Source: Tubulanus polymorphus
Taxonomy: Eukaryota; Animalia; Nemertea
Reading direction: 5' to 3'
Assembly (NCBI RefSeq): GCF_964204645.1
Contig: NC_134036.1
Span: 11,015,859 to 11,079,858, forward strand
Length of the DNA stretch: 64,000 nt
Shown here: one piece after another, positions 1 through 64,000 of the stretch
How the letters are laid out: every line of letters starts with the position of its first letter
Position numbering within the stretch: position 1 is the first letter of the stretch
Program-made: the position numbers and the translations under genes
Notes under the pieces: model-generated
Told to the model about the DNA's origin: nothing
The model's input: only the letters and a program-made list of their open reading frames with translations
The model's database searches: none

Positions 1-87
1 ATGGTCCATCTTTTTTTATAGATTTGGTACTTCTTAAAATCGGGACCAGGATAAGTTTGGAATTAAAATTACTTTTTATACGTGTTT

Positions 88-148
88 TTTTATTCACTCG
101 ACCTTTCGACTTCTGGTATAGAACAACACATTTACAACGACTGTTATT
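88..148 (+). repeat. Remnant of the element-A terminal hairpin (right arm)
   Basis: TCACTCGACCTTTCGAC..TAGAACAACA..ACTGTTAT aligns with 34393-34446. Confidence 0.6.
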
Positions 149-3100
149 GTTGTCTTTATTATTGTCATTGTTAGTATTATTATTGTTATTATTTTTATTA
201 TTAGGGTTTCTGCTGCTTTCGCAGAAACCCTCTTGTATTTCTGTTGATTATTATCATTATTATTATAAATGGTCCACTTTCCAGCCAAAATTTTTTCTTA
301 AAATGTAACTCCTCCCAGATTCGACTACCAACAGCTTATAAACGTAATTTTAAATTCTGTCAGAAATATAACTCAGCGCCTGACGATTTCGAATTTGCGA
401 TTAGTAATCTATTATGAATTAATCCCGCATAATTACCGGGTCTAAACAGCGACAAGAATAACGCAACGAATCGTCATCTATTGTTAACAGTGCACCCCCG
501 CAAGCCTAAAATTTACTGCACGACCTTCAAAGTCAACCGTAAATCACGGAATCGGACTTACAATCAGTCCGGATCCGTCATTTCCCACGAACGATAACTA
601 CAGCCGGTGCGTAATAAGTGTCTTATGAATGAAACATGGCGGATGGTTGAAATCATTTTCGGCTTAAATTTATCGCGAGTTTTAGGACCTTAATGAATTT
701 CACGAAACCATGATCCTTATAGTGAGTCAATTGGTTAATTCTATTCGTAAATCAATTTACGTTGGCTACATTTCCTGGAGATTTCTGGCTCGATTCAACG
801 TAATATGGACAGAAATTGTAGAAATTTTCATACGGAATTTTACTTCCGCGTTCACTCGACGACTCAGATCGACGACAACGACAGTAGTTTTTACGTAATT
901 TAAGGTGAGAATCCGTTAACCAGGGAATGTTTAACATGATTTCTTTATAATATTAGTACGTATGGTAGCAAATGAGTACTCGGTGAAGCAATGATCATTG
1001 TTGGCTCGCTACATTACCTAGCTTTTTTGGTGGTTACACCTAGAATAGGCCCTAAATGTAGTGAATAGAGACAGTGGAAAGCCTATGTTGATAGTAAGGG
1101 GCTGGTTTACACTCATGTGTACGACTATTAATTTCGATTACTTTCTTTCCAGCTATAAATCATGGAATGAACTGGTCACTACGGTCTTCAATTCCTTTTC
1201 CGATTCTTGCAGCTGGTAGAAATAAATTTAAACCACAGTGTACAAGGGTACGTTCCAAATCAAACTTTTTCGTCATCGTCGTAACTTAAGCGCAACTGTC
1301 TCAGATGCTGTAAGTACTTGACGTTTTATGTAATTGTTATTTTTTTCAGTTGCAATGTTTACAATATTTGAATAAGTTATCGGTTATTATACTTTCCTTC
1401 ACTCCTCTATGATATTATATAACCGAGTAATTATTACATTTGATTGTTTAATCGTAGGTGGAAAGAGGTCACTTGTCATGAAAGTCGACTGTGGCTGACT
1501 AATTGGTGCGAGTAGACCAGGCGTTGATGTTTCAAAAGGTTTAGCCAAAATGCTTGTATCATCCGGGGGGAAGACATATATCCGAAGATAAATGAAAACT
1601 TCACCTCGTTGATCGCCAGTTGTTTTTGCTGCAATCGGGGTTGTAGACATTGTCGACGAGTAGAATCGGTCGACAATCGGGAACCGATTTACTCCTTTTC
1701 TATAAATGTGTCCTTGAGTGGGGAACTATTCCACGCTATACTGGACTTTAACCAATATTCATTCGCTATTGGACTACGATCGTTGATGAAACTTCAGCGA
1801 TTTCAGCGAAATCATCAGGTAGCAAATAAACGTTAAATGAATGTTTAATACAACATTGTAACGATTGAATAAAACGTTACCAGAATGTTTGTATAACATC
1901 CATTTGTTAAGTTTTTTAGCTGTTAAATCAACGTTTCACCATCAAATCAAGCTAATGGATAGGCGATGCCGTCATAGAAACGTTTCCGAGCGTCTGCGTT
2001 TACGCAAGTGTATGCCGAGTAAACTATCGCTCATGAATGAAAACAAAAACAACTTTAGCAAAAATTGTTGTTTCTTTCTGAATGCAAATTCCCCGTTGAA
2101 CAAATAGATGCGCAATAAAGGTAGATAAACCGGTTATTCACGATATAACGGACCAAAACGTCGCTAGGAGAGAGCATGCGTGATTGACAGCACTTCCTCT
2201 CGATTAGGTGATGAATGTACAAGGTATATTTCTAAAAGGAAATATGCGACAGGTGGTTTTGCAAAGTCATTAAAAATCAAGATCCTATTGTATCTGAGGA
2301 TACAATTATTCCGATTTTGGAGAGAGAGAAGTCATAAAGAATGAATAAATTAATGAAGATTACAAAATCGGAAGTAACAAACGAACAGTTTTAAAGCGGA
2401 AGCACCCGTCGCGATAAAATGAAGATTTAGATATTACAAAATCATTATGAAAAACGAAATGAAAATAAACAAATGCTACCGTTGATAGTATTCACGTACA
2501 AATTGTAGAATGAGAATAGAAAATTTAATTGAATACAAGTCACGAGAAGAGCAAAGAAATTTAGACAATCAATTCGGCGGCTTGAAATAAAGAAACTGCT
2601 TAATATGAATAAACTCGAATGCAAGATCTTTGCTTTCGAATAATTTGTTAATTACAAGGGTAGACCTACGGTTCATATAAATTAATATATTTTTGAATTT
2701 TGAAATCAGGGGATCTAAAAATAGTATTCATCATTACGGGACGTCGATTCAGAAATTAATTTTTCAGGGAAGAGCCGATCAGCCTTCCAGAAAGGGAATG
2801 CGCATCATCAATGAGTGTCGCAAAAAAATTATCTCATTGCTAATTAAAGTTGAAAAATAACAGGTACGTTGTTTTCTGAATACTAAAAGATTCTTAATTT
2901 TATTTGTGTTCTGTCTACTTAATTGCGGAAATCCGATGTATTTGCAGTACTGGGAACAATAAAGTATTGAATAAAGTAACAATTAAGTATATTTGATGAG
3001 TATCAATAAAGTATATTTGAACTTCAATTTGAGCCCACTAGGTGGTGGTATTGGAAGACACCAGGTGGTTCGATCAACTTAATATGCTCCAGCGCCGTGG

Positions 3101-3870
3101 CGCTGTCGCTAAAATGAATTTCAAATCGTTACCACCATTTCATTGCACATCTCATACACGGCCATTATGAAAGTCTATATATCGGGAAAAACGACCGAGC
3201 AATACATTCTGAAACCTAGATATTAATAAACGCAACTAAGTGACGTAGGTACAGCGACTGAGCTCGGGTAACCGCTCGCAGTGGGCAGACGTCTGGATTG
3301 GCTCGATCCAGGTCGAGGTCGAAGTTGTTAATCAGCAGACGAGACCTGGTTACGTAAACATGTTTGGACTGCGGAATAGCGTATATCCCCGCGCCACCTG
3401 GTGTATATAAGTAACGACAACCGAATCAGACAATTCTGAATAGGTAACAACCCTCTGGGGAGGTCGTAAGAGGTTGCCTGTCGGTTTTTTTAGGGGATAA
3501 TCGATACCGGAGGATGATTTATGGTGTTTAAGTGATAATAGAGACACAAAAAAACATTAACAAGTTGAACCGGTAACAAGAGTTGAATCGGTAACGAGAA
3601 AATCTGAATAAGGAACAAGTGATGGTCCCTCGTTCCTTATTTGGAGATGAATTCTCAATAAGTAACGGAATAAGGAACAAGTAACGAACTTCACTGGGCT
3701 GCATTTTTATTGAATCTTATTATACCGGTAACACGGGATTTGACGACTGAGACACAAATATGAATTCGAGCTTTAACCGAATCAGTCAGTCGGTTGTGGT
3801 TCAGTTTCATAAACGGATATTTCCCAAACAACCACAAATATATCCATTTACATACCCTTATCGCCGACGA

Positions 3871-4785
3871 TTATTTGCACATTCCGGCTTTACAATTGTT
3901 CTGGCAACAGTCAGAACTATGGAGACAATAGTCGTTTTCATTCTTGCAATTCGGATCTCCTGAAAATGGCATTTTGAAGAGAAACATTTTTTAACTTGAA
4001 ATTATGAGAAAAAAAACCCGTTGATGATTGAAACCCCCAACGGATGTAGGACCGGTGATGATCCGGACGACGACGACAATGATGATGATGATAGATGTAC
4101 CTCGTCATTGTCGATCAACAAAAGAACAGGAGTTATATGTATTTAGAACCGAATTTTAACGTCGGATAAATTGATGAATTTTGTCAGAATATACGTAAAT
4201 ATTCGGTATAAAATTTAATTCTTCAAATCAATACGTTCAATCGATAACCAAATATTGCAATAAACTCTGCCTAAACCGATACCGATATCCGGTAATCCAT
4301 TTGATAAGGTAAAATGAAAATAAGATTTGCGTTTGCTACTGATTTTCAATAGCAAAATATGGCGATAGAAACTGTTGCGGAATTCAAATCAGGACAATTT
4401 GGTTGTTGGCCGCTTAATTCGGTCGAAAAATGAAACTGTACGCGTGGAGGCATTGTCTAAGGCTAAACAAAAAAATATGTTTTTGTAAAATATGATACAA
4501 TTTGTAAACAGTTCATTTCTATAGCGGGTCTGTTATGGTAAAATTGATCACAATTTTCAAAAAGTAATGTATAGGGTAGATAGGGGGCCGACCGGGCCAA
4601 CTTTTTAGCTCAGCAGAGCGGAGAAACAGGTTATAAATTTTTTATAGTCTAATGTATATGTTTACTAATAATTGCGACTTAAAATTGTTATCGTCAATAC
4701 AGTTCTAGGAAATTATGCATTATTTAGCCAGTTACTTACGTGCATCCACAAATGCCATGGCGCTGACCAAAATCACAAGAGTCAT
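3871..4785 (-). CDS. Spliced secreted inhibitor-cystine-knot (knottin/conotoxin-like) peptide precursor; coding exons 4785-4740 and 3959-3871
   Basis: Donor C|GTAAGT at 4740/4739 and acceptor TTTTCAG| at 3960/3959, both phase 1. Joined product MTLVILVSAMAFVDA-RDPNCKNENDYCLHSSDCCQNNCKAGMCK* has a hydrophobic signal and a C-x6-C-x5-CC-x3-C-x4-C framework. Confidence 0.75.
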
Positions 4786-5508
4786 TAGATAATACGCGAG
4801 TCATTGGATAAGCAAGCATTTTAGCACCTAGAATTTGAATTAGATTTGTTGGTTAGCAATGACATCTGGAAATTCCCAAAATCTGATTATTTAACAGTTA
4901 TCAACAGGCTCTCAGCGAATATTTTTTTTCAGATAATGGTACCAGGATTAAACTAATGCTGCATCAGAAAAAAATGTATTTGATATCACAAATCAGTGTT
5001 AACGGGTTTTCTGCATTTCTAAAGCGTTACTAGTTTCGTCAAAATTAGTCTCATCAGTTCGTAACAGCACAGTTATGGTTAATTCAAAGTTCATTTTTTG
5101 GCAAATTTAGACTAATATGAAATCGACGAAATGGCATAATATATTATATTGGAGCCCGAAACTTAAGGGGCAGACAGTGAAATAAAAGTTAAACAACGCG
5201 CTGATATTCGTAAACGTTCTTTACATAAAAACAACGTAAATCATAGTCACAAAATTCAAACGAAAAGTAAAATAGATATAACAAAGAAACGATAGATTAT
5301 CAAATAAGGGATAGGATTGACTAGAAGGGTAACACTGTTACTACTTATACCCCGCCCTTGTTTTCACCATAACCCAAACACCACCCGAGCGAAATTTACA
5401 AAACAATGACAATTAATCTATTTTACTTATACATTTTGTATAATGATATTTCTTATAATAACGTTTGATAATGAAAAATATAGATTTGTATATTACATCA
5501 CTGCGCTT

Positions 5509-5605
5509 ACCTTGGTCGCTAGTTTTAACGTATTCGGCTCTCGAAAAAAAAATCTCGAGTCAGAACCTGTCGATGAATGAATAATAAATATTGCGTGCGT
5601 TTATA
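5509..5605 (-). promoter_or_regulatory. TATA box + initiator and non-coding first exon of the knottin gene
   Basis: TATAAA at 5605-5600, TCATTC at 5580-5575 (~27 nt downstream), donor AAG|GTAAGC at 5511/5510, matching acceptor TTCTAG| at 4828/4827. Confidence 0.55.
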
Positions 5606-7685
5606 CAATTCAACTGAAATTATACCAATGATTGCCCAGCTTGATATTGATCGAAATTTGCGTCGATGTAGAATCGATATGCACACGGCCCTTTAAAATC
5701 GATCTGCGCGCATCACAGAGTTTTAAGTGTATATAACGTTTCGATCTCACGGAAATTTATCATATTTGATTAGCTGTCGTTTTCCAGACTTTCAAATATT
5801 AATTTGTCATATGCTAATCAAATATGATATATTCCTGTGAGATCGAATAAAATATTTTCGCTGATGTACCATGTGTGTGTATAGAACGTATTATTCTGAC
5901 CGGCCTTACATCTGCGATTGTAAGTGACCATGGAATCCGATGGTTGTGTGGATTGTAAATTTCCAGCGCGTGTTTTGTCGACCACTGGGTTTGGTCCCGA
6001 CTGCCGAATTAATGCCGTAGATCACAGTTACTCGCTGTATAAACGACATGCACAGTTGTCACGCCCTGTTTTTACCGTCAATCGGGTCATCGTCAGTGCT
6101 TTTAAATCTGCCAAAAATTTGTGGACTGTCAAATCTTTTATTTTTTTATTTGGCTTACTAATTTGCAAATAATCAAAGCCACCATCCCAACTCTGTGTAA
6201 ATACCGTACTAGGACGTATCTTTACAATAAGTAGAGACGTAGCGTGGTTTCCGCAAACTACAACGGTTTTATAGTTAAAGGACGTGCCGTCATATGATAC
6301 AACGTGTTGACTGTGCTTTCATTGACAAACACGAATGCTTTTGGCCGATTGATTATTTTCATTTAAACGATTATCATGTTTTACTGACCGCCTAAAATTG
6401 GTGTGAATTGAGGTACTTATCTATATAAGATGATTCTCGCATTTTGAAAAGGATATTTAGATATTATTGTCGCCATGCATATTTATAGTTTTTGCAGAAA
6501 CTGTGTTGTTAATCCAAAGAGAGTTTTCTTTTCTTAAACTCGAGAATCTTCAATTTCAAAGTCAATTCGACACCGATCTCCTTGAGCAATGAACCAACAT
6601 AAAACTGAAACATATCCAAGCGACGGATGAGGTCAATTAGGTGAAGTTTAACCTATAGTTAGATAGTTATACGTTATAATGAGAATTATTATTTCTAAAT
6701 TCGTAGTCGTGAAATCAATGGAAATACTAATGGGACTGTGGTTTCTATAAATAAATGAAGGCGAAGAAAACTGAAAACTGCTCCTGAACCAGGTTCCACT
6801 TAATATATGAGCAATTACTCATTGGTTCAAAGAATATCCAAGTGGAAAAAAATTCATTTACCCTATATGATGGAGTATTCTTATATATCGGTCTACATAT
6901 CATAGTCTATTAATTAAGGGGTTTTGCAGATAAGGTTCGTACAATTACTTAACGCTCTATTCAGGTCTTTTTCGACCATGAACCAAATCATTTGACTCTG
7001 GCTCCAGTTCCAGTGTTATGTGTGTTTTATTTTACTCTGAATCCAGTATACAATTTTGGTAATTTTTGTCTCTTAGTGTAATGGTAAAGATGAAAACTGG
7101 ATTCGGAATCCATTAATTTGATATGGCTGAATACGTTTATTAGTTAACTATATAATTTTGGGTCCGGAATCTTTAGTAAAATATAAAACAGACGCAATTG
7201 GTTCATATTTTACCCGTTTACACTCGGGATTCAAGTGCTGAAATTAACGCCCGACAAGTTGAGAGAATTGAATAGAAAAGTAAATAGTGTATGAATATCT
7301 GAAGTGTAAATACATCAGCGAATTTTCTATATAAACGTTTTTATATCGAATGCAGCAACCGAACGTTTAACACGAAGGCAAAACCGTTAGTAGATAACAT
7401 ACGTATAGTGATAGCAAATGTGCGCGATATTTTTCATTAACGTGTCACATTTAGTAGAACATGTACATTCTAAGTGTTTCGAGGTTTTAACCGATATAGA
7501 TTAGAAGTTATGTTGCATACATTTCATACCAAATTGTTCTTATATTTGAGATGAGGAACTAATTTCATTGAATGATTCAGGTGTTTTAAAAAAGACGCGA
7601 AGGGGCTTCTGAACTAATTTCAAACGACTAATCAAACGAATCACGCGTTCTTAACATATAAATGAATCAATTATGATAAATTATA

Positions 7686-10216
7686 ATGACAGAAGAAGAT
7701 AAAGAAGCATTTGAGTTTGCAGATAAATGTTATTATTGTGAAAAGATATTTAATTTTAGAGATAAAAAAGTAAGAGACCATGATCATTTGAATGGAAAGT
7801 TTAGAGGTGCTGCACATGAGAATTGTAACTTACAAGCTAAGAAAATTAACTTTGTACCAGTTATATTTCATAATCTATCAGGATATGATGCACATTTATT
7901 CATCAAACAGTTATGTCATAAAATAGAAGAAATCAATAATAAAATAGACAGATTAAATTCAAATAGATCAAAAGATAAAATACCAACTTATAAATTTAAA
8001 ATGTTAGCTAGAACATCTGAGAATTATATATCATTCCAATTTGGTTGCCTAAGATTTATAGATTCATATAGATTTTTAAATAGTTCATTAGATAACTTAT
8101 CAAAATCATTAGTTGATGATGAATTAAAAATATTAAAACAACACTACCCAAATAATGATGATTTTAAATTAATGAGATATAAAGGCGCAATTCCATATTC
8201 TTTCTATAAAAATCATAATGATTTTAACATAACTGAATTATTGAAAGAACAATTCTATGATGAATTAAAAAATGAATATGTTAAAGATGAAGTCTATAAT
8301 AGAACATTGAATATTTGGAATCATTTCAAAATAGAAAATCATGGACAATTAGTAGATTTATATTTAAAATCAAATGGATCATTATTATCGGATATATTCG
8401 AAAGATTTAGAGATGTAAACCTAAAATATTTTAATATTCATCCATTGTTATTCCAGCCCAGGTTTAACATGGGATTGTGGTTTAAAATTTACAGATATAA
8501 AAATGGATTTGTTAACAAATATAGATCAATTATTATTATTTGAAAAATCTATAAGAGGAGGTGTTTCAGGTGTATTAGGGGATATAGATATTTCAATGTA
8601 AATGATAACCCTGGATATAAGTTATTATATATAGATGCAAATAATCTATATGGTTGGGCAATGATGGAACCACAACCTTATGGAGTATTTGAAATAAGTG
8701 AAGTTTCACAACATGAAAATAATGATAAATTTGATTGGAAGAAAATAATTCTAGATATTGCAGATGATTCAGATACTGGTTACTTCTTTATTGTAGATTT
8801 AGAATATCCTGAACATATTAAATTTAAATCTAGAAATCTAGCATACTGTCCAGAACATAAAACTGTTACTCATGAAGAATTATCAAATTTAAAAAAAGAA
8901 TTAAACCCGAAAATCATATTCATACAGAAAAGTTAATGGTAACTCAAGAAGATAAATATAATTATGTAGTACATTATAGAATGTTAATGTTTTATCTAAA
9001 ACAAGGAATGATCCTAAAAAAGTACATAGTTATATTTCATTCAGTCAATCTAAGTGGTTAGAAAAATATATAGATTTTAACACCAAACAAGGACATGAAG
9101 CTAAAACTGATTTCGAGAAAGATTTCTTCAAGTTAATGAATAATGCATTCTATGGTAAGACTTGTGAAAATATTAGAAATAGAAATGATATTGAGTTAGT
9201 TAGTAATGGTAAAAGGATAAGGCATTTACAATCATATCCTAAGTTTTTAGGTAACAGAATATTTGATGAAAATTTAGCCGCAGTTAAAATGAGAAGAACT
9301 TCTATGAAATTTAATAAACCAATCTATGTTGGCGGTTTAGTTTTAGAATTATCAAAATTACTAATGTATGAATTTTATTATAACATATTACAACCTCATT
9401 TTGGAGAAAAACATATAGACATCCTATATCTAGATACTGATGCGTACATATTAAAGATAAAAACTAATAACATAACTGATGATTTAAAAACATTAAAACA
9501 TCATTTTGATTTCAGTAACTATCCTAAAGATCATGAATTGTTTAGCAATGATTATAAAAAAGTTCCCGGTAAATTCAAAGATGAATTAGGTGGTGAAGAA
9601 ATGATAGAGTTCATAGGTATTAGATCTAAAATGTATTCGTAAAGAAAGATATCAAACAGATTTTAATTCTAAAATGAAACAATGTCTAGGTAATAGATTA
9701 TCACAATTATTCAGTAAAGAAGCGCATTCAGTTACACTATCTAATTTATTGGGTTGTTCAGATGAATTTCTCAAATCATGGATTGTATATCAATTCAACG
9801 ATAAAATGAATGAAAAAAACTATGGTGAATACTTTCATATTGATCATGTGTTACCGATATCTAAATTTAACATGAATGATGAACACAATCAGAAATTAAT
9901 TTGGAATTGGAAGAATCTAAGACCTCTTGAAAAGAAAGAAAATCAAATCAAATCTAATAAACTAGATTTTCAGTTATATTTGGATCAATTAGATAAAGCA
10001 AAGAAATTCATTGAATTTTGGAACAATGAACCAAATAATGAACAATATGTTGAAGAAATTGAAAAGATTAGTCTAAACCCATTTGATGATAAAAGATATA
10101 TTCTGGATGATGGAATTCATACAGTTGCTTGTGGATGTAATTTAGATGAATACTTAAAATTTAAAACAGAAAAAACAAAAGAGAACGAGATAATGAAAAG
10201 AATTCTATCGTGTTAA
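7686..10216 (+). pseudogene. polB: Protein-primed family B DNA polymerase of element A (fragmented)
   Basis: Endonuclease VII-like VRDHDHLNGKFRGAAHENCN, exo VIFHNLSGYDAH and FIDSYRF, IRGGVS, YIDANNLYGWAM, KLMNNAFYGK, YLDTD, GKFKDE, RSKMYS, C-terminal LNPFDDKRY..DGIHT. Confidence 0.95.
9641..10054 (+). other. HNH endonuclease segment embedded in polB
   Basis: KERYQTDFNSKMKQCLGNRL..LLGCS..FHIDHVLP..NLRPL..NQIKSNK; close paralog of 21149-21595. Confidence 0.85.
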
Positions 10217-10245
10217 TCAAATTTTAATAAAAATATGTATTATAA

Positions 10246-10595
10246 ATGGAGAGTAAACAAACACACAGTGAGAGCAACAAATTATTTCTAGATAGAATAA
10301 AAGATACTACAAATGTAAAATCTGTAGATTATAAATTCAAAAAGTTAACAGAATTAATAATCCATAAGAAATATCTAATTACAAATATTGATACAGTTAC
10401 TAACAAATATGGAGATAAATTAGTTATACACTTAGAATATGAAGGATTAAAAGGAAATACATATACATTCAGAACATATTTACCAGATTTTATAGATTAT
10501 CAAGTGAAGATTTAGAAGAATTATGTTCTGGTGATTTCTATTTCGTATACAAAGGTAAGAATGAAAAGGGGCACCATGAAATAGATTTCGAATAA
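10246..10595 (+). pseudogene. Small conserved Polinton protein, possibly OB-fold ssDNA-binding protein (one frameshift)
   Basis: FKKLTEL..Y.I....TNKYGDKLV..L....YLP pattern; continues in another frame to HEIDFE*; second copy at 33998-34235. Confidence 0.5.
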
Positions 10596-10609
10596 AATAT
10601 GTAAAATAA

Positions 10610-11368
10610 ATGGTAGAATTGAAATAATACAGAATATTTGTTGATTCTAGAAGACTTACAAATTATAAATCACATAATTTACTAGTACAATTAGATAGAG
10701 AATTCAAGAATTGTGTAGATTTAAAATTAGTAAATATAAGTTTATGTAATTCTTTTTACAATGTATCGGATAAAACTATTGAACATAGAGTCTTTTTAAT
10801 TCATGATAGAAATAAATGTAAATGGTTTCATCTTTATCTTAAACCAGGATTATATAATTTAGATACATTAGCGCAGGAAATTAATAGAAGAGCTCGGTTG
10901 AAAATGGGTGCATCTGCTGGATTTGGATTAAGACTGATTAAAAGTGATAGCTCCGATAAAATAAGAATAAAATTAGGTAATGAAGATCAACATCAATTTC
11001 TAGTTAAAAAACCTTTAGCTAAAATTTTAGGAATAACCCCAGATGTACGGATACGCAATGCTGATTCTACACCAAACTTAATACCTTTTACACACTTTTA
11101 TATTTATTGCAATTTAATTGATCCTACAAAAACATTCGAAGCAACTAAAGATATAACTTGTAATTCTGGTTTACTAAACATTTTACCATTGAAGAATGTT
11201 AAAGAATTTGGAACGCAAATAAATTATAATTTAACAGAATGTGATTTCAAACCATGCATTCCTCGTTTTAATAATTTTAGATTAGAAATTAGAAATCATA
11301 ATGGATATTTAATTGATTTGAATAACTTTCCTGTAATTTATGAATTAGTTATAAGATGTAGAGAGTAA
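10610..11368 (+). pseudogene. Minor capsid protein (penton), one early in-frame stop
   Basis: IFVDSR N-terminus, SFYNV, KPGLYN, LAKILG, YIYCNLID, EIRNHNGYLIDLNN; ATG 10610 is in frame with ORF 10898-11368. Confidence 0.8.
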
Positions 11369-11386
11369 TTTTTTTTCACTATATAA

Positions 11387-11728
11387 ATGAATATAACTGT
11401 TGGACCGAGTATATGTTTTAGGTTTGATTTTAAACATGGTAAAGAAATGAGAATTAAACTAAATGATGTAATTACTGATATAAAAAGTAAATCATTTAAC
11501 AATGCATCAATGATTAATAAAGAAAATTATAATATAGGAAAAGTATTTGATTTAATTAAATCACCTTTAGAATATTATGAATTAAATGAAGATCGAATTA
11601 TTGATAATATTAAAAACATATTAACCAAAATATATGATAATCATAAAAGTAGTAATGAAATAAATGTTGAAATAATCATAAATAAGATAACTAAATATTT
11701 TGATGATAGTAATTTCTTTGATAAATAA
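11387..11728 (+). CDS. Hypothetical protein of element A
   Basis: Intact ORF with TAAATG start, tightly packed between neighbours. Confidence 0.65.
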   Translation: MNITVGPSICFRFDFKHGKEMRIKLNDVITDIKSKSFNNASMINKENYNIGKVFDLIKSPLEYYELNEDRIIDNIKNILTKIYDNHKSSNEINVEIIINKITKYFDDSNFFDK

Positions 11729-11950
11729 ATGAGTGATAATAAGTGGATAATAACTGGATTATATCATGGAGCATTACTATCAGTTGGAACTGTTGGTTAT
11801 TCAATGGTTTTAAAAAAAGTATTTATAATGGGAAGTATTAATGTTGATAGATTTGATATAAATGATATCTTAAAATTAACATTAGCAGTTACTTTATCTA
11901 AGTTAACTATTGATTATTTGGAAAAACAAAAATATATTCCTCCCATATAA
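11729..11950 (+). CDS. Small hydrophobic protein of element A
   Basis: Intact ORF, TAAATG overlapping the upstream stop, two hydrophobic segments. Confidence 0.7.
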   Translation: MSDNKWIITGLYHGALLSVGTVGYSMVLKKVFIMGSINVDRFDINDILKLTLAVTLSKLTIDYLEKQKYIPPI

Positions 11951-11974
11951 ATGCGTAATTATTTTACTAAATAA

Positions 11975-12397
11975 ATGGCTTCTGCAGTTATAACTATTAT
12001 AGGAACGGCAATTGTTAACGCTTTAGCATTTACTGGAGGTGGATATTTATTTAAGCATATTGATAAAAATGGATCATTATCAGAACAAAAAAGACATAAC
12101 TTAGCATTAGAAAAATATAATAAAGCAGCAGAAGAATATAGAGAAAAGAGGCAAAACTATATGGATTATATTAACAAGGAATTATATGATCAGAAGATTT
12201 CACATAGAGATTTTCAATCAGTTGATGATGCAATGAGTTTATATAACGCGGTAACCAATAAAGAAAAATTACATCTACATAAACCTACAATATCAGATTA
12301 TTATACCCAAAGTAAAGAACAACAGAAATATGAAATAATATGGATTTTAGGTGGAACTGTTATTGTTATATTTGTAGCGTATAGATTTACTAATTAG
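11975..12397 (+). CDS. Membrane protein with N- and C-terminal hydrophobic helices
   Basis: MAS..IIG.A.VNALAFTG..YLF and E.KRH.LALEK motifs recognised from alpha-adintovirus-like elements. Confidence 0.75.
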   Translation: MASAVITIIGTAIVNALAFTGGGYLFKHIDKNGSLSEQKRHNLALEKYNKAAEEYREKRQNYMDYINKELYDQKISHRDFQSVDDAMSLYNAVTNKEKLHLHKPTISDYYTQSKEQQKYEIIWILGGTVIVIFVAYRFTN

Positions 12398-12418
12398 TAA
12401 TTTTTTTTTGCAAAATAA

Positions 12419-12845
12419 ATGGATGATAATATTGATATTATTCCTCATGATATAAAGAAAAATAAATTAAAAATATATTTAGAAAAAAAAAATATTAGAA
12501 TTTGAAAGTGACTTAAAGATAAAAAACAAAAAATATTTAAAAAGTAAAATTATATATTATTTGATTATAAGTGGTTCGGTTACAATTAGTTCTGTAATAA
12601 CATTTCTAGCAATATTCAGTCCATTAACACCTTTAGCTATATCAATTGGTGTATTAGGATTAAGTTCAAGTGTTTTAACCGGAATAAGTTCAAAATTAAA
12701 TATAAAAAGTAATAAAGAAAAAATCAAAACTAATGTAAAAGAAATTGATAAATTAAAGAATACACTAGATTATATAATAAGTTCAAATGGCCATATAACA
12801 GTTGAAGAACAAGATAAATTATTAAAAGAATTAGTTAATTATTAA
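12419..12845 (+). pseudogene. Two-TM protein, frameshifted in A-runs
   Basis: TAAATG start at 12419; hydrophobic ORF 12561-12845. Confidence 0.6.
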
Positions 12846-12861
12846 TTTTTTAATTATATAA

Positions 12862-14145
12862 ATGGGGTTTCCAAAAGCTTTCCAATATAATAAATCAATT
12901 AAATATAATATTCCTGCAATAGATTTAAAACAAAATATTACATATAAAATTGTAGTTTTGAATTCATTAACTAATTTAGAAATTTACGTTACTCAATCAC
13001 AGTTTTTATTTCTAAATTGGAAAATATGTTTAATACATATGAAGTTACTTTTACTCGAGATGAGTATCATATGTATAAAGTAAAATCTAATATGAAATAT
13101 TGGCAGAACCAATTAAATTTTGCTGTTTATTGCGCAACAACTGGTTGCGGTATAAGTTGGAATGATCATTTAAATAACTTAGATAAAAATTTGAATTATT
13201 CTGATTTAAAATTAATTCACACGATATTTAGATTTCACACATATTTTCAAATCAGAATAATATTAAATGAATTAGAATGTCCTTTACCCGGATCTAAATA
13301 TTTTAAAGAATTGGACAATAATATTAATCTATCTAAGTTTTATAAAATATGTAATGAATTTAATATAAACATTAATTCCGATTTTAGAGCGCATGGTAAA
13401 TTGCCATTGTGTTGGTGAAGAGTATGAAATAAAAAGAATTGATTATATGCATAGAATTGGAGCTTATCATAATTATAAAATTGATAATAATAATGGTTGG
13501 GTTAATTTCATTTTAGAAAATGGTGAAGGTTTTACAAAATCAGGTATACAAAGAATAAATCAATCAATTAGAACTTATTTGATATGTATTTTAGGTGCGC
13601 AAGTTGAAACAAGATCACCAATAGTTGGAAATGATAACACTTCATTCGATGCGCAGAAACAATTCAATGTATTATTTGAAGATTCCATTCATAATGATAA
13701 AAGTATATCGATTCCAGAAAACATTGTAAGATATCAAAATTATTTAGATAAATCACATATTAGATTAAATTATTGTATAAGCCCTAATCTATTAATTATT
13801 TCTAATGATTAAGTATTAAAGATGGGAAATATAATTGGTTATAATAATCTAATTAAAACTGCAACAATAAATAATTCATTTGGATTAAATGATATAAATA
13901 AAACGATTATTACTGCTCCAAAATTAATGGAAGGTGAAAAAAATAAAAAACACATTCAATCAACTGAAACTAAAACTAATGATTCTAAAATAAAAGATTA
14001 CAATACATCAGAAAATATTAGAACTGATAATATTCAACATGATATAATTAAAACTGATAGTGATAATAAATCCCATGAAAATGCTAAATTAGCTATAACT
14101 TGTATAGGAATTGTAATCGGAGGAATATTATATTTTAAATTTTAA
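12862..14145 (+). pseudogene. Conserved element-A protein with C-terminal TM (four ORF fragments)
   Basis: WQNQLNFAVYCATTGCGIS, FRFHTYFQIR, GFTKSGIQRINQSIRTY, DAQKQF motifs across overlapping ORFs. Confidence 0.7.
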
Positions 14146-14160
14146 TTTTTTATTATATAA

Positions 14161-15592
14161 ATGGATGAAGAAATTCCATTGGATCCTTTAGATGAACCTG
14201 GTATAAGTGATGAACCACAACCTGATTTTAATGAAACTAATATTGATAATGATGATGAATCAGCATATACTTCTAATTCTAATTTAGCAGATAGTGGTTC
14301 TAAAGCCCCATCAACACAAGAAAATGATAGAAGAACTAGATCGAGAATAGATCCTGAAAATGAAAATCCAGATTTATGAAAGAAAAATTTAGAATATAAT
14401 GAATTTATGTATAAATTCATACCTGTATTTAAAGATTCTGTATATAATATAAATGCTAGAGGCGCCAGACTTTTAGTACAAGATTTAAAATATTTAGATG
14501 GTGAATATTATTATCATTTGAAAGATGATTATTATATTGATATCTCTTATAAAAAACAAGAAAAAATATTAAAAGAATCAACTTTGGGAAAAGAACCAGA
14601 TAGAATTAAAAGAATAAGTAATAGTAATGTAATAACTGATCTTACCGACACAGAAATAAATCAAAATAGAAGAGTATCTAAACAAAGAATTAATGACTTA
14701 TTTGAAACAATCGATGATAATTCAGAAAAAGAAACAACTTCTGAACAGAATAAAACTTCCAAAACTAGTAATCTTAAATCAAACACTGAAGTTCAAACTG
14801 AAAAACTTTTACCGAATGGATTACTTGATGCAACAGATCAAGAAATAGAAGCTTTAAGTATGTTTTCTAAAAAAACAATTAGAGAAATAATAAGTATACG
14901 AAATGAAGCCGATAAAATTGCGCGCGAAAAAAATATTAGATATAATAAAATTAAACCTTTAGAAAATAAATTATTCGACACCAGAAAAGAATTAGAACAA
15001 TTAAAATTAGATAGAGAATTTAAAGTTATTGAAGAAATTGAATTTAAAAAAAGAAATGCATATTTAGAAAAAGAAATTGATGATTTAGAATATAACATAG
15101 ATTTCAGAAAGAAAAAATGAAATTATTATTAAAATCATATGATTATTGTATTAATAGATTAAAAGTTGTTGTTAAAGAGTTAATAATAAAACCAAATTCT
15201 GACATATCACTAAAAGATAGAATAAAATTATTATTTAAGTTTGAAGGAATACCAATTCTTTCAATTCTAACAGCTGTAACTATGTTATTTACAACAATTG
15301 GTTTAGCAATATCAAATTCTACTCCTACTCCCAATAAACCGGATAAACCCCCAGATAGTAATTCTATACAAGATAAAGTTAAGGATGGTTTAAAAAAATA
15401 GCAAAATATTTATGGGAACTATCTAAAAAATCTGCTGCAGCATTACCAGGAATTATTGCATCAATTGTTGGTTTTATATTCAAATCTGCCGGGAATATTC
15501 TTAACTTTGCTGCTGAACATATTATTTTATTTTTAATTACAGTTGTAAGTGCAATTATTTTTGGGTTAGTTAACATGATAAAAAATAAATAA
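14161..15592 (+). pseudogene. Acidic N-terminus / coiled-coil / multi-TM protein (fragmented)
   Basis: ORFs 14161, 14407, 15117 plus continuation KSAAALPGIIASIVGFIF to stop at 15592. Confidence 0.7.
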
Positions 15593-15611
15593 TTATGTTT
15601 TTGTTAAATAA

Positions 15612-16858
15612 ATGAGTGGGAGTTATATCAATCCTTCTAAGAATCATAGAATATCTAATGCTATTAAAGCAGAAAGATCACATCATATAATTACTCATAA
15701 CCTTTCTAATATTAATCCTGATGAAACTTTATATGTTAGAATTCCTCGATTAACACAAAATACTTTTTATGTTCCAAATAGTATTTATTTATCAGCCGAT
15801 ATAAAAGTAATCGGTAATAACAATAATTATGTTGTTGATAATGTTGGGAGATATTTGATTAAAAAATTAACTATAAAGATTTGCCCAGAAACAGCTTTCT
15901 CATTAGATGATTATAATCTATTTATGCATTATAAAAATTTATGGTTAACTAAAGAAAATAGAAATAATATGATATTTCAAGGCATCCAATCAGAAAACCA
16001 AAATAAATTAAGATCAGGAGCTAATGACGCAATAGTGACTCGTACCGCAGATAATTTGATAAAAAAGATTTATGGAAGCAAATATAAAATTCCATTAGAC
16101 TTTGAATTGATAAATAATAATGCGCCTTTATATAAATATGCAATTCAAGAAGATGTTATATTAGAAATAACATTTGCTCCTGTAAATGAAATTGTTTTAT
16201 CTAGCGTTATTAAAGATTTGGGTTATAAATTATCGAATATATGTTTAGAATATGATACAGTAACTGATGAACATATTTCAAGTATAATTCAAACTAAATA
16301 CAATCAAGGATTTTCATTATTATATGATTATATTGATAAATTTAAAACTGTAACTATTAATGCAAATGATGAAATAATTTATGAGAATATTAACTTCCCA
16401 AGAAGATCTATTAAAGGTATATTAATATTTTTTACCATTGCAACATATTCTAATGGTGCAATACAGGTTGATAAGTATTAAAATCCTGAAATAACAAAAG
16501 TAGAAATAACTATCGAAGGAATAGCAAATAAAATATTTTGTCAAGGAATGAGAATGATAGATCAATGGCCAGAAATTAGAAAACATTTTATGAATGAAAA
16601 AGTGAAATCATCTGAAAATTGTAATATTAATCGAATTGATTATTATACCGGTAATAAATATGCATTATGGTTAGATTTTAGAACAACAGAGGATAATTCA
16701 TTACATGGTTCTGGAAAAAAATTACAAAACACTAAAGATGGAATACAATTATTCATGACAAAGAAAAAAGGAAGCCTAAATTTCAAAATGCATATTTATA
16801 TTATATCTGACGCGCAATTAAATATTGTAAATTCTCAATTAAATAGTGTTATGTATAA
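15612..16858 (+). pseudogene. Major capsid protein (double jelly-roll) of element A
   Basis: ETLYVRIPRL, VDNVGR, YG.KY.IPLDF, LSNICLEYD, RRSIKGIL, ALWLDFR, HGSG, ISDAQLNI; single in-frame TAA at 16479-16481. Confidence 0.88.
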
Positions 16859-16891
16859 GAATTTTAACTTTAATAAAAATTTATATAATAA

Positions 16892-17815
16892 ATGGAAGGA
16901 GGTTAAGTATATAAACATATTCCATATATCGATACACATGCAAATAATGATGGTTTATATTATGTAATACCTTGTAATATAGCTTTGATATTTGATCCTA
17001 TTTTCAAAATTTATAAAACTAAACTAATAGAAATCGATAATAATAAAAGTGAAGTTGTTGATAATTTAAGTAATGTAATTGATAATAATGCAATACCTTC
17101 TACATCTAATAATGTAATACCTTCTATATCTAATGATGTAATACCTTCTACATCTAATAATGTAATACCTTCTACATCTAATAATGTAATACCTTCTACA
17201 TCTAATAATGTAATACCTTCTACATCTAATAATGTAATACCTTCTACATCTAATAATGAAATAATATTAAATATTAGTGAAAATAGAAATTATTGTGATT
17301 ATTGTTAAGGTTAATTTTCAAACGCTCCATCAAATTGGAATAAACATATGAATACAAGGGTACATATTACTAATGTTATAGAACGTGTTGGTTTAAGAGA
17401 AGTTATAGAACACCCATTTAGACATGGTACAAAATTTGTTTCAAATAAAAAAGTAAATGGTAAAGAATTATATGAAGATTTATTATTAGCAACACCTAAT
17501 AAAGATGAATTAGATTTAACCGATGCTAATAAAATATTAGGATCAAACATTGTAAAAGAAATATTAGGAGCAAACACTAAGAAAGATGATAATGAAATTA
17601 TAGTTACAGATAAGCATATTGATAATAAAGATTCTATGAAACATAAAGTAGAAAATAATGATAAATTTGAATGGATGAATAAGCATAACAATGAAACAAC
17701 TACTGATGATGCGGTAAAAAGGATGAAGAATAAGTATAAAAATAAAACAACTATTGATGTAGATTCGGTAGAGCATTTGAATAAATTGTTAGGGTATGAT
17801 AATGAAAGTGATTAA
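16892..17815 (+). pseudogene. Repeat-containing C2H2 zinc-finger protein (three in-frame stops)
   Basis: TAAATG at 16892 is in frame with ORFs 16985 and 17348; YCDYC...WNKHMNTRVH finger. Confidence 0.6.
17084..17257 (+). repeat. 24-bp coding minisatellite x7 (NNVIPSTS)
   Basis: AATAATGTAATACCTTCTACATCT repeated in tandem. Confidence 0.95.
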
Positions 17816-17847
17816 AATATTAATTATATTTAACTCAAATAATAATA

Positions 17848-18240
17848 TTGGTTGAAAATTGTATAAAATAATAGTTAATAAAAAAGGGGGTTTTAAGTAT
17901 TTAAGGTATCTAATAGGGTATCTAATACATATCTAATACATATCTAATACATATTATTTGAAAATACCTTAAATTATATTTCTTTTTTAAATTTATATTG
18001 AAACCTTAGTAATAATAAATAACCTTTATTATTTTAAAACTTATTCATATATTAGTTGAAAAAATAAAAATAAATTGGTTGAAAATTGTATAAATAATAT
18101 TTATTTTAAAAAAGGGGGTTTTAAGTATTTAAGGTATCTAATAGGGTATCAGGTATTAGGGTATCTAATAGGGTATCAGGTATTAGGGTATCTAATAGGG
18201 TATCAGGTATTAGGGTATCTAATAGGGTATCTAATACACA
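17848..18240. repeat. Central non-coding repeat region between the convergent arms
   Basis: ~75-bp direct repeat (17849 and 18076), 11-bp TATCTAATACA x3, 27-bp GTATCTAATAGGGTATCAGGTATTAGG x3.5. Confidence 0.9.
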
Positions 18241-18253
18241 GATATATAAATAG

Positions 18254-18865
18254 TTATTTTATAAATTTATATTCATATGGAAATTGTAGTCTCATTAATA
18301 ATTTTGAACCTTTATTATTCTTTAATTTATTCATATATTCATCATGTAATTCAGTAGGTATAATTTGATTTTCTTCCAATGATTGTTGCATAGATTTTCT
18401 ATCTTTGTTATAAAATAAAACTAGAAATCTTATATTCTCCCTAATGTCTTTAACAATTGAATTATATTTTTGATTTAAAACCCATGTTGTTATCCCAAAA
18501 TGTCTCCCAGAGAAAGCTAAATAACATAACTCACTTTCTCTAACGTTTGAATCATGTAAATTTGCGCAATCATCTATAATGAATAATGTATTTGATCGTT
18601 TGTAAGTATCAATTGCTATTTTAATACAATTATCTAAATTTTCTTTTACTGTTTTAGGATTTAATATAATAAACTTTTTTATCTTAACTATATCTCTATT
18701 ATATGTTTTATTCATTTCATAAGTAGGACAAAATAATATTATGTTATCAAAATGATTCTTATAAATAGTTTCTAACAAATCTAATATGAAATGTGTTTTA
18801 CCACAATTGGTTACTCCAGTAACTAACATATTATGCGGTATAAATATAGATAAATCTTTATTCAT
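18254..18865 (-). CDS. A32/FtsK-HerA genome packaging ATPase of element A
   Basis: Walker A GVTNCGKT, Walker B LFIIDD, SGRH arginine finger, VLNQ. Confidence 0.92.
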   Translation of the reverse strand: MNKDLSIFIPHNMLVTGVTNCGKTHFILDLLETIYKNHFDNIILFCPTYEMNKTYNRDIVKIKKFIILNPKTVKENLDNCIKIAIDTYKRSNTLFIIDDCANLHDSNVRESELCYLAFSGRHFGITTWVLNQKYNSIVKDIRENIRFLVLFYNKDRKSMQQSLEENQIIPTELHDEYMNKLKNNKGSKLLMRLQFPYEYKFIK

Positions 18866-19979
18866 TTATTCTTTTAATTTTACTAGATAAAATCCATTCA
18901 TTAAATTTATCATCATATCCTTTATATTTCACCAAAGAATACTTTTTTCCTTTAAGAGTTTTTGTTTTCAATACTTTTTCTATTTTATATTCTATTTCAT
19001 CTGGATTTGGTACAAGTGATAATTCTTGTTCATAGAAATAACCTAATATTTCTTCATCTTTTAGATCTTCTAACTTATAAACAAATGGTTTAGTTAATAT
19101 TATCTTTTTAATCTTGAATATTTCTTCTGTAAAATTAGGGGTATAACCTTTATAAAATGTTTTTCTATATTTAGATATGCTAACGTGTTGTCCTATCTTA
19201 AATTTAGGTTCTCCAAAATCATGTGTAACAAATGCTCCATATAAATTATTCCAAACTATTTCTGAATTATCTTCTTTTCTAGCTTGTATAGGTTTCATAT
19301 TTATAGAACTATGTTTAGAATTATTATAACCTTTCACTAAATCATCTAACACATCGATATATTTGTATGTTTCATTAGCAGTATTTCCATATATATCCAC
19401 ATTAATATTTCCACATTCTAGTTTTCAATGTTTTATTAAACCTTTCTATAATAGATGCTTTTTTATCTGAATATGTTGAAAAATAATCTACATCGTTATC
19501 GGATAATAGTTTTTTGACATGTTTGTTATAAAATTCTTTACCTTCATCAAATTGTATCTTATCTGGAATAGCTTCTTTAAATATTGATTTAAAAGCATTT
19601 GTCACTTCTATACCAGTTTTATTTTTGATTGGAATTGACCATGCGTATCGACTGAATATGTCTATAACATTTAATATCCAGAAATATCCTTTGTTGTATT
19701 CCTCTAAGTTCTGTCAATTAAATCTGCTTGCCATTGTTGATCGATATATGAAACCATAACTTTTCTTGTTAAATAAGTTTTATCCATTTTCTTGTGTATT
19801 TGATATGTTGGTTGATTTTGTAACCATGATTTCAATTCACTTTATTTCATATTACCATTTTCTTTATCAGATTTAATTTTATTCCATAATTCTGTAACGT
19901 TAGAATATGATACTTTACTTCCTGGGTTGTAATATAACTCTCTTAAATATTGTTCTTTTTTCATCTTATTTTAATCCAT
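18858..19979 (-). pseudogene. Retroviral-type (rve) integrase with C-terminal chromodomain
   Basis: LYYNP, WQADL, IDIFSRYAW, IQFDEGKEF, IERFNKTLK, GYTPNFTEE, Y.IEKVL..LVKYKGY..NEWI. Confidence 0.92.
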
Positions 19980-20346
19980 TAATAATAATTTAGATTTAGT
20001 TTCAATGGCTTTATGATTCGACTTATTTTCTGGTATGATAGGTTTATCATCGTTGGAATCATCTTTATCATCAAATTTGAATTTTGATTTATACAGTATA
20101 TAGTACACCGGATAATATAATAACTGTTACTAATCCAATTGTAATATATAATTTATAATTACTTCCAGCATTAGAAGAATCAGATGGATTATTATTTGAA
20201 TCAATATCAGATAATTTCTGTGGTTCATTTATATCAGTTAATTTCTTTTTCTTAGCTTTTTTAATTCAGCAGATCTTTTACCTAATTCTCTTGACCATTT
20301 AATTTGTTTCTCGGATCTAGGCTTCTTCTTTAACGCCATCACTCAT
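19980..20346 (-). pseudogene. Basic N-terminal, single-TM hypothetical protein (fragmented)
   Basis: TAAATG start at 20346; lysine-rich segment followed by a hydrophobic stretch; fills the gap between neighbours. Confidence 0.45.
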
Positions 20347-20941
20347 TTATTTTAGTTAATTTTTGTTCTGATTCATTTTCTGTTTCACCGTTTGGTTGTA
20401 GTTCATCTGTTTCGTTCTTACCTGATTTATATTCCATAGGCTTGATATTCGAAAATGTTATGACGCCAGTAGAAATTAATGTCATAACCGATCCTAATTG
20501 AAATGAAGCATAACCAACCCATTTTTGTAATTCAGTCATAACTAAATAGTCATTTTTCAAATCACTATATAATTTATTTTCATCATCAATTGGTATTAAC
20601 TGGTTACATAACTTAGAATAACATTTGACAATACCATTTGAAATAGAATCATTTATTTGGGCTAATCTTGCCTATTCATAAATCTTAAAATATTTTATTA
20701 CTTTATCAGGTTTCATAGCATCTAATTCTTGAAAAGTTATTATTTTTCCCAAGAAATCTTTAGATTTTCCTCCAGCAATCAATAGTTCTAGATGATGCTT
20801 ACAATATAAATAGTATTCATAATCTATATTACAATTAACTTGAGCACAATTAGTTACAACTGTATCTTTATTATCAATTATACCCAAATCATCTAATGTT
20901 TTTTCAATATTAATACTATTCTTATTAGATTTCTTTGACAT
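20339..20941 (-). pseudogene. Conserved hypothetical protein (one in-frame stop)
   Basis: ORFs 20941-20672 and 20560-20339 are in the same frame; GKSKDFLGK...Y..YE motif. Confidence 0.65.
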
Positions 20942-21148
20942 TTATATTAGAGAAAAGAAGAAAAAAAAAATATTATAAGTCTTCTTCAAATGATACTAGC
21001 TACTTAAAGCTAAAGAATTTCTATTCGGATCTATTCAAAATATAAAGTATTCTCTTTTTGAAAAGAAAATATTAAAAATATAATAGAATTCACTGGTTAG
21101 TTGAAGTTATATAATTGTTAATATTTTTTATTTGAGATATATTATTCT

Positions 21149-21825
21149 TTAACCACTCATTAAAGACTCAACGTATTGTTCATTATTTGGATCATTGTTC
21201 CATTGATCAATAAATTTCTTTGCCTTTGTTAACTGTTCTAAATATAACTGTAAATCTATTTTATTAGATTTGATTTTATATTCTTTCTTTTCAAGAGGTC
21301 TTAAATTTTTCAAACCCCAAATAAGTTTTTTATTGTATTCATCATTCATGTTAAATTTAGATATTGGTAACGTATGATCAATATGAAAATAATCTCCATA
21401 ATTATCTATATTCATTTGACTATCGAATTGAAATATAATCCACGATTTGAGAAATTCATCTGAACAACCCAACAAATTAGATAATGTTTCTGAATGTGTT
21501 TCTTTGTTGAATAATTGTGTTAATCTAGATCTTAAGCATTGTTTCAATCTAAAATTAAGATCTGTTTGATATCTTTCTCTCATATATTCTGCCATATAAT
21601 AATTATAATGTTCTATATTATCTTCTCGATATTGTTTGGTATATAGTTTAGTGCAAGTTTTACAGCAATATTGAAAACCATCTTTGCTAATCTTACGCTT
21701 ACTAAATTCTTTAAATGGTTTACACTATGGTTTACTAATTCACACTTAGAACACTTCTTGTAATATATATTTATAACACCAGTGTTATTTGTAATATTGA
21801 TAATTTGTGGTTGTTCTGGTTCCAT
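21149..21825 (-). pseudogene. HNH endonuclease with N-terminal zinc ribbon, of the type common in large DNA viruses
   Basis: KKCSKC N-terminus; D.NFRL...LRSRL, LLGCS, HIDH, NLRPL; frameshifted. Confidence 0.82.
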
Positions 21826-21989
21826 TTATTATATGTATTTTTTTACTAATTTGGTTAATATTTTAGAATCCTCTTCCATTTCTTCGACCAACGTCATCCT
21901 TTTTCATTCCTCGCTGCTTTTGATAAGTCGTTTCAGTTCCTTGATATCTAAATCATACCAGTTACAATACCCGCGTCACATGCGGGCAT

Positions 21990-22300
21990 ACAGGAGCGCT
22001 TTTGCTTAATGTGCATGTGTTGATCATAATTATATATTCATTCTGTAAATAGAAACAACTGAAAACATAAAATATCAAAACGCACTAGGCAAGACCGGGC
22101 ATTCAGGCCCGGTTTGGATCAATGCGCATGCGCTAATCATAATTATATATTCATTCTGTAAATTCTGTAAAATAGAAACAACTGAACACAGAAAATTCAA
22201 ACGTATGCGCACTAGGCAAGACCGGGCATTCGGGCCTGGTTTGGATCAATGCGCATGCGCTAACTATAATTGAAACGACTGAACATAAAAATTCACCAAA
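21990..22300. repeat. Tandem array of ~2.5 copies of a ~120-bp unit
   Basis: GCACTAGGCAAGACCGGGCATTC..GGTTTGGATCAATGCGCATGCGCTAA at 22082 and 22209, partial copy from 22008. Confidence 0.85.
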
Positions 22301-22439
22301 CAGATTTACACAATTCATTATACAAGTTGTTCAGTCGTTTCTTCCAATACATCATTTGATTTCTATAAATACAATTTATAATTACAAACATTTTTTCAAT
22401 TGCCGGTAAATATTTAACTACATCAACAAACGTTAAACT

Positions 22440-22630
22440 TAATCATTGGAGTCTTAATGTTTTTGAAATTCTTATATAGTTTCTTCTTCGATCTTTTGTG
22501 ATTCTTGTGTTTCTTGTGCCAATTTATATTGGTTCGATATCCATTGCTGTTGATTCCACAGTCATAAAGGAATGCTCAATATCTTGAGTTTCTCTATCGC
22601 TTCTTGATGTGTATGACGTTTTATTAATCT
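22440..22630 (-). pseudogene. Possible diverged homologue of the 11975-12397 protein
   Basis: KRH..QEAIEKL then W.Q..WI.NQ in broken frames; weak. Confidence 0.25.
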
Positions 22631-23129
22631 AAAAGATATCAGCGGTAACTCTAATTATCTAAAAGATATACTAAATACACTTAAAAATATATCTAAAGGT
22701 TTCATATTTAATAGCCCCAATAACTACAAAAAACAGTACTTACATTTAGATTTAGAATTGTAAACTATAAACTCCGATTTTGCGTTTCGAGAGAGAATAT
22801 CCTAAGCGTTATGTTACATCGTCTATTCAGTTCCGGTGCGATTTTGAAATGAACACGTCGTCGATTATGCCACGTCATCTAGTTCCGGTACACCTTCTAG
22901 AATGATCTTTTGTAGAATGATCGCGTTTGTAGTATTATGACTCATATGTCTCGGCGTCATAGTAACAGCTGTGACAGCTGTGAATCAATAGATTTATTCA
23001 ATTATTTTGTAATACCAGCTGTTACACGAGGATTCGCGCAATATGATTAAACGTTTCTATTAACTGAGAAAATCAATAACAAAGGCAACGTATCTTTATA
23101 TAGAAATCAAATTATGTACAACGCCCGAA

Positions 23130-23426
23130 CATACTTGTAAATATATTATCTTTATCAAAATAATCTTCACCTATATTTCGAGTATGAATTTTAGATTTTA
23201 AATGTTCATTTTAATATCTTTTATCACTGAATGATTGATTACATGTATCACATTTGTATGTTTCTTTTTCATTCTTTAATTCATCTAATTTAGTTTCTAA
23301 TATATCATCTTTATATTTTAACTTTAATTTATTCTCTAAATGTGTTTTAGTTTTATTGTGTCTTGATTTTTGGGATTTATCTGTATTGATATTACATGTT
23401 GGGCAGTAGTACTTATTTGCTTCCAT
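23130..23426 (-). pseudogene. N-terminal zinc-finger region of the first element-A gene (likely polB N-terminus)
   Basis: YYCPTC..KSRHNKTKTH and YKCDTC..H fingers directly inside the terminal sequence; same composition as element A. Confidence 0.6.
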
Positions 23427-23505
23427 TTTAATACTAAATTTTTTGCTAAAATTGATTTTAGAAGTTCTTCATTTATATTTTATTCATGTATATGAATATT
23501 TTAAG

Positions 23506-23662
23506 AGTAATAGGGGTTCAGTTGTTCTAGGTTAAAGGTTGAACGGGCGGGTGAGTAAAAAATGAAAAATATGAAAATAATAATAATTTCTACTTGAATG
23601 AGGAGTGAAACTCATAAAAAATGAAAAATAAATTCGAGCGTGCGAGAATTTATTTTTTTTTT
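23506..23662. repeat. Element-A terminal sequence (partial hairpin)
   Basis: AGTAATAGGG..TTGTTCTAG.TTAAAGGTTG..GTGAGTAAAAAATGAAAAAT..GTGCGAGAATT matches 34295-34380. Confidence 0.8.
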
Positions 23663-23669
23663 CAATATC

Positions 23670-23800
23670 TAGCCAATCAGATGCATGATATTCATAGGGA
23701 ATATGATTGGCCAATGAAGGGTTTGCGGTCAAGGTTTGTATAAGCGTGAGCTTCCGTGGACGGCAAAAAAACCCTGGCAAGTGAAGATGGACGTGGGCGG
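23670..23800 (+). repeat. Interspersed host repeat, second copy near 35745-35960
   Basis: Shared AGCCAATCAGATG, CCAATGAAGG.TTTGC and AAACCCTGGCAAG.GA.GATG blocks. Confidence 0.55.
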
Positions 23801-24166
23801 AAGATACTATAGACATTGATCGTGTAATATATAATCCTCGCTTGCTAGATCGAAGTGACTGAAGCCATTGCCACTATTATGTTATTTTCAATCATATGAA
23901 TTTCCGTGTGAAAAAGAGGACAATTAAATTGTGACAACTGAGAAACTTTCTCGATTTAAAATTTACCACTCGTCATTATCGTTAACATCATCAGAGTTTC
24001 TGTAGATACTCGTTTCATTGCTAAGTAAGACCCCGCAATTGATATGAAAGGTTAGATTTGAACAGTTTTGGGTTAATCTAAACCCCATCAACAGAGATAT
24101 CAAAATGGTATAATAATGAATTCCAGTAATAAACACATATAGTTGTTATCAAGGAAGTTCGGGAAC

Positions 24167-24625
24167 AGTAGTAGGGTATGTCACTATGGGGCCACAGTGG
24201 AGGGAGGAGGGAGGAGTGAGGAGGGAGGAGGAATGACGTCATACCGGAAGTGACGTCATACCGGAAGTGACGTAATCCAAGATGGCGACCGGAAGTGACG
24301 TCATCCAAGATGGCGGCCGGAAGTTGCGGTTAAAATTCAAATTTCAAATTTTTGGCGGGAAAATTCAAAATTTTTCCGTTAAATCCAAATCAAATTATTG
24401 ACAACAAATCCAAATCAATTTATTGGCGGTGTTAAATCCAAATCAAATTTATTGGCGGTGTTCAATCCAAATTTATTTATTGGTATGATTGAATCCTAGA
24501 TGGCGCTTACGCATTCCTATGCGTGTTTATGGGAAAAGTTGAATCCTAGATGGCGCTATTACGAGATCCTATGTGTACGTGGAGGTGAGGGGGGAAGTGA
24601 AGTTAAATCCTAGATGGCGCTTTTC
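24167..24625 (+). promoter_or_regulatory. Left terminal region of element B with clustered ETS, CRE/ATF, YY1 and CTCF-like motifs
   Basis: CCGGAAGT x4, TGACGTCA x3, CAAGATGGCG x2, AATCCTAGATGGCGCT x3, AAATCCAAATCAA repeats. Confidence 0.75.
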
Positions 24626-24816
24626 CCTGAGTACGGGCAAATTCGAGACAAAGAAAACCAAAAATTAAAAAACTAACGTTTTGATCATTCTTTCGTTTTA
24701 TTAAGAATGAATAACAAATACACAATAAATACACAATAAATAGAATAAATAAGATAAAATACACAATAAATAGAATAAATAAATAAATAATCATATACAC
24801 TGCGTTATTTCCTATA

Positions 24817-27800
24817 TCAATATCCGAACGGAAGCGTGTTATACCGATCTGCGGGGTCGAAAGCTCGTTTAGTATAAACCGCGCGATATATTTTTCGTTC
24901 GTCTCTATTGTAAATAGAACAGTCCTTGATCTTTCTATTAATTTTGTCGGGGTTTGATATGTAAAGATGGTCGTACTTTTCTTCGACAATTATATCTACC
25001 ATGGAACCAAAGTTTACAATTTGTTTGTTTCGAAAATTCAAATTGATCCCTTTAACTTTACATTCAGTCGAAAATGTATTATCTCTAGGACTAAATACCC
25101 GATATGCATAATTTTTTGGTCCAGCCGAAACAAATTCTGAAATAAACGACCCCTCCCCGTATTTATCAACCAATTCATCGGTCATATCACCCAAAAAATT
25201 CCCGGTCGGCGGATCCCATTCACCAGGTTTCACGCTATAAATAATGGAGTCGGTATCCGTGTATAGGGTTCGTTCCCCTAATTTCTCCATATAACTATAG
25301 AGAATAAGCCGCGCATGAGCCGTTGTGAAAGCTGCTAAGGCGACACTGGTTTTGTTTGTCGATTCGACAAATTCTTCGCGTTTTTTTGTAATGCACTCTT
25401 AGCACCTCGTCATTACACAACAACAAATCGCTTATCTCTAAGGTTTGATCTAAAAGCATTCTATATAATTCCCCGGGGTCCGAAATATATTTGGCCGTCG
25501 TTTTATTTTCATTCTGGCCGAGTTTACCCCACATCGAATTCAAACATAATTTCGCGACAGTTCGCATCCCCTTGGCTTTTTTAATTTTATCTTCTTCGAG
25601 TTGGATACCCTCCCTTTCTAAATAATCGGAAATGAATTTATCCTTTTGTTCGCGAGACATATCTTTAGCCGGCCAGCCACTAGCTTCAGTTTTAACTTTG
25701 AGGAATTTCCCTATGTAATCCTCGAATAAACCCGTTTCATTAGTCTCCCAATTCCAAATTTCATATATATCTAATATCTTATAACCAAGTTTCACTGCTT
25801 TTTGTACCTCTAAAGTTACCCAGGTACCGGTTATCGAACGTTCGTCAGCCGAGTGATGACACTTTTCGCGCTGATTGCTTTCATTAGCGCACGTTCGACA
25901 CAATGGGAAAGTCAATTTCCCATACGATCTATACGGGAGTACGGGTAGATATAAACCCCGAGGTGGTAAAACCTTACACTTGATCAACCCGTAATAATTT
26001 TCGATATCGCCGAAGTTTTCAGTCACAATACTCGGATGACCGATCGGATAACTACAACGACTGTTGACGTACGGGTATAACGAACATATGTCGATGTATT
26101 TGATTTTTTCTTCACCCTCGGCTTTGCGATAAATTTTTATCGCGTTCGTACGACCTCCGAAAAATGCGTCACGTGGTTGCAATGGATCGAGAAAATCAGA
26201 TTTCTTGACAAAATCTGCAAACGCGTGGTTTTCTTTAACCAAGTCACGATATTCGTGTTCCCAAAATTCTACCAAATTGTAACCCAAAGCTCTAATTTTA
26301 GATGTTTTTTTCTAATGTGGCCTGATATAATTCACCAATTTTACGATCGGGTCGTACCGGAGATATCAAATCCGGATTTTTGAAACACTTAGGGCATCCG
26401 TGATTTAAACAACCGTGAAATTCATACACGGTATTGGATTCGGCGTGATAACCGTCTACTTTAAAGTGGGCAATCGATACTTCGCCGCCGTTCAACGCGT
26501 GTTGGACTCTAATGTCGTTCGTTGTGGATACCCATTTCAAGCAGTTAATTGCCATATTGGAAAATTTTGCATTAGGCTTATAGCCACCCGGAGGGATTAG
26601 CCCTATTGTTGTTGGTTTCAAAAAGTTTGTTCGTAACGCCACATTGCACGCCGATGCTATAGTGATGCTATTACGAAATGGATCAACAGCCGAAAGAGCA
26701 AAGAATTGATGTTGAAAATTTACGACCGATTGTATTAGAATATCCACATCCGAACGACAGTATTCGACCAACTCGCGCTGCATGTCAAAAATGAAATTTT
26801 CAGACTGCCGATCGCTATGCCACTTTATTAAATCAGACCGCTCGCTCGAACTAAGACCGTCGGGATTGTAATATTCTATATCGGGAATAGGTCCGACGTA
26901 ATCAATATTCTCGCGAGTGCAGAATTTATACGGAAAATACCCTTTTTTTCAATTCTGGAATACCTAGTGTTTCAGGTAATTTACCAAGTTTCATTGGTAG
27001 AAAATTCAGTGTGTCCAAAAACTTTATGTCCAAACTTTTAACGGTCATAGTCATTATTTTCCCACCGTTTGGTACAATATCTGGTAATATACCTTGTGAA
27101 ACAAAATATTGCAGAATAAAGTAACCGTCAAAGGATTGAAAATTATGCGCAAAAACAATGGCGCCCCTATTCTCTTCCGTAAACAACCACTCGCAGAATT
27201 CAGAGTCCGTTTTAAACACGTGTTCGTGTTTACCGCAATAATCGCAAACCGAGTCGGGGTCCGTTTCGACCATTCACACATTTGACATATTCTATGCGCT
27301 ATACCCAAGACGACAACGTGGTTCGATTCCACAGTCGTTGTTTCGAAATCGAATGCGATGAACTTTCTATATTTCAGCTCATCGCCAGCCTTGTCCGCAT
27401 CCAAATACGGGTTAATTAGTGTATGAGGGGTGCCCTGTTCCTCAGAAACTATGTGATCCTGACTTTTGGCAACCCCGATGTAGCAAAGATGATCGCTCGG
27501 TTTTCGCTCTTTACATGAACTGCAGTATTTATGACCGCAGTCGTGAGATTTGAGATCAAGCTTCTTTCTAGGTACAATAGACCCGCATTGTAAACATCTC
27601 GCCTTTGAATCGCATAAGCTTGACCCATCCATTCTCGGTCTGCAGTGTCTGGCTAAACACGCCTCCGATTTAAAATAAATGTTGCATTTTTTGCATAAAT
27701 GGTCTCCTCTTTGTTGTCCGCAATTGCCTAAACAAAGTCTGCATTTATCCGTACAGCTATGTCTCTCAGCATTCGCATACCCCTTTTTACAAAAATAGCA

Positions 27801-29872
27801 AAAATACGGACGACATGTAAATGCAGACATCGAGGTAATTACGTCAAAATGACCATCCGTATATAAAAGTTCAATTTTTTTACACCCCGCCCCTTTGATT
27901 TTTAACACAACGTTATTCGCCTCGTAAATTATCTGATACGCGATATCATTACCGGTTGCGACTATTATAAAGTAATCCGATAATTGTTTCGCAAACGCAT
28001 CCAATTCGCGTAGTCCACACATGCCTTGGGGCACACCAGCATTCGTGTGTAAGGCAATTGCCGCATCCTTCTGCGTCGGACGATCGCATTGACGAATAAC
28101 GTTATAACGCGGATCATTATCCGCACGCGCCTTCGCCACCACTAATGACCTAGCGAGACACAAATCATCGTCATTATCGATCGAGACAATACAGCGTTTG
28201 TTTTGTCTAAACGACTCGAAATTTACCTCGACTCGTTTTCGACGGACACCACCTAGCGGCATTCGGATGAATGTACAATGGAAAATTAATCCATCCAAAG
28301 ACAAATCCTCATTCGACTGTAGAACACGGATTGTTCTATCGAGTATATATTCTACCGTTAGTTCGTCCAACGGTACGAATGGAAATTCAATGTTTCCATT
28401 GAGATCCGCGTGCTCGATAGATATCCGGATCCTGTCATTCGAACGAGCGTCCAACATTTCACTAATAGCCGCTAAAACGTCAGTTAGATAGTTCCGGACA
28501 GTGGTTTGTGTGTCCTGCGCTTCGAGTTGGCCGTTATTCTGGTCGTCATGTGGTATCACGGTAACCTTGTACAGCTCAGTTTTCGTATTGAACCTTTTAC
28601 TGTGCTGTACACGGTTCTGTAAAATAATTGAAACATTCTTTTTATTCATTCGAAATAGCTCGTCATTATATATGTTATACGATTTTGCTGCATTCAAATA
28701 CTTACCCTGACCAGTTTAATATTACCCCGTATTATTTCGTCGGGGTTTTCAAAGTGAGGGCGCTTCGAACACGGTACTTCTTCCTCATCATCAATATCGT
28801 CGATAGGACGCTTCGATGTTGAGGGCTGTGGCGCGCATACCTCGCTGTGATTTCTTAACTCGGCGATTGATGGGAACGAATTCGAGCATCGCGAGCACGT
28901 AAACGACCGTATGGTGGATGGTGGCGGTGGTGGCGGTCGTGGTAAGGTCGATGACTTGTTAGGTCGACACGTCATCATATGCCGTACCAAGCTATCTTTA
29001 CGAGATAGCGTTTTACCGCATATGTCACAATAATGCTAGAAAAAAAGGAAAGAAAAAATACCCTGATTATATTAAAGATGAATAACAATATTAGCAATTC
29101 ATGAGTTCAATTACTTACAGAGTTAGATGTCCCAGGGTGAACGGGGTGACAATCAGGTAGTGGCTGAGGGTTTACACACGGTAGAGGGTTTACACGTGGT
29201 TGTTCGACGAATTTTTGACACGTTTTGGCGTGTCGACGCATGTTGTCCACGCGTCCAAACACCTTACCGCACTTGATGCACTCAGACCCCTTCAATAGAC
29301 AATGACATTGAATGTATATTAAAAAATGATATATAGCGGTTTTTCTTTCGTAACTCATAATTTAAAACTTACCGGTTTAGTCTCCGATGTGACAGGTTGT
29401 GCGGGCGGTGATGAGGGTTTGGCAGCTTATCCTTTACACGTTTTAACATGCCTCTTCATATTATCTTTGCGGGTAAAAGACTTGCCGCATGTGTCACATT
29501 GCCAGCTATCAGTAGTTCCAAAGTGGGAAATCAAATGGTGTGCCAGTGTTTGCTGGTTAGCACAATTTAGACCGCATATTTTGCAGTCCCATATTTGCTG
29601 AAAATATAAAATAGGTATTTAATAATACGTTCAACCGCGTAGTAATTAAATGAGCGGTTCAAATCTACTTACCGGAAGCTACAGGCCCCATGCTGTTGCG
29701 CCGGTGGGGATGCCATACAGATGACGGTGTGGTGCGTCAAATCGCGCGCACACGCAAATGCTTTGCAACAGCTCAAGCACTTGAACCCCTTCTTACCAAC
29801 GTGAAGTTGTTGGTGTTGTTCCAAGACGATTTCATTGACAAAAGTAGCTGGGCAGTATTGACAGGAATACAT
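24817..29872 (-). pseudogene. polB: Spliced protein-primed DNA polymerase B of element B with N-terminal zinc-finger exons
   Basis: Exons 29872-29673, 29597-29373, 29289-29119, 29035-28706 and 28616 onward. Motifs CLARSLVV, FDFET, AHNFQSFDG, YCRSDV, PRDAFFGGRT, YIDICSLYP, KLCLNSMWGK, YTDTDS, GPKNYAY, KVKGI; several frameshifts. Confidence 0.93.
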
Positions 29873-29932
29873 TTTTCTGTAAGAAAAAGAAAAACAAAAA
29901 TGAGTATGTGTTATTTTTAAAAGAGACTAATC

Positions 29933-30256
29933 TTGAGTGTTTGCAAGTCAATTATGGGTCGACTATCGAGTGCCTATTCAATGGACGGGTTATTACGAAC
30001 GCTACTGTTCACGATTTTGGATTACACGCGAATACACCAAGTGTTACTGAGTCAAAAGCATTTAACATATATTCAACGTTTAGCCAGATATTTTGTAGAT
30101 TGCGACGAACCAGATGGATTTTGCATAGTTTTGAAAGAATTAAACATGACGGAGCGGTTCCTTTATAAAATTGTCGGCGCTATATTTTGTTTAGATGTGA
30201 TTGATCTTCAACCGGAGCGTAAATATTTCATTCGAAGAATTTATATCGATGTATGA
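29933..30256 (+). CDS. Possible hypothetical protein of element B
   Basis: 107-codon ORF between polB and the ATPase; no motif recognised. Confidence 0.3.
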   Translation: MSVCKSIMGRLSSAYSMDGLLRTLLFTILDYTRIHQVLLSQKHLTYIQRLARYFVDCDEPDGFCIVLKELNMTERFLYKIVGAIFCLDVIDLQPERKYFIRRIYIDV

Positions 30257-30561
30257 AAAAAGGCGACTAGTGTTTTATGAAAAACAATCAAACCGTGAAT
30301 ATGTAAAATCGGAAAATAGTCAAACCGTATTTTTAACTAATGTTATTTTGTCAAAACCGTATAGTATTTTCCTATTAAAAAAGTTCAAACCTCATTTCTT
30401 CAAAATTGAAAATTTTTAAAACCTCGTTTAGTAAAAATAAAGAATCTAGTAAACCATAAAACGCTTGAACTGTTTTTTCTAAAATATTAGCAACCTCCGG
30501 TTTCTATTAAAAGTGTTTTTTTTCGTTCGCTACTAAAACACATAAACACCAAAACACTAAG

Positions 30562-31190
30562 ATGGCAGAGTATGATGGTCCTAGATATTTATCTCACCCA
30601 TTCACGATGATAGTCGCGGGACCGACGGGGTCTGGCAAAAGCGTGTTTGTAAAAAAGGTTATAACGGAGAATCTTGTCGAAAAGAATCCTGATAAGATAT
30701 ATTGGTGTTACGCGGAGGCGCAACCCGAAATGTTCAACGAATTGGAAAAGTTTGGAGTGCGATTTGTAGAAGGTTTTTCCGGAGAACTCTACGATAAAAT
30801 AGATGGCAGCAAACGTGTATTAATTATAGTCGACGATTTGATGAATGAAGTAGTTTGTATACACGAGGATCCCATCATCGCAACATCAGCGTTATTACGA
30901 TTGTACAAAATATTTTCCCGAAAGGCAAAGAGTTTAGAACGATTAGTTTAAACTCGCATTATATTGTCGTTTTTAAAAATGCGCGAGATAGAAATCAAGT
31001 TCGCGTTCTCGCTTAACAAGCCGGTTTGAAAAGCGAAATTGAATCGGCCTTTAGAGACGCAACCAAGGAACCCCACGGTTATCTTTTACTGGATTTTAAA
31101 CCGAAAACTGATGAAAGATGGCGTTTGAGAACTAGAATTTTTCCTAGCGATAAATACCATATAATATACAAAACAAAGAAAATTCATTAA
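30562..31190 (+). pseudogene. Packaging ATPase of element B
   Basis: HPFTMIVAGPTGSGKS, IIVDDLM, then shifted frame TRGSHHRNIS, RTISLNSHY, PHGYLLLD, RLRTRIFP. Confidence 0.92.
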
Positions 31191-31228
31191 AAGTATAATT
31201 TTCGACTAATAACTAATAAAAGAAGACC

Positions 31229-31612
31229 ATGGCGCCGCGTAAAAACAACTCGTTACAAAGAGTGAAAAAATATATACATCATTTACACGTGTTGGGTAGA
31301 TGTAATAAGAAACAACGTAGAGCGTTGATAGAATCGGCTCCGTCAGACTTAATCAAGTGCGTATGCGAGATATCCAAAAACAGTTTAGCAGGAAATATAA
31401 AACATAGCAACAAAGATAAACGCGTGTTGAAACAACATAAACGTTACATACGCATGTTGGCCAACAATTCGATAGCCATTAAACATAAACGAGGAATAAT
31501 TTCGCAAAAAGGTGGATTTCTGCGATTCATTTTACTACCACTTTTGAAACCTATACTGACGTCTGTTTTAACGAACGCCGCAAACCGAATAGTAGATAAG
31601 GCAATAGCATGA
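31229..31612 (+). CDS. Conserved small basic Maverick protein (putative core protein)
   Basis: KQRRAL..DLIKCVCE..N.L.GN..; QKGG|F resembles an adenain cleavage site. Confidence 0.75.
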   Translation: MAPRKNNSLQRVKKYIHHLHVLGRCNKKQRRALIESAPSDLIKCVCEISKNSLAGNIKHSNKDKRVLKQHKRYIRMLANNSIAIKHKRGIISQKGGFLRFILLPLLKPILTSVLTNAANRIVDKAIA

Positions 31613-32280
31613 AGAACGTTGAAAAGTTAATCATTTTACCCGATTCCATGTTACCCTCGATACAAGCTTTTATCGCGAGTCAGGAACGTCAACAAGAAAA
31701 AAAAAACACCCGCTACCTACAACCCTCTAATGGATAACAAAATACCCGACGATCTCAAATACTTAAAGTATAATCAGTTATTGCAGCAAGAAATACATAA
31801 ATCATCTGTAGAAAAGGATATTAACCAAACGACACAAGATAATATAGAAATCTCGGGCAAATATACTACGCAGAAGATTATTGATCGGTTACCGCTAAGA
31901 TTTAGGAAAAAATGTAAATCCCTATTAGCATTTTTTGAAGATAATCCAGGAATTTTGAAACGGAATGATAAAGACGAACTGATTTACAAGGACAATTTAA
32001 TTCGCGGAAGCAACATTGACGATATTTTACACATGTCGTTAGTACAAACTAAAATGGATCAAGAATATATCGGTCTAGATCTGTATTTAACGAGTTGAAC
32101 GTACCATTGAGTCTTATTTCGAATAAAACGTTAAAGAGAAGTATCAAAGGTGAACTTACCGTTGATTTAGATACGTCGTTGTCTCCAAAGAGGAAGAAAC
32201 CAAAGTATGATCAGAGCGGATCCGGACTGTGTGGAGTGCGTGATGGCAATGTGAATTACACAAACTGGCTATCCTTTTAA
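31609..32280 (+). pseudogene. Conserved Maverick hypothetical protein (fragmented)
   Basis: DD.K...Y.Q.LQ, EL....I.GSNI.D, NVP.SLI.N, terminal W..F. Confidence 0.7.
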
Positions 32281-32574
32281 CTACTAGAAAACCTAATAGC
32301 GACTGTCAAAAAGCTTTGACCAATTACGAGGCTTCATTTTTGTTTGGGGGGGGGGGAGTGTCAGAGGTTAGAAAACCATAGTTTGATGTTGATACTATTA
32401 GTTAATTGACAAGTTGATATGATATACGAGAGTTAATTGGCTGTGCGGGTTTCATATGTGACCGAGTTACTAATAGTTAATTGGATGTACGGGTTTCATT
32501 GTTGGGTCAAGTTAATTCGATATTAATTGTGAATCGGCTATGTGGGTCTCATTTGTGGTCGAGTAAGCACGTTA

Positions 32575-33101
32575 ATGATGATTGAGGTTGTAAACGTTGT
32601 ATCCACTGCGCATTTGAATTGCCGTTTAAATTTAACCGATATTGCAAGAAAATTATGTAATGTCGTTTATGACCCCCGAAAGTTTAGCGGATTGATGTGG
32701 AAACATAGACGTATAAAAGGTAGCTGTCTATTGTTCGTTAATGGAAAAATGGTAGTGACAGGATGTAAAAGCGAGTTTAACAGCCGATGCAGTACACGGA
32801 AATTTGCTCGTTTGATACAAAGGATGGGTTACGTAGGGAACTTGAATAACTTGAAAATACAAACTATGACTGGAGTCGCAAAAATCGGTCGACGCGTAGA
32901 CTTAGTGCAACTTTCCAAAACAGTTGACGGTTGATTATAATCCTGAAATATTTCCCGGTTTTGTGTACAAATGTGAAAACGGAATAAAATGTATAGTACA
33001 TAACGGCGATACTTTAATATTGTCGGGTGCCAAAAAACTCAACGATTTTACAGGAAGCCTACGAAGAAGTTCTATTCTATACCATTCTTTGTTCCAAATA
33101 A
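32575..33101 (+). pseudogene. TBP: Intronless TATA-binding-protein homologue carried by element B
   Basis: NVVST, L.L..IA, YDPRKFSGL, LLFVNGKMVVTG.KS, RKFARLIQRMG, then YNPEIFPG.VY and LSGAK: the two TBP core repeats; two frameshifts. Confidence 0.88.
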
Positions 33102-33276
33102 AAAAGTCATTAAAAGCATATTGTTTTTTAAGTGTAAATAAAATTATGAGAAAAGATGAATTGGCGAAAGTTATTTTGTTGGTGTTGTTTGAAGCAGGAG
33201 GAGCCGAATTTCGAGTGTCAATTCAATAGAGTTAATTGAGTATTGAGCACGTGTTGCGGTAGTACAACTGTAATTG

Positions 33277-33997
33277 ATGAAAGCCGAACAGAAAAGATTC
33301 CTGGCGAATCAATATTATGGCGTCGACAAAGAAGGAAGTTTTTCAAACGCAAATACATTACTACGGATTTGTAAAAAAGAAAACAAAAATATCTCTTAAC
33401 GTGAGATACGAGACTGGTTAGCCGAACAAGAAGTTCATACGTTACACGCCAAAGTACGAAAGAGATTTCCCAGAAACAAAACTATGGCCTATCGAGTAAA
33501 CGAACAATTTCAGGTTGACTTGTGCGACGTTTCGAATATTTCGAAACACAACGACGGTTACAAATTTCTATTGACGGCTATTGATGTATTGTCTAGATAC
33601 GCGTTCGCTATACCGTTAGAGAATAAATTTAATTCTACCGTTGTGGATAGTTTTAAAAAGATTTTCAAGATTTGGAAACCTAGCGTTATTCAATCGGATT
33701 CAGGCACAGAATTTGTCGGTTCAAAAACGCAGGCGTATCTGAAAAACGAGGGCGTACGTTTTTTCCAAAGTAAAAACGAAGTAAAATGCGCTTTAATCGA
33801 AAGATGGATACGTACTTTAAAATCGAAAATGTATAAGATATTTTCGCATAGAAATTCATACAGATATATTGATTTGCTTAAAGATATAGTAGCGTCATAC
33901 AATAAATCGTTTCATCGTAGTATAAAAATGGCTCCAAACGATGTCAACGAGTTAAACGCGTACAAAGTTTTCAAGAATCTATACGGTACAATCCGTA
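33277..33997 (+). pseudogene. rve integrase of element B, 3' truncated
   Basis: YY....GSF, WL..Q..HTLH, FQVDLCD, IDVLSRYAF, QSDSGTEF, IERWIRTLK, YNKSFHRSIKMAP. Confidence 0.92.
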
Positions 33998-34445
33998 GTA
34001 AATATGTTCTGAATTTATATGTATTTCCTTTTAATCCTTCATATTCTGAGTGGATAACTAATTTATCTCCATAGTTATTAGTAACTGTATCAATATTTGT
34101 AATTAAATATTTCTTATGAATTGTTAATTCCGTTAACTTTTTGAATTTATAATCTGCAGATTTTACATTTGTGATATCTTTAATTCTATCTAAAAATGAT
34201 TTGTTGTTCTCACTGTGTACTTGTTCACTCTCCATTTTTATAACATATTTTTTATTAAAATTGATTTTAGAAGTTATTAGATTAATTTTGTAAGAGTAAT
34301 AGGGAATATGTTGGTCTAGATTAAAGGTTGAGAGGTTGAGTGAGTAGAAAATGAAAAATAAATTGTGCGAGAATTAATTTTTCATTTTTTACTCACTCGA
34401 CCTTTCGACCTTTGATCTAGAACAACATATTCCCTATTACTGTTA
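33998..34445 (-). mobile_element. Element-A family fragment: terminal hairpin joined to the SSB-like gene
   Basis: 34235-33998 encodes a close paralog of 10246-10490; hairpin at 34295-34441. Confidence 0.88.
34295..34441. repeat. 147-bp imperfect palindrome (70-bp arms, 7-nt loop)
   Basis: AGTAATAGGGAATATGTT...AACATATTCCCTATTACT with 7 mismatches. Confidence 0.95.
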
Positions 34446-35140
34446 TGATTTAATTAAAGTAGTTAATTTCACTTTGTTCTGTTCTAGGCAAAGAAACACA
34501 GTGTGAACAGAATGTCTAAGGCGGCAAACTAAATACGCATGTCGCACTACCGGAAAGGGTTGAATTACATTTTGAAAAGATCAACCGCCGCAGTAGCAGC
34601 ATTAACTAAAATAATCCCAAAACTTATTAGAAATGAATTGGAAGTATGATGTCATCATATAGTGAAAGCATAGGCTCGCTAATAAAAAATATCAATATCA
34701 TCAATTCAATTAACATCTGCAGTTGCTCAATTAACACATTTATTAATCTATTTATGTCCATGGAATTTTTTTCACTTTTCAGAAATTGTTACCAGTAATA
34801 TTACCAGGGATGATAGAAGAAAGGAAATTGAAAATGCACACCTGCCATCACTAAATGATCAGTGAGTATTATATCAGTTTACATTCATTTAAGTATATCT
34901 CCCTATCATTAAAAAATCTAATACCTACAAATTTACGTATGAAAAAAGGGGTTCGCACGAAGCCACTTAACGACTTCTATTTAGTTTAATCTTAATTGAA
35001 CATGACTAAACCACTTTAGTGCCAGGTTCCATTACGCATCTATGTGAAGTTACTTTGAACTTTGATATCGAGAAGTCTATCAAATTAATTCTTACAGTGA
35101 AATCAATGATAGCGCAGATGTTGATGCCGATGAAGCTGTT

Positions 35141-35482
35141 GTGTTCGGTGGCAATGAAGATAAAGCTGATGATGATCAAGATGACCGTGATAAAGATAAT
35201 AATGACAGTGAACAGTTGCAGGAACCAGTTAACCTGAAAAAGGGAGTGAAAGGAAAAAGCACGCGACAGAAGTGGTCATTGAAAGAACTCAATGAAATAA
35301 AGAAATATTTCATTAAATATCTCGAGAGTGGTATCCCTCCAAACACATTTGCATGTGAAAAAGCTAAAAAGCTTAGTAAAGCCAATAATGGAGAGTTGCC
35401 TTTAAGGCAAAGTCACCTTATCATAAAGAAAATTAGCAACATGAATGTAACAAAACGGCAATCTTTGAAAAATAAAAAGTAA
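35141..35482 (+). pseudogene. C-terminal SANT/HTH-like exon, probably of a Crypton-like tyrosine-recombinase transposon
   Basis: R.KWS..E...I..YF...L..G.PP....C pattern after an acidic linker. Confidence 0.4.
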
Positions 35483-36244
35483 TTTTATCCACATTCGCAA
35501 CTAAATAATACTGAAGCGATATTCTAAAGACGAGAAGTACTTTGTCCCCTTCACAAGTATAGAAATATTCTATTTGTAACATTTCTGATGTTGAAATAAA
35601 AATGGTGAATTTTAATTCATTGTTGTTTTAGCAATTGTCAGATGTTGCTTACTCTCTACATAAGGGGCATTTCAAAAAATTCACAAATGTAGCTATAATT
35701 GGTGTCTGTACAGTTTCCCACTCAGTGCCCACCAGTCTATGTATTAAGCCAATCAGATGTGTTGTTTTTACCAGCAGGTTCGCTCTATGAATAACCATGC
35801 ATCTGATTGGCTAGATATATAGATTGGCAGGCGCCGAGCAGGAACCTGTCACCCCAAAAAAATCTTGGGCGATATAATAGACCAATGAAGGCTTTGCAGC
35901 TGGGTTTGGTTGACATGGGCCTTGGCTAGCGGCAATCAAACCCTGGCAAGCGAGGATGTAGGCCATGTGGCCTGCAATCAAGTCATTTTCATCGAATACT
36001 AGAGGCCATATAATAGCTTAAACTGTCCACCGTTCACCCATTAGTACTGATTGACTAATGGTCAATATTGACCCTGTCCCATTATTAGACCGGACTAGTG
36101 ATATTCTTCCGTACAGACAGCAGAATGGTTGTTGCAAAAAGGCAGCCCGATGTTATTTTATGAAATTAGGATATCAAGTCACATGAGGTGCTTTTTGTTA
36201 GAAAAGTTTTTAAAGACACATAAGAATGTCTAGCCATATAAGCC

Positions 36245-37507
36245 TTTTAGCCACATAGGTCAGCAATCACATAAGGTGCATTTCGTTAGTCCGTCCGTCC
36301 GTCCGTCCGTAGACGGAATCCAGTTATTTTGGGAAGTTTTGAAGACGCTTCAAGGTAATGTCTTGATACTTGGGTTAGACATGTATCTACCCTAGACACA
36401 TCTTCAGCCCAAAAACTGGCCCTGTCAGATTCAAGATGGCCGACTGGCAGCCATTGTTGTTCGCCAAAATCAGCACTTTTTACACATCTTGAACTTTTTG
36501 AGGGAAATTTTGAAGACGCTTTGATCAATTACCTTGATCTTTCGGATATATGTGAATTCCCCCAGGGCCCATCATAACAGCATAACAAAAATTGGGTCGA
36601 TCGGATTCAAGAAGGTCGTCCTATGACCTTTTTAGTGCCCAAAAACGTTAATTTTGGCCCAAATTCTGAGTCCTGTAGCTTCCTACTGGTTTATCATTTC
36701 TCATTGCAATTTGTGATAGGTATTCTTTGGAAAGGGATGTTTTATACCTGAGACAGGTATTCTTCATCAGCCAATTATGACGCAATTGGCGGCCATCTTG
36801 GTGTCAGCAGTACTCATTCGTAAGTGGGAAAAAGTTTTTCCACATTATATTGATACCTAAGCGTATTTTGTTACCACAATCATTTAGAAAGTTGCAGCTC
36901 ATAACGTGTTCTATGATTGTGGTGAGTTTCGAGGTCATTGGTTTTTGTATATGGCCACCAGGGGGCGTTGAATAATGCAATATCTTAGTATTTCTATATT
37001 ATATTCGTATCAATGCATATTTTGTAACTATAATCAATTGCAAAGTTGTAACTCATGACATCATCTATGATCGTGGCAAGTTTTAAGGCCATTAGTTATT
37101 CTATATGGTCACCAGGGGGCGTTGAATAGTAGAATAACTAAATATTTCCTTATTAAATTGGTACCTAGGCATATTTTGTTACCATGATCAATTACAAAGT
37201 TATAGTTCGTGACATGTTCTATGATTGTGGTGAGTTTCAAGGTCATTGGGTTTTGAATATGGTCACCAGGGGGCGTTGAATAGTAGAATAACTTAGTATT
37301 TCCATATTTAAGTGGTAACGAGGCATATTTTGTTATCACAATCAATTACAAAATCGTAGCTGCTGACATGTTCTATGATTGTGGTGAGTTTCAAGGTCAT
37401 TGGATTCTGTATATGGTCACCAGGGGGCGTTGAATATTGAAATTGTTAGATTGTTGAGCATTTGGAACCACTTCCCAAGTGGGCATGGTATCCCTGGACC
37501 CCTAGTT
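36245..37507 (+). mobile_element. Helentron-associated (HINE/DINE-like) non-autonomous element with internal 154-bp tandem repeats
   Basis: (GTCC)n near the 5' end (36289-36310), four 154-bp repeats (36842-37437), 3' end ..CTAGTT. Confidence 0.6.
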
Positions 37508-38295
37508 AATTTTAATGCCAGTGCTCGCTAAATGCCATTTCAGAGAACCAAATTGCTCAATCTAACTCAAATTTGATGAAAGTTCCATTCTTTATAATGC
37601 CAATTTTGTTATTATGCCATGTTTTCCATTTGCCGCAACAGTGTACTAATACTGTATAGGCTTACACAAACTGAATGGCTATCTTTCTCCTTTTATCCTA
37701 GACGATATAAGTAACATATGCCATGTCTGTGGAAATGAAAATGGCAAGTCTTCTGATTGGGTAAGTATAACTTGAATAGATTTAGGTGAGATAAATTAAA
37801 AAGACCAAAAGAATATACAATGTACTAAGGGAATTATGGCTAGTAATTGCAGGGAGGGTCAAAGTCATGTTTTGTGCTTTGATTGTTAAGACAGAAGCAC
37901 CCATATATAAATGAACATTAATCAGAATATACAGTTCTGTTATTTCTTTTCTAGGAGGAATGCAACTATTGCTATCGATGGTACCATGTGGTGTGTCTAC
38001 CTCATACTTTAAACCGAAAGATAATTCTAAATTTTGATTGGAAATATATTTTCTGCAAGCAGTACTGTAGTAAGTAAAGAAATAAACACTTAAATTCATG
38101 ATAAGAAATAAACACATTAAATTCATTCTATATTCTGAATTCCATTTTATTTTTTGTCTCAATATTTACAACCTGTCAAAGAAGGAAACGGATCGGAAAT
38201 CTTTTCAGATTTTAACTTTAAAATTTCGATTTTATCATCGCAGAATAACGTATACCTATTGACACTGTAATTGACTTTTGACTAGCCATGTGCTT

Positions 38296-38570
38296 TACTT
38301 CCGCGTACGTCACGGTTTGTTTACTTCCGGTATATTCAGAACATGCGCAGTGCGAAACCTAACTGTGGCCGGTAGAAAAAATCGCTTACCGTGAGGGAGG
38401 AGGGAAAGTGGGGGATAATTCCAAGATGGCGTCTTTTAACGGCTATTGTGAAATCATGAACGAGTTTCGACGAAAAATATTTCGCAATAACAAGTGAAAC
38501 CGTAAATCGTGTTCGGGCAAGTCATTTTCTGACTATAAAAACGCGATGTAAATCCATAAATTAATCATTC
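38296..38570 (+). promoter_or_regulatory. Pol II-type promoter of the PC4 gene
   Basis: ACTTCCG x2, ACGTCA, CAAGATGGCG, TATAAAAA at 38534, TCATTC at 38565. Confidence 0.6.
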
Positions 38571-38599
38571 TGTTCCGAGACTTCGAACCATCAACATAC

Positions 38600-40577
38600 A
38601 TGATGAATACGACTACTTGACAAAGTATTTTAGAAATATGTAGTACGACGAAGTCATCTACTCAATCTAGAAAAAGAAAACGCCCGACGCACAAACTCGC
38701 CTTCAGTAAGTTTCTACGCAGTCGCGGGCCCGTTGAAAGTTCAACGGAATACCTGGAACTATGACCCCGAGCCTCATTATCTAGGATCGCTTGTATATGC
38801 CAGTGCTAAAACGTGGCAGGGGGTAAAACGTATAGATTTACGAACTTTCGAATGCTGCGAACGACGAAAACAACTATACCCTACTAAAAACGGTATTGCT
38901 TTGGATCTCCAAGAGTGGGTACATATAGATTATTGTAAAGCCGATATCGAACACGAAATTGCGCGCGTTAAAGAAGATATCGATTACGTGGGTGTGGTGA
39001 CCGTTGGTCGTTCGAACTTTATCAAAATATATAGATCTAGTCACGATCACCGTATTTACGTAGATATCCGAAAATACGATCAACACGATGAGCTTTTCGA
39101 CGTAAATCCGACTAGATGCGGCGTTAAACTAACATTGGAAAAATGAAAAAAATTAAAAGACATTAATTTTACAGAAGATATATCCGAACTGGCTAATATG
39201 AGACCGTGCTGGTATGATTCGAGGCTGTTCGAATATCACGGATACCGGATACCGGACACCTAAATACCGGATACCGGATACCCGAGATTGCGGAGTATAT
39301 AGCGCATCGGGTCTAATGGTCAGCGGTAAACGGCAGTTCGTGTGAGATCTAGTAGAAGAATAAAAGGCCTATATTATTTTCATAATACATCGGTATATGC
39401 TTTTCAAGTACAGTAGCATACAAATGTTACCGGTATAGACAATTCAAACAGATTTATTGCTTCCGAGTAATAACACGATTACATACGACAGTCACGGTAA
39501 CAAACAGTAGACAGAAAATATTTTTTATCATTCTGCCAATTTGAACGGATTACCGAATAGACCGTTTTGGGCAGAGCTACTGTACAATACAAAATATCTT
39601 TATCATTCAGTTTCACGAAGAAGGCCATTTTAATAAAGTTAAGCGTTATTGACGATCTATATTTTCATGATCTTTAGAATTAAATTTAACATCAGGGTAA
39701 ATAGTCACTTAGAGGTATGGTAGGTACCGGTATTTGACGAACTGATTTTTGAAGGTTATACCAAAACAATTGGTGTCCAGGGGTGTTGATTTTCGACGAT
39801 CGCCATGGACTCAATTTCATTTTTAGGGACATCGTGATTGAGAATGAAATGTAGACATATCGTCCAATAAATAGAATATACCGAATATTCTCCTCCATAA
39901 AATAAGAAAACGAATTTTAATTCTTTGTTTGTAAATACTTGTATTTCATTGGTGTTCAGCTCAACTATTCCATCGTAAATCAACAAATACAAAATGTAGA
40001 GATCTTTAAAACAAACTTTATTAGACGAAACTTTAGACTCGCTTATGGCCTTCAAACTTGAGATATAGGGCCTAGCAGTACTCAGCCCTATTAATGAAAG
40101 GATTTTACAGAAAAACCAAAAAGGGCCACCAATACATATCCATCACCAGTGAAGTAAGATAATAAAAAATGAATATAACGTTTAACTTCACCTAACCAAA
40201 GAAAAACAGTATTCAGAAAAAAATATGTATAATATTGAGATCGATGATGACACTTAAAACGTGAGAGAAGGCTGTAATCAGGCTAGCATTAAGACAAATA
40301 AGCTGGTTAGCCGCTGTAACAATTTGACATAAATGAATTGTATGTCGCGGCAGTACTACTTACAACAACACGGAAACGAATCCTTAGACCCGATGCGCTA
40401 TATATTCCGCAATCTCGAGTATCCGGTATTTAGGTGTCCGGTATCCGGTATCCGTGATATTCGAACAGCCATGATTCGAGTCACTCGAATCAGGAATACA
40501 GGTGTCCGCACTGCGCAAAAGACACAAGCGGGGTTAGAAAAGCACTCGAATACGGAATAATGATAACCCAAGTATAA
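38600..40577 (+). pseudogene. Tandem PC4 (SUB1-like) domain protein with C-terminal Zn motif, split by a MITE
   Basis: IDLR.F...PTKNGIAL...EW and VDIRKY...PTRCGVKL; removing 39223-40479 restores PCWYDSSHSNQEYRCPHC. Confidence 0.8.
39223..40470. mobile_element. Non-autonomous Mutator-like (MULE) element
   Basis: ~90-bp TIRs starting GGCTGTTCGAATATCACGG; perfect 9-bp TSD ATGATTCGA at 39214-39222 and 40471-40479. Confidence 0.9.
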
Positions 40578-40680
40578 TTTCCCAGATAATTATTAGATAA
40601 TATTCATATAAAAGCTTATTAAAATGCATAATAAACTTGCAATGGATATAATATTTCATATCTGTCTCATTTTATTCGGA

Positions 40681-41582
40681 TTTACTCTATAATAATCTAG
40701 CATTTTGGTCGTTGCACAGACCCTGGATACAATCATCAAAGAATGTAATTAAGTAATTGAGCAACAAAAACCATTGACCCATCGTTAACATCTGCCATCT
40801 GAAATATCTGGTCAGCAAACATCTGCAGCGAAAAGTAGCTATTGCGTATAAAATACTCGTCAGAAGATCTCGAAATCCATAACCAAAATGTCGAGCAAAG
40901 CAGGAGCAAGATTTTTTTATTGCAACTACGCTGGAACGCCGGTGTGCTGTGTGTGCCTCGAAAGACGGCGAGCGTTGGTGGCCTGTGAAAACCATCCCTT
41001 GGCTAACTATATTTGTATGGGATGTTTTATTCAAATGGTAGAACTACGTCCAGAGGACCAACGGTATATTACGTGCCCAATGTGTCGCCTGGTATGGTAT
41101 TTCGAGTTGATGAAAGCGCGCCGTTCGACGTTGAGTGGTATGCGTGAAAGGCCACGTTAGGAAGACGCCGACTAAGAAGAGTTATGAAAACGATATACTG
41201 CAAAAAAAACACACGGTTCTTTTAAGAACCACCCCAAAATTCTCAGAAAGAGACAGTTTTGCTAAGCTCCTCGCTTTATGCCTCAGTTTTTCTTTTTTCT
41301 CAGAAGATTAAAATGTGTAAAAAAATACATCAACCATTGTGAGGACAGAACGGGCAATATATCACCCGCTCTAACCAAAAGGGGGTTAACTAAAGTAGTG
41401 AAATTCTATATTTTACGAATTTTATACGTTATTATTCAGGTTTACTCTACAATAATCAAGCATTCTGTCGTTGACCAGCCCCTTCATACATTATATTATC
41501 AAAGAACGTAATTAAGTTATTGAGAAACAAAAACAATTGATCCGTCGTTAGCATCTGCCGTCTAAAATATCTGGTCAGTAAA
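40681..41582 (+). repeat. Diverged ~145-bp direct repeats at 40681-40820 and 41441-41582
   Basis: TTTACTCTA.AATAATC.AGCATT...ATCAAAGAA.GTAATTAAGT.ATTGAG...AAATATCTGGTCAG.AAA in both. Confidence 0.85.
40888..41160 (+). CDS. Small RING-finger protein (putative E3 ligase)
   Basis: CCVC..C.NH..CMGC..CPMCR. Confidence 0.7.
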   Translation: MSSKAGARFFYCNYAGTPVCCVCLERRRALVACENHPLANYICMGCFIQMVELRPEDQRYITCPMCRLVWYFELMKARRSTLSGMRERPR

Positions 41583-41716
41583 TTATCAGTGTTTACTATA
41601 AAACCAGCTGGATAGCGCGTTATATTCGGTAGTCTGTCACATGGGTACACACCAAAGAAAAACGCTTTCAGACATTCGTCTTTTTTTAATAAATTCTAAA
41701 ATTTGGTTTGTGTATA
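41583..41716 (-). pseudogene. N-terminal fragment of adenain-like cysteine protease
   Basis: T.QI..FFGVYPCDRLP..P..FIVNTD, truncated before the catalytic GxHW; directly follows the MCP. Confidence 0.75.
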
Positions 41717-41737
41717 ATATGGTCGCTAATAATCGAT

Positions 41738-43028
41738 CTATATATGACGTTCTTTAGTTACTTGTAGTAATTCGTCGAAAACGGCGTAAACAATCGAATT
41801 CACGTTATGCGGTGAAGCTTCATCATATCGCATTTCGATTTTTAACGACCCCTTTTTAATTAGTGACAGGTGCGGTTGATCCCCGTACTCGGGCAACATG
41901 TTGAACCCACAAATGAAATTGCCTTTTTTGAAATCCTCACGTTTTATCCCAATTCCTTCGATTTTATACAATAAACCCCGGGCTATATATAAACCGTGAT
42001 ACACTTCACTACCATCACCGCGAGAGTCTATAATTAACGGCGAGTTTAGTGCATGGATATTATCAACGGTCACCCCCTATATAATTCAACGAATAATCCT
42101 TGAAATCCAACGGATTCTTTTTGTAATTACCGCTCAACGCGTCGTCGTCCACTAAAGCTAAAACAATAGCCTTAGGTATCTCTCCGACGAAAACGGAATC
42201 CTTGATAATTGTTCTCAGACCTCCTTGAATTTTTAACGATAATAATTCAGTTCTCGAAAAATAATATTTTGCTGTACTCTTTTCCAGTGCTTTAACGTGC
42301 GCTACTAAAACAGAACTATCCAGTTCTAGTTTACGAATGTATAGTTAAGCGCTTTCAATCTTTATACGAAAATCTGGGTTTTCGGCAGGGGAAATTAGAG
42401 CAAAACATTCCTTTGATCGAGTTAGTTTTATTTGTAAATCTGTATTGTTGATGAAAATCTTATTCATTCTCATTACGTCGCTGTACAAACGAGTATAAGC
42501 GCAAACCAGTTTACTGCCTTTAGTGTAGTTATTCCTTCTGACCAAACCGGAATTTGCGTTTGGTAAAGTAGGATCGATATTTGACTTTTTTCCGGCTTCG
42601 TCTTCGGCATAAAGATCGCATTGTAGCCAGCTGCTATTTTTAGTATACGAGTTGTAATTAACCATATTTTCCAGCTCACATTTGAACGGGTATAACCCCC
42701 CGTCGTGGGTAACCACTCGGTCGTTAAGCGTAATTTGCATATCGCTAAATAGACTATTGGCGCCATTGATCATTGAGACTGGCTTTTCAGGACCCACATT
42801 AGTTCAATCGGCGTTAACTATTTTGAGCTGTAGTTCTAAATACGTGACGTTTAAATCTAAATATTGTTCAGTTCTGAATACAATCGGTCCCATATCGTTA
42901 ATCGACGTAGTGGGTTCATAGCTGACGTATCGGCATTCTTTGAAATCTATCTGTGTTCCGGGAACTGTAAACAGATCGAGTTCGGACTTGACGGACAATG
43001 GCGAATCCTTGCGTACTAATAATGACAT
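41738..43028 (-). pseudogene. Major capsid protein (PY) of element B
   Basis: KSELDLFTVP.TQ, SLFS....LND, YPFK, H.KALEK..AKY, KNP..F, G.LKIE, VYA.FD. Confidence 0.9.
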
Positions 43029-43029
43029 A

Positions 43030-43400
43030 ATTAGTACGCTTCAGCGGATGCTTTGGTTTGTCGTACGCGTTTTCTGGTTGTTATACGTCAACTTCGTTTA
43101 CGACCTTTTATTGATTTTGGGGTTGAGGTAGATGGTCTCTTTAAACTTCGTCTGATAATGCGACCCATTGTTTCGATGCCACGATCTTTGATGGCTGTCG
43201 CGATATACTTACCGCCTACCACATCGCTGGCTACGTGTAAACCCGTTCTCAGTAAAGAGGAACCGCTTGCTTGGCGATATCTTTAGTAGTGGAATAACTG
43301 GACGAGCCAACCCGCCCAAGACTGATGCAAATCAAGCACCGCCTTGTACGGGGAATGCCGTGTATAGGTCAATACCCGAACCGCTTTGGTTCATGTAATA
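43030..43400 (-). pseudogene. Gly-rich/basic core protein upstream of the MCP
   Basis: SGSG, Q.G...SVLGGLAR..IPLL, G...ASDV..G, basic C-terminus. Confidence 0.55.
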
Positions 43401-43437
43401 TTTACCACAAGCATCCCGATCGATTTCGCAGAGAGCC

Positions 43438-43598
43438 CTCATAGCAATAAATTCTTCTTTTTAAAGTGTAGACCCAGGTTAACTTTGTCCTCTCTGAAAA
43501 CGGGGATTCTTCCAGCACATTTTAGGATTTTAAGACATATCGTGAAAAAGACTGCTATCGATGACGTGGACAGGAGGGTTTGTTTCATTCCGTTCCAA
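43438..43598 (-). pseudogene. C-terminal fragment of element-B penton
   Basis: ..AGRIPVF...KV...LHFKK* in the expected position. Confidence 0.5.
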
Positions 43599-43599
43599 G

Positions 43600-43785
43600 A
43601 AATATGGTATTATCTAGCGTTGTTAAAGACATGGGTTATAAATTATCGAATATATGTTTAGAATATGACACGGTAAGTGATGAAAATATTGCTAACACAA
43701 TTCAAACTAAATACAATCCAGGATTTTCATTATCATATGATTATATTGATAAATTCAATACTGTAACTATTAATGCAAATGATGC
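43600..43785 (+). pseudogene. Internal fragment of element-A family major capsid gene
   Basis: VLSSVVKDMGYKLSNICLEYDTV..TVTINAND, near-identical to 16190-16371. Confidence 0.92.
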
Positions 43786-45180
43786 TACGAGCAATTATCT
43801 CAGGTTGAGATTATTGCTCGTAGGTTTGTGTTATTCAGCTCAAACGTACATGTGTAGCTGCAGTGATCAGCGCATTTTCTGTATGCGGTTGCAATACACG
43901 TTTATAGATTAATTTGTCCTAGTCGCACTTTTCGCGTCCTATTGATCCGCAGCAAGATTTCGTAGTAGCTAAAAATATTTGTAATGTTGATTTCCTGTAT
44001 GCGTTGGTAGTTATTAATGGGTGTCAGATAAAAAACGATGTAGTAAGCAGGTTGTTGTTAGACGCGAAGAAAGAAGGACACGTTGGGACTCGACCTCACA
44101 ACAACTACTTGTGTTGATCTCATTTCAACCTTTGTAGTACACTATATCTTGTTTTGCATTGTTTAAACTCGCTAAATAGTTGAACACGACAGAAGATTGA
44201 CGACACCGGCCTGACTTTTTTACGTACATGTCTTTTTTATGAATGAAAATAAGAACATACCTTTTTTATTGCGAAGTAGTGAGTCTAAATCTCGCTCGCA
44301 CCAAATGGACCATTGCGCAGCGAACGCGTACACGTACACGTGGCTCCATAGGAGATTCACCGACGCCGGCCGTAAGCTCGTGCCACCATCTCGATCATTA
44401 TCTTTACATCATATCTTATTTTTTTTTCTTATGGAAAGCTCCATTTACATCTACACCGCACCCACTGGAGTCAGGTGGGGGACTGAAAAATTGTTACATG
44501 ATTGTAGCGAGAAATTGTAGTTTAGAAAGAAAATTACCTCAAGCTCCGTGAGTAAAGGGAAATTGGGGGTTTGAGGCCAGAAGTATGGAGTATGAGGCTA
44601 GGTAGGTTTTTGGGTTAAAATGTTGCGTAAATTATATGGGGTAAATTTTTTCTTGGAGGATGGAAATGCAAGTGAAATGTCTATAAAATAAAATATTTGT
44701 TGATATTTTCCAAACATTGTGATAAATATGTTGGTAAATCGAATATATCTTTTCATAATAAATCATGTAAACATCAGAAAAAATGTAATTGGTGGTGAAA
44801 AAATAAATATAGATGAAAAAAAAATAGATTCTATAAAACTGAATGAAATTTATTGTGATATTTTCGCAGGTTAAAAGACAGTATATATCTCGGTTTCAGC
44901 AGAAAGGAGTACCATTTTGCTTGGTTCTAGGTGTTCCTTTAGCGGTTTGTGACATATTGTGTCAGCTCCAGTTATGTCATTTTATTACTATACCGTTATA
45001 GCGTCATTTTATTACTATACCGTTATAGCGTCTCGTACGATGTTTAATTCGTGTTTGTCGTATATATTTCTGTCTGATGTGATTCCTTACCTTCGCCTGA
45101 AGATACGACAGATTATTCCCTATTTAGTGATGATCGTTAGAACAGCGTCTGTTTCTCCAGTATTTGACTATGTTATTAGG

Positions 45181-45228
45181 TGTTGCTGTTCCCTGTGAAT
45201 TGGTGTAAATTCACAGGGAACAGCAACA
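45181..45228. repeat. Perfect 21-bp inverted repeat with 6-nt loop
   Basis: TGTTGCTGTTCCCTGTGAATT-GGTGTA-AATTCACAGGGAACAGCAACA. Confidence 0.95.
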
Positions 45229-47319
45229 GTTATAAGGCGCAGCTATAAATTGACTTTCAATTTTGGAATTGAAGAAAATTATATGAACTTTAAAAAGTCC
45301 GATATTTTCAATCTATGATTTGCTGTGATATTTTGTAATCGTATTTCATTATACAATCGTCGCGAGTGTTGTGTTCTGAGTTTGGTTTGTCTCATCTTGA
45401 TTTTCGGGGCGAAAATATTAAGTCCATGGGGATATTAGGAAGATAGTGATGTGTACGGAAGCTGGAGTTCATGGTTAGTGTTACTATTGCCAGACTGCCT
45501 GCGTTGATGCATGAGGCAGACATAAACAATTAATAGAAATAATGTAAATAAACACGTCTGGATGTGACGTATGTGTCTACGTAGAAAAACCTAAACATAG
45601 TACGGCCATGAGTTCCGACGAGTACACAAGATATTTTTTGGTTGTTGTGACGTGTGTAGGTACGTTTACATTCCATACATGGGCTGGAGGAATGTTTTGA
45701 CGCATAAATACATGAAAATCCGTGAATTCCAGCCATGTGTGGTAAGGGTCTGCACACGTTACAACATTCCTCCAGCCTCATTTTAAAGAGTAAAATGATT
45801 TAAAATGAGACGCTGGGAAACATTAAAAGTAGAAAAAAAAACAACGAGACTGGAAAGAAAACAGCCAGAGCGAATATACCTCTGTGAATAAAAGCTTATT
45901 ATACCTACCGGAGAAGATTCTTTCAACCTTCATTATCTATCACTTATTTTCGATCGAATTGTCTGTAAAACATCAGTCTTCGTCCATGATTTGAATTCAA
46001 TCCAATAGTTTTCACTATTTTCAATTTGTTCTGCTTATAATCTCTTATCTAGAGTACCAATGCTTAATTTTGATGCTGATTAAACGTACACTCACGTACA
46101 TTTAGGAAAGTCCATATTAAGAATTTCGTTTCTTGTTTTTGTATTGCATCTACACGCCAGAGGTAATAACGGATTCATACATTTGAGAGAAAAAATTCCT
46201 TGTGTACAGACAGTTCAACTTTTTAGATCCCTGAAAAGCTTCCATTTTAGATATCTCGATAATATTTGACCATTTATTTTTCTGATTGACCATTAATTTT
46301 CCCAAAAAGTCCCTTCTTCGAAAAACCTAAGCAACCAATGTATGCTTGCTTTGTGTTTACCAATGCACTTATTATAAGTACATTAGCAAGCACATTGTTA
46401 CCTTTTCTAGCTATTTCCACTGTTTTCAGTGAAATATTGCATCCTGTATTACATGAATCATTCAACGATACTCCGGGACTAATAACTCACAAAAAGTTTA
46501 GATTAACCATTAAACAATATGATACATGACCAAATACACGTTTGATATGAAAAAGACCCGCTACGCGCACATTTCAAATTTCGAACCATGGCTTATCATT
46601 TAAAAATTACGACACGACGTTCGATCTCTCACTAGAGATCATCTTTTTAAATTTATACGCAGCGGGTTTAATTGTTTTGTCAATTAACTACATTTGAGTG
46701 TGATTATACTACAAATACAAAGTGATTTCAGCAATGAAGTTTTAATTGCAATTACAAATATTAACAATCCACTGGTAAACTCTGAACAACCTTCGGCAAC
46801 TAACCTCAGATCGTAGATTGGTCTCAGGTGGCCTGCTGATCCACTTTTCTAATACTACTAAATAATTCAACATTATATTTAGAAGTAGTCCATTGAAGTA
46901 CTATTTATTTTCATATCAGGATAATTTGTGTACGGAAGATTGTAAAACGATATTCCATCGAGTTTTATGGTACTCTAGATTATAGTGTATACAATCAATA
47001 ATTAATTATCTTCCACGGATACCAATCATCCCAAGTTAACACAATAATTTTCTTAAAACTGTTATTGTTGATAACGATGTTTTCTACTGGTCTGAAGTAC
47101 CACTAACAGCGGACTGTTACTGTTGATTACGATGTTTTCTACTGGTCTGAAGTACCACTAACAGCCGAATGTAGGCGATTCATGTAGAATTTAGATTGTT
47201 AAATTAAGGGTGTTAGAAACGTACGGCAGCAAACGGCTTTTCTCATAGTGAGAACGCTTAACTAAATTTATTGCCTATACGCAGCGAAATAATCGCCTAA
47301 ACGCAGTTAAACGACTGTC

Positions 47320-47670
47320 TCGAGCGGAGTTAATGCGTCGATCGCTCTATATTACTTCGAGAAGTTACTGTCTCGGCCAAAGAGTGGCGTGCGATTCGGT
47401 CCGACTGATTCAACCGCGCGCAGCCGTCTCGCGCATATTGGTCCCTATATGAACGAATACTTTTTTGCGCCAAATTCTGGAAATAATTTCTCCCTGGTCT
47501 CCCTTAATTTTCGAGGCCGTACTTCCGGTAGATCGATTTTTTCTTCCCACAAAATAATTTTGCCGTGATCACCGTGCGTTAAGAGTCGATTTTTGGTATA
47601 TAATCTAGAAACAAACATCGGTGATGATCGTGTCTGCAACATAATGGTTCTTGCGTCGGTGAAACTCTCA
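47320..47670 (+). repeat. 5' part of a ~2-kb interspersed repeat (copy 1), interrupted by the Tx1 element
   Basis: Aligns with 62143-62500. Confidence 0.85.
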
Positions 47671-50193
47671 TTTTTTTTTTTTTTTTTTTTGCCTCAGATA
47701 CTACCATATATATTGAAAGCCTAAAAATTTTAAATGATGTGCTGTAGTAATTAGAGAGAGATTCGACTATGTCTATAGAAAAGTGTTCAAATAGGTATGT
47801 TAAAGTTAAGTTGGCGGCTGATGTTTATTGAGAGCTAAGAGCTAAAAGCAGTGAAAATGAAGCGAGTTTGATATGGCAGTCGGTCTCGTATCCTAAATAT
47901 CGGATACGATAGTCCTTCATCATTGGCTTTTTGTTTTTGCTTAGGGTTAGGTGTATTTGGATTTTGGTAGGTTAGTTTCCTGTTGTTTGACTATGTGCTG
48001 CAAGAAAGGGGGACATTGTAATAGTTAAACAGTTAAATAAGCATTTAAATATTTGAAAAGTTGGAAAAGTCTTCTGCTTTTCGTCTCGAGGAAAAAGGAA
48101 CCTGAAAAGGAATTAAGAAATTTCTTTGAATTAATGGCGCGCTGCGCTGCGCTGGCGCTGCAAATTTGCTTTGCTTATTCGCTGGTACCAATAGTAATAA
48201 TTTGGTGTAGTCAAAGGATTTTCTGTATAAGTTATAGTACGTACAGGTGGGATAGTACTAAATACGTGGGATGTAATCTTTTATTATTTATCTAATTTTT
48301 ACGTAATTACATATACGTATAAGAAACACTGTTTCTTTGTCAGTTAGTCTAGGATAGAGTTTCGTTGGGTATGTTAGCAGGTAGGGAAATTTTGGGTTTG
48401 TGTCGGAAACGACTATAACACAAGTTTCCTGCGGGGTGTATACATTTAGAATATGTCAAGACGGGTAACAGCATTTAATAAAATAGTGAACGCTGTTCGG
48501 GGGTTATCAGGGTGACGGTTCTGAGTATACATATGTATAATTAGGATATTATATAGTTTTGATCTACAGTATGTTGCTGTAGCATTACGCACTGTAGATC
48601 TGCATAAGGTTTAATGCCAGTTTTAGACAGTTTATGCTGGATTACAGCGTGGTATGATATCTATATATAGAGTGTACGTAGCTATTTTCACAGCAGTACG
48701 TACATAAGCTTATGTATAAGGAATACATAAATATGCTTATATATACAGGTTCTATATAGAGTTGGTGTCAGGAGTTCATCTACCAGTCATTTCACTTTGG
48801 GTATTTATAATAGTATCGTTTGAGGGTGGATTTGGAAGTTAGATCAAGGGGTATTAGAAGTTTTCTATGATCTGTAATGTGTAGCTATATAATATATTTA
48901 TATATGCATTACACATAAGACAGGTCTGTTTTTGCTGCTGATCTTTTTGGGCGGTCGTTCGTATCAAGAGACGCCTGTGCATAATGTTTTCCTTGGTACG
49001 AGATAAAAGGTGTACCAGTAATGTATATGCCTTGAATTCCTTTGGGCTTTGACAAACGCAGATCGTTCATGCAGAGGAGACGGTTGTCAGATATACATAT
49101 TCGTCGAAAATTGGTAGCGTAATAATGAACGTTACATTTGGGGTAATTTTCAATTGTGGGGTATCAGAGTGAATATTCTGATTTTGCAGAAGTATAGTCG
49201 GGAAACTAGTTTTGATCTATAGTGTGTAGCTTTGTGCATTACACAGTACAGATCTGCAGATTTGCCGTTTTCTGAAGTGTACGTAGCTATAAATACAGCA
49301 GTACGCACAGATGCATATGTATAAAAATACATACCTATATATGTATAGTTGGTCTTACAGCCGCTTCGCTTGGGGTTTTACCAAGATAACGTATTATGGT
49401 GGTTTATACGGTGTGTAGCTATAATATATGTTGAAGCAGTACACGCCTGTATTAACCCACAATTTTATGCAGCGGTGATAGTCTTTCAGATATTCTATAT
49501 CTCAGCATGTGTAGTGCAGATACAGAGATTATTGAAAAGTAAAAGGGAGGTTCCGTTCATGTCAATACATATTTGACTTCCAGGTTTAAACTCCTCTTTT
49601 CAAAGCGTATTTGGAGAGGATGGTTCTATAGTATAGTGATCACACATATGAAGAGTTTGGTATTATATGGTTGTGTAGCTATTATTGTACAGCAGTACAC
49701 ACTCTAAACAACCCTGTACTTTAATGTACAGTCACGTAGAAACGCCTGGAGGAAGAGGAAAGAAAAAGTTGCCGTTGGTTTCAATCTTTCTATTAGCAAG
49801 CAGAGAGAGGATCATATGGGTTATAATCTTTACATATTTGAAAGTAGATTCGTTACAAATTAGGATCACGCGTGTGTCGAGCCAGGTTCATATTGGGATA
49901 TTGTATATATGTTTATAGACGTATTACACGCATGTAAAGAGAATATGATTTGTGGTGGCGGATTTCCAGAGTTTTAATGTACGGGCATTCAAGCGTAGTA
50001 TAAATGGTTATAAAGGGTTTGCCCCGATATTATTTTTGAATATGTATGAAATTTTAGTGATGTATACGTACATATCTACATGTACCGACATATACATACG
50101 TATTCATATATACACACATATACATATAGACGTTGTGTTTTTGAAAAATAATACCAAAACAATACTGCATACATACATAGACTCAACAGTTGT

Positions 50194-53100
50194 TTACGAT
50201 ATATTAGTATTTCTGATTTTATTTTCTCTTCTAAACTTTGCTATTTGATTTTTAAATTCTAGTATGGGGGGTATAGGTATAACGTTTTTATGCTTAGTTT
50301 GGTTTCTGTGTTTCCAAATGATGAATTTATAGGTTGTGATAAATATATTGGCGTTGTTCTCAGCCTGTTTGTCTTTGTACTTAAATTTAGGATGAAAGAA
50401 AAATATCAGTTCCCTATCGAGGGTATTGTTCAATAAGGTATCTGAACTCGTATTTTTCAGATATTCAAGCAGAGAAGTTTTTATGGGTTGTATATGTTGA
50501 CACAGTATAAAGGTGTGATCTAAGGTTTCTTTTTGATTACAGTGTGGGCAGAAGGCAATGTATTTACCCTTTGACATGGGTAGTACATCATGTACAATCC
50601 TGTAGTTCAGTTCCTGGAAGTTGTCAGGCATTGTTTTTGACCAGATGATTTTCCAAATCTTTTCGTTGATTAGATGAGGGTTTCTTCTTTGGATGTTAAT
50701 TTTAATTTTTTCAAATTTAATAAGGTGTAGGTATAGAGTTTTCAAAGTGTCTGTCGGTTGGGTCAGGTCATATCCATTGTCTTTGATCTCTTGTTGTAGT
50801 AGATTGAGTATCTGATAGTCTGGTCGAGTGGTTAGTTTTAATGGAATGTGTCTTATATCAATATTAGGGATAATTTTCTTGATCTTTAATGATCCAAAGG
50901 CATAAATAGTGAAGTCAGCCCATTGTGGATATATGTGTTGCATGGTTAGCTGTTTTAGTCTAATAATTTTTTGGAAGAGGTGTGCTTTGGCTTTTTGTTT
51001 TATATTCGTAACTCCACATCCTCCTTTATCTAATGGTAGGTACATTGTTTCTCGAGATATTGTCGGCATTTTATTGTTCCAAATGAAGTTAAATAATTCT
51101 CCTTGGAGTTTTTGTTCATACATTTGGGGGAGTGGGATAAATTTTGTTATGTACCATAGTGTGCTGAGAATATAAGTGTTAGCTAAAGTCGCTCTCTGTC
51201 TAAAGTTGATGTTTCTAATTGTCATTATTTTAAAAGTATTAGTAATTTTTTCCAAGAGAGGTGTCCATAATTCTGAATTTGTCACTTTCCCAATTTTTAG
51301 TCCTAAAATCTTAATAAAGTCTTTAATATATTCTGTCGGGTATATATATTGTGGTTTAGGGTTTATCGAAAGTATTTCTGTTTTTACGGTATTTATTTTG
51401 GAGCCGGAGGCTTTACTGTATTCGTTAAAAGTTTCAAAGGTCGCATGCATCTCATTTGGAGATCTAATAAAAACATTCGTGTCGTCAGCATATTGGGTTA
51501 GTTTAGTTAAATTTTTACCGCCAGGATGCATTATACCAGAGATATTGGGGTATTTCCTTATCATATTGCCTAGAGGTTCGATACATAAAACATATAATAA
51601 CATCGATAAGGGACACCCTTGTCTTACTCCCCTTTGAATTTCTACAATATCGGTTAGTTCATTGTTGATAATGATTTTAGATTTGGGTTTTTCGTAAAGG
51701 ATGTGTATCCATTTCTGGAAGTTTGGTCCGAAATTATATTTACTAATTACTTTAAAGAGGAAGTTATGGTTTACTCGGTCAAAGGCTTTTTCCTGATCTA
51801 AAGACATTATAGCTGCATGTGTATTAGTGTTTCAGATATATTGAAAGATATCTTGGGCCAGATATATATTATCAAAGATTTGTCGTCCAGGAATGCCACA
51901 TGTTTGGTCAGGATGGACAATTTCTCCTAAAACTGTTTTCAATCTTGCAGCTAAAACTTTTGTTAGTATTTTATAATCCACATTTAACAACGAAATTGGA
52001 CGCCAGTTTTTTAAAAGTTCCAAATCACCTTTTTTAGGAATAATTTTTATATAAGCTAGTTGTTGCGATTCTGTGAGGGATTGAGCGAGGAAGATGTTAT
52101 TATACAGTTCAGTTAATTCTTCTCCTATGCTTTTCCAAATAGTCAAATAAAATTCTTTAGGTAGTCCGTCTGGTCCAGGCGTTTTATTGTTTTTCATGTC
52201 AGTTAGTGCTTTAAAAATTTCATCGGTAGTTATAAAATCTTCTAAACGGTCCGCATTTTCTTGTGTTAGTGTTTTATCTATATAATTAGTAATTTCCTCT
52301 TGTTTGGCATCGTTTAGGTTTTCTTTGGTATATAGGTCTTGATAATATTCTTGTGCGATCTTTTTAATTTCTTCAGTGTTTTGGGTCGGGTCATTGTTTT
52401 TATTTTTCAAGGTTTCAATGATAGTGTTTTTATTTTTGGAGTCCAAAAGTCTCTTAATATAAATGGGACTGCTTTCGTCTTCAAAGTAAATGTCAGATTT
52501 GCTTTTAATTTCATTCCCTTTATTTTTATGGGAGAGTATAGTATTGAGTTCTTTTTTAATATTGTTTATTTCGGTTGCTAATGTTTCGCTAGGAGTGTCA
52601 TTATATTGCTGGGATTTCAAAGTTAGTTCTTCGTCAAGACGGTTTTCTGCTAATTTATATTTTTGGGCTTGTTCTATAGTGACTTTATTAATGGATTTTT
52701 TAAATTTTTCTTTTAAATTGTCCCAGGCGTCGCGTGCAGTCATGTGTTTTTTAGTGTAGTTTCTGTAATGATTAATATCGGCTTTAATTGATTGTTTAAG
52801 TTTCTTATTTTCTAATATGCTAACGTTGCATTTCCAGAGTGCAAAGTTTTTGTTTTTAGGTCGTAAATTACTAGTAGTGATTGGATCCAGAAAGGGTATT
52901 TCGATTTGAACTGCCTGGTGGTCGGTAAATGCTATTGGAAAATGTCTTATAGTTGTTTCTAAAATGCGTGAGTCGTTGGTATAAAATCTGTCTAATCGGC
53001 TAGAGGCGAGTCTATAGACAGATTTTCCTCTAGGCATTCGTGTGTAAATAGTTTTATTGGGATATTGGTGTCTGAATATATCTATGAGTTTATTATTTTC

Positions 53101-53628
53101 CAAAAATTGACTAAAGAATTCTCGTATACCTGTATAACTGGGATCTAACTTATTTTTCGAGCTATCTAGGGGGTTGAGTATAATATTAAAGTCTCCAGCG
53201 AAAATAGTGGGGGTATTATCAACGCTGATTTTTTGTTCGAGGACTTTATAGAATTCTGATTTTTGAAGATTTATAGCCGGGTTGTATATATTAATTATTC
53301 TTAATTTTGAGTTGCTAGTTTTATTTGTTAAATAGATGTGTGATAGTCGTCCTGGTATTAAAATCTGAAAGGTTATATAGTGTTCGGCTGCTATTATGTT
53401 GGGGATTAGAAACATGGTTCCAGCCTGCTGTTTCGTGCCTGGGTTGTTAAAAATATGGTTGTTAGTCTTGTTTTCAAGGTATTTGATCGTTCTTTCAGGG
53501 GGGTTGTGGGTTTCTTGTAGTAGGATAATTGGTTTTCTAAATTTTTTAATTTGTGCGACAATGTCTGGAATTTTGGTTGATAAGCCCTCAGTATTGAGGG
53601 TAACTACGTTTAGAGGATTTAGATCCAT
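50194..53628 (-). pseudogene. ORF2: AP endonuclease - reverse transcriptase - CCHC, one in-frame TGA at 51834-51832
   Basis: LQETH, GDFN, RLDRFY, TDH; PGPDG, WRPISLLNVDYK, DQEKAFD, QGCPLS, YADD; CPHC..ETLDH...C. Confidence 0.95.
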
Positions 53629-53639
53629 GAAGATTTAAT

Positions 53640-54638
53640 TTAGACATCAACAAATTGTATGTTCTTTGTGGAGGTTTTCTTTCTTTTATCTATTTTTTCT
53701 TCGGGTGTGCTTCTCGGTCTTTTTGGGGTCGATGTTAGAGCCTGGCTCGACACACGAGGTTCGGCTTTATCATCATACGATCGTGTCCTAGGGGGATATA
53801 TCGGTAGGTCGATCATATCCTTGTATATTTGGATATTATGGTCTACATCCAAGGTATATTCGGTTTGTTGGGATAATGGAGGTGGGAGCTCAAATTCCTG
53901 ATCGTTTAGCTCATCGGCTTCCTCGATACTAGGTTCGGGGAGCGGTATTTGAGCCGGTTCTTGGGAAGGCTCATCTACAGCATGTGGTGTAACTACCGCT
54001 TGGGCATACGTTAGATGCTGTTGGTGATCTTGTGTTGCGGCTGCATCTTTCGGGCAGTCCTTTGCTATGTGTCCCCTCTCGCGACATACATAGCAAAGAG
54101 GAGGTTGAACTATCTGGCCATCGTACTTGACCGTGATTCGGGCTTTTTTAACGTACATGGTACGATATATAGGTTTGTCTATGTAGCCCTTGAAGTGACG
54201 GACTCCCGAAAAAATTTGCGGGTAGTCTTTGAGGACTCCTCTTTTATGCGAAAGGGTCATAAACCCATATTTTTCGTTAAGTTTCTTGGCAATATCTTGG
54301 CTTGCCAGTTCAAAAGGTGCACCATATATGTGAAGCCACACAAAGGGTTTCGTGTCGGATGTTACGTTGGGTGCACGTTGAAAATTTATTCGGGTGCCTT
54401 TAATTGAGGGTATCTTATATTTTATTTCTCTTAGAAGTCCTCCAATCGTTCTGGAGTCAGTAAAACTGACCTCATAAATGTTGTCGGACGTTCTCGACAC
54501 TTGGCATATTTCAGAGAGTTCGATGTCGTACTGTTGGAGGAGTTTAATTATTTCTGTCTGAGTAATGTGCCTATTGTCATTATCGTCAGGCTCAGGCTCT
54601 AAAATCAGGGTAGCTGACCTGTCTAAGAGGGTAGTCAT
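53640..54638 (-). CDS. ORF1 gag-like protein with zinc knuckle
   Basis: P.EL....I...L, SGVR, V.YDGQ, CYVCRERGHIAKDC. Confidence 0.88.
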   Translation of the reverse strand: MTTLLDRSATLILEPEPDDNDNRHITQTEIIKLLQQYDIELSEICQVSRTSDNIYEVSFTDSRTIGGLLREIKYKIPSIKGTRINFQRAPNVTSDTKPFVWLHIYGAPFELASQDIAKKLNEKYGFMTLSHKRGVLKDYPQIFSGVRHFKGYIDKPIYRTMYVKKARITVKYDGQIVQPPLCYVCRERGHIAKDCPKDAAATQDHQQHLTYAQAVVTPHAVDEPSQEPAQIPLPEPSIEEADELNDQEFELPPPLSQQTEYTLDVDHNIQIYKDMIDLPIYPPRTRSYDDKAEPRVSSQALTSTPKRPRSTPEEKIDKRKKTSTKNIQFVDV

Positions 54639-55189
54639 AGTGCGTCTGATATATATATATATATATATAAGTGCGAAGAGACAAAAGGTTATAATTTTAA
54701 CAAACAATATAACAATTGACAGAGAAAATGTTAATGTAATAACTTTTAATTTTCAAAATGATATGAACATGAAAAAGGTGCACTACAAAGTGAAAGGATT
54801 TCACCGATAATGAGTGTCTCCAGCTAGATTATGCTCCAGTCCGGTATCGAAGAGCTGATATATATCCGCTAAGTCTGCGAATTAGCACTGTTACAGGTAT
54901 GGTATAATCCAGTAATCCAAGCGGTTTTGAAGAAAACTGTGCACCTGGGAGTGGCGCGGAAGGCGCTGCGTAAAAGCGACTAACACAACGCTAAGCTCCT
55001 TTACCGCCCTTGCCTCGGCCAGACATGATTAATCGATGATTATTGAGTAGAGTTGATAGAAACCGCGCTCCGTGTCACAACGACGAGTCGAATGTACGAA
55101 TTCAGCCGTGTACTGTATTAAACGCACGACTAAACGACCAAAAGGTAAGTCCCTACGTCCCTACAAACGTTGAGCAAATATATGTAGCT

Positions 55190-57215
55190 AGTCTTACGCA
55201 GACACTCACGCATTCTACCGAAACACGCTGTGCGAATAAATTCGCTGCGAAAATAATGTAGTGTGTAAGAGGCTTTACTGATGCTTCATCGGGCAAAAGG
55301 GTTAATAAGAAAACTTACATGCACTAATTCTTTATCGATTATAGAAACCTTCTTCTATTTAACTTTATGTCGACTGAAATTATGGACGGATTATTTCCAC
55401 AATGTTCTCATAGATCCAGTTATGAGATCAGATCAAGTGTAGGCATAATGTATTGATTGATGGATACATCAAATGTTTCTCGCTCCTCAAGCGGCAGGCG
55501 ATGCTGGACCGTAAAAGCGTCCTAAACCGTAAATGTGTTTTTGTTTTTATATCACCTACTGTTGTTGGTAAAAACAAAATAATTTGGCCTAATTGTATAT
55601 CCTCTACCTCACATACTACACCGAATTTATAGTTCAGTTCTTTGATGGCACCTGTTAAAAACACAAATCAGTGAATATATGTTAATAAACTGATATGTGG
55701 GTCTTTTCCGGAAATTGGATTTTTGTCCGAAAATTGGAGTTTTGTCAGACTTGGCCTTGAAAAAATCTAACAACATCGCTAGCACATAAACAATATTGAT
55801 TGCATTTTGATAGCACCTTTTCGGATATTCAGTATAACTTCAATTAAGCTGGCATACGACTAAATTCACAAAGTCATGGTTGAAATGTGGTATAAATTCA
55901 AGGTTGCAGCGGGCTAAGAAAGTAAATTAAAATTCCACTATTTAATGCCGATGTTGAACTGTGGCTAATGCTGCATGATACGTCGATGTTTTAGATTGTC
56001 TTTTGTTGCCAACGGTGACGTACATAAACGAAAAAATGGATAGATGAAAGAAAAACATCGGCTTCATGTCCATTTTCTTAAGATGCCTGGTACACCTACT
56101 TTGCATTTGGCTTTTGTGCGTTCACAATTCTCTTGTCTGTTTGTCCGGGAGTCGACGATATCAAATTATTTTCCGATTTCGACGAACGTTTTATCTGTGT
56201 TTGATGTTTATGAGTTATTGGTCCGTTCGTAGATACATACATTGTAACTCGACCTGCTCCAGTCAGTCTTATTATGTCTACAGATCTCACTTTTGGATAC
56301 TGCGCGTATTATTCCAGTAGCATGTACATCAATCGTGTACTCGAGCCACGAAGTGTAACGGCAAAATATTGCGTTCACTTTATATACATGTGTTTCAGTA
56401 GGACCACGGTCAAATGTCCGACTCAGAAAAATTCCGATTATATTATGAGTAAGTCGGGTTTTGGGGTTTTCTAAGGAAAAATCTGAGTTAGCTACTAATA
56501 CTAAGACCCTAACCCTAACAACTTGGTGCACGGGGTCAATATTCTATTATATAGCCGACTACAATTGCAACATATATTCTCCTTCGGAACATATATTCTA
56601 GCCGACTTAGTCGAATTTCTAACTATGAGACAGATTTTGATGGGAAAATGAACTGAGAAAATCGGGTCTTTGGATTCAGCAGATTTTGCTGATTTTCCTA
56701 TTTAAAGCCGTCCGACTTGGGCCAGTTCTACTGTAGTTGTCCGTGTGTTTCATTCCGATACGTCGAGAGAATCGAGTAATTTGGAGTGTTCTGGAAACGA
56801 TTTATTGGTGTTAATTCCCCGTATATAAAATCTGCAGGTTACATACTCTGCATTGTCGTTTACTGCGGTATTGGATTTTGTGGTTACACTTGTGATATTG
56901 TGTCCTTTATCAATGTTTATCATCCAACTTTTTACTAATCTGCTTGCCTGGAACTTGTCTGCTGTGGCCATCGGTATGTTCTGTATCATGTTATATTACC
57001 CCGATGATATATAATTAGCTGCATCACCCACGTGATATCTGTATCTTATTCTTTTTGCACATAACATGCTTGCTATAAATATGTACTGCTTCTAGATATG
57101 TGAGATGGATATTGCCTGAATAATCCCTGTTATGCGGAAATGTGATTTTGAGACACAGTCCCGTCATTAAAGGTTTACTTACCCATGACATATTTTTCCA
57201 TTCAAAGCGCCGCTT
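55190..57215 (+). repeat. 3' part of interspersed repeat copy 1
   Basis: Collinear, diverged match to 62650-63895 with internal insertions. Confidence 0.85.
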
Positions 57216-59160
57216 ACTTTTCGTGTGCTGTATCTTTTTTTCTGTTAAAGGACTGTTAAAATCTTGCCGTAGTGGTTATTTTCGGGACATCAAGAACCAA
57301 TAACAATCATTAGTATCACAATCATATGATATCTTACCTTCAATGAGTAGAAATCCGTGTAAATACACCCGTGAACGCCTTAGAGGTGACTCGGACCATG
57401 TGCTCACTCTACAGCACCTGTCCACTCCCTCCATCTGGAGGCCACCATGCAAACTACTGATGTACTACTAATGGAATAAATATATCATCAGCTTATCAGT
57501 GCGCGATGACGCATCACAAATGTAGTAAAATTATCGAGCTGTTGATACAAACATTGTGACTGAAGTACACTGTTAAAAATAAATTGGTAAATTAACCAAA
57601 AAAAAATTGGCAGGAAATTTTACCCACAGGTGTAGTAAAATTACTACATATAGTGAATTTACTGACTTTATAGTTATTCTTAAACACCAATGATGGTTAA
57701 TTAACATACAGTAAGTAATTTTACATTACCTATATATTACATTTACTTGCTTAATTGTCAATCTTAAACACCAATGATAAGCGAATTTACATACATAGAG
57801 CGAGTAAATTTACATTATCATATAGTTAATTTACTTCTTTATAGACAATGTTAAATACAAATAATATGGTGTAAAACCAATTTTCGTGGTCCTACTGCCA
57901 AATTAAAGAACTGGTACATGTGCCCAATTATTTTAATGTAAATCCAATGAAACCTCTAGAGTTACCACAAATCAGTGCAAAATAACAATAATAATATTTG
58001 AGTATCAAAACATCAACAATCGATTTTATTGGGCCAAAAAATCATGACTGCCCATAAAAAACCTATAATCAAGATACAATTATATTGATTGCAAAACAAA
58101 CAGACTTCTTTCAGGTATCCGATTACTCTGTATTTCATATACCCAAGTCTGAATTGAATTTAAATTTTCTCCAAAAAAATAGAAAAGGGAAGGAGCTGAA
58201 ATTGTGCATGTCTCAATATTCTATGACATCAGTTTTTTTTTTTTAACAGAGCTTGGATATCAAAAACATGTAACTAGGCATATCCCAGAAAAGGGCCTAA
58301 GCTATTTACCAAAACAATTGATGAGCTAAATAAATTTCATCTTAGGCAGTAAAATTTGAGAAAATTCATAATGAAGCCAGACAAGTGAAATAGTTATATA
58401 TTTACACCTAAAATCGAATACAAAACTCTCAACACAACTGTCTAAACTTGAACTCCCATGTTGAACTTTTACATGTAAATTACATATATTAAGACAAAGT
58501 ACGAATTGCTAAGTACTGGTATGGCACAAAGACATCCAGTATTAAAGGTTAAGATTAATCTAATCTCTATCGTGATTCAGCACAGCCTAAGAAGAACAAA
58601 CATTTTCAAACTATTACAACCATAATATTTTAGAAAAAAGGTACTGCACTTTAATCAACTAGATATCGAGTAATATTGTATGAAAAACCTGTCAAAATTA
58701 CTGTTAGTAGTTTTACACATCAAAATACCCAGTAAGCGTGATAATATGAAAGGTAAATTAATTTTGACAGTTTTCCATGCTCAAAACAATTCAACTCAAA
58801 ATATCATTTCCAACTACTTTCAATCTACTAACTCGCAAAAAAGTGACACACCTCGCACCGATGGAATTAATTAATTAATTTGCTAAGTCAACGGATTATT
58901 TCCATTCAATCTCAAAATCTACCAGTTAATGGAAATGAAACAGCACTTTTCCACTTTTAAAATTCTAAAATATCAAGTTTAGTCATGACTTCTGGTCATA
59001 TTCAAACATAATTTGTAAAGATGAAATTCTTTTCAACAATGAAATTCAAGAACAAATCAGGGGAAACTGTCAAAATTTTTCAAAAGTAAAATGTAGTTGT
59101 ACCAATCAAAATACCCAGTAGGCGTGCGACACGCAGAAATACGGAAGTGATGGGTTAAAC

Positions 59161-59192
59161 CATGGACGTATAAACTAGATTATACGTCCATG
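59161..59192. mobile_element. 32-bp palindromic mini-element with 7-bp TSD
   Basis: CATGGACGTATAA-ACTAGA-TTATACGTCCATG flanked by GTTAAAC on both sides. Confidence 0.7.
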
Positions 59193-61071
59193 GTTAAACT
59201 AACCGTCAAAATAGACGAATGATATATAAAAATAGGCCTAATGAAATGATGCGTACTAATAGAAACAAATATTTCTTCAGTTTCTTTATACCATGAGTCA
59301 ATAGATTATTTCCAATACATTCCATGGAATTCCTGAATTAATTTTTAAAATCAACAGGTTATTTCCCATTCCCTCCTCAAATCTGCCCGCTTGCAGACAA
59401 GCAACACAACGCGCATCGATGGACTTCTCGAATTAATAATGTCACATCATCAGATCATATGCAGTCGGTCTCGAAATCTGCCAGCTCACGGAAGAGTGAC
59501 ACTACCCTTGGTGATGGACTTCCTGAATTAATAGACAGGAAACATCTAAAAGAAAACAAAAGGAAATCATAACTTAAAAGTATTTTCAAAAAACCTTAAA
59601 AAATAATTATTCGCAAAAAACTGACTGTGTAATGACAGTACACTCGATGCATTATATATTTCATAATACTAATAATTTGTGGTTTGAGTTACATGTCGTG
59701 AGTAGCCAAGTTTATCTGCATTGATGCTGTATATGTTTTTTTTTTGTTTTTGCATATACAACTGGCCCATGACTCGGTAATGCACCCTAACAACTAACAG
59801 AAGAACCAAGTATTTTTGCATAATTTCTTAAATTAATGGATTTGAATCAAATTCTTAAAAATTTGAACCAGTTTCTGATGTTTCTGAAAACTTAAAGGCC
59901 GATACACAAAGGCTGGAATTGAAAAATACATATTTGGATGAACAGAGGAATTGAAAATTTGCAGATATTGATACATGTATATTCCGACTGAATCCCAGTT
60001 GCTAATTAGTGTATGGAATTCTAATAAATGTATAGCCAGTTCAACATTCTAAGTCTTTGTGTATGCAGGTTTCGCCTAATATTTTTTTTTCATTCGTAAA
60101 TTTACTTTCGATGATTGCAACAAAGAAAAGCTGACTGGAAATCAAAGAATAAGATGATCAAAATGTTACAAATTTTCAATGAAATATTTAATTAAAACGT
60201 TGTCATTTTTTAGATGGGTCAAACACGTTCATACATAGCACTTTGTCCAGGGGTGTCCTCCATTTATTCATTCTGTAAGAACATTTTTGCTGATGTTTGA
60301 CCTGTTTGTGTACACATTTGTAAGCATTATAGTACTAAGGAATGTTGGCACAATTTTGACTCCGTCCCCTATGTATGATAGAAAGAAGACTAACCTCTGA
60401 ATAAACTCCAGTGTCTTTATCCAGTGTCTAGTGTCCCTGTGTATACTCGATATTGAACACAAAGAAACAGATGAATAGCAGTTTAACTGCATCATTGTAA
60501 TCACTTATCATCATGCTCGAGAAAACTGCACCATAAATAACAATATATAGAACGTATCAGCTGAGAATGTTGAATCCCCTGTAAAAAGATGTTTAACTAG
60601 TTAAATAAGCTAAAAACATATATTAGATCTTTCATATACATTATGCACAAAATATTGCACACTTGTTTAGAGGGTTATCAAGCTGCTTATAAGAAAAAAA
60701 TGAAAAACTAAATCTTGAAGCAATTTTGAAGACAAATTCATTCAAATTTAACCCCGTGTTGAATGGGAATCCTCTAGCATCTAGGTTAACCTGGAATTAT
60801 GGTTTGAGGACTTTGACTGGTAGTTTGCTGGTGTTTACACTTACCCATAACAGCAATTAATGGCGTTAATGGTTTATTCTAGCCTTTGTTGATTTTGGCC
60901 TCATTGCCATCAATCTAAAAATTTAAACACAACAACAGATTAAAATTTTGCCAAATTTTGGGACTCGTATTTGCTGGCAAAATGGAATACAGTAGAACTT
61001 GCCTACCTCAGAATTTGTTTGGCAGTAGACTTTTTCCGAGATAAGTGTTGTCAATCTATTGAAAACTTAGC

Positions 61072-61208
61072 GAGTGAGTGAGTGAGTGAGTGAGTGAGTG
61101 AGTGAGTGAGTGAGTGAGTGAGTGAGTGATTGAGTGAGTGAGTGAGTGAGTGAGCGAATGTTTGGGAGGGGGAGAGTGAGTGAGCGAGTGTTGGGGAGGG
61201 GGAGAGTG
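61072..61208 (+). repeat. (GAGT)n microsatellite with adjacent 30-bp duplication
   Basis: Direct inspection. Confidence 0.95.
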
Positions 61209-62142
61209 AAAAATAAGATCTCGGGACCATCCAAATAAAAAGTGTGCCCCATTGCTATAGACATTTTTCACGAGAGGCCAATCATGGACAGCACAATTTA
61301 TCGACATAGATTTTTTGCTTATCTTTATCGTTATGGGAACTAGCTCTTAAAAATGATGAAGAAACTCCAATTAAATATAATCACAGAAATCCATATAATC
61401 GTTTTTAATGTTTGTCTCAGAGAGATCCAGAATGTTGGATTTGGATCTCCCTGAGACTTAAGTAGCCCTTGGCTCCACCCTCCAAAACTTTGTGACAGGT
61501 GGGCTGTGATTGGTAAAAAACCAAAGTAACCAAAGTTTTTGACAGTTTTTAGGCCTAGCTGAGATGGCAGTGTGTTGATTACTCACATTTATACACACAT
61601 TACTCCATGCTATTGTTCTAATAGTGGTGGCTGAGCAGTTTTATGATAACCGAGTAGTACGTAGTACTGAAACAGTTTGTGAATGTGCACACAAAGAAAC
61701 TGTCGTAATGTAAGATTCTCCTATTTGAGTTACTTAAAACGATGCCCAAAATGTTGTGATAATCATAATGCATCATATAGATAAGAAAGACACAATACAA
61801 AATAGTAGCGTTAAAAGATCATCAGCTGGTGATTATCAAAAGCGAACCATAGGTTTGTTGAAAATACAAATGTGACCGTTAACTGAACTGATTGTCAGTA
61901 TCGGTCGCCACAGACAGTTTACCTTTTAGTCTCACTGTGTATATGCAGCCATAAAAATAACAGACATAAAAATAACAGAGTGTAGTAGTAGTGTCATGCA
62001 AGCGAATTATTTAAAAGTAAATTGTATTACGTTTTATTTCATAGTTGGTTATTTATTCAGCGTCTGTTTCGTTAATCTTTTTCTTATATATTTTGCACTT
62101 AGCACATACTACCGTAATTATGAATACGATGTTTTCAAGGCG

Positions 62143-63895
62143 GTCTCGAGCGGAATTAATGCGTCGATCGCTCGAAATTGCTTCGTGAAGTTACCACCTC
62201 TGCCAAAAGTGGCGTGCGTATCGGTCCGACTGATTGGACCGCGCGCAGCCGTCTGGCGCACATCAGTCCCCATATCAACGGATACTTTTTGGCTTCAAAT
62301 TCTGAAAATAACTTCTCCCGAGTCTCTCCGAATTTTCGAGGCCGTACCACAAGTCGATCGATTTTTTTCCAAAAAAAAAAATTATTGTTCAGTGCTCACC
62401 GGTGCGTTAAGTCGCGATTTTCGGCATATAACCTAGAACAAAAAATACAGCCGTTACAAAATCGTTTCGCGTGCACATGGCTTGTGACGGTGAATTTCTC
62501 ATGGAGCCACGTTCATTGGTCAGGTCCGGGGTTTAGGCTCACTATTTCAAAGCCAATAAGGTAGGTCCCTGTTTCTATTTGCTAAAAACGTTCGGTTCAG
62601 CAGTAAGTTCATAACGTACGTTGAGTGCGTTAATACATGAATCTAGTTTTACGCAGGCACTCGCGCATTCTCGCGTGAGTGGTTGCTATACCGGCAGGTG
62701 TAGTTCAGTTCTTTGATGACACCTGCAAAAGAAAAATCAATGAATGTATGTGAAAAACTGATATTTGGGTCTTTTCGGCAATTTTTGTCCAACTTGGCCA
62801 CGAAAAATCGAACAACATCACAAGCACGTGTATAGGAAACGTGAGGAAAAGTCTGGTGCATTTTGATATAACCGTTGCGGATATTCAGCATGAATTCAGG
62901 TAAGCCGGCACTAGACTGTTAAACTATTCAAAACATGATCATTGAAATGCGATGTGCATTCAAGCATGCAGCGGGCTAAAAAATTGAATTGAAATTCAGC
63001 TAGCTTCAGTTGATGCTGATCGGTGTCTAATCCTGCGTGATAAGTCGATGTTCCAGGTGGTATTTCGTTGCCAACTTGCAGAATGGTGACGCACATAATA
63101 TCAAAATACATAGATGAAAGAGACATTAAAAAACAATGACTTAACTTAAAATACCGGATCCCTAGTACATCTAACTGCATTCGGCTGATGTACGTTCACT
63201 TTTCGCTTGTCTGTTGATCTGGAGGTTGACAGTTTGAACGGTTTGATCTATTTTTGATGATTAGGATTTACTGTTCCGTTCACAGATACAATGTCAGTAG
63301 ACCTATTGCAGGCAGCCTTAAACGTCTACGAATCTCGTTCCACGTTTGTTGGATACGGTAGTAGCATACGCATCGATCGTGTACTCACGGGGAGGTACAG
63401 CGACATATTGCGATCGCTTTTTTTGTTTGTTGTCCGTGTGTCCATTCCGACCCGTCGAGGGAATCGAGTAATTTGCAGCGTTCTGGAAACGATTTATTGG
63501 TGTTAATTCCCCGTATATATTTCTACAGGCTACATTACTCTGAATTGTCGTTTACTGCGGTGTTGTGGTTAAATGTGTGGATTATTTGTGTCATCTGTCA
63601 ATGATTATCATCCAATTTTTCACTGGTCTACTTGCCTGGATCTTCTCTATTGTGGCCATCGCTCTGTTTTGTGCAGTGTCCTATTACCCCTATGACATAT
63701 AATCTGCCCTCATCACCCTTATGATACATGTCTATTATTCCTTTGCATATAGCATGCCTGCTATAAATATCTACGGCTTTTAGACATATGAAATGCATAT
63801 TACCTTAAGAATCCTTGTAATGCAGAAATGTGATTTTGAGACAACGTCCTGTCATTCAATGCATGCTTTCTCACGACTTATATTTCCATTCACGT
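62143..63895 (+). repeat. Interspersed repeat copy 2 (uninterrupted)
   Basis: Matches 47320-47670 followed by 55190-57215. Confidence 0.85.
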
Positions 63896-64000
63896 GCATG
63901 ATACTCAGTGAATGAAGACATTTTCTCGACTCGCTCTGATAGAATTAATCATATTGAAAATGATTTTTCAGCCATTAAAGACGCTGGCGCTGACGGGATC

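Follow-up and report, generated by a model that had tools for sequence, protein, structure and literature searches.

The window, the whole 64,000-nucleotide stretch of Tubulanus polymorphus contig NC_134036.1 that was analysed, contains at about 7670-21950 a broken Polinton-like virus (PLV), here termed element A, with genes for a type B DNA polymerase primed by protein (pPolB), an rve integrase, an A32 packaging ATPase and a double jelly-roll (DJR) capsid protein (Table 1). The polymerase, truncated and broken in this copy, was recognised by tblastn to the pPolB of relative L022, itself a Pfam DNA_pol_B_2 match (E 6e-19), and the integrase by Pfam matches to rve (E 4e-8) and Chromo. The capsid of relative P0002 (75% identical) was modelled with a pLDDT of 88 as a double jelly-roll, matching iridovirus and PBCV-1 capsids in Foldseek (E 1e-15) and also the mavirus capsid, a fold match at 11% identity. 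The Pox_A32 match of the ATPase is one made family-wide by such ATPases and is not pox-specific. A PDB sequence search with the ~440-aa gene family gave 0 matches. For the adenain-like maturation protease of canonical Mavericks (Polintoviricetes group 1) there was no Pfam match in the window, where the copy is incomplete, nor any tblastn match using the protease domains of two relatives. Virophage-type capsids and proteases were also sought, and neither the window nor the L001 capsid gave a Sputnik/V20 Pfam match, while L047 does show one.

The earlier note had placed a Polinton-like virus at 7680-21960. Its identification of the element stands, but the boundaries do not: on the left the element is cut inside pPolB at ~7678, before which reads diverge, and this end is lost; on the right family sequence continues beyond 22500. 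As regards terminal inverted repeats and a target-site duplication, the candidate ends of the element A family are the palindrome arms at 23489-23662 and 34291-34445. The element is multi-copy, with most reads 90-99% alike and many diverged copies, and most genes of the window copy are broken. It is adjoined in the same host by element B, which encodes a TBP (Pfam).

Table 1. Features of element A and related fragments in the window.
Feature	Position	Strand	Evidence
pPolB remnant lacking its 5' part, in three frames; endonuclease VII-like domain	7680..9642	+	Pfam Endonuclease_7, weak DNA_pol_B_2; tblastn to 1176-1211 aa pPolB of L022/L024
HNH-like ORF, inverted partial copy of 21149-21825, without TAAATG	9617..10216	+	411-nt inverted repeat, 84%; tblastn to L002/L018 ORFs
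Promoter-like site: A-run, then T(-12), TAAATG at 10246	10229..10248	+	Upstream sequence
Broken gene, homolog of first ORF of L001	10246..~10589	+	Homology to L001
TAAATG-started gene, broken near start; candidate minor capsid (single jelly-roll) by size and place only	10610..11368	+	41% to L001:565
Four small genes, TAAATG at 11387, 11729, 11975, 12419; last broken, weak SLATT-like match	11387..12845	+	Homology, Pfam
Conserved ~440-aa gene, function not assigned, broken; TAAATG at 12862	12862..14145	+	60-76% to L001:2996
Conserved ~480-aa gene, hydrophobic C-terminus, broken; TAAATG at 14161	14161..15592	+	tblastn to L001:4328 and L009
Major capsid protein gene (DJR), stop at about 16481; TAAATG and T-run at 15612	15612..16859	+	74-76% to intact relatives; P0002 model
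Gene containing tandem repeats of 24 nt, broken; promoter site of the A-run type at 16892	16892..17815	+	Homolog L002:2461
27-nt tandem repeats between two convergent gene blocks	17874..18258		Repeat search
A32-like packaging ATPase, open frame; TAAATG at 18865	18254..18865	-	Pfam Pox_A32 E 9e-12
rve integrase with chromodomain, broken; start without TAAATG in window copy	18858..19964	-	Pfam rve, Chromo
Two conserved small genes, broken; TAAATG at 20346, 20941	19971..20941	-	Homology to relatives
HNH-like gene, broken; TAAATG at 21825	21149..21825	-	Homologs L006:3289, L018:2278; L002 homolog has weak Pfam HNH
Separate end fragment of element A family: zinc-finger ORF, TAAAATG at 23426, behind palindrome arm	23211..23662	-	Repeats, Pfam, tblastn
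Another end fragment, within element B: gene start as at 10246 (90% copy; TAAAAATG) behind 155-nt palindrome	33998..34445	-	Repeats, tblastn

All 14 gene starts listed as TAAATG in the earlier note read so (14/14), and the hexamer is enriched at starts, being found at 14/16 homology-supported starts against 18/353 of the remaining coding-strand ATGs in element A (Fisher p 7e-15). These 14 ATGs are real gene starts and not sites picked by motif, because each is followed by a peptide that matches an intact relative's ORF in its N-terminal part, weakly at 14161 (E 0.003) and 10246 (E 3e-5). Of the 16, only the integrase and the HNH-like copy at 9674 lack the hexamer, and the pPolB start is missing from the window. 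While the noted lack of the motif in element B was borne out (TAAATG at 0/10 starts checked), the integrase start had been set at 19979 (TAATG) and is moved by the relatives to 19964, and the TAAAATG at 23426 is correctly read but belongs to the separate end fragment, not to element A proper. The T-run said to precede many of the starts is missing at 5/14, which have an A-run or mixed sequence instead, and 6/14 have at most two T in -15..-11. T at position -12 was found at 14/14 window starts versus 6/18 non-start TAAATG sites (p 1.1e-4), and an A at -4 likewise at 14/14 starts. At 11729 the TAA doubles as the stop of the upstream ORF, and the 18865 start overlaps the end of the integrase gene.

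The same signal was found in 16 metagenomic relatives, with TAAATG at 49/57 gene starts versus 35/832 out-of-frame ATGs in the same ORFs, and at 1/105 starts in 19 more distant relatives; the sequences are all partial, near-copies and membership in four subclades make the loci non-independent, and the motif-bearing and motif-less groups were first drawn after the motif had been seen. In a capsid tree the motif-bearing group is one side of a 100/99 branch. Relatives L006-L008, at 36-44% GC, have TAAATG at 9/11 starts and an outgroup member at 26% GC at 0/5. T(-12) occurs at 49/55 start sites of the relatives versus 22/85 non-start sites (p 5e-14), and their upstream sequences sort into two types, a T-run or an A-run followed by T. 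Position -3 is T in 53/60 in-group ORFs, as the motif dictates, whereas the outgroup favours A or G (69/103). Continued selection is indicated by relatives with open frames, which retain the motif although their capsids are 46-75% identical and their GC content spans 20-44%. A scan of genome contigs yielded 2 distant loci, both without the motif. In IMG/VR, an unrelated Polinton (L048; ATPase branch 4.6) has TAAATG at 7/7 starts, its own pPolB included, versus 0/95, and T(-12) at 4/7. Two members carry a deoxynucleoside kinase; by fold it is closest to that of turkeypox (29%), but a Megaviridae kinase matches equally well (29%). TTTTTNT, the pox early stop signal, was considered and set aside: both groups have fewer copies on the sense strand (18 vs 193; 17 vs 112), a bias that reflects A-rich coding strands. 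Of the 8 copies of the early-like AAAANTGAAAA in the window, 3 are in palindrome arms and none stands directly before an element A gene; they were not counted.

In vaccinia, late promoters are described with TAAAT preceded at 10 nt by a conserved T, and intermediate ones as A-rich further upstream, then T (PMC11980589); since the first A of TAAAT is taken as the transcription start site (PMC6211774) and the distance is counted from it, the conserved T of vaccinia falls at -12. The element A starts thus carry the marks of poxvirus post-replicative promoters, TAAAT(G) overlapping the start codon and a conserved upstream T. The likeness to the published vaccinia promoters extends to TAAAT overlapping the ATG with a G after it in 73% and to a T-rich or A-rich core; it rests on published descriptions of a short, AT-rich motif and not on a matrix from poxvirus genomes. 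The difference is that here the motif lies on an integrating element of ~15 kb without transcription genes, where its promoter role is predicted. The motif is real, lineage-specific and position-constrained beyond TAAATG, and it fits the vaccinia late and intermediate architecture, which supports transcription by a pox-type viral polymerase.

As the earlier note had stated, element A encodes no RNA polymerase: no such family was found by Pfam among the 52 window ORFs, nor among the scanned ORFs of relatives (31+22, and 12 further). Because the relatives are seen only in part, a factor borne by the element may have escaped notice. The same ORFs (52 window, 31+22 relative, 12 further) held no pox-specific genes by Pfam. 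IMG/VR was scanned three times, with alignments of capsid, ATPase and kinase, and returned no relative and no helper sequence; a scan for the promoter pattern hit just 10 contigs, all unrelated and mostly phage-like, each with 0-2 motif starts, and a contig set presumed to be RNA gave 2 short partial matches to the element, which weigh neither way. Of the claim that a pox-like helper transcribed element A, the fit of motif and spacing to vaccinia holds up, but no helper or viral RNA polymerase gene accompanies it; since neither of these nor RNA evidence was found, we only infer helper dependence. Pox-style start signals together with the lack of an RNA polymerase gene suggest a likely parasitic life for the element, in which it multiplied at the expense of a poxvirus-type helper.

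We propose, with a probability of roughly 65%, that in element A, an integrated, many-copy PLV, TAAATG and the fixed upstream T served as a pox-type post-replicative promoter for the RNA polymerase of a cytoplasmic helper virus infecting the same cell. That a pox-type polymerase transcribed its genes appears just as probable; that the helper was a true poxvirus or close relative has a little less than even odds. The transcript would begin 2 nt ahead of the ATG, with the first A of TAAAT, giving an mRNA without a templated leader, to which slippage would add a poly(A) leader as in vaccinia. T-run sites would act like late promoters and A-run sites like intermediate ones, and all genes, pPolB included, would be switched on only after helper replication, as in mavirus with CroV late promoters. 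The genome would then be copied by pPolB and packaged by A32 in or near the helper factory, and rve would insert copies into the host germ line. Against this, integration and germ-line spread need nuclear steps, which a purely cytoplasmic cycle does not explain.

Part of that probability, itself a distinct minority chance, belongs to a polymerase from a non-poxvirus system with a pox-like initiator, either an egovirus-like member of the Pokkesviricetes or a linear element that lives autonomously in the cytoplasm, as yeast pGKL2 does. Yeast virus-like elements are described with a TAAAN initiator and slippage (PMC6211774), basal egovirus RNA polymerases are known from marine sediments (10.1101/2024.03.23.586382, whose available text uses the word 'promoter' 0 times), and our searches found no poxvirus. 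T(-12) and the two upstream types, on the other hand, fit vaccinia, and African swine fever virus is reported to initiate on an ATA-type sequence with a variable late motif (PMC7163114). The upstream element of yeast virus-like elements, ATNTGA, lies within 45 nt of only 1/52 starts.

It is unlikely that the motif is a promoter of host Pol II or of a nuclear virus (compact, TATA-like), or is read by an element-encoded factor, with no cytoplasmic helper. TATATAAATG is read at many sites, integration requires nuclear entry, and element B, by encoding TBP, indicates that Polintons can carry transcription factors; but a TATA box touching the ATG would place the RNA start inside the gene, element B, in the same host, lacks the motif at the 10 starts checked, and the large genes of unassigned function are shared with motif-less relatives. 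More unlikely still is a signal for translation or gene packing in an AT-rich genome served by host Pol II, with an in-frame stop before the ATG for re-initiation or as a read-in block. Although TAA forms an in-frame stop codon, the genes are tightly packed and the upstream stop is the TAA of the motif at 11729 and L001:8470, a true stop-start junction is present at only 1/49 TAAATG starts in the relatives, block-head and divergent genes also carry TAAATG, TGA or TAG would serve equally yet hardly occur, T(-12) plays no part in translation, and AT-rich outgroup members lack TAAATG. Least probable is that the promoters are a relic of an ancestor with a pox-type helper, copies in this genome having spread later without one: the decay of the window copy and the many copies at differing divergence would suit it, but the retention of the motif in open-frame relatives argues against it.

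A broader and more tentative proposal, which we consider somewhat doubtful, goes further: at least two unrelated integrating PLV lineages may have separately taken up poxvirus late/intermediate promoters and may be germ-line provirophages of unseen poxviruses or their closest kin. The promoter could then serve as a fossil record and helper marker for any endogenous Polinton, and intact copies could be an inducible antiviral defence in the animal. On how animal Polintons are expressed and whether any need a helper virus, the motif offers a signature readable from DNA alone that would split them into likely helper-dependent and other lineages and name the kind of helper. If true, the mavirus model would extend to animal germ lines, and pox-type viruses would be indicated in hosts where searches found none.

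Among known systems, the wider family of element A presumably includes Polinton-N1A_NV and 3_NV of Nematostella and coral and bivalve elements. Like these animal Polintons with PLV-type capsids, it has pPolB, rve, A32 and a DJR capsid outside the Maverick clade; unlike them, as judged from the 19 distant relatives, it bears the motif, which marks one sub-branch. Poxvirus-associated PLVs are already known from insects, and promoter sharing from mavirus and Gezel; pox-type promoters in any PLV were not found in the literature searched. The PLVs reported from entomopoxvirus occlusion bodies (AHEV_PLV1/2, CBEV_PLV1 and Ca_PLV1; PMC11296320) are likewise small DJR-capsid PLVs of animals and proposed poxvirus hyperparasites, one being integrated in a host genome, but they were found physically in occlusion bodies. 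All four are described as encoding a cysteine protease and two as lacking an integrase; in element A, rve-chromo is present and the search for a protease gave none. The words 'promoter', 'motif' and 'TAAAT' occur 0 times in the available main text of that paper. Gezel-14T (PgVV) is similar in that giant-virus dependence was read from shared promoter motifs (10.1101/2022.07.28.501842), but its host is an alga and the mimivirus early motif AAAATTGA is reported at some genes. Mavirus, a member of the Lavidaviridae with CroV as helper, shares pPolB, rve integrase and integrated copies, and its promoters match the helper late motif (10.1101/068312); it differs in its protist host, mimivirus-family helper, other motif and virophage capsid, and its helper dependence was shown by experiment, while that of element A is only inferred.

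The motif TAAATG, overlapping the start codon, is a real, lineage-wide and position-constrained signal in the family of element A, the decayed Polinton-like virus (PLV). All 14 starts at which the earlier note had read it were correct, N-terminal matches to relatives supporting them as starts, and the enrichment over other ATGs held: 14/16 supported starts carried the motif versus 18/353 other coding-strand ATGs (p = 7e-15). A T located 12 nt before the ATG, T(-12), a feature outside that earlier selection of starts, was present at all 14, compared with 6/18 non-start TAAATG sites (p = 1.1e-4). The neighbouring second Maverick, element B, indeed had the motif at 0/10 starts. The integrase start, previously placed at 19979 (TAATG), was moved by homology to 19964; it is not TAAATG in the element A copy, and the homolog in L002, a metagenomic relative, starts with TAAATG.

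A metagenome scan for relatives yielded 35 loci, in which starts were counted for first-ATG ORFs of at least 70 aa having a homolog in another locus. TAAATG occurred at 49/57 starts in 16 loci (L001-L014, L016 and L018; capsids 46-75% identical) versus 35/832 out-of-frame ATGs of the same ORFs, near-copies among loci making p-values overstate independence; the remaining 19 loci had it at 1/105 starts. Some of the eight exceptions are near variants and others internal ATGs, where the ORF is cut or split; only one of the 49 was a stop-start junction. The motif was kept at 36-44% GC (L006-L008, 9/11 starts) and was found at 0/5 starts in L019, with 26% GC. In a tree of 24 capsid proteins, leaving out 12 of the 35 loci (fragments, plus L021), one 100/99 branch divided motif-bearing loci, forming four subclades, from motif-less ones, groups that had been defined once the motif was known. 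T(-12) was found in 49/55 TAAATG-started ORFs versus 22/85 non-start sites, with upstream sequences grading between two types, one a T-run and the other an A-run followed by T. The motif takes the place of the purine preferred by the outgroup at -3.

An IMG/VR contig found via pPolB (L048, 9034 nt), whose ATPase is very distant from that of element A, carried TAAATG at 7/7 starts versus 0/95, and T(-12) at 4/7. The simplest reading is a separate gain or module exchange, the long branch leaving its tree position loose. This unrelated Polinton has a protease-like domain fused to rve-chromo, and a ~190-nt palindrome ahead of pPolB. Another IMG/VR contig (L047/L051, 15545 nt) combines a Sputnik-type virophage capsid with a pPolB 47% alike to that of element A; the motif was at 0/9 of its starts.

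Element A is a low-GC island (22-26% in 7670-21950 versus 35% in flanks) with ~12 genes beyond the tabulated domains, in two convergent blocks, the majority broken. Proteins that are intact in relatives share 74-76% identity with the product of the gene at 15612. The model of one of them (P0002, pLDDT 88) finds its matches among double jelly-roll capsids, those of iridovirus, PBCV-1 and mavirus, and the family of this capsid is a large one, with 3111 representatives at E 0.001. Because depth in the DNA read run X5 was high (~130-940 versus 31-83 in the left flank) and only 938/65,836 aligned X5 reads were at least 99% alike, element A represents one copy among many that have diverged; reads continue as unlike sequence before 7678, and depth is still high up to 22500. 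The repeat content fits an invertebrate host, as the earlier note had inferred.

Features of the window and of related loci (L)
Feature	Location	Remarks
pPolB + endonuclease VII-like domain	element A	left-truncated; Pfam
rve-chromo integrase	element A	Pfam
A32 ATPase	element A	Pfam
Likely pPolB starts with motif	L014:2972; L048:4984	
Two-helix membrane gene	12419-12845; L001:2541	small; weak SLATT-like Pfam match
Short tandem repeats between gene blocks	17874-18258; L005, 3' end	
Isolated capsid gene piece	43571-43912	element A type; 181 nt, 90% to 16191-16371
Near-perfect palindrome	34291-34445	155 nt, 74-nt arms, -58.7 kcal/mol as DNA; before copy of 10246 gene
Further palindrome arms	23489-23662; 86-147	
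Element B	~24165-34000	GC-richer, decayed; pPolB, IVa2/A32 ATPase, rve
TATA-binding protein	32575-32934	element B; Pfam TBP E 4e-24
LINE	50194-54638 (-)	zinc-knuckle ORF1, endonuclease, reverse transcriptase; ORF2 in two pieces
Deoxynucleoside kinases	L001:10340-10981; L008:2898-3380	31% over 59 aa

The SLATT-like class is tied to antiviral defence in the available text of 10.64898/2026.10.13.758929. The kinases, only distantly related, suggest separate gains; in fold matches a turkeypox enzyme and a Megaviridae kinase came out level at 29%, so that neither stands out as donor. The window palindrome, whose arms contain the pox-early-like AAAAAATGAAAAA, may represent an end of the element A family, either joined or folded as a hairpin; L001 has a smaller similar one ahead of its homolog of the 10246 gene.

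Element A is outside Lavidaviridae and is not a canonical protease-bearing Maverick; no protease was found by Pfam scan of window ORFs or with relatives' protease domains. We infer a virophage-like PLV family, a variant within a known way of life, that would depend on a helper. PLVs occur in entomopoxvirus occlusion bodies (PMC11296320, whose available text mentions no promoter, motif or TAAAT; supplements could carry promoter analysis). Within accessible text, term searches found "promoter" absent from PMC11131425, PMC8502044, 10.64898/2026.10.13.758929, 10.64898/2026.06.19.733378 and 10.1101/2024.03.23.586382, and "pox" absent from 10.1101/2025.04.19.649669. Among the papers listed by literature searches, which cover few subscription papers, none dealt with pox-type promoters in a Polinton.

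RNA starting inside TAAAT would have no templated leader, which would suit a slipping pox-type polymerase and be unsuited to Pol II. The earlier note saw no RNA polymerase in the element, and none was found among the ORFs scanned in the window and in its partial relatives; with this, helper-driven, post-replicative expression is the best reading, each link in the chain between promoter and life cycle being one we infer. Counting against the proposed pox-like helper, IMG/VR scans with capsid, ATPase, kinase and promoter pattern found no such virus. From sequence, we put at roughly 0.65 the probability that the polymerase of a pox-type helper reads these promoters; that the helper is a true poxvirus is more tentative, at slightly under even odds.

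The yeast virus-like elements have the initiator in common with the element A family. They require an upstream element besides; a yeast-type one was seen at 1/52 starts of the family set. Mimiviruses, iridoviruses and ASFV use other motifs, TAAAT appearing only near some ranavirus polymerase genes (PMC5294985), and the ASFV initiator differs (PMC7163114). Our vaccinia comparison rests on published promoter descriptions, as far as available: in late promoters TAAAT, followed by G, lies over the start codon, and one T among others, 10 nt upstream, is conserved; intermediate promoters have TAAA, an A/T-rich stretch further upstream, then T (PMC11980589). If the first A of the initiator is taken as the start site, as in PMC6211774, the conserved T falls at -12; counting from the first T puts it at -13. 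A fish poxvirus retains TAAATG (PMC4542343). Mavirus (10.1101/068312) and Gezel (10.1101/2022.07.28.501842) provide, in the text available, models for the helper-driven expression proposed here for element A.

Follow-up and report, generated by a model that had tools for sequence, protein, structure and literature searches.

Known systems close to the elements considered here include the Group 1 Maverick-Polintons/adintoviruses, which, in the available portions of the reports (PMC8097293; PMC8502044; bioRxiv 10.64898/2026.06.19.733378), have the same two-module plan as one of our two lineages, B, and an (AGT)2 end, for which the AGTAGT at 24,167 is the candidate in B. The modules of B are PolB, ATPase, pm, and pz, and integrase, minor capsid, PW, capsid, and protease; the described order on one strand is integrase, minor capsid, PW, major capsid, protease (PMC8097293). 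In combining a pfam03175-type PolB with such a capsid module, B is like the hybrids of Starrett et al., as far as the accessible text goes. Vertebrate Mavericks are reported to be intronless, whereas B has four predicted introns in its PolB leader plus TBP and PC4 genes, and the TBP in a figure legend of Starrett et al. is given for non-animal relatives.

Other small DNA elements are tied to larger viruses. Polinton-like viruses in entomopoxvirus occlusion bodies (PMC11296320) are animal-associated small dsDNA elements proposed as poxvirus parasites, and the promoters of our other lineage, A, predict likewise. In that system the helper is known and the available text lacks the terms motif, TAAATG, upstream, and transcription; in A the promoter signal is seen and the helper is not. 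In protists, Cafeteria EMALEs (PMC8547959) and Halocafeteria virophages and Polinton-like viruses (bioRxiv 10.64898/2026.07.28.741278) are described, in the parts accessible, as having several GC classes per genome, as found here. Some types carry helper-virus promoter motifs, insertion is near repeats at 18 of 29 sites, the elements insert into one another (same sources), and unrelated viral elements are nested in repeat-rich sites of a protist (bioRxiv 10.64898/2026.07.28.741278). Those elements have protist hosts and mimivirus-type helpers, whereas here the host is an animal and the motif is of poxvirus type. Among the papers listed by our literature search, none describes TAAATG promoters, or introns in PolB, for animal Polintons, and the terms motif/TAAATG and promoter are absent from the available text of PMC11296320, PMC11131425, and bioRxiv 10.64898/2026.06.19.733378.

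Results

Two Polinton lineages in one window

Genes for PolB, ATPase, rve integrase, and capsid were each found twice in the window (the whole 64,000-nucleotide stretch analysed), bearing out the two Polinton lineages claimed in a preliminary description of this DNA (Table 1). The pile-up is smaller than it claimed. Its count of at least two A copies stands in altered form: there is only one long copy, A1 (7.66-23.66 kb), and the second survives as two scraps, alpha and beta. The single B element is present but not whole, with its integrase cut at 33,997 and its capsid module reversed at 41.4-43.6 kb. The nested transposons were confirmed by 139 X5 reads, together with X1-X3 contigs, that skip 1,257 bp at 39,216-40,472; transposons are nested in both A and B.

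Table 1 Features of the A and B elements and of the sequence between them.
Feature	Position	Strand	Evidence
A1, decayed AT-rich Polinton copy lacking its left end; candidate right end near 23,660	7662..23660		
A1 protein-primed PolB with endonuclease VII domain, broken	7662..10140	+	Pfam PF02945 E=2.7e-5; PF03175 weak, E=0.021
A1 putative major capsid gene, one internal stop, TAAATG start, T-rich tract upstream	15612..16860	+	
A1 A32-like packaging ATPase and rve integrase with chromodomain	18254..19965	-	PF04665 E=8.8e-12; PF00665 E=4.3e-8; PF00385 E=4.7e-5
Two host-repeat insertions (~21,968-22,290, ~22,700-23,120) in last A1 gene (zinc-finger)	21968..23120		GC/CpG jump, broken frame, tandem copies
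A1 candidate right-end region: promoter, repeat arm, loop	23409..23662	-	71-84% matches to 34,217-34,445
B left end: AGTAGT start, then repeated CCGGAAG, AAGATGGC, TGACGT	24167..24330	+	Sequence, motif counts
B PolB (pfam03175 type), frameshifted, C2H2 zinc-finger leader	24817..29872	-	PF03175 E=1.9e-27; zf-C2H2 matches
B ATPase, two small core-type ORFs (pm/pz position), TBP-like gene, truncated integrase	30562..33997	+	Pfam IVa2/A32, TBP, rve E=4.5e-10; order as in PMC8097293
Alpha, second-A-copy scrap: 155-bp palindrome, A-type promoter, 5' part of small A gene	33998..34445	-	
Host repeat debris between B halves (~3.7 kb)	34446..38200		154-bp tandem repeats, palindromes; CpG o/e 0.59
B PC4-like gene, Pol II-type motifs upstream	38600..39146	+	PF02229 E=1.5e-9
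Non-autonomous DNA transposon in B, terminal inverted repeats, 8-bp target duplication	39216..40472		Reads, flanks
RING-like ORF and second protease-end piece (83% identical)	40580..41365		Duplication, reads
B capsid module, reversed: likely minor-capsid end, PW, major capsid (41,729-43,028), protease remnant	41366..43603	-	
Beta, 181-bp internal scrap of A capsid gene	43604..43784	+	

A1 (GC 0.24, CpG o/e 0.57) was read as one copy because its relatives L001 and L004 natively have their gene blocks converging in this way; over 10.6-21.0 kb it shares 70-80% nucleotide identity and an identical gene order with L001, L003, and L004. Lineage A has the Maverick-Polinton hallmarks of a protein-primed PolB (broken in A1), an rve integrase, and an A32-like ATPase. 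The A1 PolB aligned with the PolBs of L016 and L017 in blocks of 32-63% (tblastx). It carries its own rearrangement scar, where a 411-bp HNH-like gene piece (9,643-10,053) that is an 84% inverted match to 21,168-21,578 stands in for part of its C-terminal region. This 9.6/21.2 kb inverted repeat was rejected as opposed copies or terminal repeats, being an internal gene piece. A mobile HNH-like nuclease gene (PF01844 weak, E=0.0055) is carried by A relatives. The major capsid label of A1, for which a Maverick-Polinton would have a double jelly-roll protein, comes from size, position, and family context. The protein belongs to a conserved 415-aa family; 55 homologues were found, the best at 77%, and P0001 matches it at 77% over 414 aa. 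Pfam and PDB gave no match to this protein (capsid profile query, PDB 0 hits). In a search for the adenain-like protease of Group 1 elements, the B protease remnant, a short, decayed query, had no match in A1 or in 33 loci.

The right-end region of A1 shares homology with the 155-bp palindrome in alpha, although the candidate right end could instead be host repeat, a similar arm lying at 86-147. Maverick-Polintons have terminal inverted repeats with a 6-bp target duplication; no repeat pair of this kind was found around A1 in the window. The stretch at 23.2-23.66 kb was rejected as a separate A copy; a decayed minus-strand ORF bridges 23,426 and 21,830 in A1.

B has the Group 1 Maverick-Polinton set of PolB, ATPase, integrase, capsid, and protease in two modules and is broken exactly inside the integrase-capsid-protease module. 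Its halves carry complementary genes and match in composition (GC 0.389 and 0.388; CpG o/e 1.53 and 1.45). We infer that both halves are one copy, the ancestral order being taken by analogy from vertebrate elements. Scans for an intact B relative with flanks gave none (no relative from viral contigs and one short distant contig from genome contigs). Group 1 elements have paired terminal repeats and a 6-bp duplication; for B, neither a second copy or partner of the AGTAGT end nor a right terminal repeat was found in the window. Motifs at 38.4 kb were rejected as that repeat, the similarity being weak (score 30) and a PC4 promoter more likely. The TBP-like gene (32,575-33,100; Pfam TBP E=6.5e-24) is frameshifted, and its homologue search gave one match, at 40%. 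The B capsid matches proteins named from Tubulanus polymorphus at 82-92%; the PW, minor-capsid, and protease labels are our assumption from sequence motifs. Reads of the B family join the PC4 region to the protease side, and the RING-like segment is missing from B copies represented by 26 reads, the joint of 40,579 to 41,366 being present in X5, X1, X2, and X3.

Opposite expression signals of the two lineages

TAAATG forms the start of 14 of the 17 scored A1 genes, against a background of 44 of 669 ATGs (6.6%). The same starts were found in 51 of 59 ORFs in L001-L015 versus 4 of 121 in L016-L033. Note that in AT-rich DNA a stop codon directly followed by a start codon can also yield TAAATG; most A starts abut no stop. 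Capsid promoters of lineage A were T-rich in 9 of 12 cases and ATPase promoters A-rich in all five. The split between T-rich and A-rich upstream sequences in vaccinia and mpox viruses is one of late versus intermediate promoters, and the TAAATG over the start codon and both promoter classes are common to these viruses and A, to judge from the accessible part of the report (PMC11980589). Unlike vaccinia and mpox, lineage A has no RNA polymerase gene in the copies seen, and the activity of its promoters is a prediction. At the sequence level, the A promoters match those of a cytoplasmic large DNA virus, as in a virophage-like, helper-dependent element. No helper virus for A was seen. The promoters predict that A relies for late/intermediate transcription on a pox-like helper virus in the cytoplasm, a proposition that we regard as evenly balanced. 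T5NT occurred 12 times in A versus 36 expected (L002 and L012 left out as near-duplicates) and T5NV 47 times versus 78; T5 is depleted in distant relatives too. T5NT avoidance was dropped as support for poxvirus-type early termination, the depletion not being specific.

The left half of B contains CCGGAAG 5 times versus 0.5 expected, AAGATGGC 4 versus 0.3, and TGACGT 13 versus 4.4; the corresponding counts in A are 0, 0, and 1. We take these to be ETS-, YY1-, and CRE-type motifs. Four predicted introns, with GTAAG donors (29,672, 29,372, 29,118, and 28,705) and pyrimidine-rich acceptors, split the B PolB leader; three of the four are phase-matched, and the homologue P0070 aligns to B PolB as two blocks flanking the last intron. 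B is predicted from its sequence signals to be transcribed by host Pol II and spliced, in the nucleus. The preliminary description had B as spliced and A as intronless with TAAATG starts. Intron signals were indeed found in B, but confined to the zinc-finger PolB leader rather than across the element. A has no intron signals, and its predicted intronless state agrees with uninterrupted orthologous ORFs in relatives. The claimed opposition (TAAATG starts against Pol II motifs, TBP, PC4, and predicted introns) holds, and these signals belong to the lineages, not to the locus.

Copy number and A-B adjacency

A comparison of the right half of B and its right flank with X5 reads and X1-X3 contigs showed both families to be multi-copy and A to be the most abundant in the stretch compared. 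X5 depth was ~490-590x at the A capsid, 44-67x at the B capsid, and 200-236x in the PC4 region, with the lowest bin, 8.5x, at 40580-41365. These depths, which come from another sample, suggest roughly 65 A and 7-26 B copies per genome and give an A density of ~0.29 per Mb. The chance of finding an A end 0.6 kb or less from any one B copy is then p ~3.5e-4, with 0.005-0.02 cases expected per genome, under depths from another sample, assumed dispersed copies, and a window chosen after the fact. Adjacency of A and B beyond uniform chance is supported, and tolerance of insertions alone may not fully explain it. Rfam gave 0 hits in the 64 kb.

Origin of the arrangement

Alpha is 91% identical to 10,215-10,483 of A1, with palindrome arms 89% complementary, and beta is 90% identical to 16,191-16,371 of A1. 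Beta had a depth of ~490x, and 281 and 416 reads diverge from the window at its two edges. The scraps (0.45 and 0.18 kb) mark both ends of the segment that holds the reversed B capsid module, and both A-B joints connect internal A to internal B with at most a few shared bases.

The locus is probably a graveyard cluster. AT-rich A-lineage and GC-richer B-lineage Polintons would have inserted independently in a repeat-rich stretch of an animal chromosome and decayed in place, after which one inversion with deletions would have broken B and the second A copy. The reversed segment would run from ~33,998 to 43,603. Followed through the inversion, the scraps have the order and strand of the long copy, and both may therefore be assigned to one neighbouring A copy. 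Both lineages would accumulate where insertions are tolerated.

Alternatively, alpha and beta could be filler DNA from the abundant A family, copied into the breakpoints during repair, the remaining history being that of the graveyard cluster. Each of the two short A pieces lies right at a breakpoint, A is the most abundant family in the stretch compared, and the flank to the right is pieced together from short repeats, broken at 43,515, 43,943, and 43,975. However, the pieces have the order and strand expected of a single A copy, and alpha ends at sequence homologous to the candidate right end of A1, as a natural element end would, which makes filler unlikely.

The locus could also be a small-RNA (piRNA-cluster-like) archive of fragments of both viruses, kept for silencing. 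Dense, mixed, decayed mobile DNA in which the scanned long ORFs revealed no host gene, and clustering above uniform chance, are as expected of an archive. Its fragments lack a consistent strand bias and the CpG excess of B carries no trace of methylation-driven decay, although a dual-strand cluster is still compatible with both. Differences between reads and window also count against it (C>T/G>A at 92/89 places, no fewer than T>C/A>G at 78/78), and we consider an archive quite improbable. An assembly chimera of multi-copy repeats is very unlikely: both families are multi-copy and no record among the reads and contigs listed spans the B-beta joint, but X1 contigs are identical to the window at 41,012-41,195 and 43,979-44,213, and the pieces show differences of their own that almost none of the reads share, as would be expected of old genomic copies. 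Least credible is targeting of one element by the other (A integrating into B or the reverse, as parasite or defence), since, although A sequence occurs at both internal breaks of B and also flanks it within 0.6 kb on one side, and the mobile HNH-like nuclease of A relatives could cut, neither joint has an A end or a target duplication and A1 lies ~0.5 kb from B, with host repeat between them. Thus, of the hotspot or targeting put forward in the preliminary description, the clustering stands and the targeting is unsupported.

Discussion

The main lead is the poxvirus-type wiring of lineage A, above the pile-up itself. Co-location matters less; it shows that animal Polintons cluster and recombine like protist ones. 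We tentatively picture A, at somewhat less than even confidence, as an animal virophage with tens of copies in what is likely a ribbon-worm genome, two temporal poxvirus-type promoter classes, and an undiscovered cytoplasmic pox-like helper in marine invertebrates, amplified about tenfold in one sample, and B as a nuclear virus that is autonomous and has acquired spliceosomal introns as well as TBP and PC4.

These findings bear on the choice between autonomy and dependence on a larger virus for animal Polintons. Both predicted ways of life occur in one genome and can be read from sequence, allowing direct comparison. The prediction is that A transcripts are absent without the helper and that B transcripts are spliced. 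A would also point to an undescribed pox-like virus of marine invertebrates.

Expression signals of the two lineages

By their sequences, A (AT-rich) and B (GC-richer) are distant Polinton lineages. Their integrases are 40% identical and their ATPases 27%, and the capsid and PolB proteins are not alignable. The preliminary description gave the two opposite expression signals and this was borne out: A has TAAATG starts whereas B, at 0 of 10 listed ATG starts, does not, and repeated Pol II-type motifs, absent from A, lie next to the AGTAGT end of B. In A1, the single long decayed A copy, TAAATG is found at 14 of the 17 starts scored (those of frameshifted genes were picked by eye, and one further start was off by a base in the indexing) versus 44 of the element's 669 ATGs. 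The unbiased test, in relatives of A, scored the first ATG in every ORF of at least 100 aa. TAAATG was present at 51 of 59 ORFs of the closer relatives L001-L015, a set including two near-duplicate pairs, against a background of 146 of 2,321 ATGs, and at 4 of 121 ORFs (many of them spurious) of the more distant L016-L033. L006 retains the signal in three of four ORFs at 44% GC and thus TAAATG is not an AT artefact.

The tract upstream of capsid genes has more T than A in 9 of 12 promoters (two ties, one reversed) and that upstream of ATPase genes more A than T in all five. In vaccinia/mpox, late promoters place TAAATG over the start codon and prefer T upstream of it, and intermediate promoters carry TAAA and prefer A (PMC11980589). 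The TAAATG starts of A and its T-rich capsid and A-rich ATPase tracts parallel these late and intermediate classes. T5NT avoidance was not specific. A close relative of A encodes a deoxynucleoside kinase having a TAAATG start (L003:10343-10981, E=1.7e-31). From these signals, it is about as likely as not that A relies for its transcription on a cytoplasmic pox-like helper.

A1 is a single dead copy

GC falls to 24% from about 7,660. A1 encodes a PolB with an endonuclease VII domain and a plus-strand gene block ending in a 415-aa capsid-type gene, after which ATPase and integrase lie on the minus strand. Over 10.6-21.0 kb, A1 is 70-80% identical to the metagenome contigs L001, L003 and L004 and shares their gene order; L001 and L004 also have the converging layout, indicating that genes in both orientations are native to A. 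Moreover, a decayed minus-strand zinc-finger gene is continuous from 23,426 to 21,830 across two host insertions and the 23.2-23.66 kb piece is therefore the right end of A1. The long A region is thus one copy; the preliminary description had at least two A-family copies in the locus. A1 is dead, as PolB, capsid and integrase contain stops and frameshifts and part of PolB is replaced by a 411-bp stretch from an HNH-like paralogue (84%). The in-frame TAAATG of A1 PolB lies about 525 codons short of the PolB start in the distant relative L017; the polymerase of lineage A may be short or split, or this copy may simply be truncated. A distant A-type capsid relative (39%) is found on L034, a contig of 4.6 kb assigned to an archaeal MAG, probably through contamination of the bin.

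Features of the window and of relatives of A
Feature	Position	Strand	Remarks
In-frame TAAATG of A1	7,659-7,690		just 5' of the endonuclease VII domain
A-rich promoter cassette, about 55 bp	10,195-10,250; 16,850-16,895; 21,821-21,876; 23,422-23,480; 34,231-34,289; L001:2461; L003:565; L004:2287		precedes several different A genes; could be a site of gene-cassette exchange
24-bp coding tandem repeat	17,035-17,311		in the gene next after the A capsid
27-bp repeats	18,102-18,258		at the convergence point of the two A gene blocks
154-bp tandem repeats, 3-4 units	36,832-37,440		each unit with a CCACCAGGGGGCG-type motif (CTCF-like)
PC4-like ORF	38,634-39,146		by eye, apparently two PC4-like repeats in tandem, against one scored by Pfam
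39-bp hairpin	43,785-43,823		begins exactly at the right edge of beta; probably a terminus of another mobile element
LINE, nearly intact	50,197-54,752 (50.2-54.8 kb)	-	CCHC-knuckle ORF1; endonuclease/reverse-transcriptase ORF2 split over two frames

Gene content and predicted splicing of B

The left end of B is AGTAGT at 24,167, 0.5 kb from the A1 end. B PolB is of the pfam03175 type, and four GTAAG donors, each paired with a matching acceptor, lie in its 5' part. Of the four predicted introns, three are phase 0 at either end; in this decayed copy the first is out of phase. Residues 33-152 of the PolB homologue P0070 align to 29,029-28,703 and the alignment restarts at 28,607 with residue 155, a gap that agrees with the last predicted intron. 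As P0070 is itself a gene prediction, splicing of B PolB stays predicted. Zinc fingers precede the matched domain in 12 of the best 150 B PolB homologues. TBP and PC4 are Pfam matches. In 139 raw reads of run X5 the PC4 side is joined to the protease side with a 1,257-bp transposon skipped, indicating that PC4 belongs to the B family and confirming the nested transposon described previously. Hence, in the earlier picture of B as a spliced element with Pol II motifs and TBP/PC4, the motifs and both proteins stand and splicing is a prediction for four introns in the 5' part of PolB. B keeps a CpG excess, which bears indirectly on methylation, and its right end is missing; no intact relative of B was recovered.

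Arrangement of the broken elements

The B integrase terminates at 33,997, abutting alpha, a 448-bp A scrap followed by 3.7 kb of host repeats. Beyond the repeats the coding strand is opposite to that of integrase: PC4, protease, capsid, PW and a likely minor-capsid end run up to 43,603, where they abut beta, a 181-bp A capsid scrap. In vertebrate Mavericks (PMC8097293), the minor capsid, PW, capsid and protease genes follow integrase on one strand, whereas the B capsid module is on the opposite strand. One inversion, of about 33,998-43,603, plus deletions at both ends would account for the reversed module, and undoing it would put alpha and beta in A1 order and strand (10.2 kb, then 16.2 kb). 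The far end of alpha is a palindrome homologous to the A1 right end, as the end of a second A copy would be, though it may instead be a host repeat, since a similar arm lies at 86-147. A ends and target duplications are absent from both A-B joints, and the proposal that one element targets the other is thus unsupported. No joint-spanning record was present among those listed (reads over 38,460-44,340).

Copy number and clustering

Reads cover only 38,460-44,340 and come from four runs, at most three samples and two studies. Raw-read depth in X5 was about 490x over beta, 44-67x over the B capsid module and 200-236x over the PC4 region, with 8.5x in the lowest bin. At both edges of beta hundreds of reads diverge from the window, indicating that beta derives from an abundant family. 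With 8.5x set as the single-copy depth, A would have about 67 copies and B 7-26; the A density, 0.29 per Mb, is independent of the single-copy value. Under uniform placement, 0.15-0.64 cases of an A end within 20 kb of a B copy are expected per genome. The cluster is unlikely to be due to uniform chance, as only 0.005-0.02 cases within 0.6 kb are expected per genome; note that tandem or free copies may add to the depth and that this window was a chosen one. Summed over contigs, depth at beta in X1 was about 95,000, roughly 800-fold the 87-128 of unique-looking contigs identical to the window; the corresponding depths were 2,434 versus 18-35 in X2 and 855 versus 9-15 in X3, and the X5 reads gave about 60-fold. 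An amplification of A by about tenfold is possible in the X1 sample; contig depth is not copy number, and library bias may play a part.

The window is repeat-rich animal DNA, and B capsid and polymerase pieces are 82-97% identical to proteins named from the ribbon worm Tubulanus polymorphus, which makes this worm, or a species close to it, the probable host. No host gene was found among the long ORFs scanned in the window. In Halocafeteria, 5 PLVs and 9 virophages sit inside other viral elements, with repeat-rich sites favoured (bioRxiv 10.64898/2026.07.28.741278), and 18 of 29 EMALE sites are near repeats (PMC8547959). Clustering at tolerated sites is thus a pattern already known. For the pile-up, the likeliest reading is a cluster of dead insertions that has been scrambled: clustering beyond uniform chance survives from the preliminary description, an A-B interaction is unsupported, and a small-RNA archive is a less probable reading. 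The part worth following is the contrast between the lineages, above all the two-class poxvirus-type promoters of A.

Follow-up and report, generated by a model that had tools for sequence, protein, structure and literature searches.

Zinc-finger exons at the terminal-protein end of a Polinton/Maverick polymerase gene in Tubulanus polymorphus

Gene content of the element and its surroundings

The window analysed here, a 64-kb stretch of Tubulanus polymorphus DNA (NC_134036.1, positions 11,015,859-11,079,858), contains a decayed Polinton/Maverick, hereafter the window copy, to which the finger-bearing gene described below belongs. Its gene for a protein-primed family B DNA polymerase (polB) comprises a terminal-protein (TP) domain at 28257-28616 (minus strand; approximately residues 1-120 of the polB exon), for which an AlphaFold model predicted a little-finger-like fold, a vOTU-like protease domain at 27813-28229 (minus strand), assigned from structural alignment and motif positions with Cys153 and His256, and a Cys-rich segment with the exonuclease and polymerase domains of pPolB at 24817-27812 (minus strand; PF03175, E 2e-27 to 1e-7, with three polB pieces above the Pfam cut-off). 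The AlphaFold model of 27330-28616 had a mean pLDDT of 71.6. Using VIA-align, model residues 12-125 (TP) were matched to the Y-family little finger of Pol kappa with a middling Z of 7.0 (rmsd 3.5, 102 aligned), and model residues 139-269 (vOTU) to OTUD2 with a Z of 10.1 (rmsd 2.8, 105 aligned). Foldseek returned no match at E 0.001 or better, with a value of 2e-3 for TP. Cys153 was invariant in 21 sequences, and the model points to an OTU domain with a putative catalytic Cys and His. The TP-vOTU order, the TP fold assignment and a proposed cleavage between TP and vOTU have been described by Krupovic et al (PMC11071308).

The window copy is dead: exon 1 of the finger region is out of phase, exon 2 contains a stop, and polB is broken by four frameshifts near 27255, 26944, 26305 and 25390 into five pieces that are collinear with full-length relatives. 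Reads from a DNA run revealed a multi-copy family of diverged copies. These other copies differed from the window copy at two of the polB break sites, so that those two breaks are probably copy-specific. The putative left end, recognised by its end motif (24167-24330, plus strand), reads AGTAGT, a GGAG-rich tract and then short repeats; the short repeats near this end (24230-24630) resemble what we take to be ETS, CRE and YY1 sites. No right repeat matching the 24167 end was present in the 64-kb window. The (AGT)2 motif is a Maverick end motif (PMC8097293).

The neighbouring genes are the same as those of a diverged relative, locus L002, which is 45% identical to the window copy in TP-vOTU. 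A frameshifted packaging ATPase, divergent from polB, lies at 30553-31175 (plus strand; IVa2, E 2e-5, above the cut-off; 55-73% against the L002 ATPase). It is followed by a TBP-like gene in two pieces at 32533-33229 (plus strand; Pfam E 6e-24), which also occurs in L002 at 3468-4091 (Pfam E 5e-36), and by a retroviral-type integrase at 33259-33987 (plus strand; rve, E 5e-10), shortened by an inserted piece of an AT-rich element. A PC4-like ORF was noted at 38634-39146, and with its TBP-like and PC4-like ORFs this lineage may bring its own transcription factors. The major-capsid-like gene at 42075-43037 (minus strand) was 56% identical to an L002 ORF. Its Atlas features matched double-jelly-roll clusters at 0.98, with a recognition score of 2272 (below 2300) and a Pfam share of 17-37%; a single-sequence fold of the L002 capsid homolog gave a pLDDT of 28, too low to use. 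The capsid block as a whole (42075-43460) is inverted relative to the L002 gene order, and could stem from a rearrangement or from a second copy. In a Pfam search of 26 window ORFs, none matched an adenovirus-like maturation protease.

Other mobile elements were seen in the same window. A second, AT-rich Polinton (GC 0.22-0.26) at approximately 7500-23600 carries a different polB type, an integrase-chromo gene, an A32 ATPase and capsid-like ORFs, all broken. Within it, an inverted pair of 411 nt (84%) occupies 9643-10053 and 21168-21578, each member lying in an ORF that by eye resembles a piece of an HNH nuclease, with no Pfam match. Pieces of the AT-rich element are found inside the finger-bearing element at 33998-34446 and 43604-43784, one of which truncates the integrase. 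Finally, a LINE retrotransposon at 50194-54752 (minus strand) contains a zinc knuckle, an endonuclease and a reverse transcriptase (RT), with a stop inside the RT region.

Finger exons and introns ahead of the terminal-protein exon

Ahead of the TP exon, four finger exons alternate with four short introns on the minus strand. A candidate splice acceptor (29877-29891; pyrimidine tract and CAG) lies 4 nt before the ATG at 29872 that opens exon 1 (29673-29876), which holds finger 1 (C2H2) and finger 2 (C2HC). Intron 1 (29598-29672; 75 nt, GT-AG) separates it from exon 2 (29373-29597; 225 nt, phase 0-0) with fingers 3 (C2H2) and 4 (C2HC). Then come intron 2 (29290-29372; 83 nt, phase 0), exon 3 (29119-29289; 171 nt, phase 0-0) with finger 5 (C2HC), a paralog of finger 4, and intron 3 (29036-29118; 83 nt, phase 0). 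Exon 4 (28706-29035; 330 nt) carries fingers 6 and 7 (both C2HC) and a Pro-rich and acidic/basic linker, and is followed by intron 4 (28617-28705; 89 nt, phase 0), located at the same codon position as a 336-nt intron of L002. In the window copy, the 200 coding nt of exon 1 end in phase 2, out of phase with exon 2, and exon 2 contains one in-frame TAA at 29427-29429. A preliminary description of this DNA, made from the sequence alone, had placed the four introns (75-89 nt) at these positions with GTAAGT...AG ends, and had reported seven C2H2/C2HC fingers, an acceptor 4 nt ahead of the ATG, the phase mismatch of intron 1 and the single TAA. All were confirmed, the fingers being two C2H2 and five C2HC.

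All four introns begin with GTAAGT and end in AG. Their GC content was 0.24-0.29 as against 0.45-0.52 in the exons, pyrimidines made up 8-12 of the last 12 bases before each of the four acceptors, and a branch-like motif was present in three of the four. The occurrence of four GTAAGT donors in 1,257 nt was reached in 0 of 3000 simulations with matched dinucleotide make-up (mean 0.26). The hallmarks of U2-type introns, i.e. GT-AG ends, a pyrimidine tract and a frame-keeping phase, were thus found, the phase of intron 1 in the window copy being the exception. Since exons 2, 3 and 4 (225, 171 and 330 nt) are multiples of three with their fingers in frame 0, introns 2-4 are phase 0, as had been proposed. 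The boundaries of the accompanying 547-aa polB ORF did not hold, however: this ORF begins within intron 4 and departs from the polB frame near 27255, and counted from the acceptor it has 520 codons, about 450 of them polB.

If intron 4 is retained, the finger frame meets stops in both the window copy and L002, while the TP frame of the window copy is open through the intron and has an ATG there. Among the final codons of the pre-TP intron, both elements have an in-frame ATG (within window intron 4, 28617-28705, and at L002 6977). This ATG, close to the intron's 3′ end, could initiate a finger-less polB, but may also be a chance occurrence. Contigs from three sequencing runs, whose type is not recorded, and the raw reads of one DNA run yielded eight joints, none of which coincided with an intron, and the contigs of those runs read straight across the introns; no run being known to be RNA, both results are uninformative on splicing. 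Two joints fell in the finger region, one in three reads that go back 369 nt and the other a 268-nt skip in two contigs with a short side. They could indicate that the fingers are arranged differently in other copies, or may reflect cross-alignment of paralogous fingers.

Each of the four exons gave Pfam matches to C2H2 families; the curated cut-off was exceeded in exons 2 and 4 only. At the base-contact positions -1, 2, 3 and 6, three of the seven fingers read R-D-N-R or R-D-S-R, and the R-D-N-R type of helix is absent from fingers 1, 2, 3 and 7. The finger consensus with its base-contact residues is that of DNA-binding C2H2 arrays. Fingers 4 and 5 share 14 of 21 residues; among fingers 4, 5 and 6, the shared residues range from 10 to 14 of 21, and between these fingers and finger 2 of L002 from 11 to 14 of 21. 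The idea of a modular array put forward in the preliminary description was borne out by these paralogous fingers and by the finger numbers of relatives, which together with the window copy span 1 to 7.

Two comparisons link the finger exons to polB. L002 has an acceptor 3 nt before its ATG, a 384-nt two-finger exon that resembles window exon 1 at its start and window exon 4 at its end, and then the 336-nt phase-0 GT-AG intron. Similarity to the window DNA is about 65% in alignable genes, and intron 4 does not align. In a quick tree (58 rows, long branches) the two were sister rows (SH-aLRT 99). Among named proteins, those of Tubulanus polymorphus came closest (80% over 57% of the query). One of these, P0166 (RefSeq XP_074661123.1, Tubulanus polymorphus), a computed gene model compared as protein only, combines three fingers with TP in one protein. 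Exon 1 corresponds to its residues 2-49 (46% identical), exon 4 aligns to residues 33-151 (E 4e-15), ending at 151, and the TP exon runs from 152. As residue 4 of the TP exon falls at 155, the junction is gap-free. The tail of exon 4 consists of the residues that immediately precede the TP exon in relatives, and all 39 of 39 aligned relatives were continuous across the finger/TP junction. Basic KR clusters precede TP in the window copy, L002 and P0166. A second RefSeq model (P0001), 80% identical and derived from another copy, changes frame as it runs through the finger exons, and it was left out of the support for the splice model.

The expectation that the introns would be conserved across elements thus held in part: intron 4 and the 5′ acceptor recur in the diverged L002, whereas introns 1-3 were found in no other element examined. 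Taken together, the intron and acceptor of L002, the collinearity with P0166 and the single-ORF fusions in relatives (below) support an assignment of the finger exons to the polB gene, on its terminal-protein end. Splicing of the fingers onto TP is likely, judging from the DNA and the gene models.

Fingers among relatives

In polB proteins of the bivalves Mya, Ruditapes, Mercenaria and Mytilus, three fingers are fused ahead of TP-vOTU-polB in one ORF. The earlier proposal of a finger-polymerase built by splicing is partly supported: finger exons do lie on the TP end of polB, but the fusion does not need splicing, as these relatives demonstrate. The same applies to the claim that ORF-based annotation would miss the array. 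ORF surveys clip the 5′ end of polB, yet for some genomes NCBI annotation does include the fused gene, labelled for instance 'ZN358-like' or 'uncharacterized'.

One to three fingers preceded TP-vOTU in 59 of 82 protein matches, which is not a frequency, as the query contained fingers; two finger proteins without polB were excluded. With a finger-free query, fingers preceded TP in 11 of 147 representatives, or 11 of the 49 whose pre-TP stretch has 60 residues or more. They were absent in 136 of 147, 98 of which are too short before TP to tell. As many relatives are without fingers, the finger arm appears dispensable. At the DNA level, 12 of 85 loci had fingers that share the frame of TP, many loci having little upstream DNA. 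Among 57 close relatives, 42 kept three intact fingers. The commonest pattern in finger 2 of these three-finger relatives was R-D-N-R (13/42), and R at -1 and N at +3 were conserved in at least 30 of the 42 second fingers. In the quick tree, finger-bearing rows occupied at least four separate branches, interspersed with rows without visible fingers, and the window copy and L002 were apart from the bivalve three-finger group. Several finger-less relatives (P0014, P0056, P0007 and kin) have long acidic, repeat-expanded leaders in place of fingers. Four loci (L082-L085) place a Polinton-type polB in bacterial MAG records, probably through host contamination, and scans of the viral_contigs database gave at most one matching locus.

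A candidate 5′ acceptor, defined as a pyrimidine tract (8 of 12 pyrimidines) and YAG at most 25 nt from the first-finger ATG, was found in eight of nine scorable finger loci. Eleven loci were given, of which one had no ATG under the rule and one was too short; the loci are related and hence not independent. Among the controls, such an acceptor was present at 1 of 10 other ORF starts, at 121 of 1338 ATGs and at 998 of 3400 positions nearby. When applied to the TP junction, the acceptor rule scored the window copy, missed the L002 junction and flagged two off-junction sites. The TP junction was non-coding only in the window copy and L002, among 36 resolved of 86 loci. A different in-frame intron (194 nt, phase 2) was seen between fingers in another locus, L012.

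Possible roles of the finger arm

Our preferred reading, with a probability of roughly 0.6, is that four finger exons would be spliced onto TP to give a finger-TP-vOTU-exonuclease-polymerase polyprotein, in which the fingers would serve as a DNA-binding arm, keeping the primer protein attached to DNA. Visible in the DNA are the fingers with their splice signals and phases, the order of the domains and the decay. It is strongly suggested that in intact copies the host would splice the finger exons to the TP exon, for a product of roughly 1,570 residues. The array may well have started as an ancestral leader of two to three fingers, carrying a 5′ intron as well as intron 4, and the family of the window copy would have reached seven by copying modules bounded by phase-0 introns; this probable course is in line with finger counts of two in L002, three in P0166 and seven in the window copy, whose added exons are flanked by phase-0 introns. 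No clear signal of similarity was obtained between the introns of the window copy (z -0.9 to 2.2), so the module duplication is either old or not the cause of array growth. According to the model of Krupovic et al, the vOTU domain cuts behind TP. Given that the fingers precede TP, we infer that they would stay with TP, on the protein linked to the 5′ ends of the genome.

What the fingers would do there is the least certain step. Tentatively, and at somewhat less than even odds, we favour that they recognise a sequence close to the end of their own element and assist in loading the primer, as a stand-in for host factors: at the adenovirus origin, NFI and Oct-1 help loading. We take the R-D-N-R helix to read GAG by the recognition code, and the first 150 nt of the window copy's end contain 9 GAG, with a window mean of 1.3. 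The putative ends of four finger-bearing relatives, chosen by the AGTAGT motif alone, had 1-4 GAG and those of five finger-less relatives 0-4, with no shared GAG-rich motif, so that a shared terminal target is unsupported. A GAG-rich terminal repeat as the common target of the fingers was rejected, the count being high only at the end of the window copy. This is compatible with the same spliced fusion serving another end, namely the tethering of the TP-capped genome to host chromatin for nuclear retention or the steering of integration. Here the basic KR clusters ahead of TP would fit, and the phi29 TP's N-terminal domain binds host DNA and puts TP at the nucleoid (PMC4357725). The conservation of R at -1 and N at +3 in the second fingers, however, suggests one defined target, and we regard tethering as possible but less probable than origin loading.

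Three further explanations concern the arrangement itself. Splicing could be a regulatory switch, in which transcripts that keep intron 4 or skip an exon would give rise to a free finger protein or to shorter arrays, with the divergent polB/ATPase promoter under their control; the finger-frame stops in retained intron 4 of both elements and the symmetric 0-0 phases of exons 2 and 3 would permit this, but with a TP-junction intron in only 2 of 36 resolved loci such a switch is not needed for the fusion, and we consider it improbable. Slightly more so is the notion that the fingers and introns 1-3 are nearly neutral additions made during life as a genomic parasite. It accommodates the lack of fingers in many relatives, their variable number and the decay of the window copy, but sits poorly with fingers on at least four branches and with the retention of three intact ones in most close relatives. 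The finger exons might also constitute a separate host-derived zinc-finger gene or decayed cargo, upstream of a polB that starts inside intron 4. The open TP frame and ATG of intron 4 allow such a start, and Mavericks do carry intron-bearing cargo (10.1101/2022.07.12.499685). Against this, the end of exon 4 aligns without a gap to the pre-TP residues of P0166 and the single-ORF relatives, and donor and acceptor positions are conserved in L002, which makes a separate gene very unlikely.

Compared with the preferred reading of a spliced finger-TP polyprotein, known systems agree in parts. The pPolB of Alpha adintoviruses, with the order TP-vOTU-EXO-PALM (PMC11071308; PMC8502044), likewise has PF03175, a TP fold and an OTU fold with Cys and His, and the surrounding putative (AGT)2 end, integrase, packaging ATPase and capsid-like gene are also those of Alpha adintoviruses and Polintons; unlike it, the polB of the window copy contains GT-AG introns, and a C2H2/C2HC array precedes TP. 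Vertebrate and nematode Mavericks share the core gene set and end motif. Intact vertebrate Mavericks are described as being without introns (Barreat and Katzourakis, PMC8097293), and those of nematodes have intronless core genes and introns in the cargo only (Widen et al, 10.1101/2022.07.12.499685), in contrast to polB of the window copy. The bivalve proteins resemble it in having fingers ahead of TP-vOTU-polB, in helix type and, in related loci, in an acceptor just before the ATG; they differ by having three fingers and an intron-free coding leader, are about 33-35% identical and belong to a separate branch. Adenovirus, too, has nuclear protein-primed replication and a spliced start of pTP, but its pTP is a separate protein and the virus is without an integrase; we know of no finger array on pTP. 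The start of pTP comes from a tiny spliced exon, and the terminal repeat has NFI and Oct-1 sites (PMC2397415). Introners provide intron-type sequence inside polinton-like elements of dinoflagellates, where they are mobile, repeated and mostly gained after integration (PMC11957031), whereas the introns of the window copy are mutually unlike and one position was inherited across 45% protein identity. Introns reported in PMC12220804 are of group I.

The literature surveyed mentions neither a finger array on a Maverick TP nor GT-AG introns in polB. Word searches in Starrett, Krupovic, Jeong and one 2026 preprint found neither a finger array nor a spliced polB (zinc, C2H2 and intron 0 times each in the text of Krupovic, PMC11071308; finger and splic 0 times in Starrett, PMC8502044). 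Literature searches, judged by their listings, gave none on this feature, although the founding Maverick papers of 2006/2007, Repbase or supplements may already mention it.

The significance is tempered by the window copy being dead and by the fusion being unspliced elsewhere. Nuclear transcription, which the preliminary description had derived from the introns, is unsurprising, and the implication was overstated in that it is presumably expected of any integrating element. For annotation, polB genes of this kind would lose their 5′ end in ORF-based surveys, and genome annotations file some of them as ordinary zinc-finger genes. The inherited position of intron 4 would mean that an active lineage long passed through host splicing. 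As a long shot, Mavericks of marine invertebrates might carry a programmable zinc-finger address label on TP, remodelled by exon duplication, tuned by host splicing and covalently placed on the genome ends, that decides where replication starts or integration occurs, with intron retention releasing a free finger protein as a latency switch. More broadly, fingers on TP in several invertebrate branches would add a likely sequence-reading part to protein-primed replication, and the array may offer a handle on how these elements find their origins and choose their insertion sites.

Follow-up and report, generated by a model that had tools for sequence, protein, structure and literature searches.

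A frameshifted TATA-binding protein gene in a nemertean Maverick and its family of core-only relatives as candidate late-gene promoter factors

Our literature search found no study of the control of capsid and packaging genes in Mavericks, and a gene for a TATA-binding protein (TBP) carried by such an element raises the matter in concrete form: is this a working factor of the element, a decoy aimed at the host, or the remnant of a host gene that happened to land there? The locus considered here lies in a 64-kb stretch of the Tubulanus polymorphus genome (hereafter the window; all coordinates are positions in it) and contains an intronless, core-only TBP-family gene extending from the ATG at 32575 to the TAA at 33099-33101, the latter overlapped by AATAAA at 33097-33102. 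The sequence-only reading had described it as a core-only, intronless TBP placed between Maverick genes. Pfam confirms both the family and the surroundings; the gene consists of three frame pieces, whose breaks had gone unmentioned. The TBP-bearing Maverick spans about 24.8-43.5 kb of the window. Its TBP gene follows the packaging-ATPase block and precedes the integrase, and the rest of its gene set is arranged as follows (TBP is given separately below):

24817..28715, minus strand: protein-primed DNA polymerase B, split into five or more frame pieces (Pfam DNA_pol_B_2 on three pieces)
28697..29926, minus strand: four C2H2 zinc-finger segments (Pfam zf-C2H2 family matches on all four)
30562..31190, plus strand: packaging ATPase, broken (Pfam Adeno_IVa2 / Pox_A32; tblastn with the ATPases of related loci L002 and L011)
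31229..32098, plus strand: two ORFs of 127 and 122 codons in the ATPase-TBP interval (ORF list)
33277..34074, plus strand: retroviral-type integrase, broken near its start (Pfam rve, E 4.5e-10)
38534..39143, plus strand: canonical TATAAAAA at 38534, then a broken PC4-domain gene with ATG at 38600 (Pfam PC4, E 1.5e-9)
40852..41157, plus strand: RING-like Cys/His segment (Cys/His spacing by eye)
41741..43028, minus strand: probable major capsid protein, broken (tblastn E 1e-46 with a 433-aa protein of L002)

Assignment of the element to Mavericks is based on protein-primed PolB, retroviral-type integrase and ATPase, all recognized by Pfam, and on the probable capsid found by tblastn: the gene at 41741..43028, lacking a Pfam match, is taken by us to be the major capsid protein from the usual order of Maverick genes. 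The polymerase shows 47% identity to the polymerase end of L011, and the first of the two small ORFs (orf127) matches orf107 of L002 (tblastn E 4e-11). As to the PC4, RING and finger array proposed earlier to accompany TBP, PC4 and zf-C2H2 are supported by Pfam, whereas the RING candidate, for which no Pfam match was found at E 0.01, is left with its Cys/His spacing. The element has breaks in its polymerase, ATPase, integrase, PC4 and capsid genes alike and has received pieces of another, AT-rich Maverick, one of which (inverted repeat I2) cuts off the 3′ end of the integrase. Search for terminal inverted repeats (seed 14, length 30) gave no inverted pair bounding the element, both ends of which are overlaid by other insertions.

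Several further features of the window deserve mention. A second AT-rich Maverick occupies 7686-20000 (PolB, capsid, ATPase, and integrase, partly broken) and has no TBP match; 33998-34266 is an inverted 90% copy of its segment 10215-10483, and 43604-43784 is a 90% copy of 16191-16371. A 74-nt hairpin at 34291-34445, having arms 89% complementary and related copies at 86-147 and 23489-23571, is probably the end of another mobile element. A 100-codon ORF at 29954-30256 (plus strand) contains VDCDE, near an LxCxE-like motif, and yields no Pfam match, while the interval between TBP and integrase holds a hydrophobic 27-codon ORF (33146-33229, plus strand), doubtful as an ORF, with an in-frame three-base length difference in other copies. 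An L1/Tx1-like retrotransposon with a zinc-knuckle ORF1 and an endonuclease-RT ORF2 in two frames (labels by eye) lies at 50194-54638 on the minus strand.

The TBP gene is not a single ORF: breaks near 32931 and 33047 divide it, and its first ORF, of 119 codons, is terminated by the TGA at 32932-32934.

32575..32934, plus strand: TBP piece 1, whole repeat 1 and the start of repeat 2 with QTMT, closed by TGA after break 1
32933..33046, plus strand: TBP piece 2, YNPEIFPG ... IKCIVHNGDTLILSGAKK, with His at the fourth-Phe position
33047..33101, plus strand: TBP piece 3, last helix to TAA, resembling by eye the C-termini of relatives

Piece 1 matches Pfam TBP at E 4e-24 (84.7 bits versus the curated cut-off of 22.9) and solved TBP cores from PDB at E about 1e-27, being 41% identical to a fungal TBP and 50% to P0003, the closest single-core match to the window TBP among the best 150. 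Piece 2 (YNPEIFPG ... IVHNGDTLILSGAKK) finds its best PDB match at E 3e-7 and shares 70.6% identity with P0006 over 34 aa; its Pfam TBP match (E 0.0055, 17 bits) is under the curated cut-off. Searching the 64-kb window with five TBP queries gave matches at the TBP locus alone. Because of the two frame breaks, no whole protein can be produced and the copy is dead, so that the protein encoded here cannot be the working factor formerly envisaged; the window copy is a fossil, decayed together with the rest of its element.

Whether the decay extends to other copies in the species could be followed in same-species reads and contigs aligned to 32300-33400 (three of four runs, at most two samples). 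The 264 raw reads are distributed over identity classes of at least 99% (41 reads), 95-99% (131), 90-95% (76), and lower (16), and read depth, about 11 just upstream of TBP, rises to 30-42 over the gene, implying that several TBP copies or haplotypes exist. At break 1 the length is unlike that of the window in 22 of 25 reads, at break 2 in 19 of 34-35 with loose ends in 10 more, and all contigs spanning either break differ from the window there; the two breaks are therefore peculiar either to the window copy or to its assembly. Breaks at other places occur in some of the remaining copies, as shown by four inserted bases in 8 of 34 reads, and one contig runs from the 3′ half of TBP into the integrase start with 23 differences. 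Within the best-supported 40 of 92 variant rows, a non-random selection, 12 of 20 variant codons are synonymous compared to 21% expected (p 1.8e-4), and no difference affects the His codon. The Asp of IVHNGDT is private to the window copy, 31 of 33 reads from another individual differing at this place.

Comparison of residues relies on yeast numbering, obtained from alignment to solved TBP and from Table 1 of PMC12529657. Three of the four intercalating phenylalanines, F99 (PRKF), F116 (LLF), and F190 (PEIF), are kept in the window TBP just as the sequence-only reading had it, along with N69, V122, T124, and P191. The altered second repeat, also pointed out there, proved to be real: His replaces F207 (IVH), and QTMT stands in place of QNIV/QNMV with Thr at both N159 and V161, leaving both the four-Phe set and the Asn69/Asn159 pair of canonical TBP incomplete. 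To learn how far these changes reach, the family has to be considered as a whole. Among the best 150 matches from a search of 1.84 billion representatives, 27 are full-length core-only TBPs with a W-x-H-x-x-I-type motif, and a profile search added 55 further members, bringing the family to at least 82 proteins, mostly 164-190 aa long with a core of ~170 aa and no N-terminal extension. None has an informative name; some come from contigs of megabase size, and their clusters count up to 198 members. N159 is kept in none of the 82 (Thr 77, Cys 3, Ser 2), compared with 187 of 189 cellular TBPs taken from the same searches, and V161 likewise in none (Ser 60, Thr 21, Ala 1) versus 184/189; P191 survives in 18/82 versus 184/189, and position 207 is occupied by Phe in 67 family members, by Tyr in 7, and by other residues in 8, versus Phe in all 189 cellular proteins. 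On the other hand, N69 (79 of 82), V71 (77), and F116 (81) are retained. The counts for N159, V161, and F207 make QTMT a hallmark of the family and loss of the fourth Phe a trait of a sub-lineage, represented by the intact proteins P0006, P0271, P0272, and P0273, all of which have His at F207 within KCIVHxGGTIILSGA and show 67-87% identity to P0006. As judged from these residues, the repeat-2 changes of the window TBP are inherited and not a consequence of copy decay, with the Asp of IVHNGDT as the only private one.

Surfaces facing protein partners are largely preserved in the family, where TFIIB-facing acids are found at 188 (E/D in 78/82) and 186 (E/D in 68/82) and helix-2 basic residues at 133 (K/R in 72/82) and 145 (K/R in 69/82); the window TBP has N186 and E188, and Asn or His occupies E186 in its sub-lineage. 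AlphaFold models, built for the intact relatives P0003 and P0271, are complete TBP saddles with pLDDT 97 and 91 and TM 0.95 and 0.97, respectively; over the solved TBPs of yeast (1ytb), human (1cdw) and Arabidopsis (1qn3) TM spans 0.93-0.97 (Foldseek).

Origin of the family was approached with a quick IQ-TREE phylogeny (LG+G4) of 79 rows, made up of window piece 1, L001, 44 members of the 82-protein family, and 33 other proteins that were cellular or unplaced, with TRF2 and named NCLDV sequences absent. The 44 family proteins and window piece 1 form one clade (SH-aLRT 97), inside which piece 1 groups with P0003 and P0006 (support 87) in a six-row set uniformly devoid of F207 (81); as piece 1 ends before the F207 column, this grouping rests on other columns. 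The window TBP thus carries the marks of the family, that is Thr/Ser/Cys at 159, Ser/Thr at 161, a repeat-1 W-K/Q-H-R-x-I-type motif, and a place in the common clade. The phylogeny with host TBP that had been suggested as a check puts the window piece outside animal TBPs: in AU tests on 35 rows, a tree that unites it with eight animal TBPs is rejected (p 0.0015). One that places the entire family with these TBPs is not rejected (p 0.32), and the root position of the family in the tree may be a long-branch artefact, an ancient capture from an animal being compatible with the same test. Two TRF1-like insect proteins fall with canonical TBP, and P0048, P0125, P0128, P0142, and P0143, likewise unnamed and core-only, are TBP variants that branch apart from the Maverick clade. 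Structural matches in Foldseek share 9-19% identity with viral TBPs (the best one at E 1.5e-12 in BFVD) versus 27-32% with cellular TBPs, which weakens the comparison with NCLDVs made from the sequence and disfavours, by identity only, an NCLDV origin. A word-indexed search with piece 1 returned one protist-like TBP and nothing else, and scans of IMG/VR for TBP with piece 1, A2, P0006, and A6 found nothing; the scan with A3 gave L001, an archaeal-type TBP set aside as unrelated, and four loci at 24-38% identity from a prokaryote genome scan (three archaeal, one Clostridia MAG) were not used.

Genomic context was available for a sub-clade other than that of the window, in which F207 is kept. 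Scanning metagenome records with an alignment of 17 proteins of this sub-clade yielded 12 contigs of 1.1-7.6 kb, corresponding to 10 distinct loci because two near-duplicate pairs are included. A Maverick gene stands beside TBP in all 12, integrase in eight (tblastn) and PC4 in the other four (Pfam), and the longer contigs add capsid, ATPase, zinc fingers or polymerase, so the screen of related Mavericks proposed earlier places TBP next to integrase or PC4 in every contig. The TBP frames are open over the whole sequenced extent, and dN/dS, another of the proposed checks, amounts to 0.07-0.18 in the seven measurable pairs of relatives (of 28 pairs, 20 are saturated and one has no synonymous change). 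The TBP family is clearly under purifying selection.

If these proteins are maintained, one may ask which promoters they could serve. In the 10 distinct related loci the word CATAAGA occurs within 120 nt upstream of 15 of the 27 genes other than TBP and PC4, in 13 cases at a distance of 33-48 nt, and before none of the 16 TBP/PC4 genes (Fisher p 1.5e-4), bearing in mind that it was chosen by eye on the very loci counted and that these loci are related to each other. It precedes seven of the eight integrases, and it turns up by background in 6% of windows on the plus strand, a figure that includes the real sites, and in 2% on the minus strand. Upstream of TBP/PC4 genes of the relatives CCAAT is found in 11 of 16 cases, and a canonical TATA box precedes 2 of 10 TBP genes. 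Given the box's absence before all 16 TBP/PC4 genes, the TATAAAAA at 38534, previously offered as a substrate for a DNA-binding assay, is more likely an early promoter for host TBP than a target of the element's own. In a Maverick with no TBP match, a control consisting of a single partial contig of 12.3 kb, boxes starting with T stand at a similar distance, 37-52 nt, from four such genes, among them those for ATPase, integrase, and minor capsid. L011 keeps Pro191, yet CATAAGA precedes its integrase, with a box at one of its seven other genes, and a simple code linking Pro191 to the first base of the box fails on this locus. Short zinc-finger/poly-His ORFs and a zinc-finger-ATPase fusion at L002:4974-6174 are each situated behind CATAAGA; with this word before finger genes in relatives, fingers would be late genes and not early regulators. 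Proteins of the CATAAGA clade (P0164-P0182) have Asn at V122, often at T124 as well, and often His at F190; Asn at 122 and 124 is also given for KSHV ORF24 in PMC12529657, and convergence of the two on a polar DNA face appears possible from these residues.

Corresponding candidates in the window element are of another kind:

30505..30513, plus strand: candidate late box TATTAAAAG, 57 nt before the ATPase ATG
31185..31193, plus strand: candidate late box CATTAAAAG, 44 nt before orf127
33108..33116, plus strand: candidate late box CATTAAAAG, 38 nt before the 27-codon ORF and 169 nt before the integrase ATG

Three reading frames of the element have YATTAAAAG ahead of them, namely the ATPase, orf127, and the 27-codon ORF, and AATAAAAG is located 84 nt before the capsid ATG. 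The word ATTAAAAG, common to three of six genes of the element, gave p 0.009-0.03 for 8-mers and 0.04-0.23 for 6-/7-mers in blind tests, rising to 0.67-0.99 without the doubtful 27-codon ORF, and window-wide enrichment of it was not seen (6 found versus 4.9 expected). ATTAAA is a variant of the poly(A) signal, and ATTAAAAG in the window element may be such a signal, as may CATTAAAAG at 31185 because of its overlap with the ATPase stop. Besides, a 14-15 nt word CGAACCATCAACAT at about 38580-38595, before PC4, is common to the window and two distant elements (L002 and L004) and is possibly a start-site or leader element.

The reading that we prefer, with a probability of about 0.6, is that intact TBPs of this family would be late-gene promoter factors recognizing an element-specific variant of the TATA box and acting with host TFIIB and Pol II, "early" and "late" being labels drawn from gene identity. 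The TBP and PC4 genes would be early and transcribed via host TBP, in line with CCAAT (11/16) and TATA (2/10 TBP genes) upstream of them. The element TBP would still bend the minor groove, its saddle, Asn69, and repeat-1 phenylalanines being kept, and the repeat-2 changes (Thr for Asn159 and Ser/Thr for Val161, often with replacement of Pro191 or Phe190) would alter reading of the 5′ end of the box, to which the window sub-lineage would add Phe207 to His as an extra change at the same end. The kept acidic stirrup would then recruit host TFIIB and turn on the integrase, capsid, ATPase, and zinc-finger genes. Crystal structures of TBP place F190 and F207 at the 5′ end of the box. For KSHV ORF24, which reads TATTWAA late promoters, PMC12529657 states that T at position 1 is preferred owing to the proline corresponding to P191; combined with the structures, this would locate the protein changes and the change in CATAAGA at one and the same end. 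Of the captured basal factor supposed earlier to redirect or decoy host Pol II, the Maverick-borne basal factor is retained, and reading of the element's own late promoters is favoured over the decoy. A bolder version, to which we give somewhat less than even odds, is that a widespread lineage of animal Mavericks possesses the smallest known viral late switch, a bare TBP core re-specified at repeat 2 for a private TATA variant and still working with host TFIIB and Pol II, whose sub-lineages could have been re-specified again, towards CATAAGA in one case and possibly towards a ATTAAAAG-type box in the His-207 clade; this would amount to a natural library of orthogonal TBP-promoter pairs.

Other explanations have to be weighed against the late-promoter reading. 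The protein might be a decoy or antagonist that sequesters host TFIIA, TFIIB, NC2 or Mot1 or blocks host promoters, with host TBP reading the boxes of the element; partner-facing acids and helix-2 basic residues largely kept alongside lost canonical contacts of repeat 2 are what such a protein should display, but its DNA face would hardly need to be conserved, as it is (N69 79/82, F116 81/82, Thr159 77/82), rather than eroded, and a positioned C-starting box that avoids TBP/PC4 genes is left unexplained, so we regard this as unlikely. General supply of a relaxed-specificity TBP, which would sustain transcription of element genes and some host genes where host TBP is scarce or replaced (for instance, in germline), without any private promoter code, gains from a fold essentially the same as that of cellular TBP (TM 0.95-0.97), from V122, T124, and P191 kept in the window copy, and from a window box whose p of 0.009-0.23 is lost without the 27-codon ORF. 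The absence of N159 and V161 from every family member, together with the box of non-canonical sequence in relatives, suggests that reading was changed, not merely relaxed, and we find this explanation rather improbable.

A role outside transcription, in which TBP bends DNA at element ends or the origin during replication, integration or packaging and PC4 serves as a single-strand binder, is brought to mind by the position of TBP beside integrase or PC4 in 12/12 related contigs; the box lying at promoter distance from start codons and the kept TFIIB-facing acids make it quite improbable. Least credible, to the point of a very slim chance, is a neutrally decaying host TBP retrocopy confined to this one element, the outcome that would have undone the sequence-only reading. 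The gene is indeed intronless and its window copy has two frameshifts, and against this stand the rejected grouping with animal TBPs (AU p 0.0015), just 41% identity to cellular TBP, several copies 90-99% alike in the species with one contig reaching the integrase start, and the synonymous excess among copies (12/20 versus 21% expected); the Maverick neighbours in 12/12 contigs and the purifying selection in relatives likewise disagree with a lone decaying retrocopy.

The late-promoter reading is directly testable, since a self-encoded TBP and its matching box reduce to one 170-aa protein and one 7-bp word. If it is true, even elements of 15-20 kb keep an early/late cascade, independent of herpesviruses and giant viruses, and the family provides natural altered-specificity TBPs in which two near-invariant contacts (Asn159 and Phe207) are broken while selection continues. 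The value of the fossil copy in the window is that of a pointer to the His-207 sub-lineage.

Among known systems, cellular TBP (PF00352) shares with the Maverick protein the two-repeat saddle and N69, F99, F116, F190, and E188, all kept in the window copy, and differs in that the latter is borne by a mobile element, lacks an N-terminal extension, is about 40% identical, and has N159/V161 replaced and, here, His for F207. TRF1 and TRF2/TBPL1 are similar as TBP cores with altered DNA contacts (no TRF2 sequence was identified among the search matches). TRF2/TBPL1 loses repeat-1 Phe residues; in the Maverick family F116 is kept in 81/82. NCLDV TBPs have the viral TBP fold in common with the Maverick protein and, according to PMC7221094, mostly come with their own TFIIB and show about 40% conservation at one TFIIB-binding acid; the Maverick family differs from them by its 9-19% identity, by a TFIIB surface kept in 68-78 of 82 proteins, and by the lack of a TFIIB family match in Pfam among 30 window segments and 21 segments of relative loci. 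A "TBP" label appears in figure legends for MELD viruses with adintovirus-like PolB (Starrett et al., PMC8502044; preprint 10.1101/697771), again in a Polinton-related genome, but it is a legend label, with no analysis of family, residues or promoters in the available text. Our literature searches turned up no work on a TBP family of Mavericks or on its promoter, and supplements of PMC8502044 and PMC7221094 may list such proteins. A functional parallel is the TATT-binding protein of beta/gammaherpesviruses, a virus-encoded TBP-like factor that serves host Pol II at late boxes of non-canonical sequence, early genes having conventional promoters, an arrangement that the Maverick protein would share. 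ORF24 of KSHV (PMC12529657) is built of several domains, retains N159 together with the four Phe, is devoid of the acids that bind TFIIB, and depends on five additional viral activators, in contrast to the Maverick TBP with its bare ~170-aa core, lost N159, and mostly kept TFIIB acids. The Maverick TBP most likely works in the manner of herpesvirus TATT-binding late factors and is itself, by the tests applied, neither one of these, nor a canonical TBP, nor an NCLDV TBP.

Follow-up and report, generated by a model that had tools for sequence, protein, structure and literature searches.

The window, that is, the whole stretch of 64,000 nucleotides of Tubulanus polymorphus DNA that was analysed (GC content 22–46%, with intron-like signals), contains two decayed Polinton-type elements, called B and A here (Table 1). 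Of the traits that characterize Mavericks/Polintons, B has a pPolB gene, an rve integrase and a double jelly-roll capsid with a packaging ATPase; no B copy with both ends lies within the window, and hence the pairing of terminal inverted repeats (TIRs) and the 6-bp target duplication are not visible there. The pPolB remnant gave tblastn matches of 45–59% (C-terminal piece) to long open reading frames (ORFs) of the related loci L017, L030 and L036; no Pfam PolB match was obtained on its window pieces, and the long ORF of L030 matched PF03175. Inside the remnant, an HNH-like piece (9643–10053), 84% identical to an inverted piece at 21168–21578, precedes what looks like the last residues of the polymerase. 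The ORF at 15612 has 55 homologues, the closest of which (P0002) is 77% identical to it; the structural model of P0002 (pLDDT 84) matched the capsid proteins of iridovirus, PBCV-1 and mavirus (E values 1e-15 to 1e-10), so that the window ORF is predicted to encode a double jelly-roll capsid protein. The capsid profile of B gave no PDB match by sequence, and capsid queries found no relatives in the viral contig set. B showed no RNA polymerase gene. Between its convergent gene blocks lie 27-bp and related tandem repeats (17837–18258), and at the matching position palindromic repeats occur in three related loci (L011, L012 and L014).

Element A has a TATA-binding-protein-like gene in two frames (32533–33229; PF00352, E 6.5e-24), and its likely left TIR (24167–24600) contains tandem CCGGAAGT and AAGATGGCG motifs, which we take to be ETS- and YY1-like, in the style of host nuclear promoters and unlike B. 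Elsewhere in the window we observed a 181-bp piece (43604–43784) with 90% identity to the B capsid gene, fragments of an apparent further capsid-like gene on the minus strand (41738–42803), and a nearly complete non-LTR retrotransposon (LINE; 50194–54752, minus strand) with an upstream ORF1 and with RVT_1 and endonuclease matches at 50194–53634.

Table 1. Features of the two elements and of the hairpin unit, in window positions.
Feature	Position	Strand	Remarks
Lone decayed outer-type arm	86..147	+	without the early-like motif
Element B (decayed AT-rich Maverick)	~7.7–23.7 kb		22–26% GC
B body	7680..21825	.	gene starts TAAATG
B pPolB remnant with endonuclease VII	7680–10216		
B double jelly-roll capsid gene (predicted)	from 15612		stop codon breaks frame
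B A32-like ATPase	18254–18865		Pox_A32 match
B rve-chromodomain integrase	18858–19964		PF00665 and chromodomain at 18858–19713
Start of decayed small Cys-rich gene	23335..23425	-	behind promoter shared with the hairpin linker
Second B-family end, same orientation	23502..23662	+	one inner arm, spacer, second motif copy; outer arm absent
Element A (GC-richer Polinton)	24167–33997		~35–46% GC; pPolB, ATPase, TBP-like and rve genes
A left end, likely the true one: AGTAGTAGGG	24167..24176	+	separate from the hairpin; AGTAGT start
A rve integrase	33400..33997	+	PF00665; truncated by the B fragment; outside the hairpin unit
5' part of small B-family gene (~120 aa)	33998..34235	-	cut at 33998
Linker and promoter-like stretch	34236..34294	-	TAAAA-ATG at its end, T at -12
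Inner arm	34291..34364	+	joined to B-family promoter; early-like motif (1 mismatch) points outwards
Loop	34365..34371	.	shorter than the small-hairpin loop of the 23.5-kb copy; 5-base insertion in many reads
Outer arm	34372..34445	-	inward reading starts AGTAAT at 34441; exact AAAANTGAAAA at 34389–34379 pointing inwards

The strongest short-loop hairpin of the window by far (score 50 against 21 for the next) lies at 34295–34441, with a GC content of 32%, richer than the B body. Its inverted arms measure 74 nt at 89% identity when extended to the limits given in Table 1. Folded as single-stranded DNA, the plus strand reached -57.4 kcal/mol (z = -17.9; 0 of 200 shuffles as good) and the minus strand -46.5 kcal/mol; the strand that ends 3' at the hairpin terminus, the plus strand, is thus favoured by 11 kcal/mol. 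Alignment and folding confirmed what had been noticed from the letters alone (hereafter the sequence-only reading), namely a 147-bp hairpin whose 70-bp arms differ at seven positions, five of them G-T pairs on the plus strand (34322, 34329, 34332, 34337 and 34347) and two transversions (34314 and 34360). Two of the G-T sites (34329 and 34337) are TCG/TTG and resemble CpG decay. Among the sites listed, the reads carried the pairing base in the majority of cases at 34376 (435/698) and in about half at 34314 (159/295).

The asymmetry of the arms had been called conserved and intrinsic, on the strength of the other copies in the window. This stood at two of the seven mismatch sites (and at the flank base 34294), which sort both other copies, and fell elsewhere: in the 23.5-kb arm, three sites carry the left base (34322, 34329 and 34360) and four the right base (34314, 34332, 34337 and 34347), and the copy at 86–147 has the right base at six of seven. 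The alignment of termini that had been proposed as a check found these two copies to be one-armed, and the end at 23.5 kb forms a small hairpin with an 11-bp stem. That arm matches each hairpin arm at 58 of 70 positions, and the hairpin arms match each other at 63 of 70. Against the viral contig set, a 22-mer arm pattern had no match and a 16-mer pattern had 10, with similarity over no more than 16–28 bases, which were judged to be chance; all 16 Rfam matches to the hairpin fell below the gathering threshold.

To which element the hairpin belongs is indicated by its junctions. The integrase of A is interrupted at 33997/33998 by a B fragment (junction inspected), and 33998–34266 is 91% identical to 10215–10483 of B. 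The linker, about 60 nt long, is common to 23426–23505 and, partly, to 10215–10245. The small gene has a homologue (P0001) at 64% and an Atlas lead (0.82) to Phi29 SSB clusters (44% of members), a weak lead that it may encode an SSB-like protein. Read depth was determined from raw reads of run X5, which carries the same species label and comes from a study other than that of runs X1–X3 (about 12% of the run was used). Depth was about 52 over the A integrase, 790 over the small B gene, 1369 over the linker, and 445 and 1734 over the two arms, and to the right of the outer arm it fell from about 1730 to 84 and then 16. When the four lowest depth bins (about 5.5) are assumed to represent a single copy, this corresponds roughly to 10 copies of the A integrase, 140 of the small gene, 250 of the linker, 400 of both arms together and 3 of the right flank. 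The roughly 15-fold rise at 33998 coincides with 592 loose read ends that run on as the B gene; likewise, loose ends lead from 34231 into the gene behind the 23.5-kb arm (735) and from 34378 into the spacer of the 23.5-kb end (564; all three by eye, among the 24 of 420 rows listed). The 389 loose ends at 34441 agree at only 0.37, as mixed flanks would give, for which a mix of AT-rich subfamily flanks is an alternative source. About nine in ten reads spanning 34287–34290 carry the flank of the 23.5-kb B end.

Read inwards, the outer arm starts with AGTAAT, a Polinton-type end one base off AGTAGT; the near-complete relatives L030 and L036 start (A)GTAGTA, and vertebrate Mavericks have ends of (AGT)2 or (AG)3 with 6-bp duplications (PMC8097293). 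The GTTAT that follows the outer arm recurs beside the lone arm at 86, which leaves an uncertainty of about 4 bases in the position of the terminus. The B-gene junction, the loose ends with mixed flanks, the AGTAAT end and its likeness to Maverick ends make it most likely that the hairpin is the tip of a B-family terminal repeat, and by analogy with the family and from the mixed flanks, the outer AGTAAT is likely the end that the integrase joined to host DNA. The sequence-only reading had the hairpin terminate A; the depth jump and loose ends at 33998 lead into a B gene instead, and A has an AGTAGT start of its own at 24167, so that its placement at the end of a Polinton-type element holds for B rather than A. 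We also considered 23506 and 34441 as the TIR pair of one element and rejected this, since both ends have one orientation with respect to their genes; the unit being palindromic, two B ends that point in one direction mimic a TIR pair around A. Next to both ends (34446–35960 and 23660–23790) we observed short exon-like pieces and a final ORF, without a Pfam match, that resemble the tail of Crypton-type elements. A CCAAT-containing inverted repeat (35710–35849) follows the ORF; as related sequence stands directly after the 23.5-kb end, both B ends precede this repeat type.

The gene starts of B carry a signal that probably outweighs the hairpin in importance. The vaccinia late consensus is TAAAT(G/A) with T residues upstream (PMC5294985), and the tenth nucleotide ahead of TAAAT is a conserved T in late promoters (PMC11980589); in B the corresponding T sits 9 nt upstream of the first T in TAAAT, in agreement with the published position within one base. 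Among the 13 window B genes for which a relative anchors the start region (three matches beginning more than 30 residues in were set aside), 11 start with TAAATG, the misses being the integrase and the HNH-like piece inside the polymerase; the gene beside the hairpin starts TAAAA-ATG, not TAAATG. TAA preceded the ATG in 30 of 33 ORFs of the five close loci (of which L011 and L012 are near-copies) compared with 7.4% of all ATGs, in 22 of 38 ORFs of 13 middle loci, in 15 of 172 ORFs of 36 distant loci and in none of 16 in element A. A T at -12 was found at 45 of 48 ORF-opening TAAATG sites versus 21 of 72 other, short ones, and only once in 30 cases did the TAA serve as the stop codon of a long ORF upstream. 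In a capsid-protein tree with 29 members, from which 25 shorter or partial loci were omitted, the signature was carried by 12/12 rows of a clade with support of 100/99 and a GC content of 20–44%; it also occurs in L043 and L047 and is lacking in L024 and L025 on the same side of the tree. Because it follows the capsid clade and the AT-rich loci L032 (1/8) and L038 (0/4) on the other side are without it, the signature is not a by-product of AT content. The clade-wide TAAATG starts with T at -12 thus cover window positions 10246–21825, L011–L023, L043 and L047 and are absent from the sister group.

By sequence, then, the B gene starts match the vaccinia late-promoter signature, and by analogy with mavirus, which is read by CroV, we give somewhat better than even chances to the B genes being read in trans by a late RNA polymerase of the pox type. 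In vaccinia, early transcription takes place within incoming cores, and a satellite would for this reason be expected to use late, not early, promoters. The helper virus proposed by the sequence-only reading is accordingly plausible as a pox-like one, mainly because of the late-promoter-like TAAATG starts across B, a signal that the reading lacked; no helper virus was seen in the window. A deoxynucleoside kinase gene in L013 (10343–10981, minus strand; PF01712, E 1.7e-31) would suit cytoplasmic replication. In the literature listings and open-access texts covered, we found no report of Mavericks with terminal hairpins or pox-late promoters, and none of TAAATG in animal Mavericks among titles and abstract openings. 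A term look-up found no 'promoter' in PMC8502044, PMC11131425, PMC11071308 and bioRxiv 10.1101/2024.03.23.586382, and the available parts of PMC10328495 and PMC11296320 hold no report of pox-late promoters in Mavericks.

The early-like motif of the arms is a different matter. It was found where the sequence-only reading had placed it, in the arms (34347–34359, plus strand, one mismatch; 34377–34389, minus strand, exact) and twice at 23557–23630 (23558 and 23617), and the four sites are copies within one repeat family, not independent occurrences. The vaccinia early consensus, AAAANTGAAAA at -13 to -25 (PMC5294985), is exact in the outer arm and has one mismatch in the inner arm, and none of 300 local shuffles of 34231–34445 produced it. 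The in-sense copy in the outer arm is 144 nt from the next ATG. The motif is missing from the copy at 86, occurs 0 times in the B body against about 1.0 expected, and stands in sense before only 2 of 52 ORFs of 12 relatives, which is no enrichment; L013 alone has four against 1.1 expected. The motif is therefore probably not a working early promoter, contrary to the role first proposed for it.

Evidence on the palindrome in other copies came from the reads and from related loci. An opposite-strand joint at 34379/34379 was supported by 53 reads with 36 different starts and by one contig each in X1 and X2, and two further joints lie at 34379/34385 (26 reads) and 34371/34396 (12 reads), 91 reads in total for the three (15 of 36 joints are listed). 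These indicate that some other copies consist of an arm followed by an inverted arm with a different centre, with the caveat that X1–X3 may be the window's own source and that fold-back read chimeras could add to the counts. The loops of both window ends have one orientation, and the read tables do not separate inner from outer arms. Among the 54 metagenome loci found with the capsid alignment, none had the hairpin, and the contigs of close relatives carry no recognizable end; the distant, near-complete L030 and L036 have internal hairpins, among them a perfect 24-bp stem within the terminal region of L030 (134–192), without the terminal ten bases repeated inverted. Two apparent likenesses were discarded: a loop 7-mer, CTCGCAC, common to the L030 and L036 ends in the same orientation is weak (some common 7-mer arises in 2.3% of shuffles, and the L030 copy sits in a reading frame), and the likeness of the first 124 bases of L013 to the hairpin does not exceed that of shuffles, 22–93% of which score as well.

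The mismatches favour one strand. All five transitions form G-T pairs on the 3'-ended strand (5/5, P=0.06); with the 23.5-kb arm paired to the outer arm, the ratio is 8/8 distinct events (P=0.008, post hoc and not independent). Three control inverted pairs split 20:19, 6:9 and 4:5, and show no window-wide strand bias that would explain the excess, and the decayed copy at 86 shows no bias (4:3, by eye). The bias fits selection for pairing on a strand that may prime itself; it would also fit one-strand deamination or chance.

We thus have a palindrome joined to a B promoter and gene, in high copy number and with a sharp AGT boundary, in a family whose genes start TAAATG with T at -12. An even chance is what we assign to the hairpin being the self-complementary tip of a B terminal repeat, primed by fold-back and likely so in the factory of a poxvirus-like helper. 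In such a cycle the integrase would, as is likely, join the outer AGT end to host DNA; on excision, the strand with its 3' end at 34441 would pair back on the inner arm, and the folded 3'-OH would prime synthesis towards the first gene, the one with the weak SSB lead. This fold-back priming would proceed in the manner of parvoviruses, alongside or instead of protein priming, which was available to B because it has a pPolB remnant, and the B genes would be transcribed late by the pox-type helper polymerase, a step graded as somewhat better than even. That the strand ending 3' at 34441 provides a ready 3'-OH primer after excision is a tentative proposal from analogy, with a chance somewhat short of even.

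The main rival, rather unlikely in our estimate, is an ordinary protein-primed Maverick end in which the terminal 70 bp were passively duplicated in inverted orientation, so that the role played for integrase and pPolB belongs to the outer AGT end alone, and the hairpin, the G-T bias and the A-rich motif are unselected. The pPolB remnant suits it, as do the 23.5-kb end without an outer arm and with a differing centre, the several centre variants in the reads, and the lack of a terminal fold-back in L030 and L036; the 5/5 G-T pairs taken alone, two of them at CpG-like sites, suit it too. It accounts less well for arm-to-inverted-arm joints in two studies, for arms that are more alike within the hairpin than between copies and for 8/8 transitions favouring one strand. 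If the hairpin were instead an independent MITE-like non-autonomous element, with its two AGT ends in head-to-head arrangement, that was fixed before B promoters, both arms would open with the same AGT end, as they do. The lone arm at 86–147, which lies apart from the B genes of the window, two X1 contigs in which part of the left arm runs into a second end close by (loose end 34331) and an arm depth (445 + 1734) above the promoter depth (1369) point the same way, though outer arms would equally give the excess. We consider this improbable: there is no target duplication at 34295–34441, the flanks differ, and the left flank is conserved between copies, with the inner arms fixed to B promoters because the 23.5-kb B-end flank is carried by about nine in ten reads. 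A MITE found away from A had been named as evidence against the sequence-only reading; the missing duplication and conserved left flank speak against a MITE, and the lone arm at 86 does lie away from B genes.

That the hairpin is a pox-type, incompletely paired telomere with an early promoter, ending A, as the sequence-only reading held, we regard as very improbable. Its appeal lies in the exact AAAANTGAAAA of the outer arm, which no local shuffle gave, and in the pox-late-like starts of the element family. The hairpin is not on A, which largely refutes this reading for A, and the early motif fares as described above. A replicated pox telomere would have long inverted repeats flanking it; here the palindrome ends after 70–74 bp at the AGT end, with mixed flanks and 32% GC. 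A role in resolution finds no match either, as the pattern T6-N7-9-YAAAW, which we take to be that of the resolution site, is absent from both strands of 34151–34550. About equally remote is a hairpin acting as RNA, in which an outward or read-through plus-strand transcript with a G-U-tolerant stem would feed small-RNA silencing of the family. The one-strand G-T bias would agree with this, and the best Rfam scores are on the plus strand (43 against 30 bits on the minus strand), all to miRNA-type stems; none of the 16 matches reaches its gathering threshold, any long stem would match, and no RNA is needed to explain why the hairpin lies at the end of an element. Taken on its own, the hairpin resembles an opened-out terminal palindrome of the parvovirus type more than a pox telomere.

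The hairpin alone is of modest weight, as part of a decayed repeat. Animal Mavericks may be transposons, autonomous nuclear viruses or parasites of larger viruses, and Maverick particles had not been observed according to a phylogenomic study (PMC8097293); the clade-wide match to the pox late promoter, which extends to the upstream T, indicates one particular type of helper and makes the choice between these testable. A self-priming terminal palindrome, if true, would be a second replication route for such elements without a polymerase of their own. It is conceivable, at odds that we hold to be low, that a widespread Maverick clade, endogenous animal copies included, consists of satellites of poxvirus-like viruses, with nearly all genes driven by the late RNA polymerase of the helper, and that, in at least B, self-priming from an opened-out hairpin end in the factory of the helper replaces or supplements protein priming.

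Compared with known systems, B is closest in gene content to Mavericks/Polintons (adintoviruses, Polintoviricetes), with which it shares the pPolB remnant, rve integrase, A32-like ATPase, double jelly-roll capsid, AGT-type end and high copy number; unlike those described in the accessible sources, it has an inverted copy of its terminal 70 bp directly within the end, and its genes have pox-late-like starts, both of which are lacking in the distant relatives of the present comparison. The mavirus provirophage of Cafeteria and CroV likewise combines an integrase and pPolB with gene promoters matching the late motif of its helper (bioRxiv 10.1101/068312); it has a protist host and a mimivirus-like helper, whereas the gene starts of B match the poxvirus late motif, in an animal host, and neither a helper nor activation was seen. 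Entomopoxvirus-associated Polinton-like viruses (PMC11296320) share with B a tie to poxviruses, having repeats similar to the poxvirus terminal region; unlike B with its rve integrase and pPolB, the two viruses with the end module use a tyrosine recombinase and a primase-helicase, and the text of that source gave no match for 'promoter' or 'motif'. Vaccinia genomes end in flip/flop hairpins that are AT-rich and incompletely paired, next to a resolution site with late-promoter activity (PMC8956199). The hairpin is like a poxvirus telomere in being an imperfect, mismatched palindrome beside promoter-like A/T runs and unlike it in having no resolution pattern, in not being AT-rich for its element and in its open AGT end with mixed flanks; flip/flop forms were not seen, and its mismatches are paired substitutions, those of the pox telomere loops. 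Parvoviruses have a terminal palindrome of similar size, the 3' strand of which primes itself; no Rep/NS1 gene of the parvovirus kind was seen in the window. The pGKL linear plasmids of yeast are not known to encode a capsid. They have TAAAN initiators and pox-early-like upstream elements (PMC6211774) and resemble the present reading of B as cytoplasmic linear DNA elements with poxvirus-like promoters, although, unlike B, they encode their own RNA polymerase; for the kalilo plasmid, a hairpin-forming deletion derivative is on record (cited in PMC11071308).
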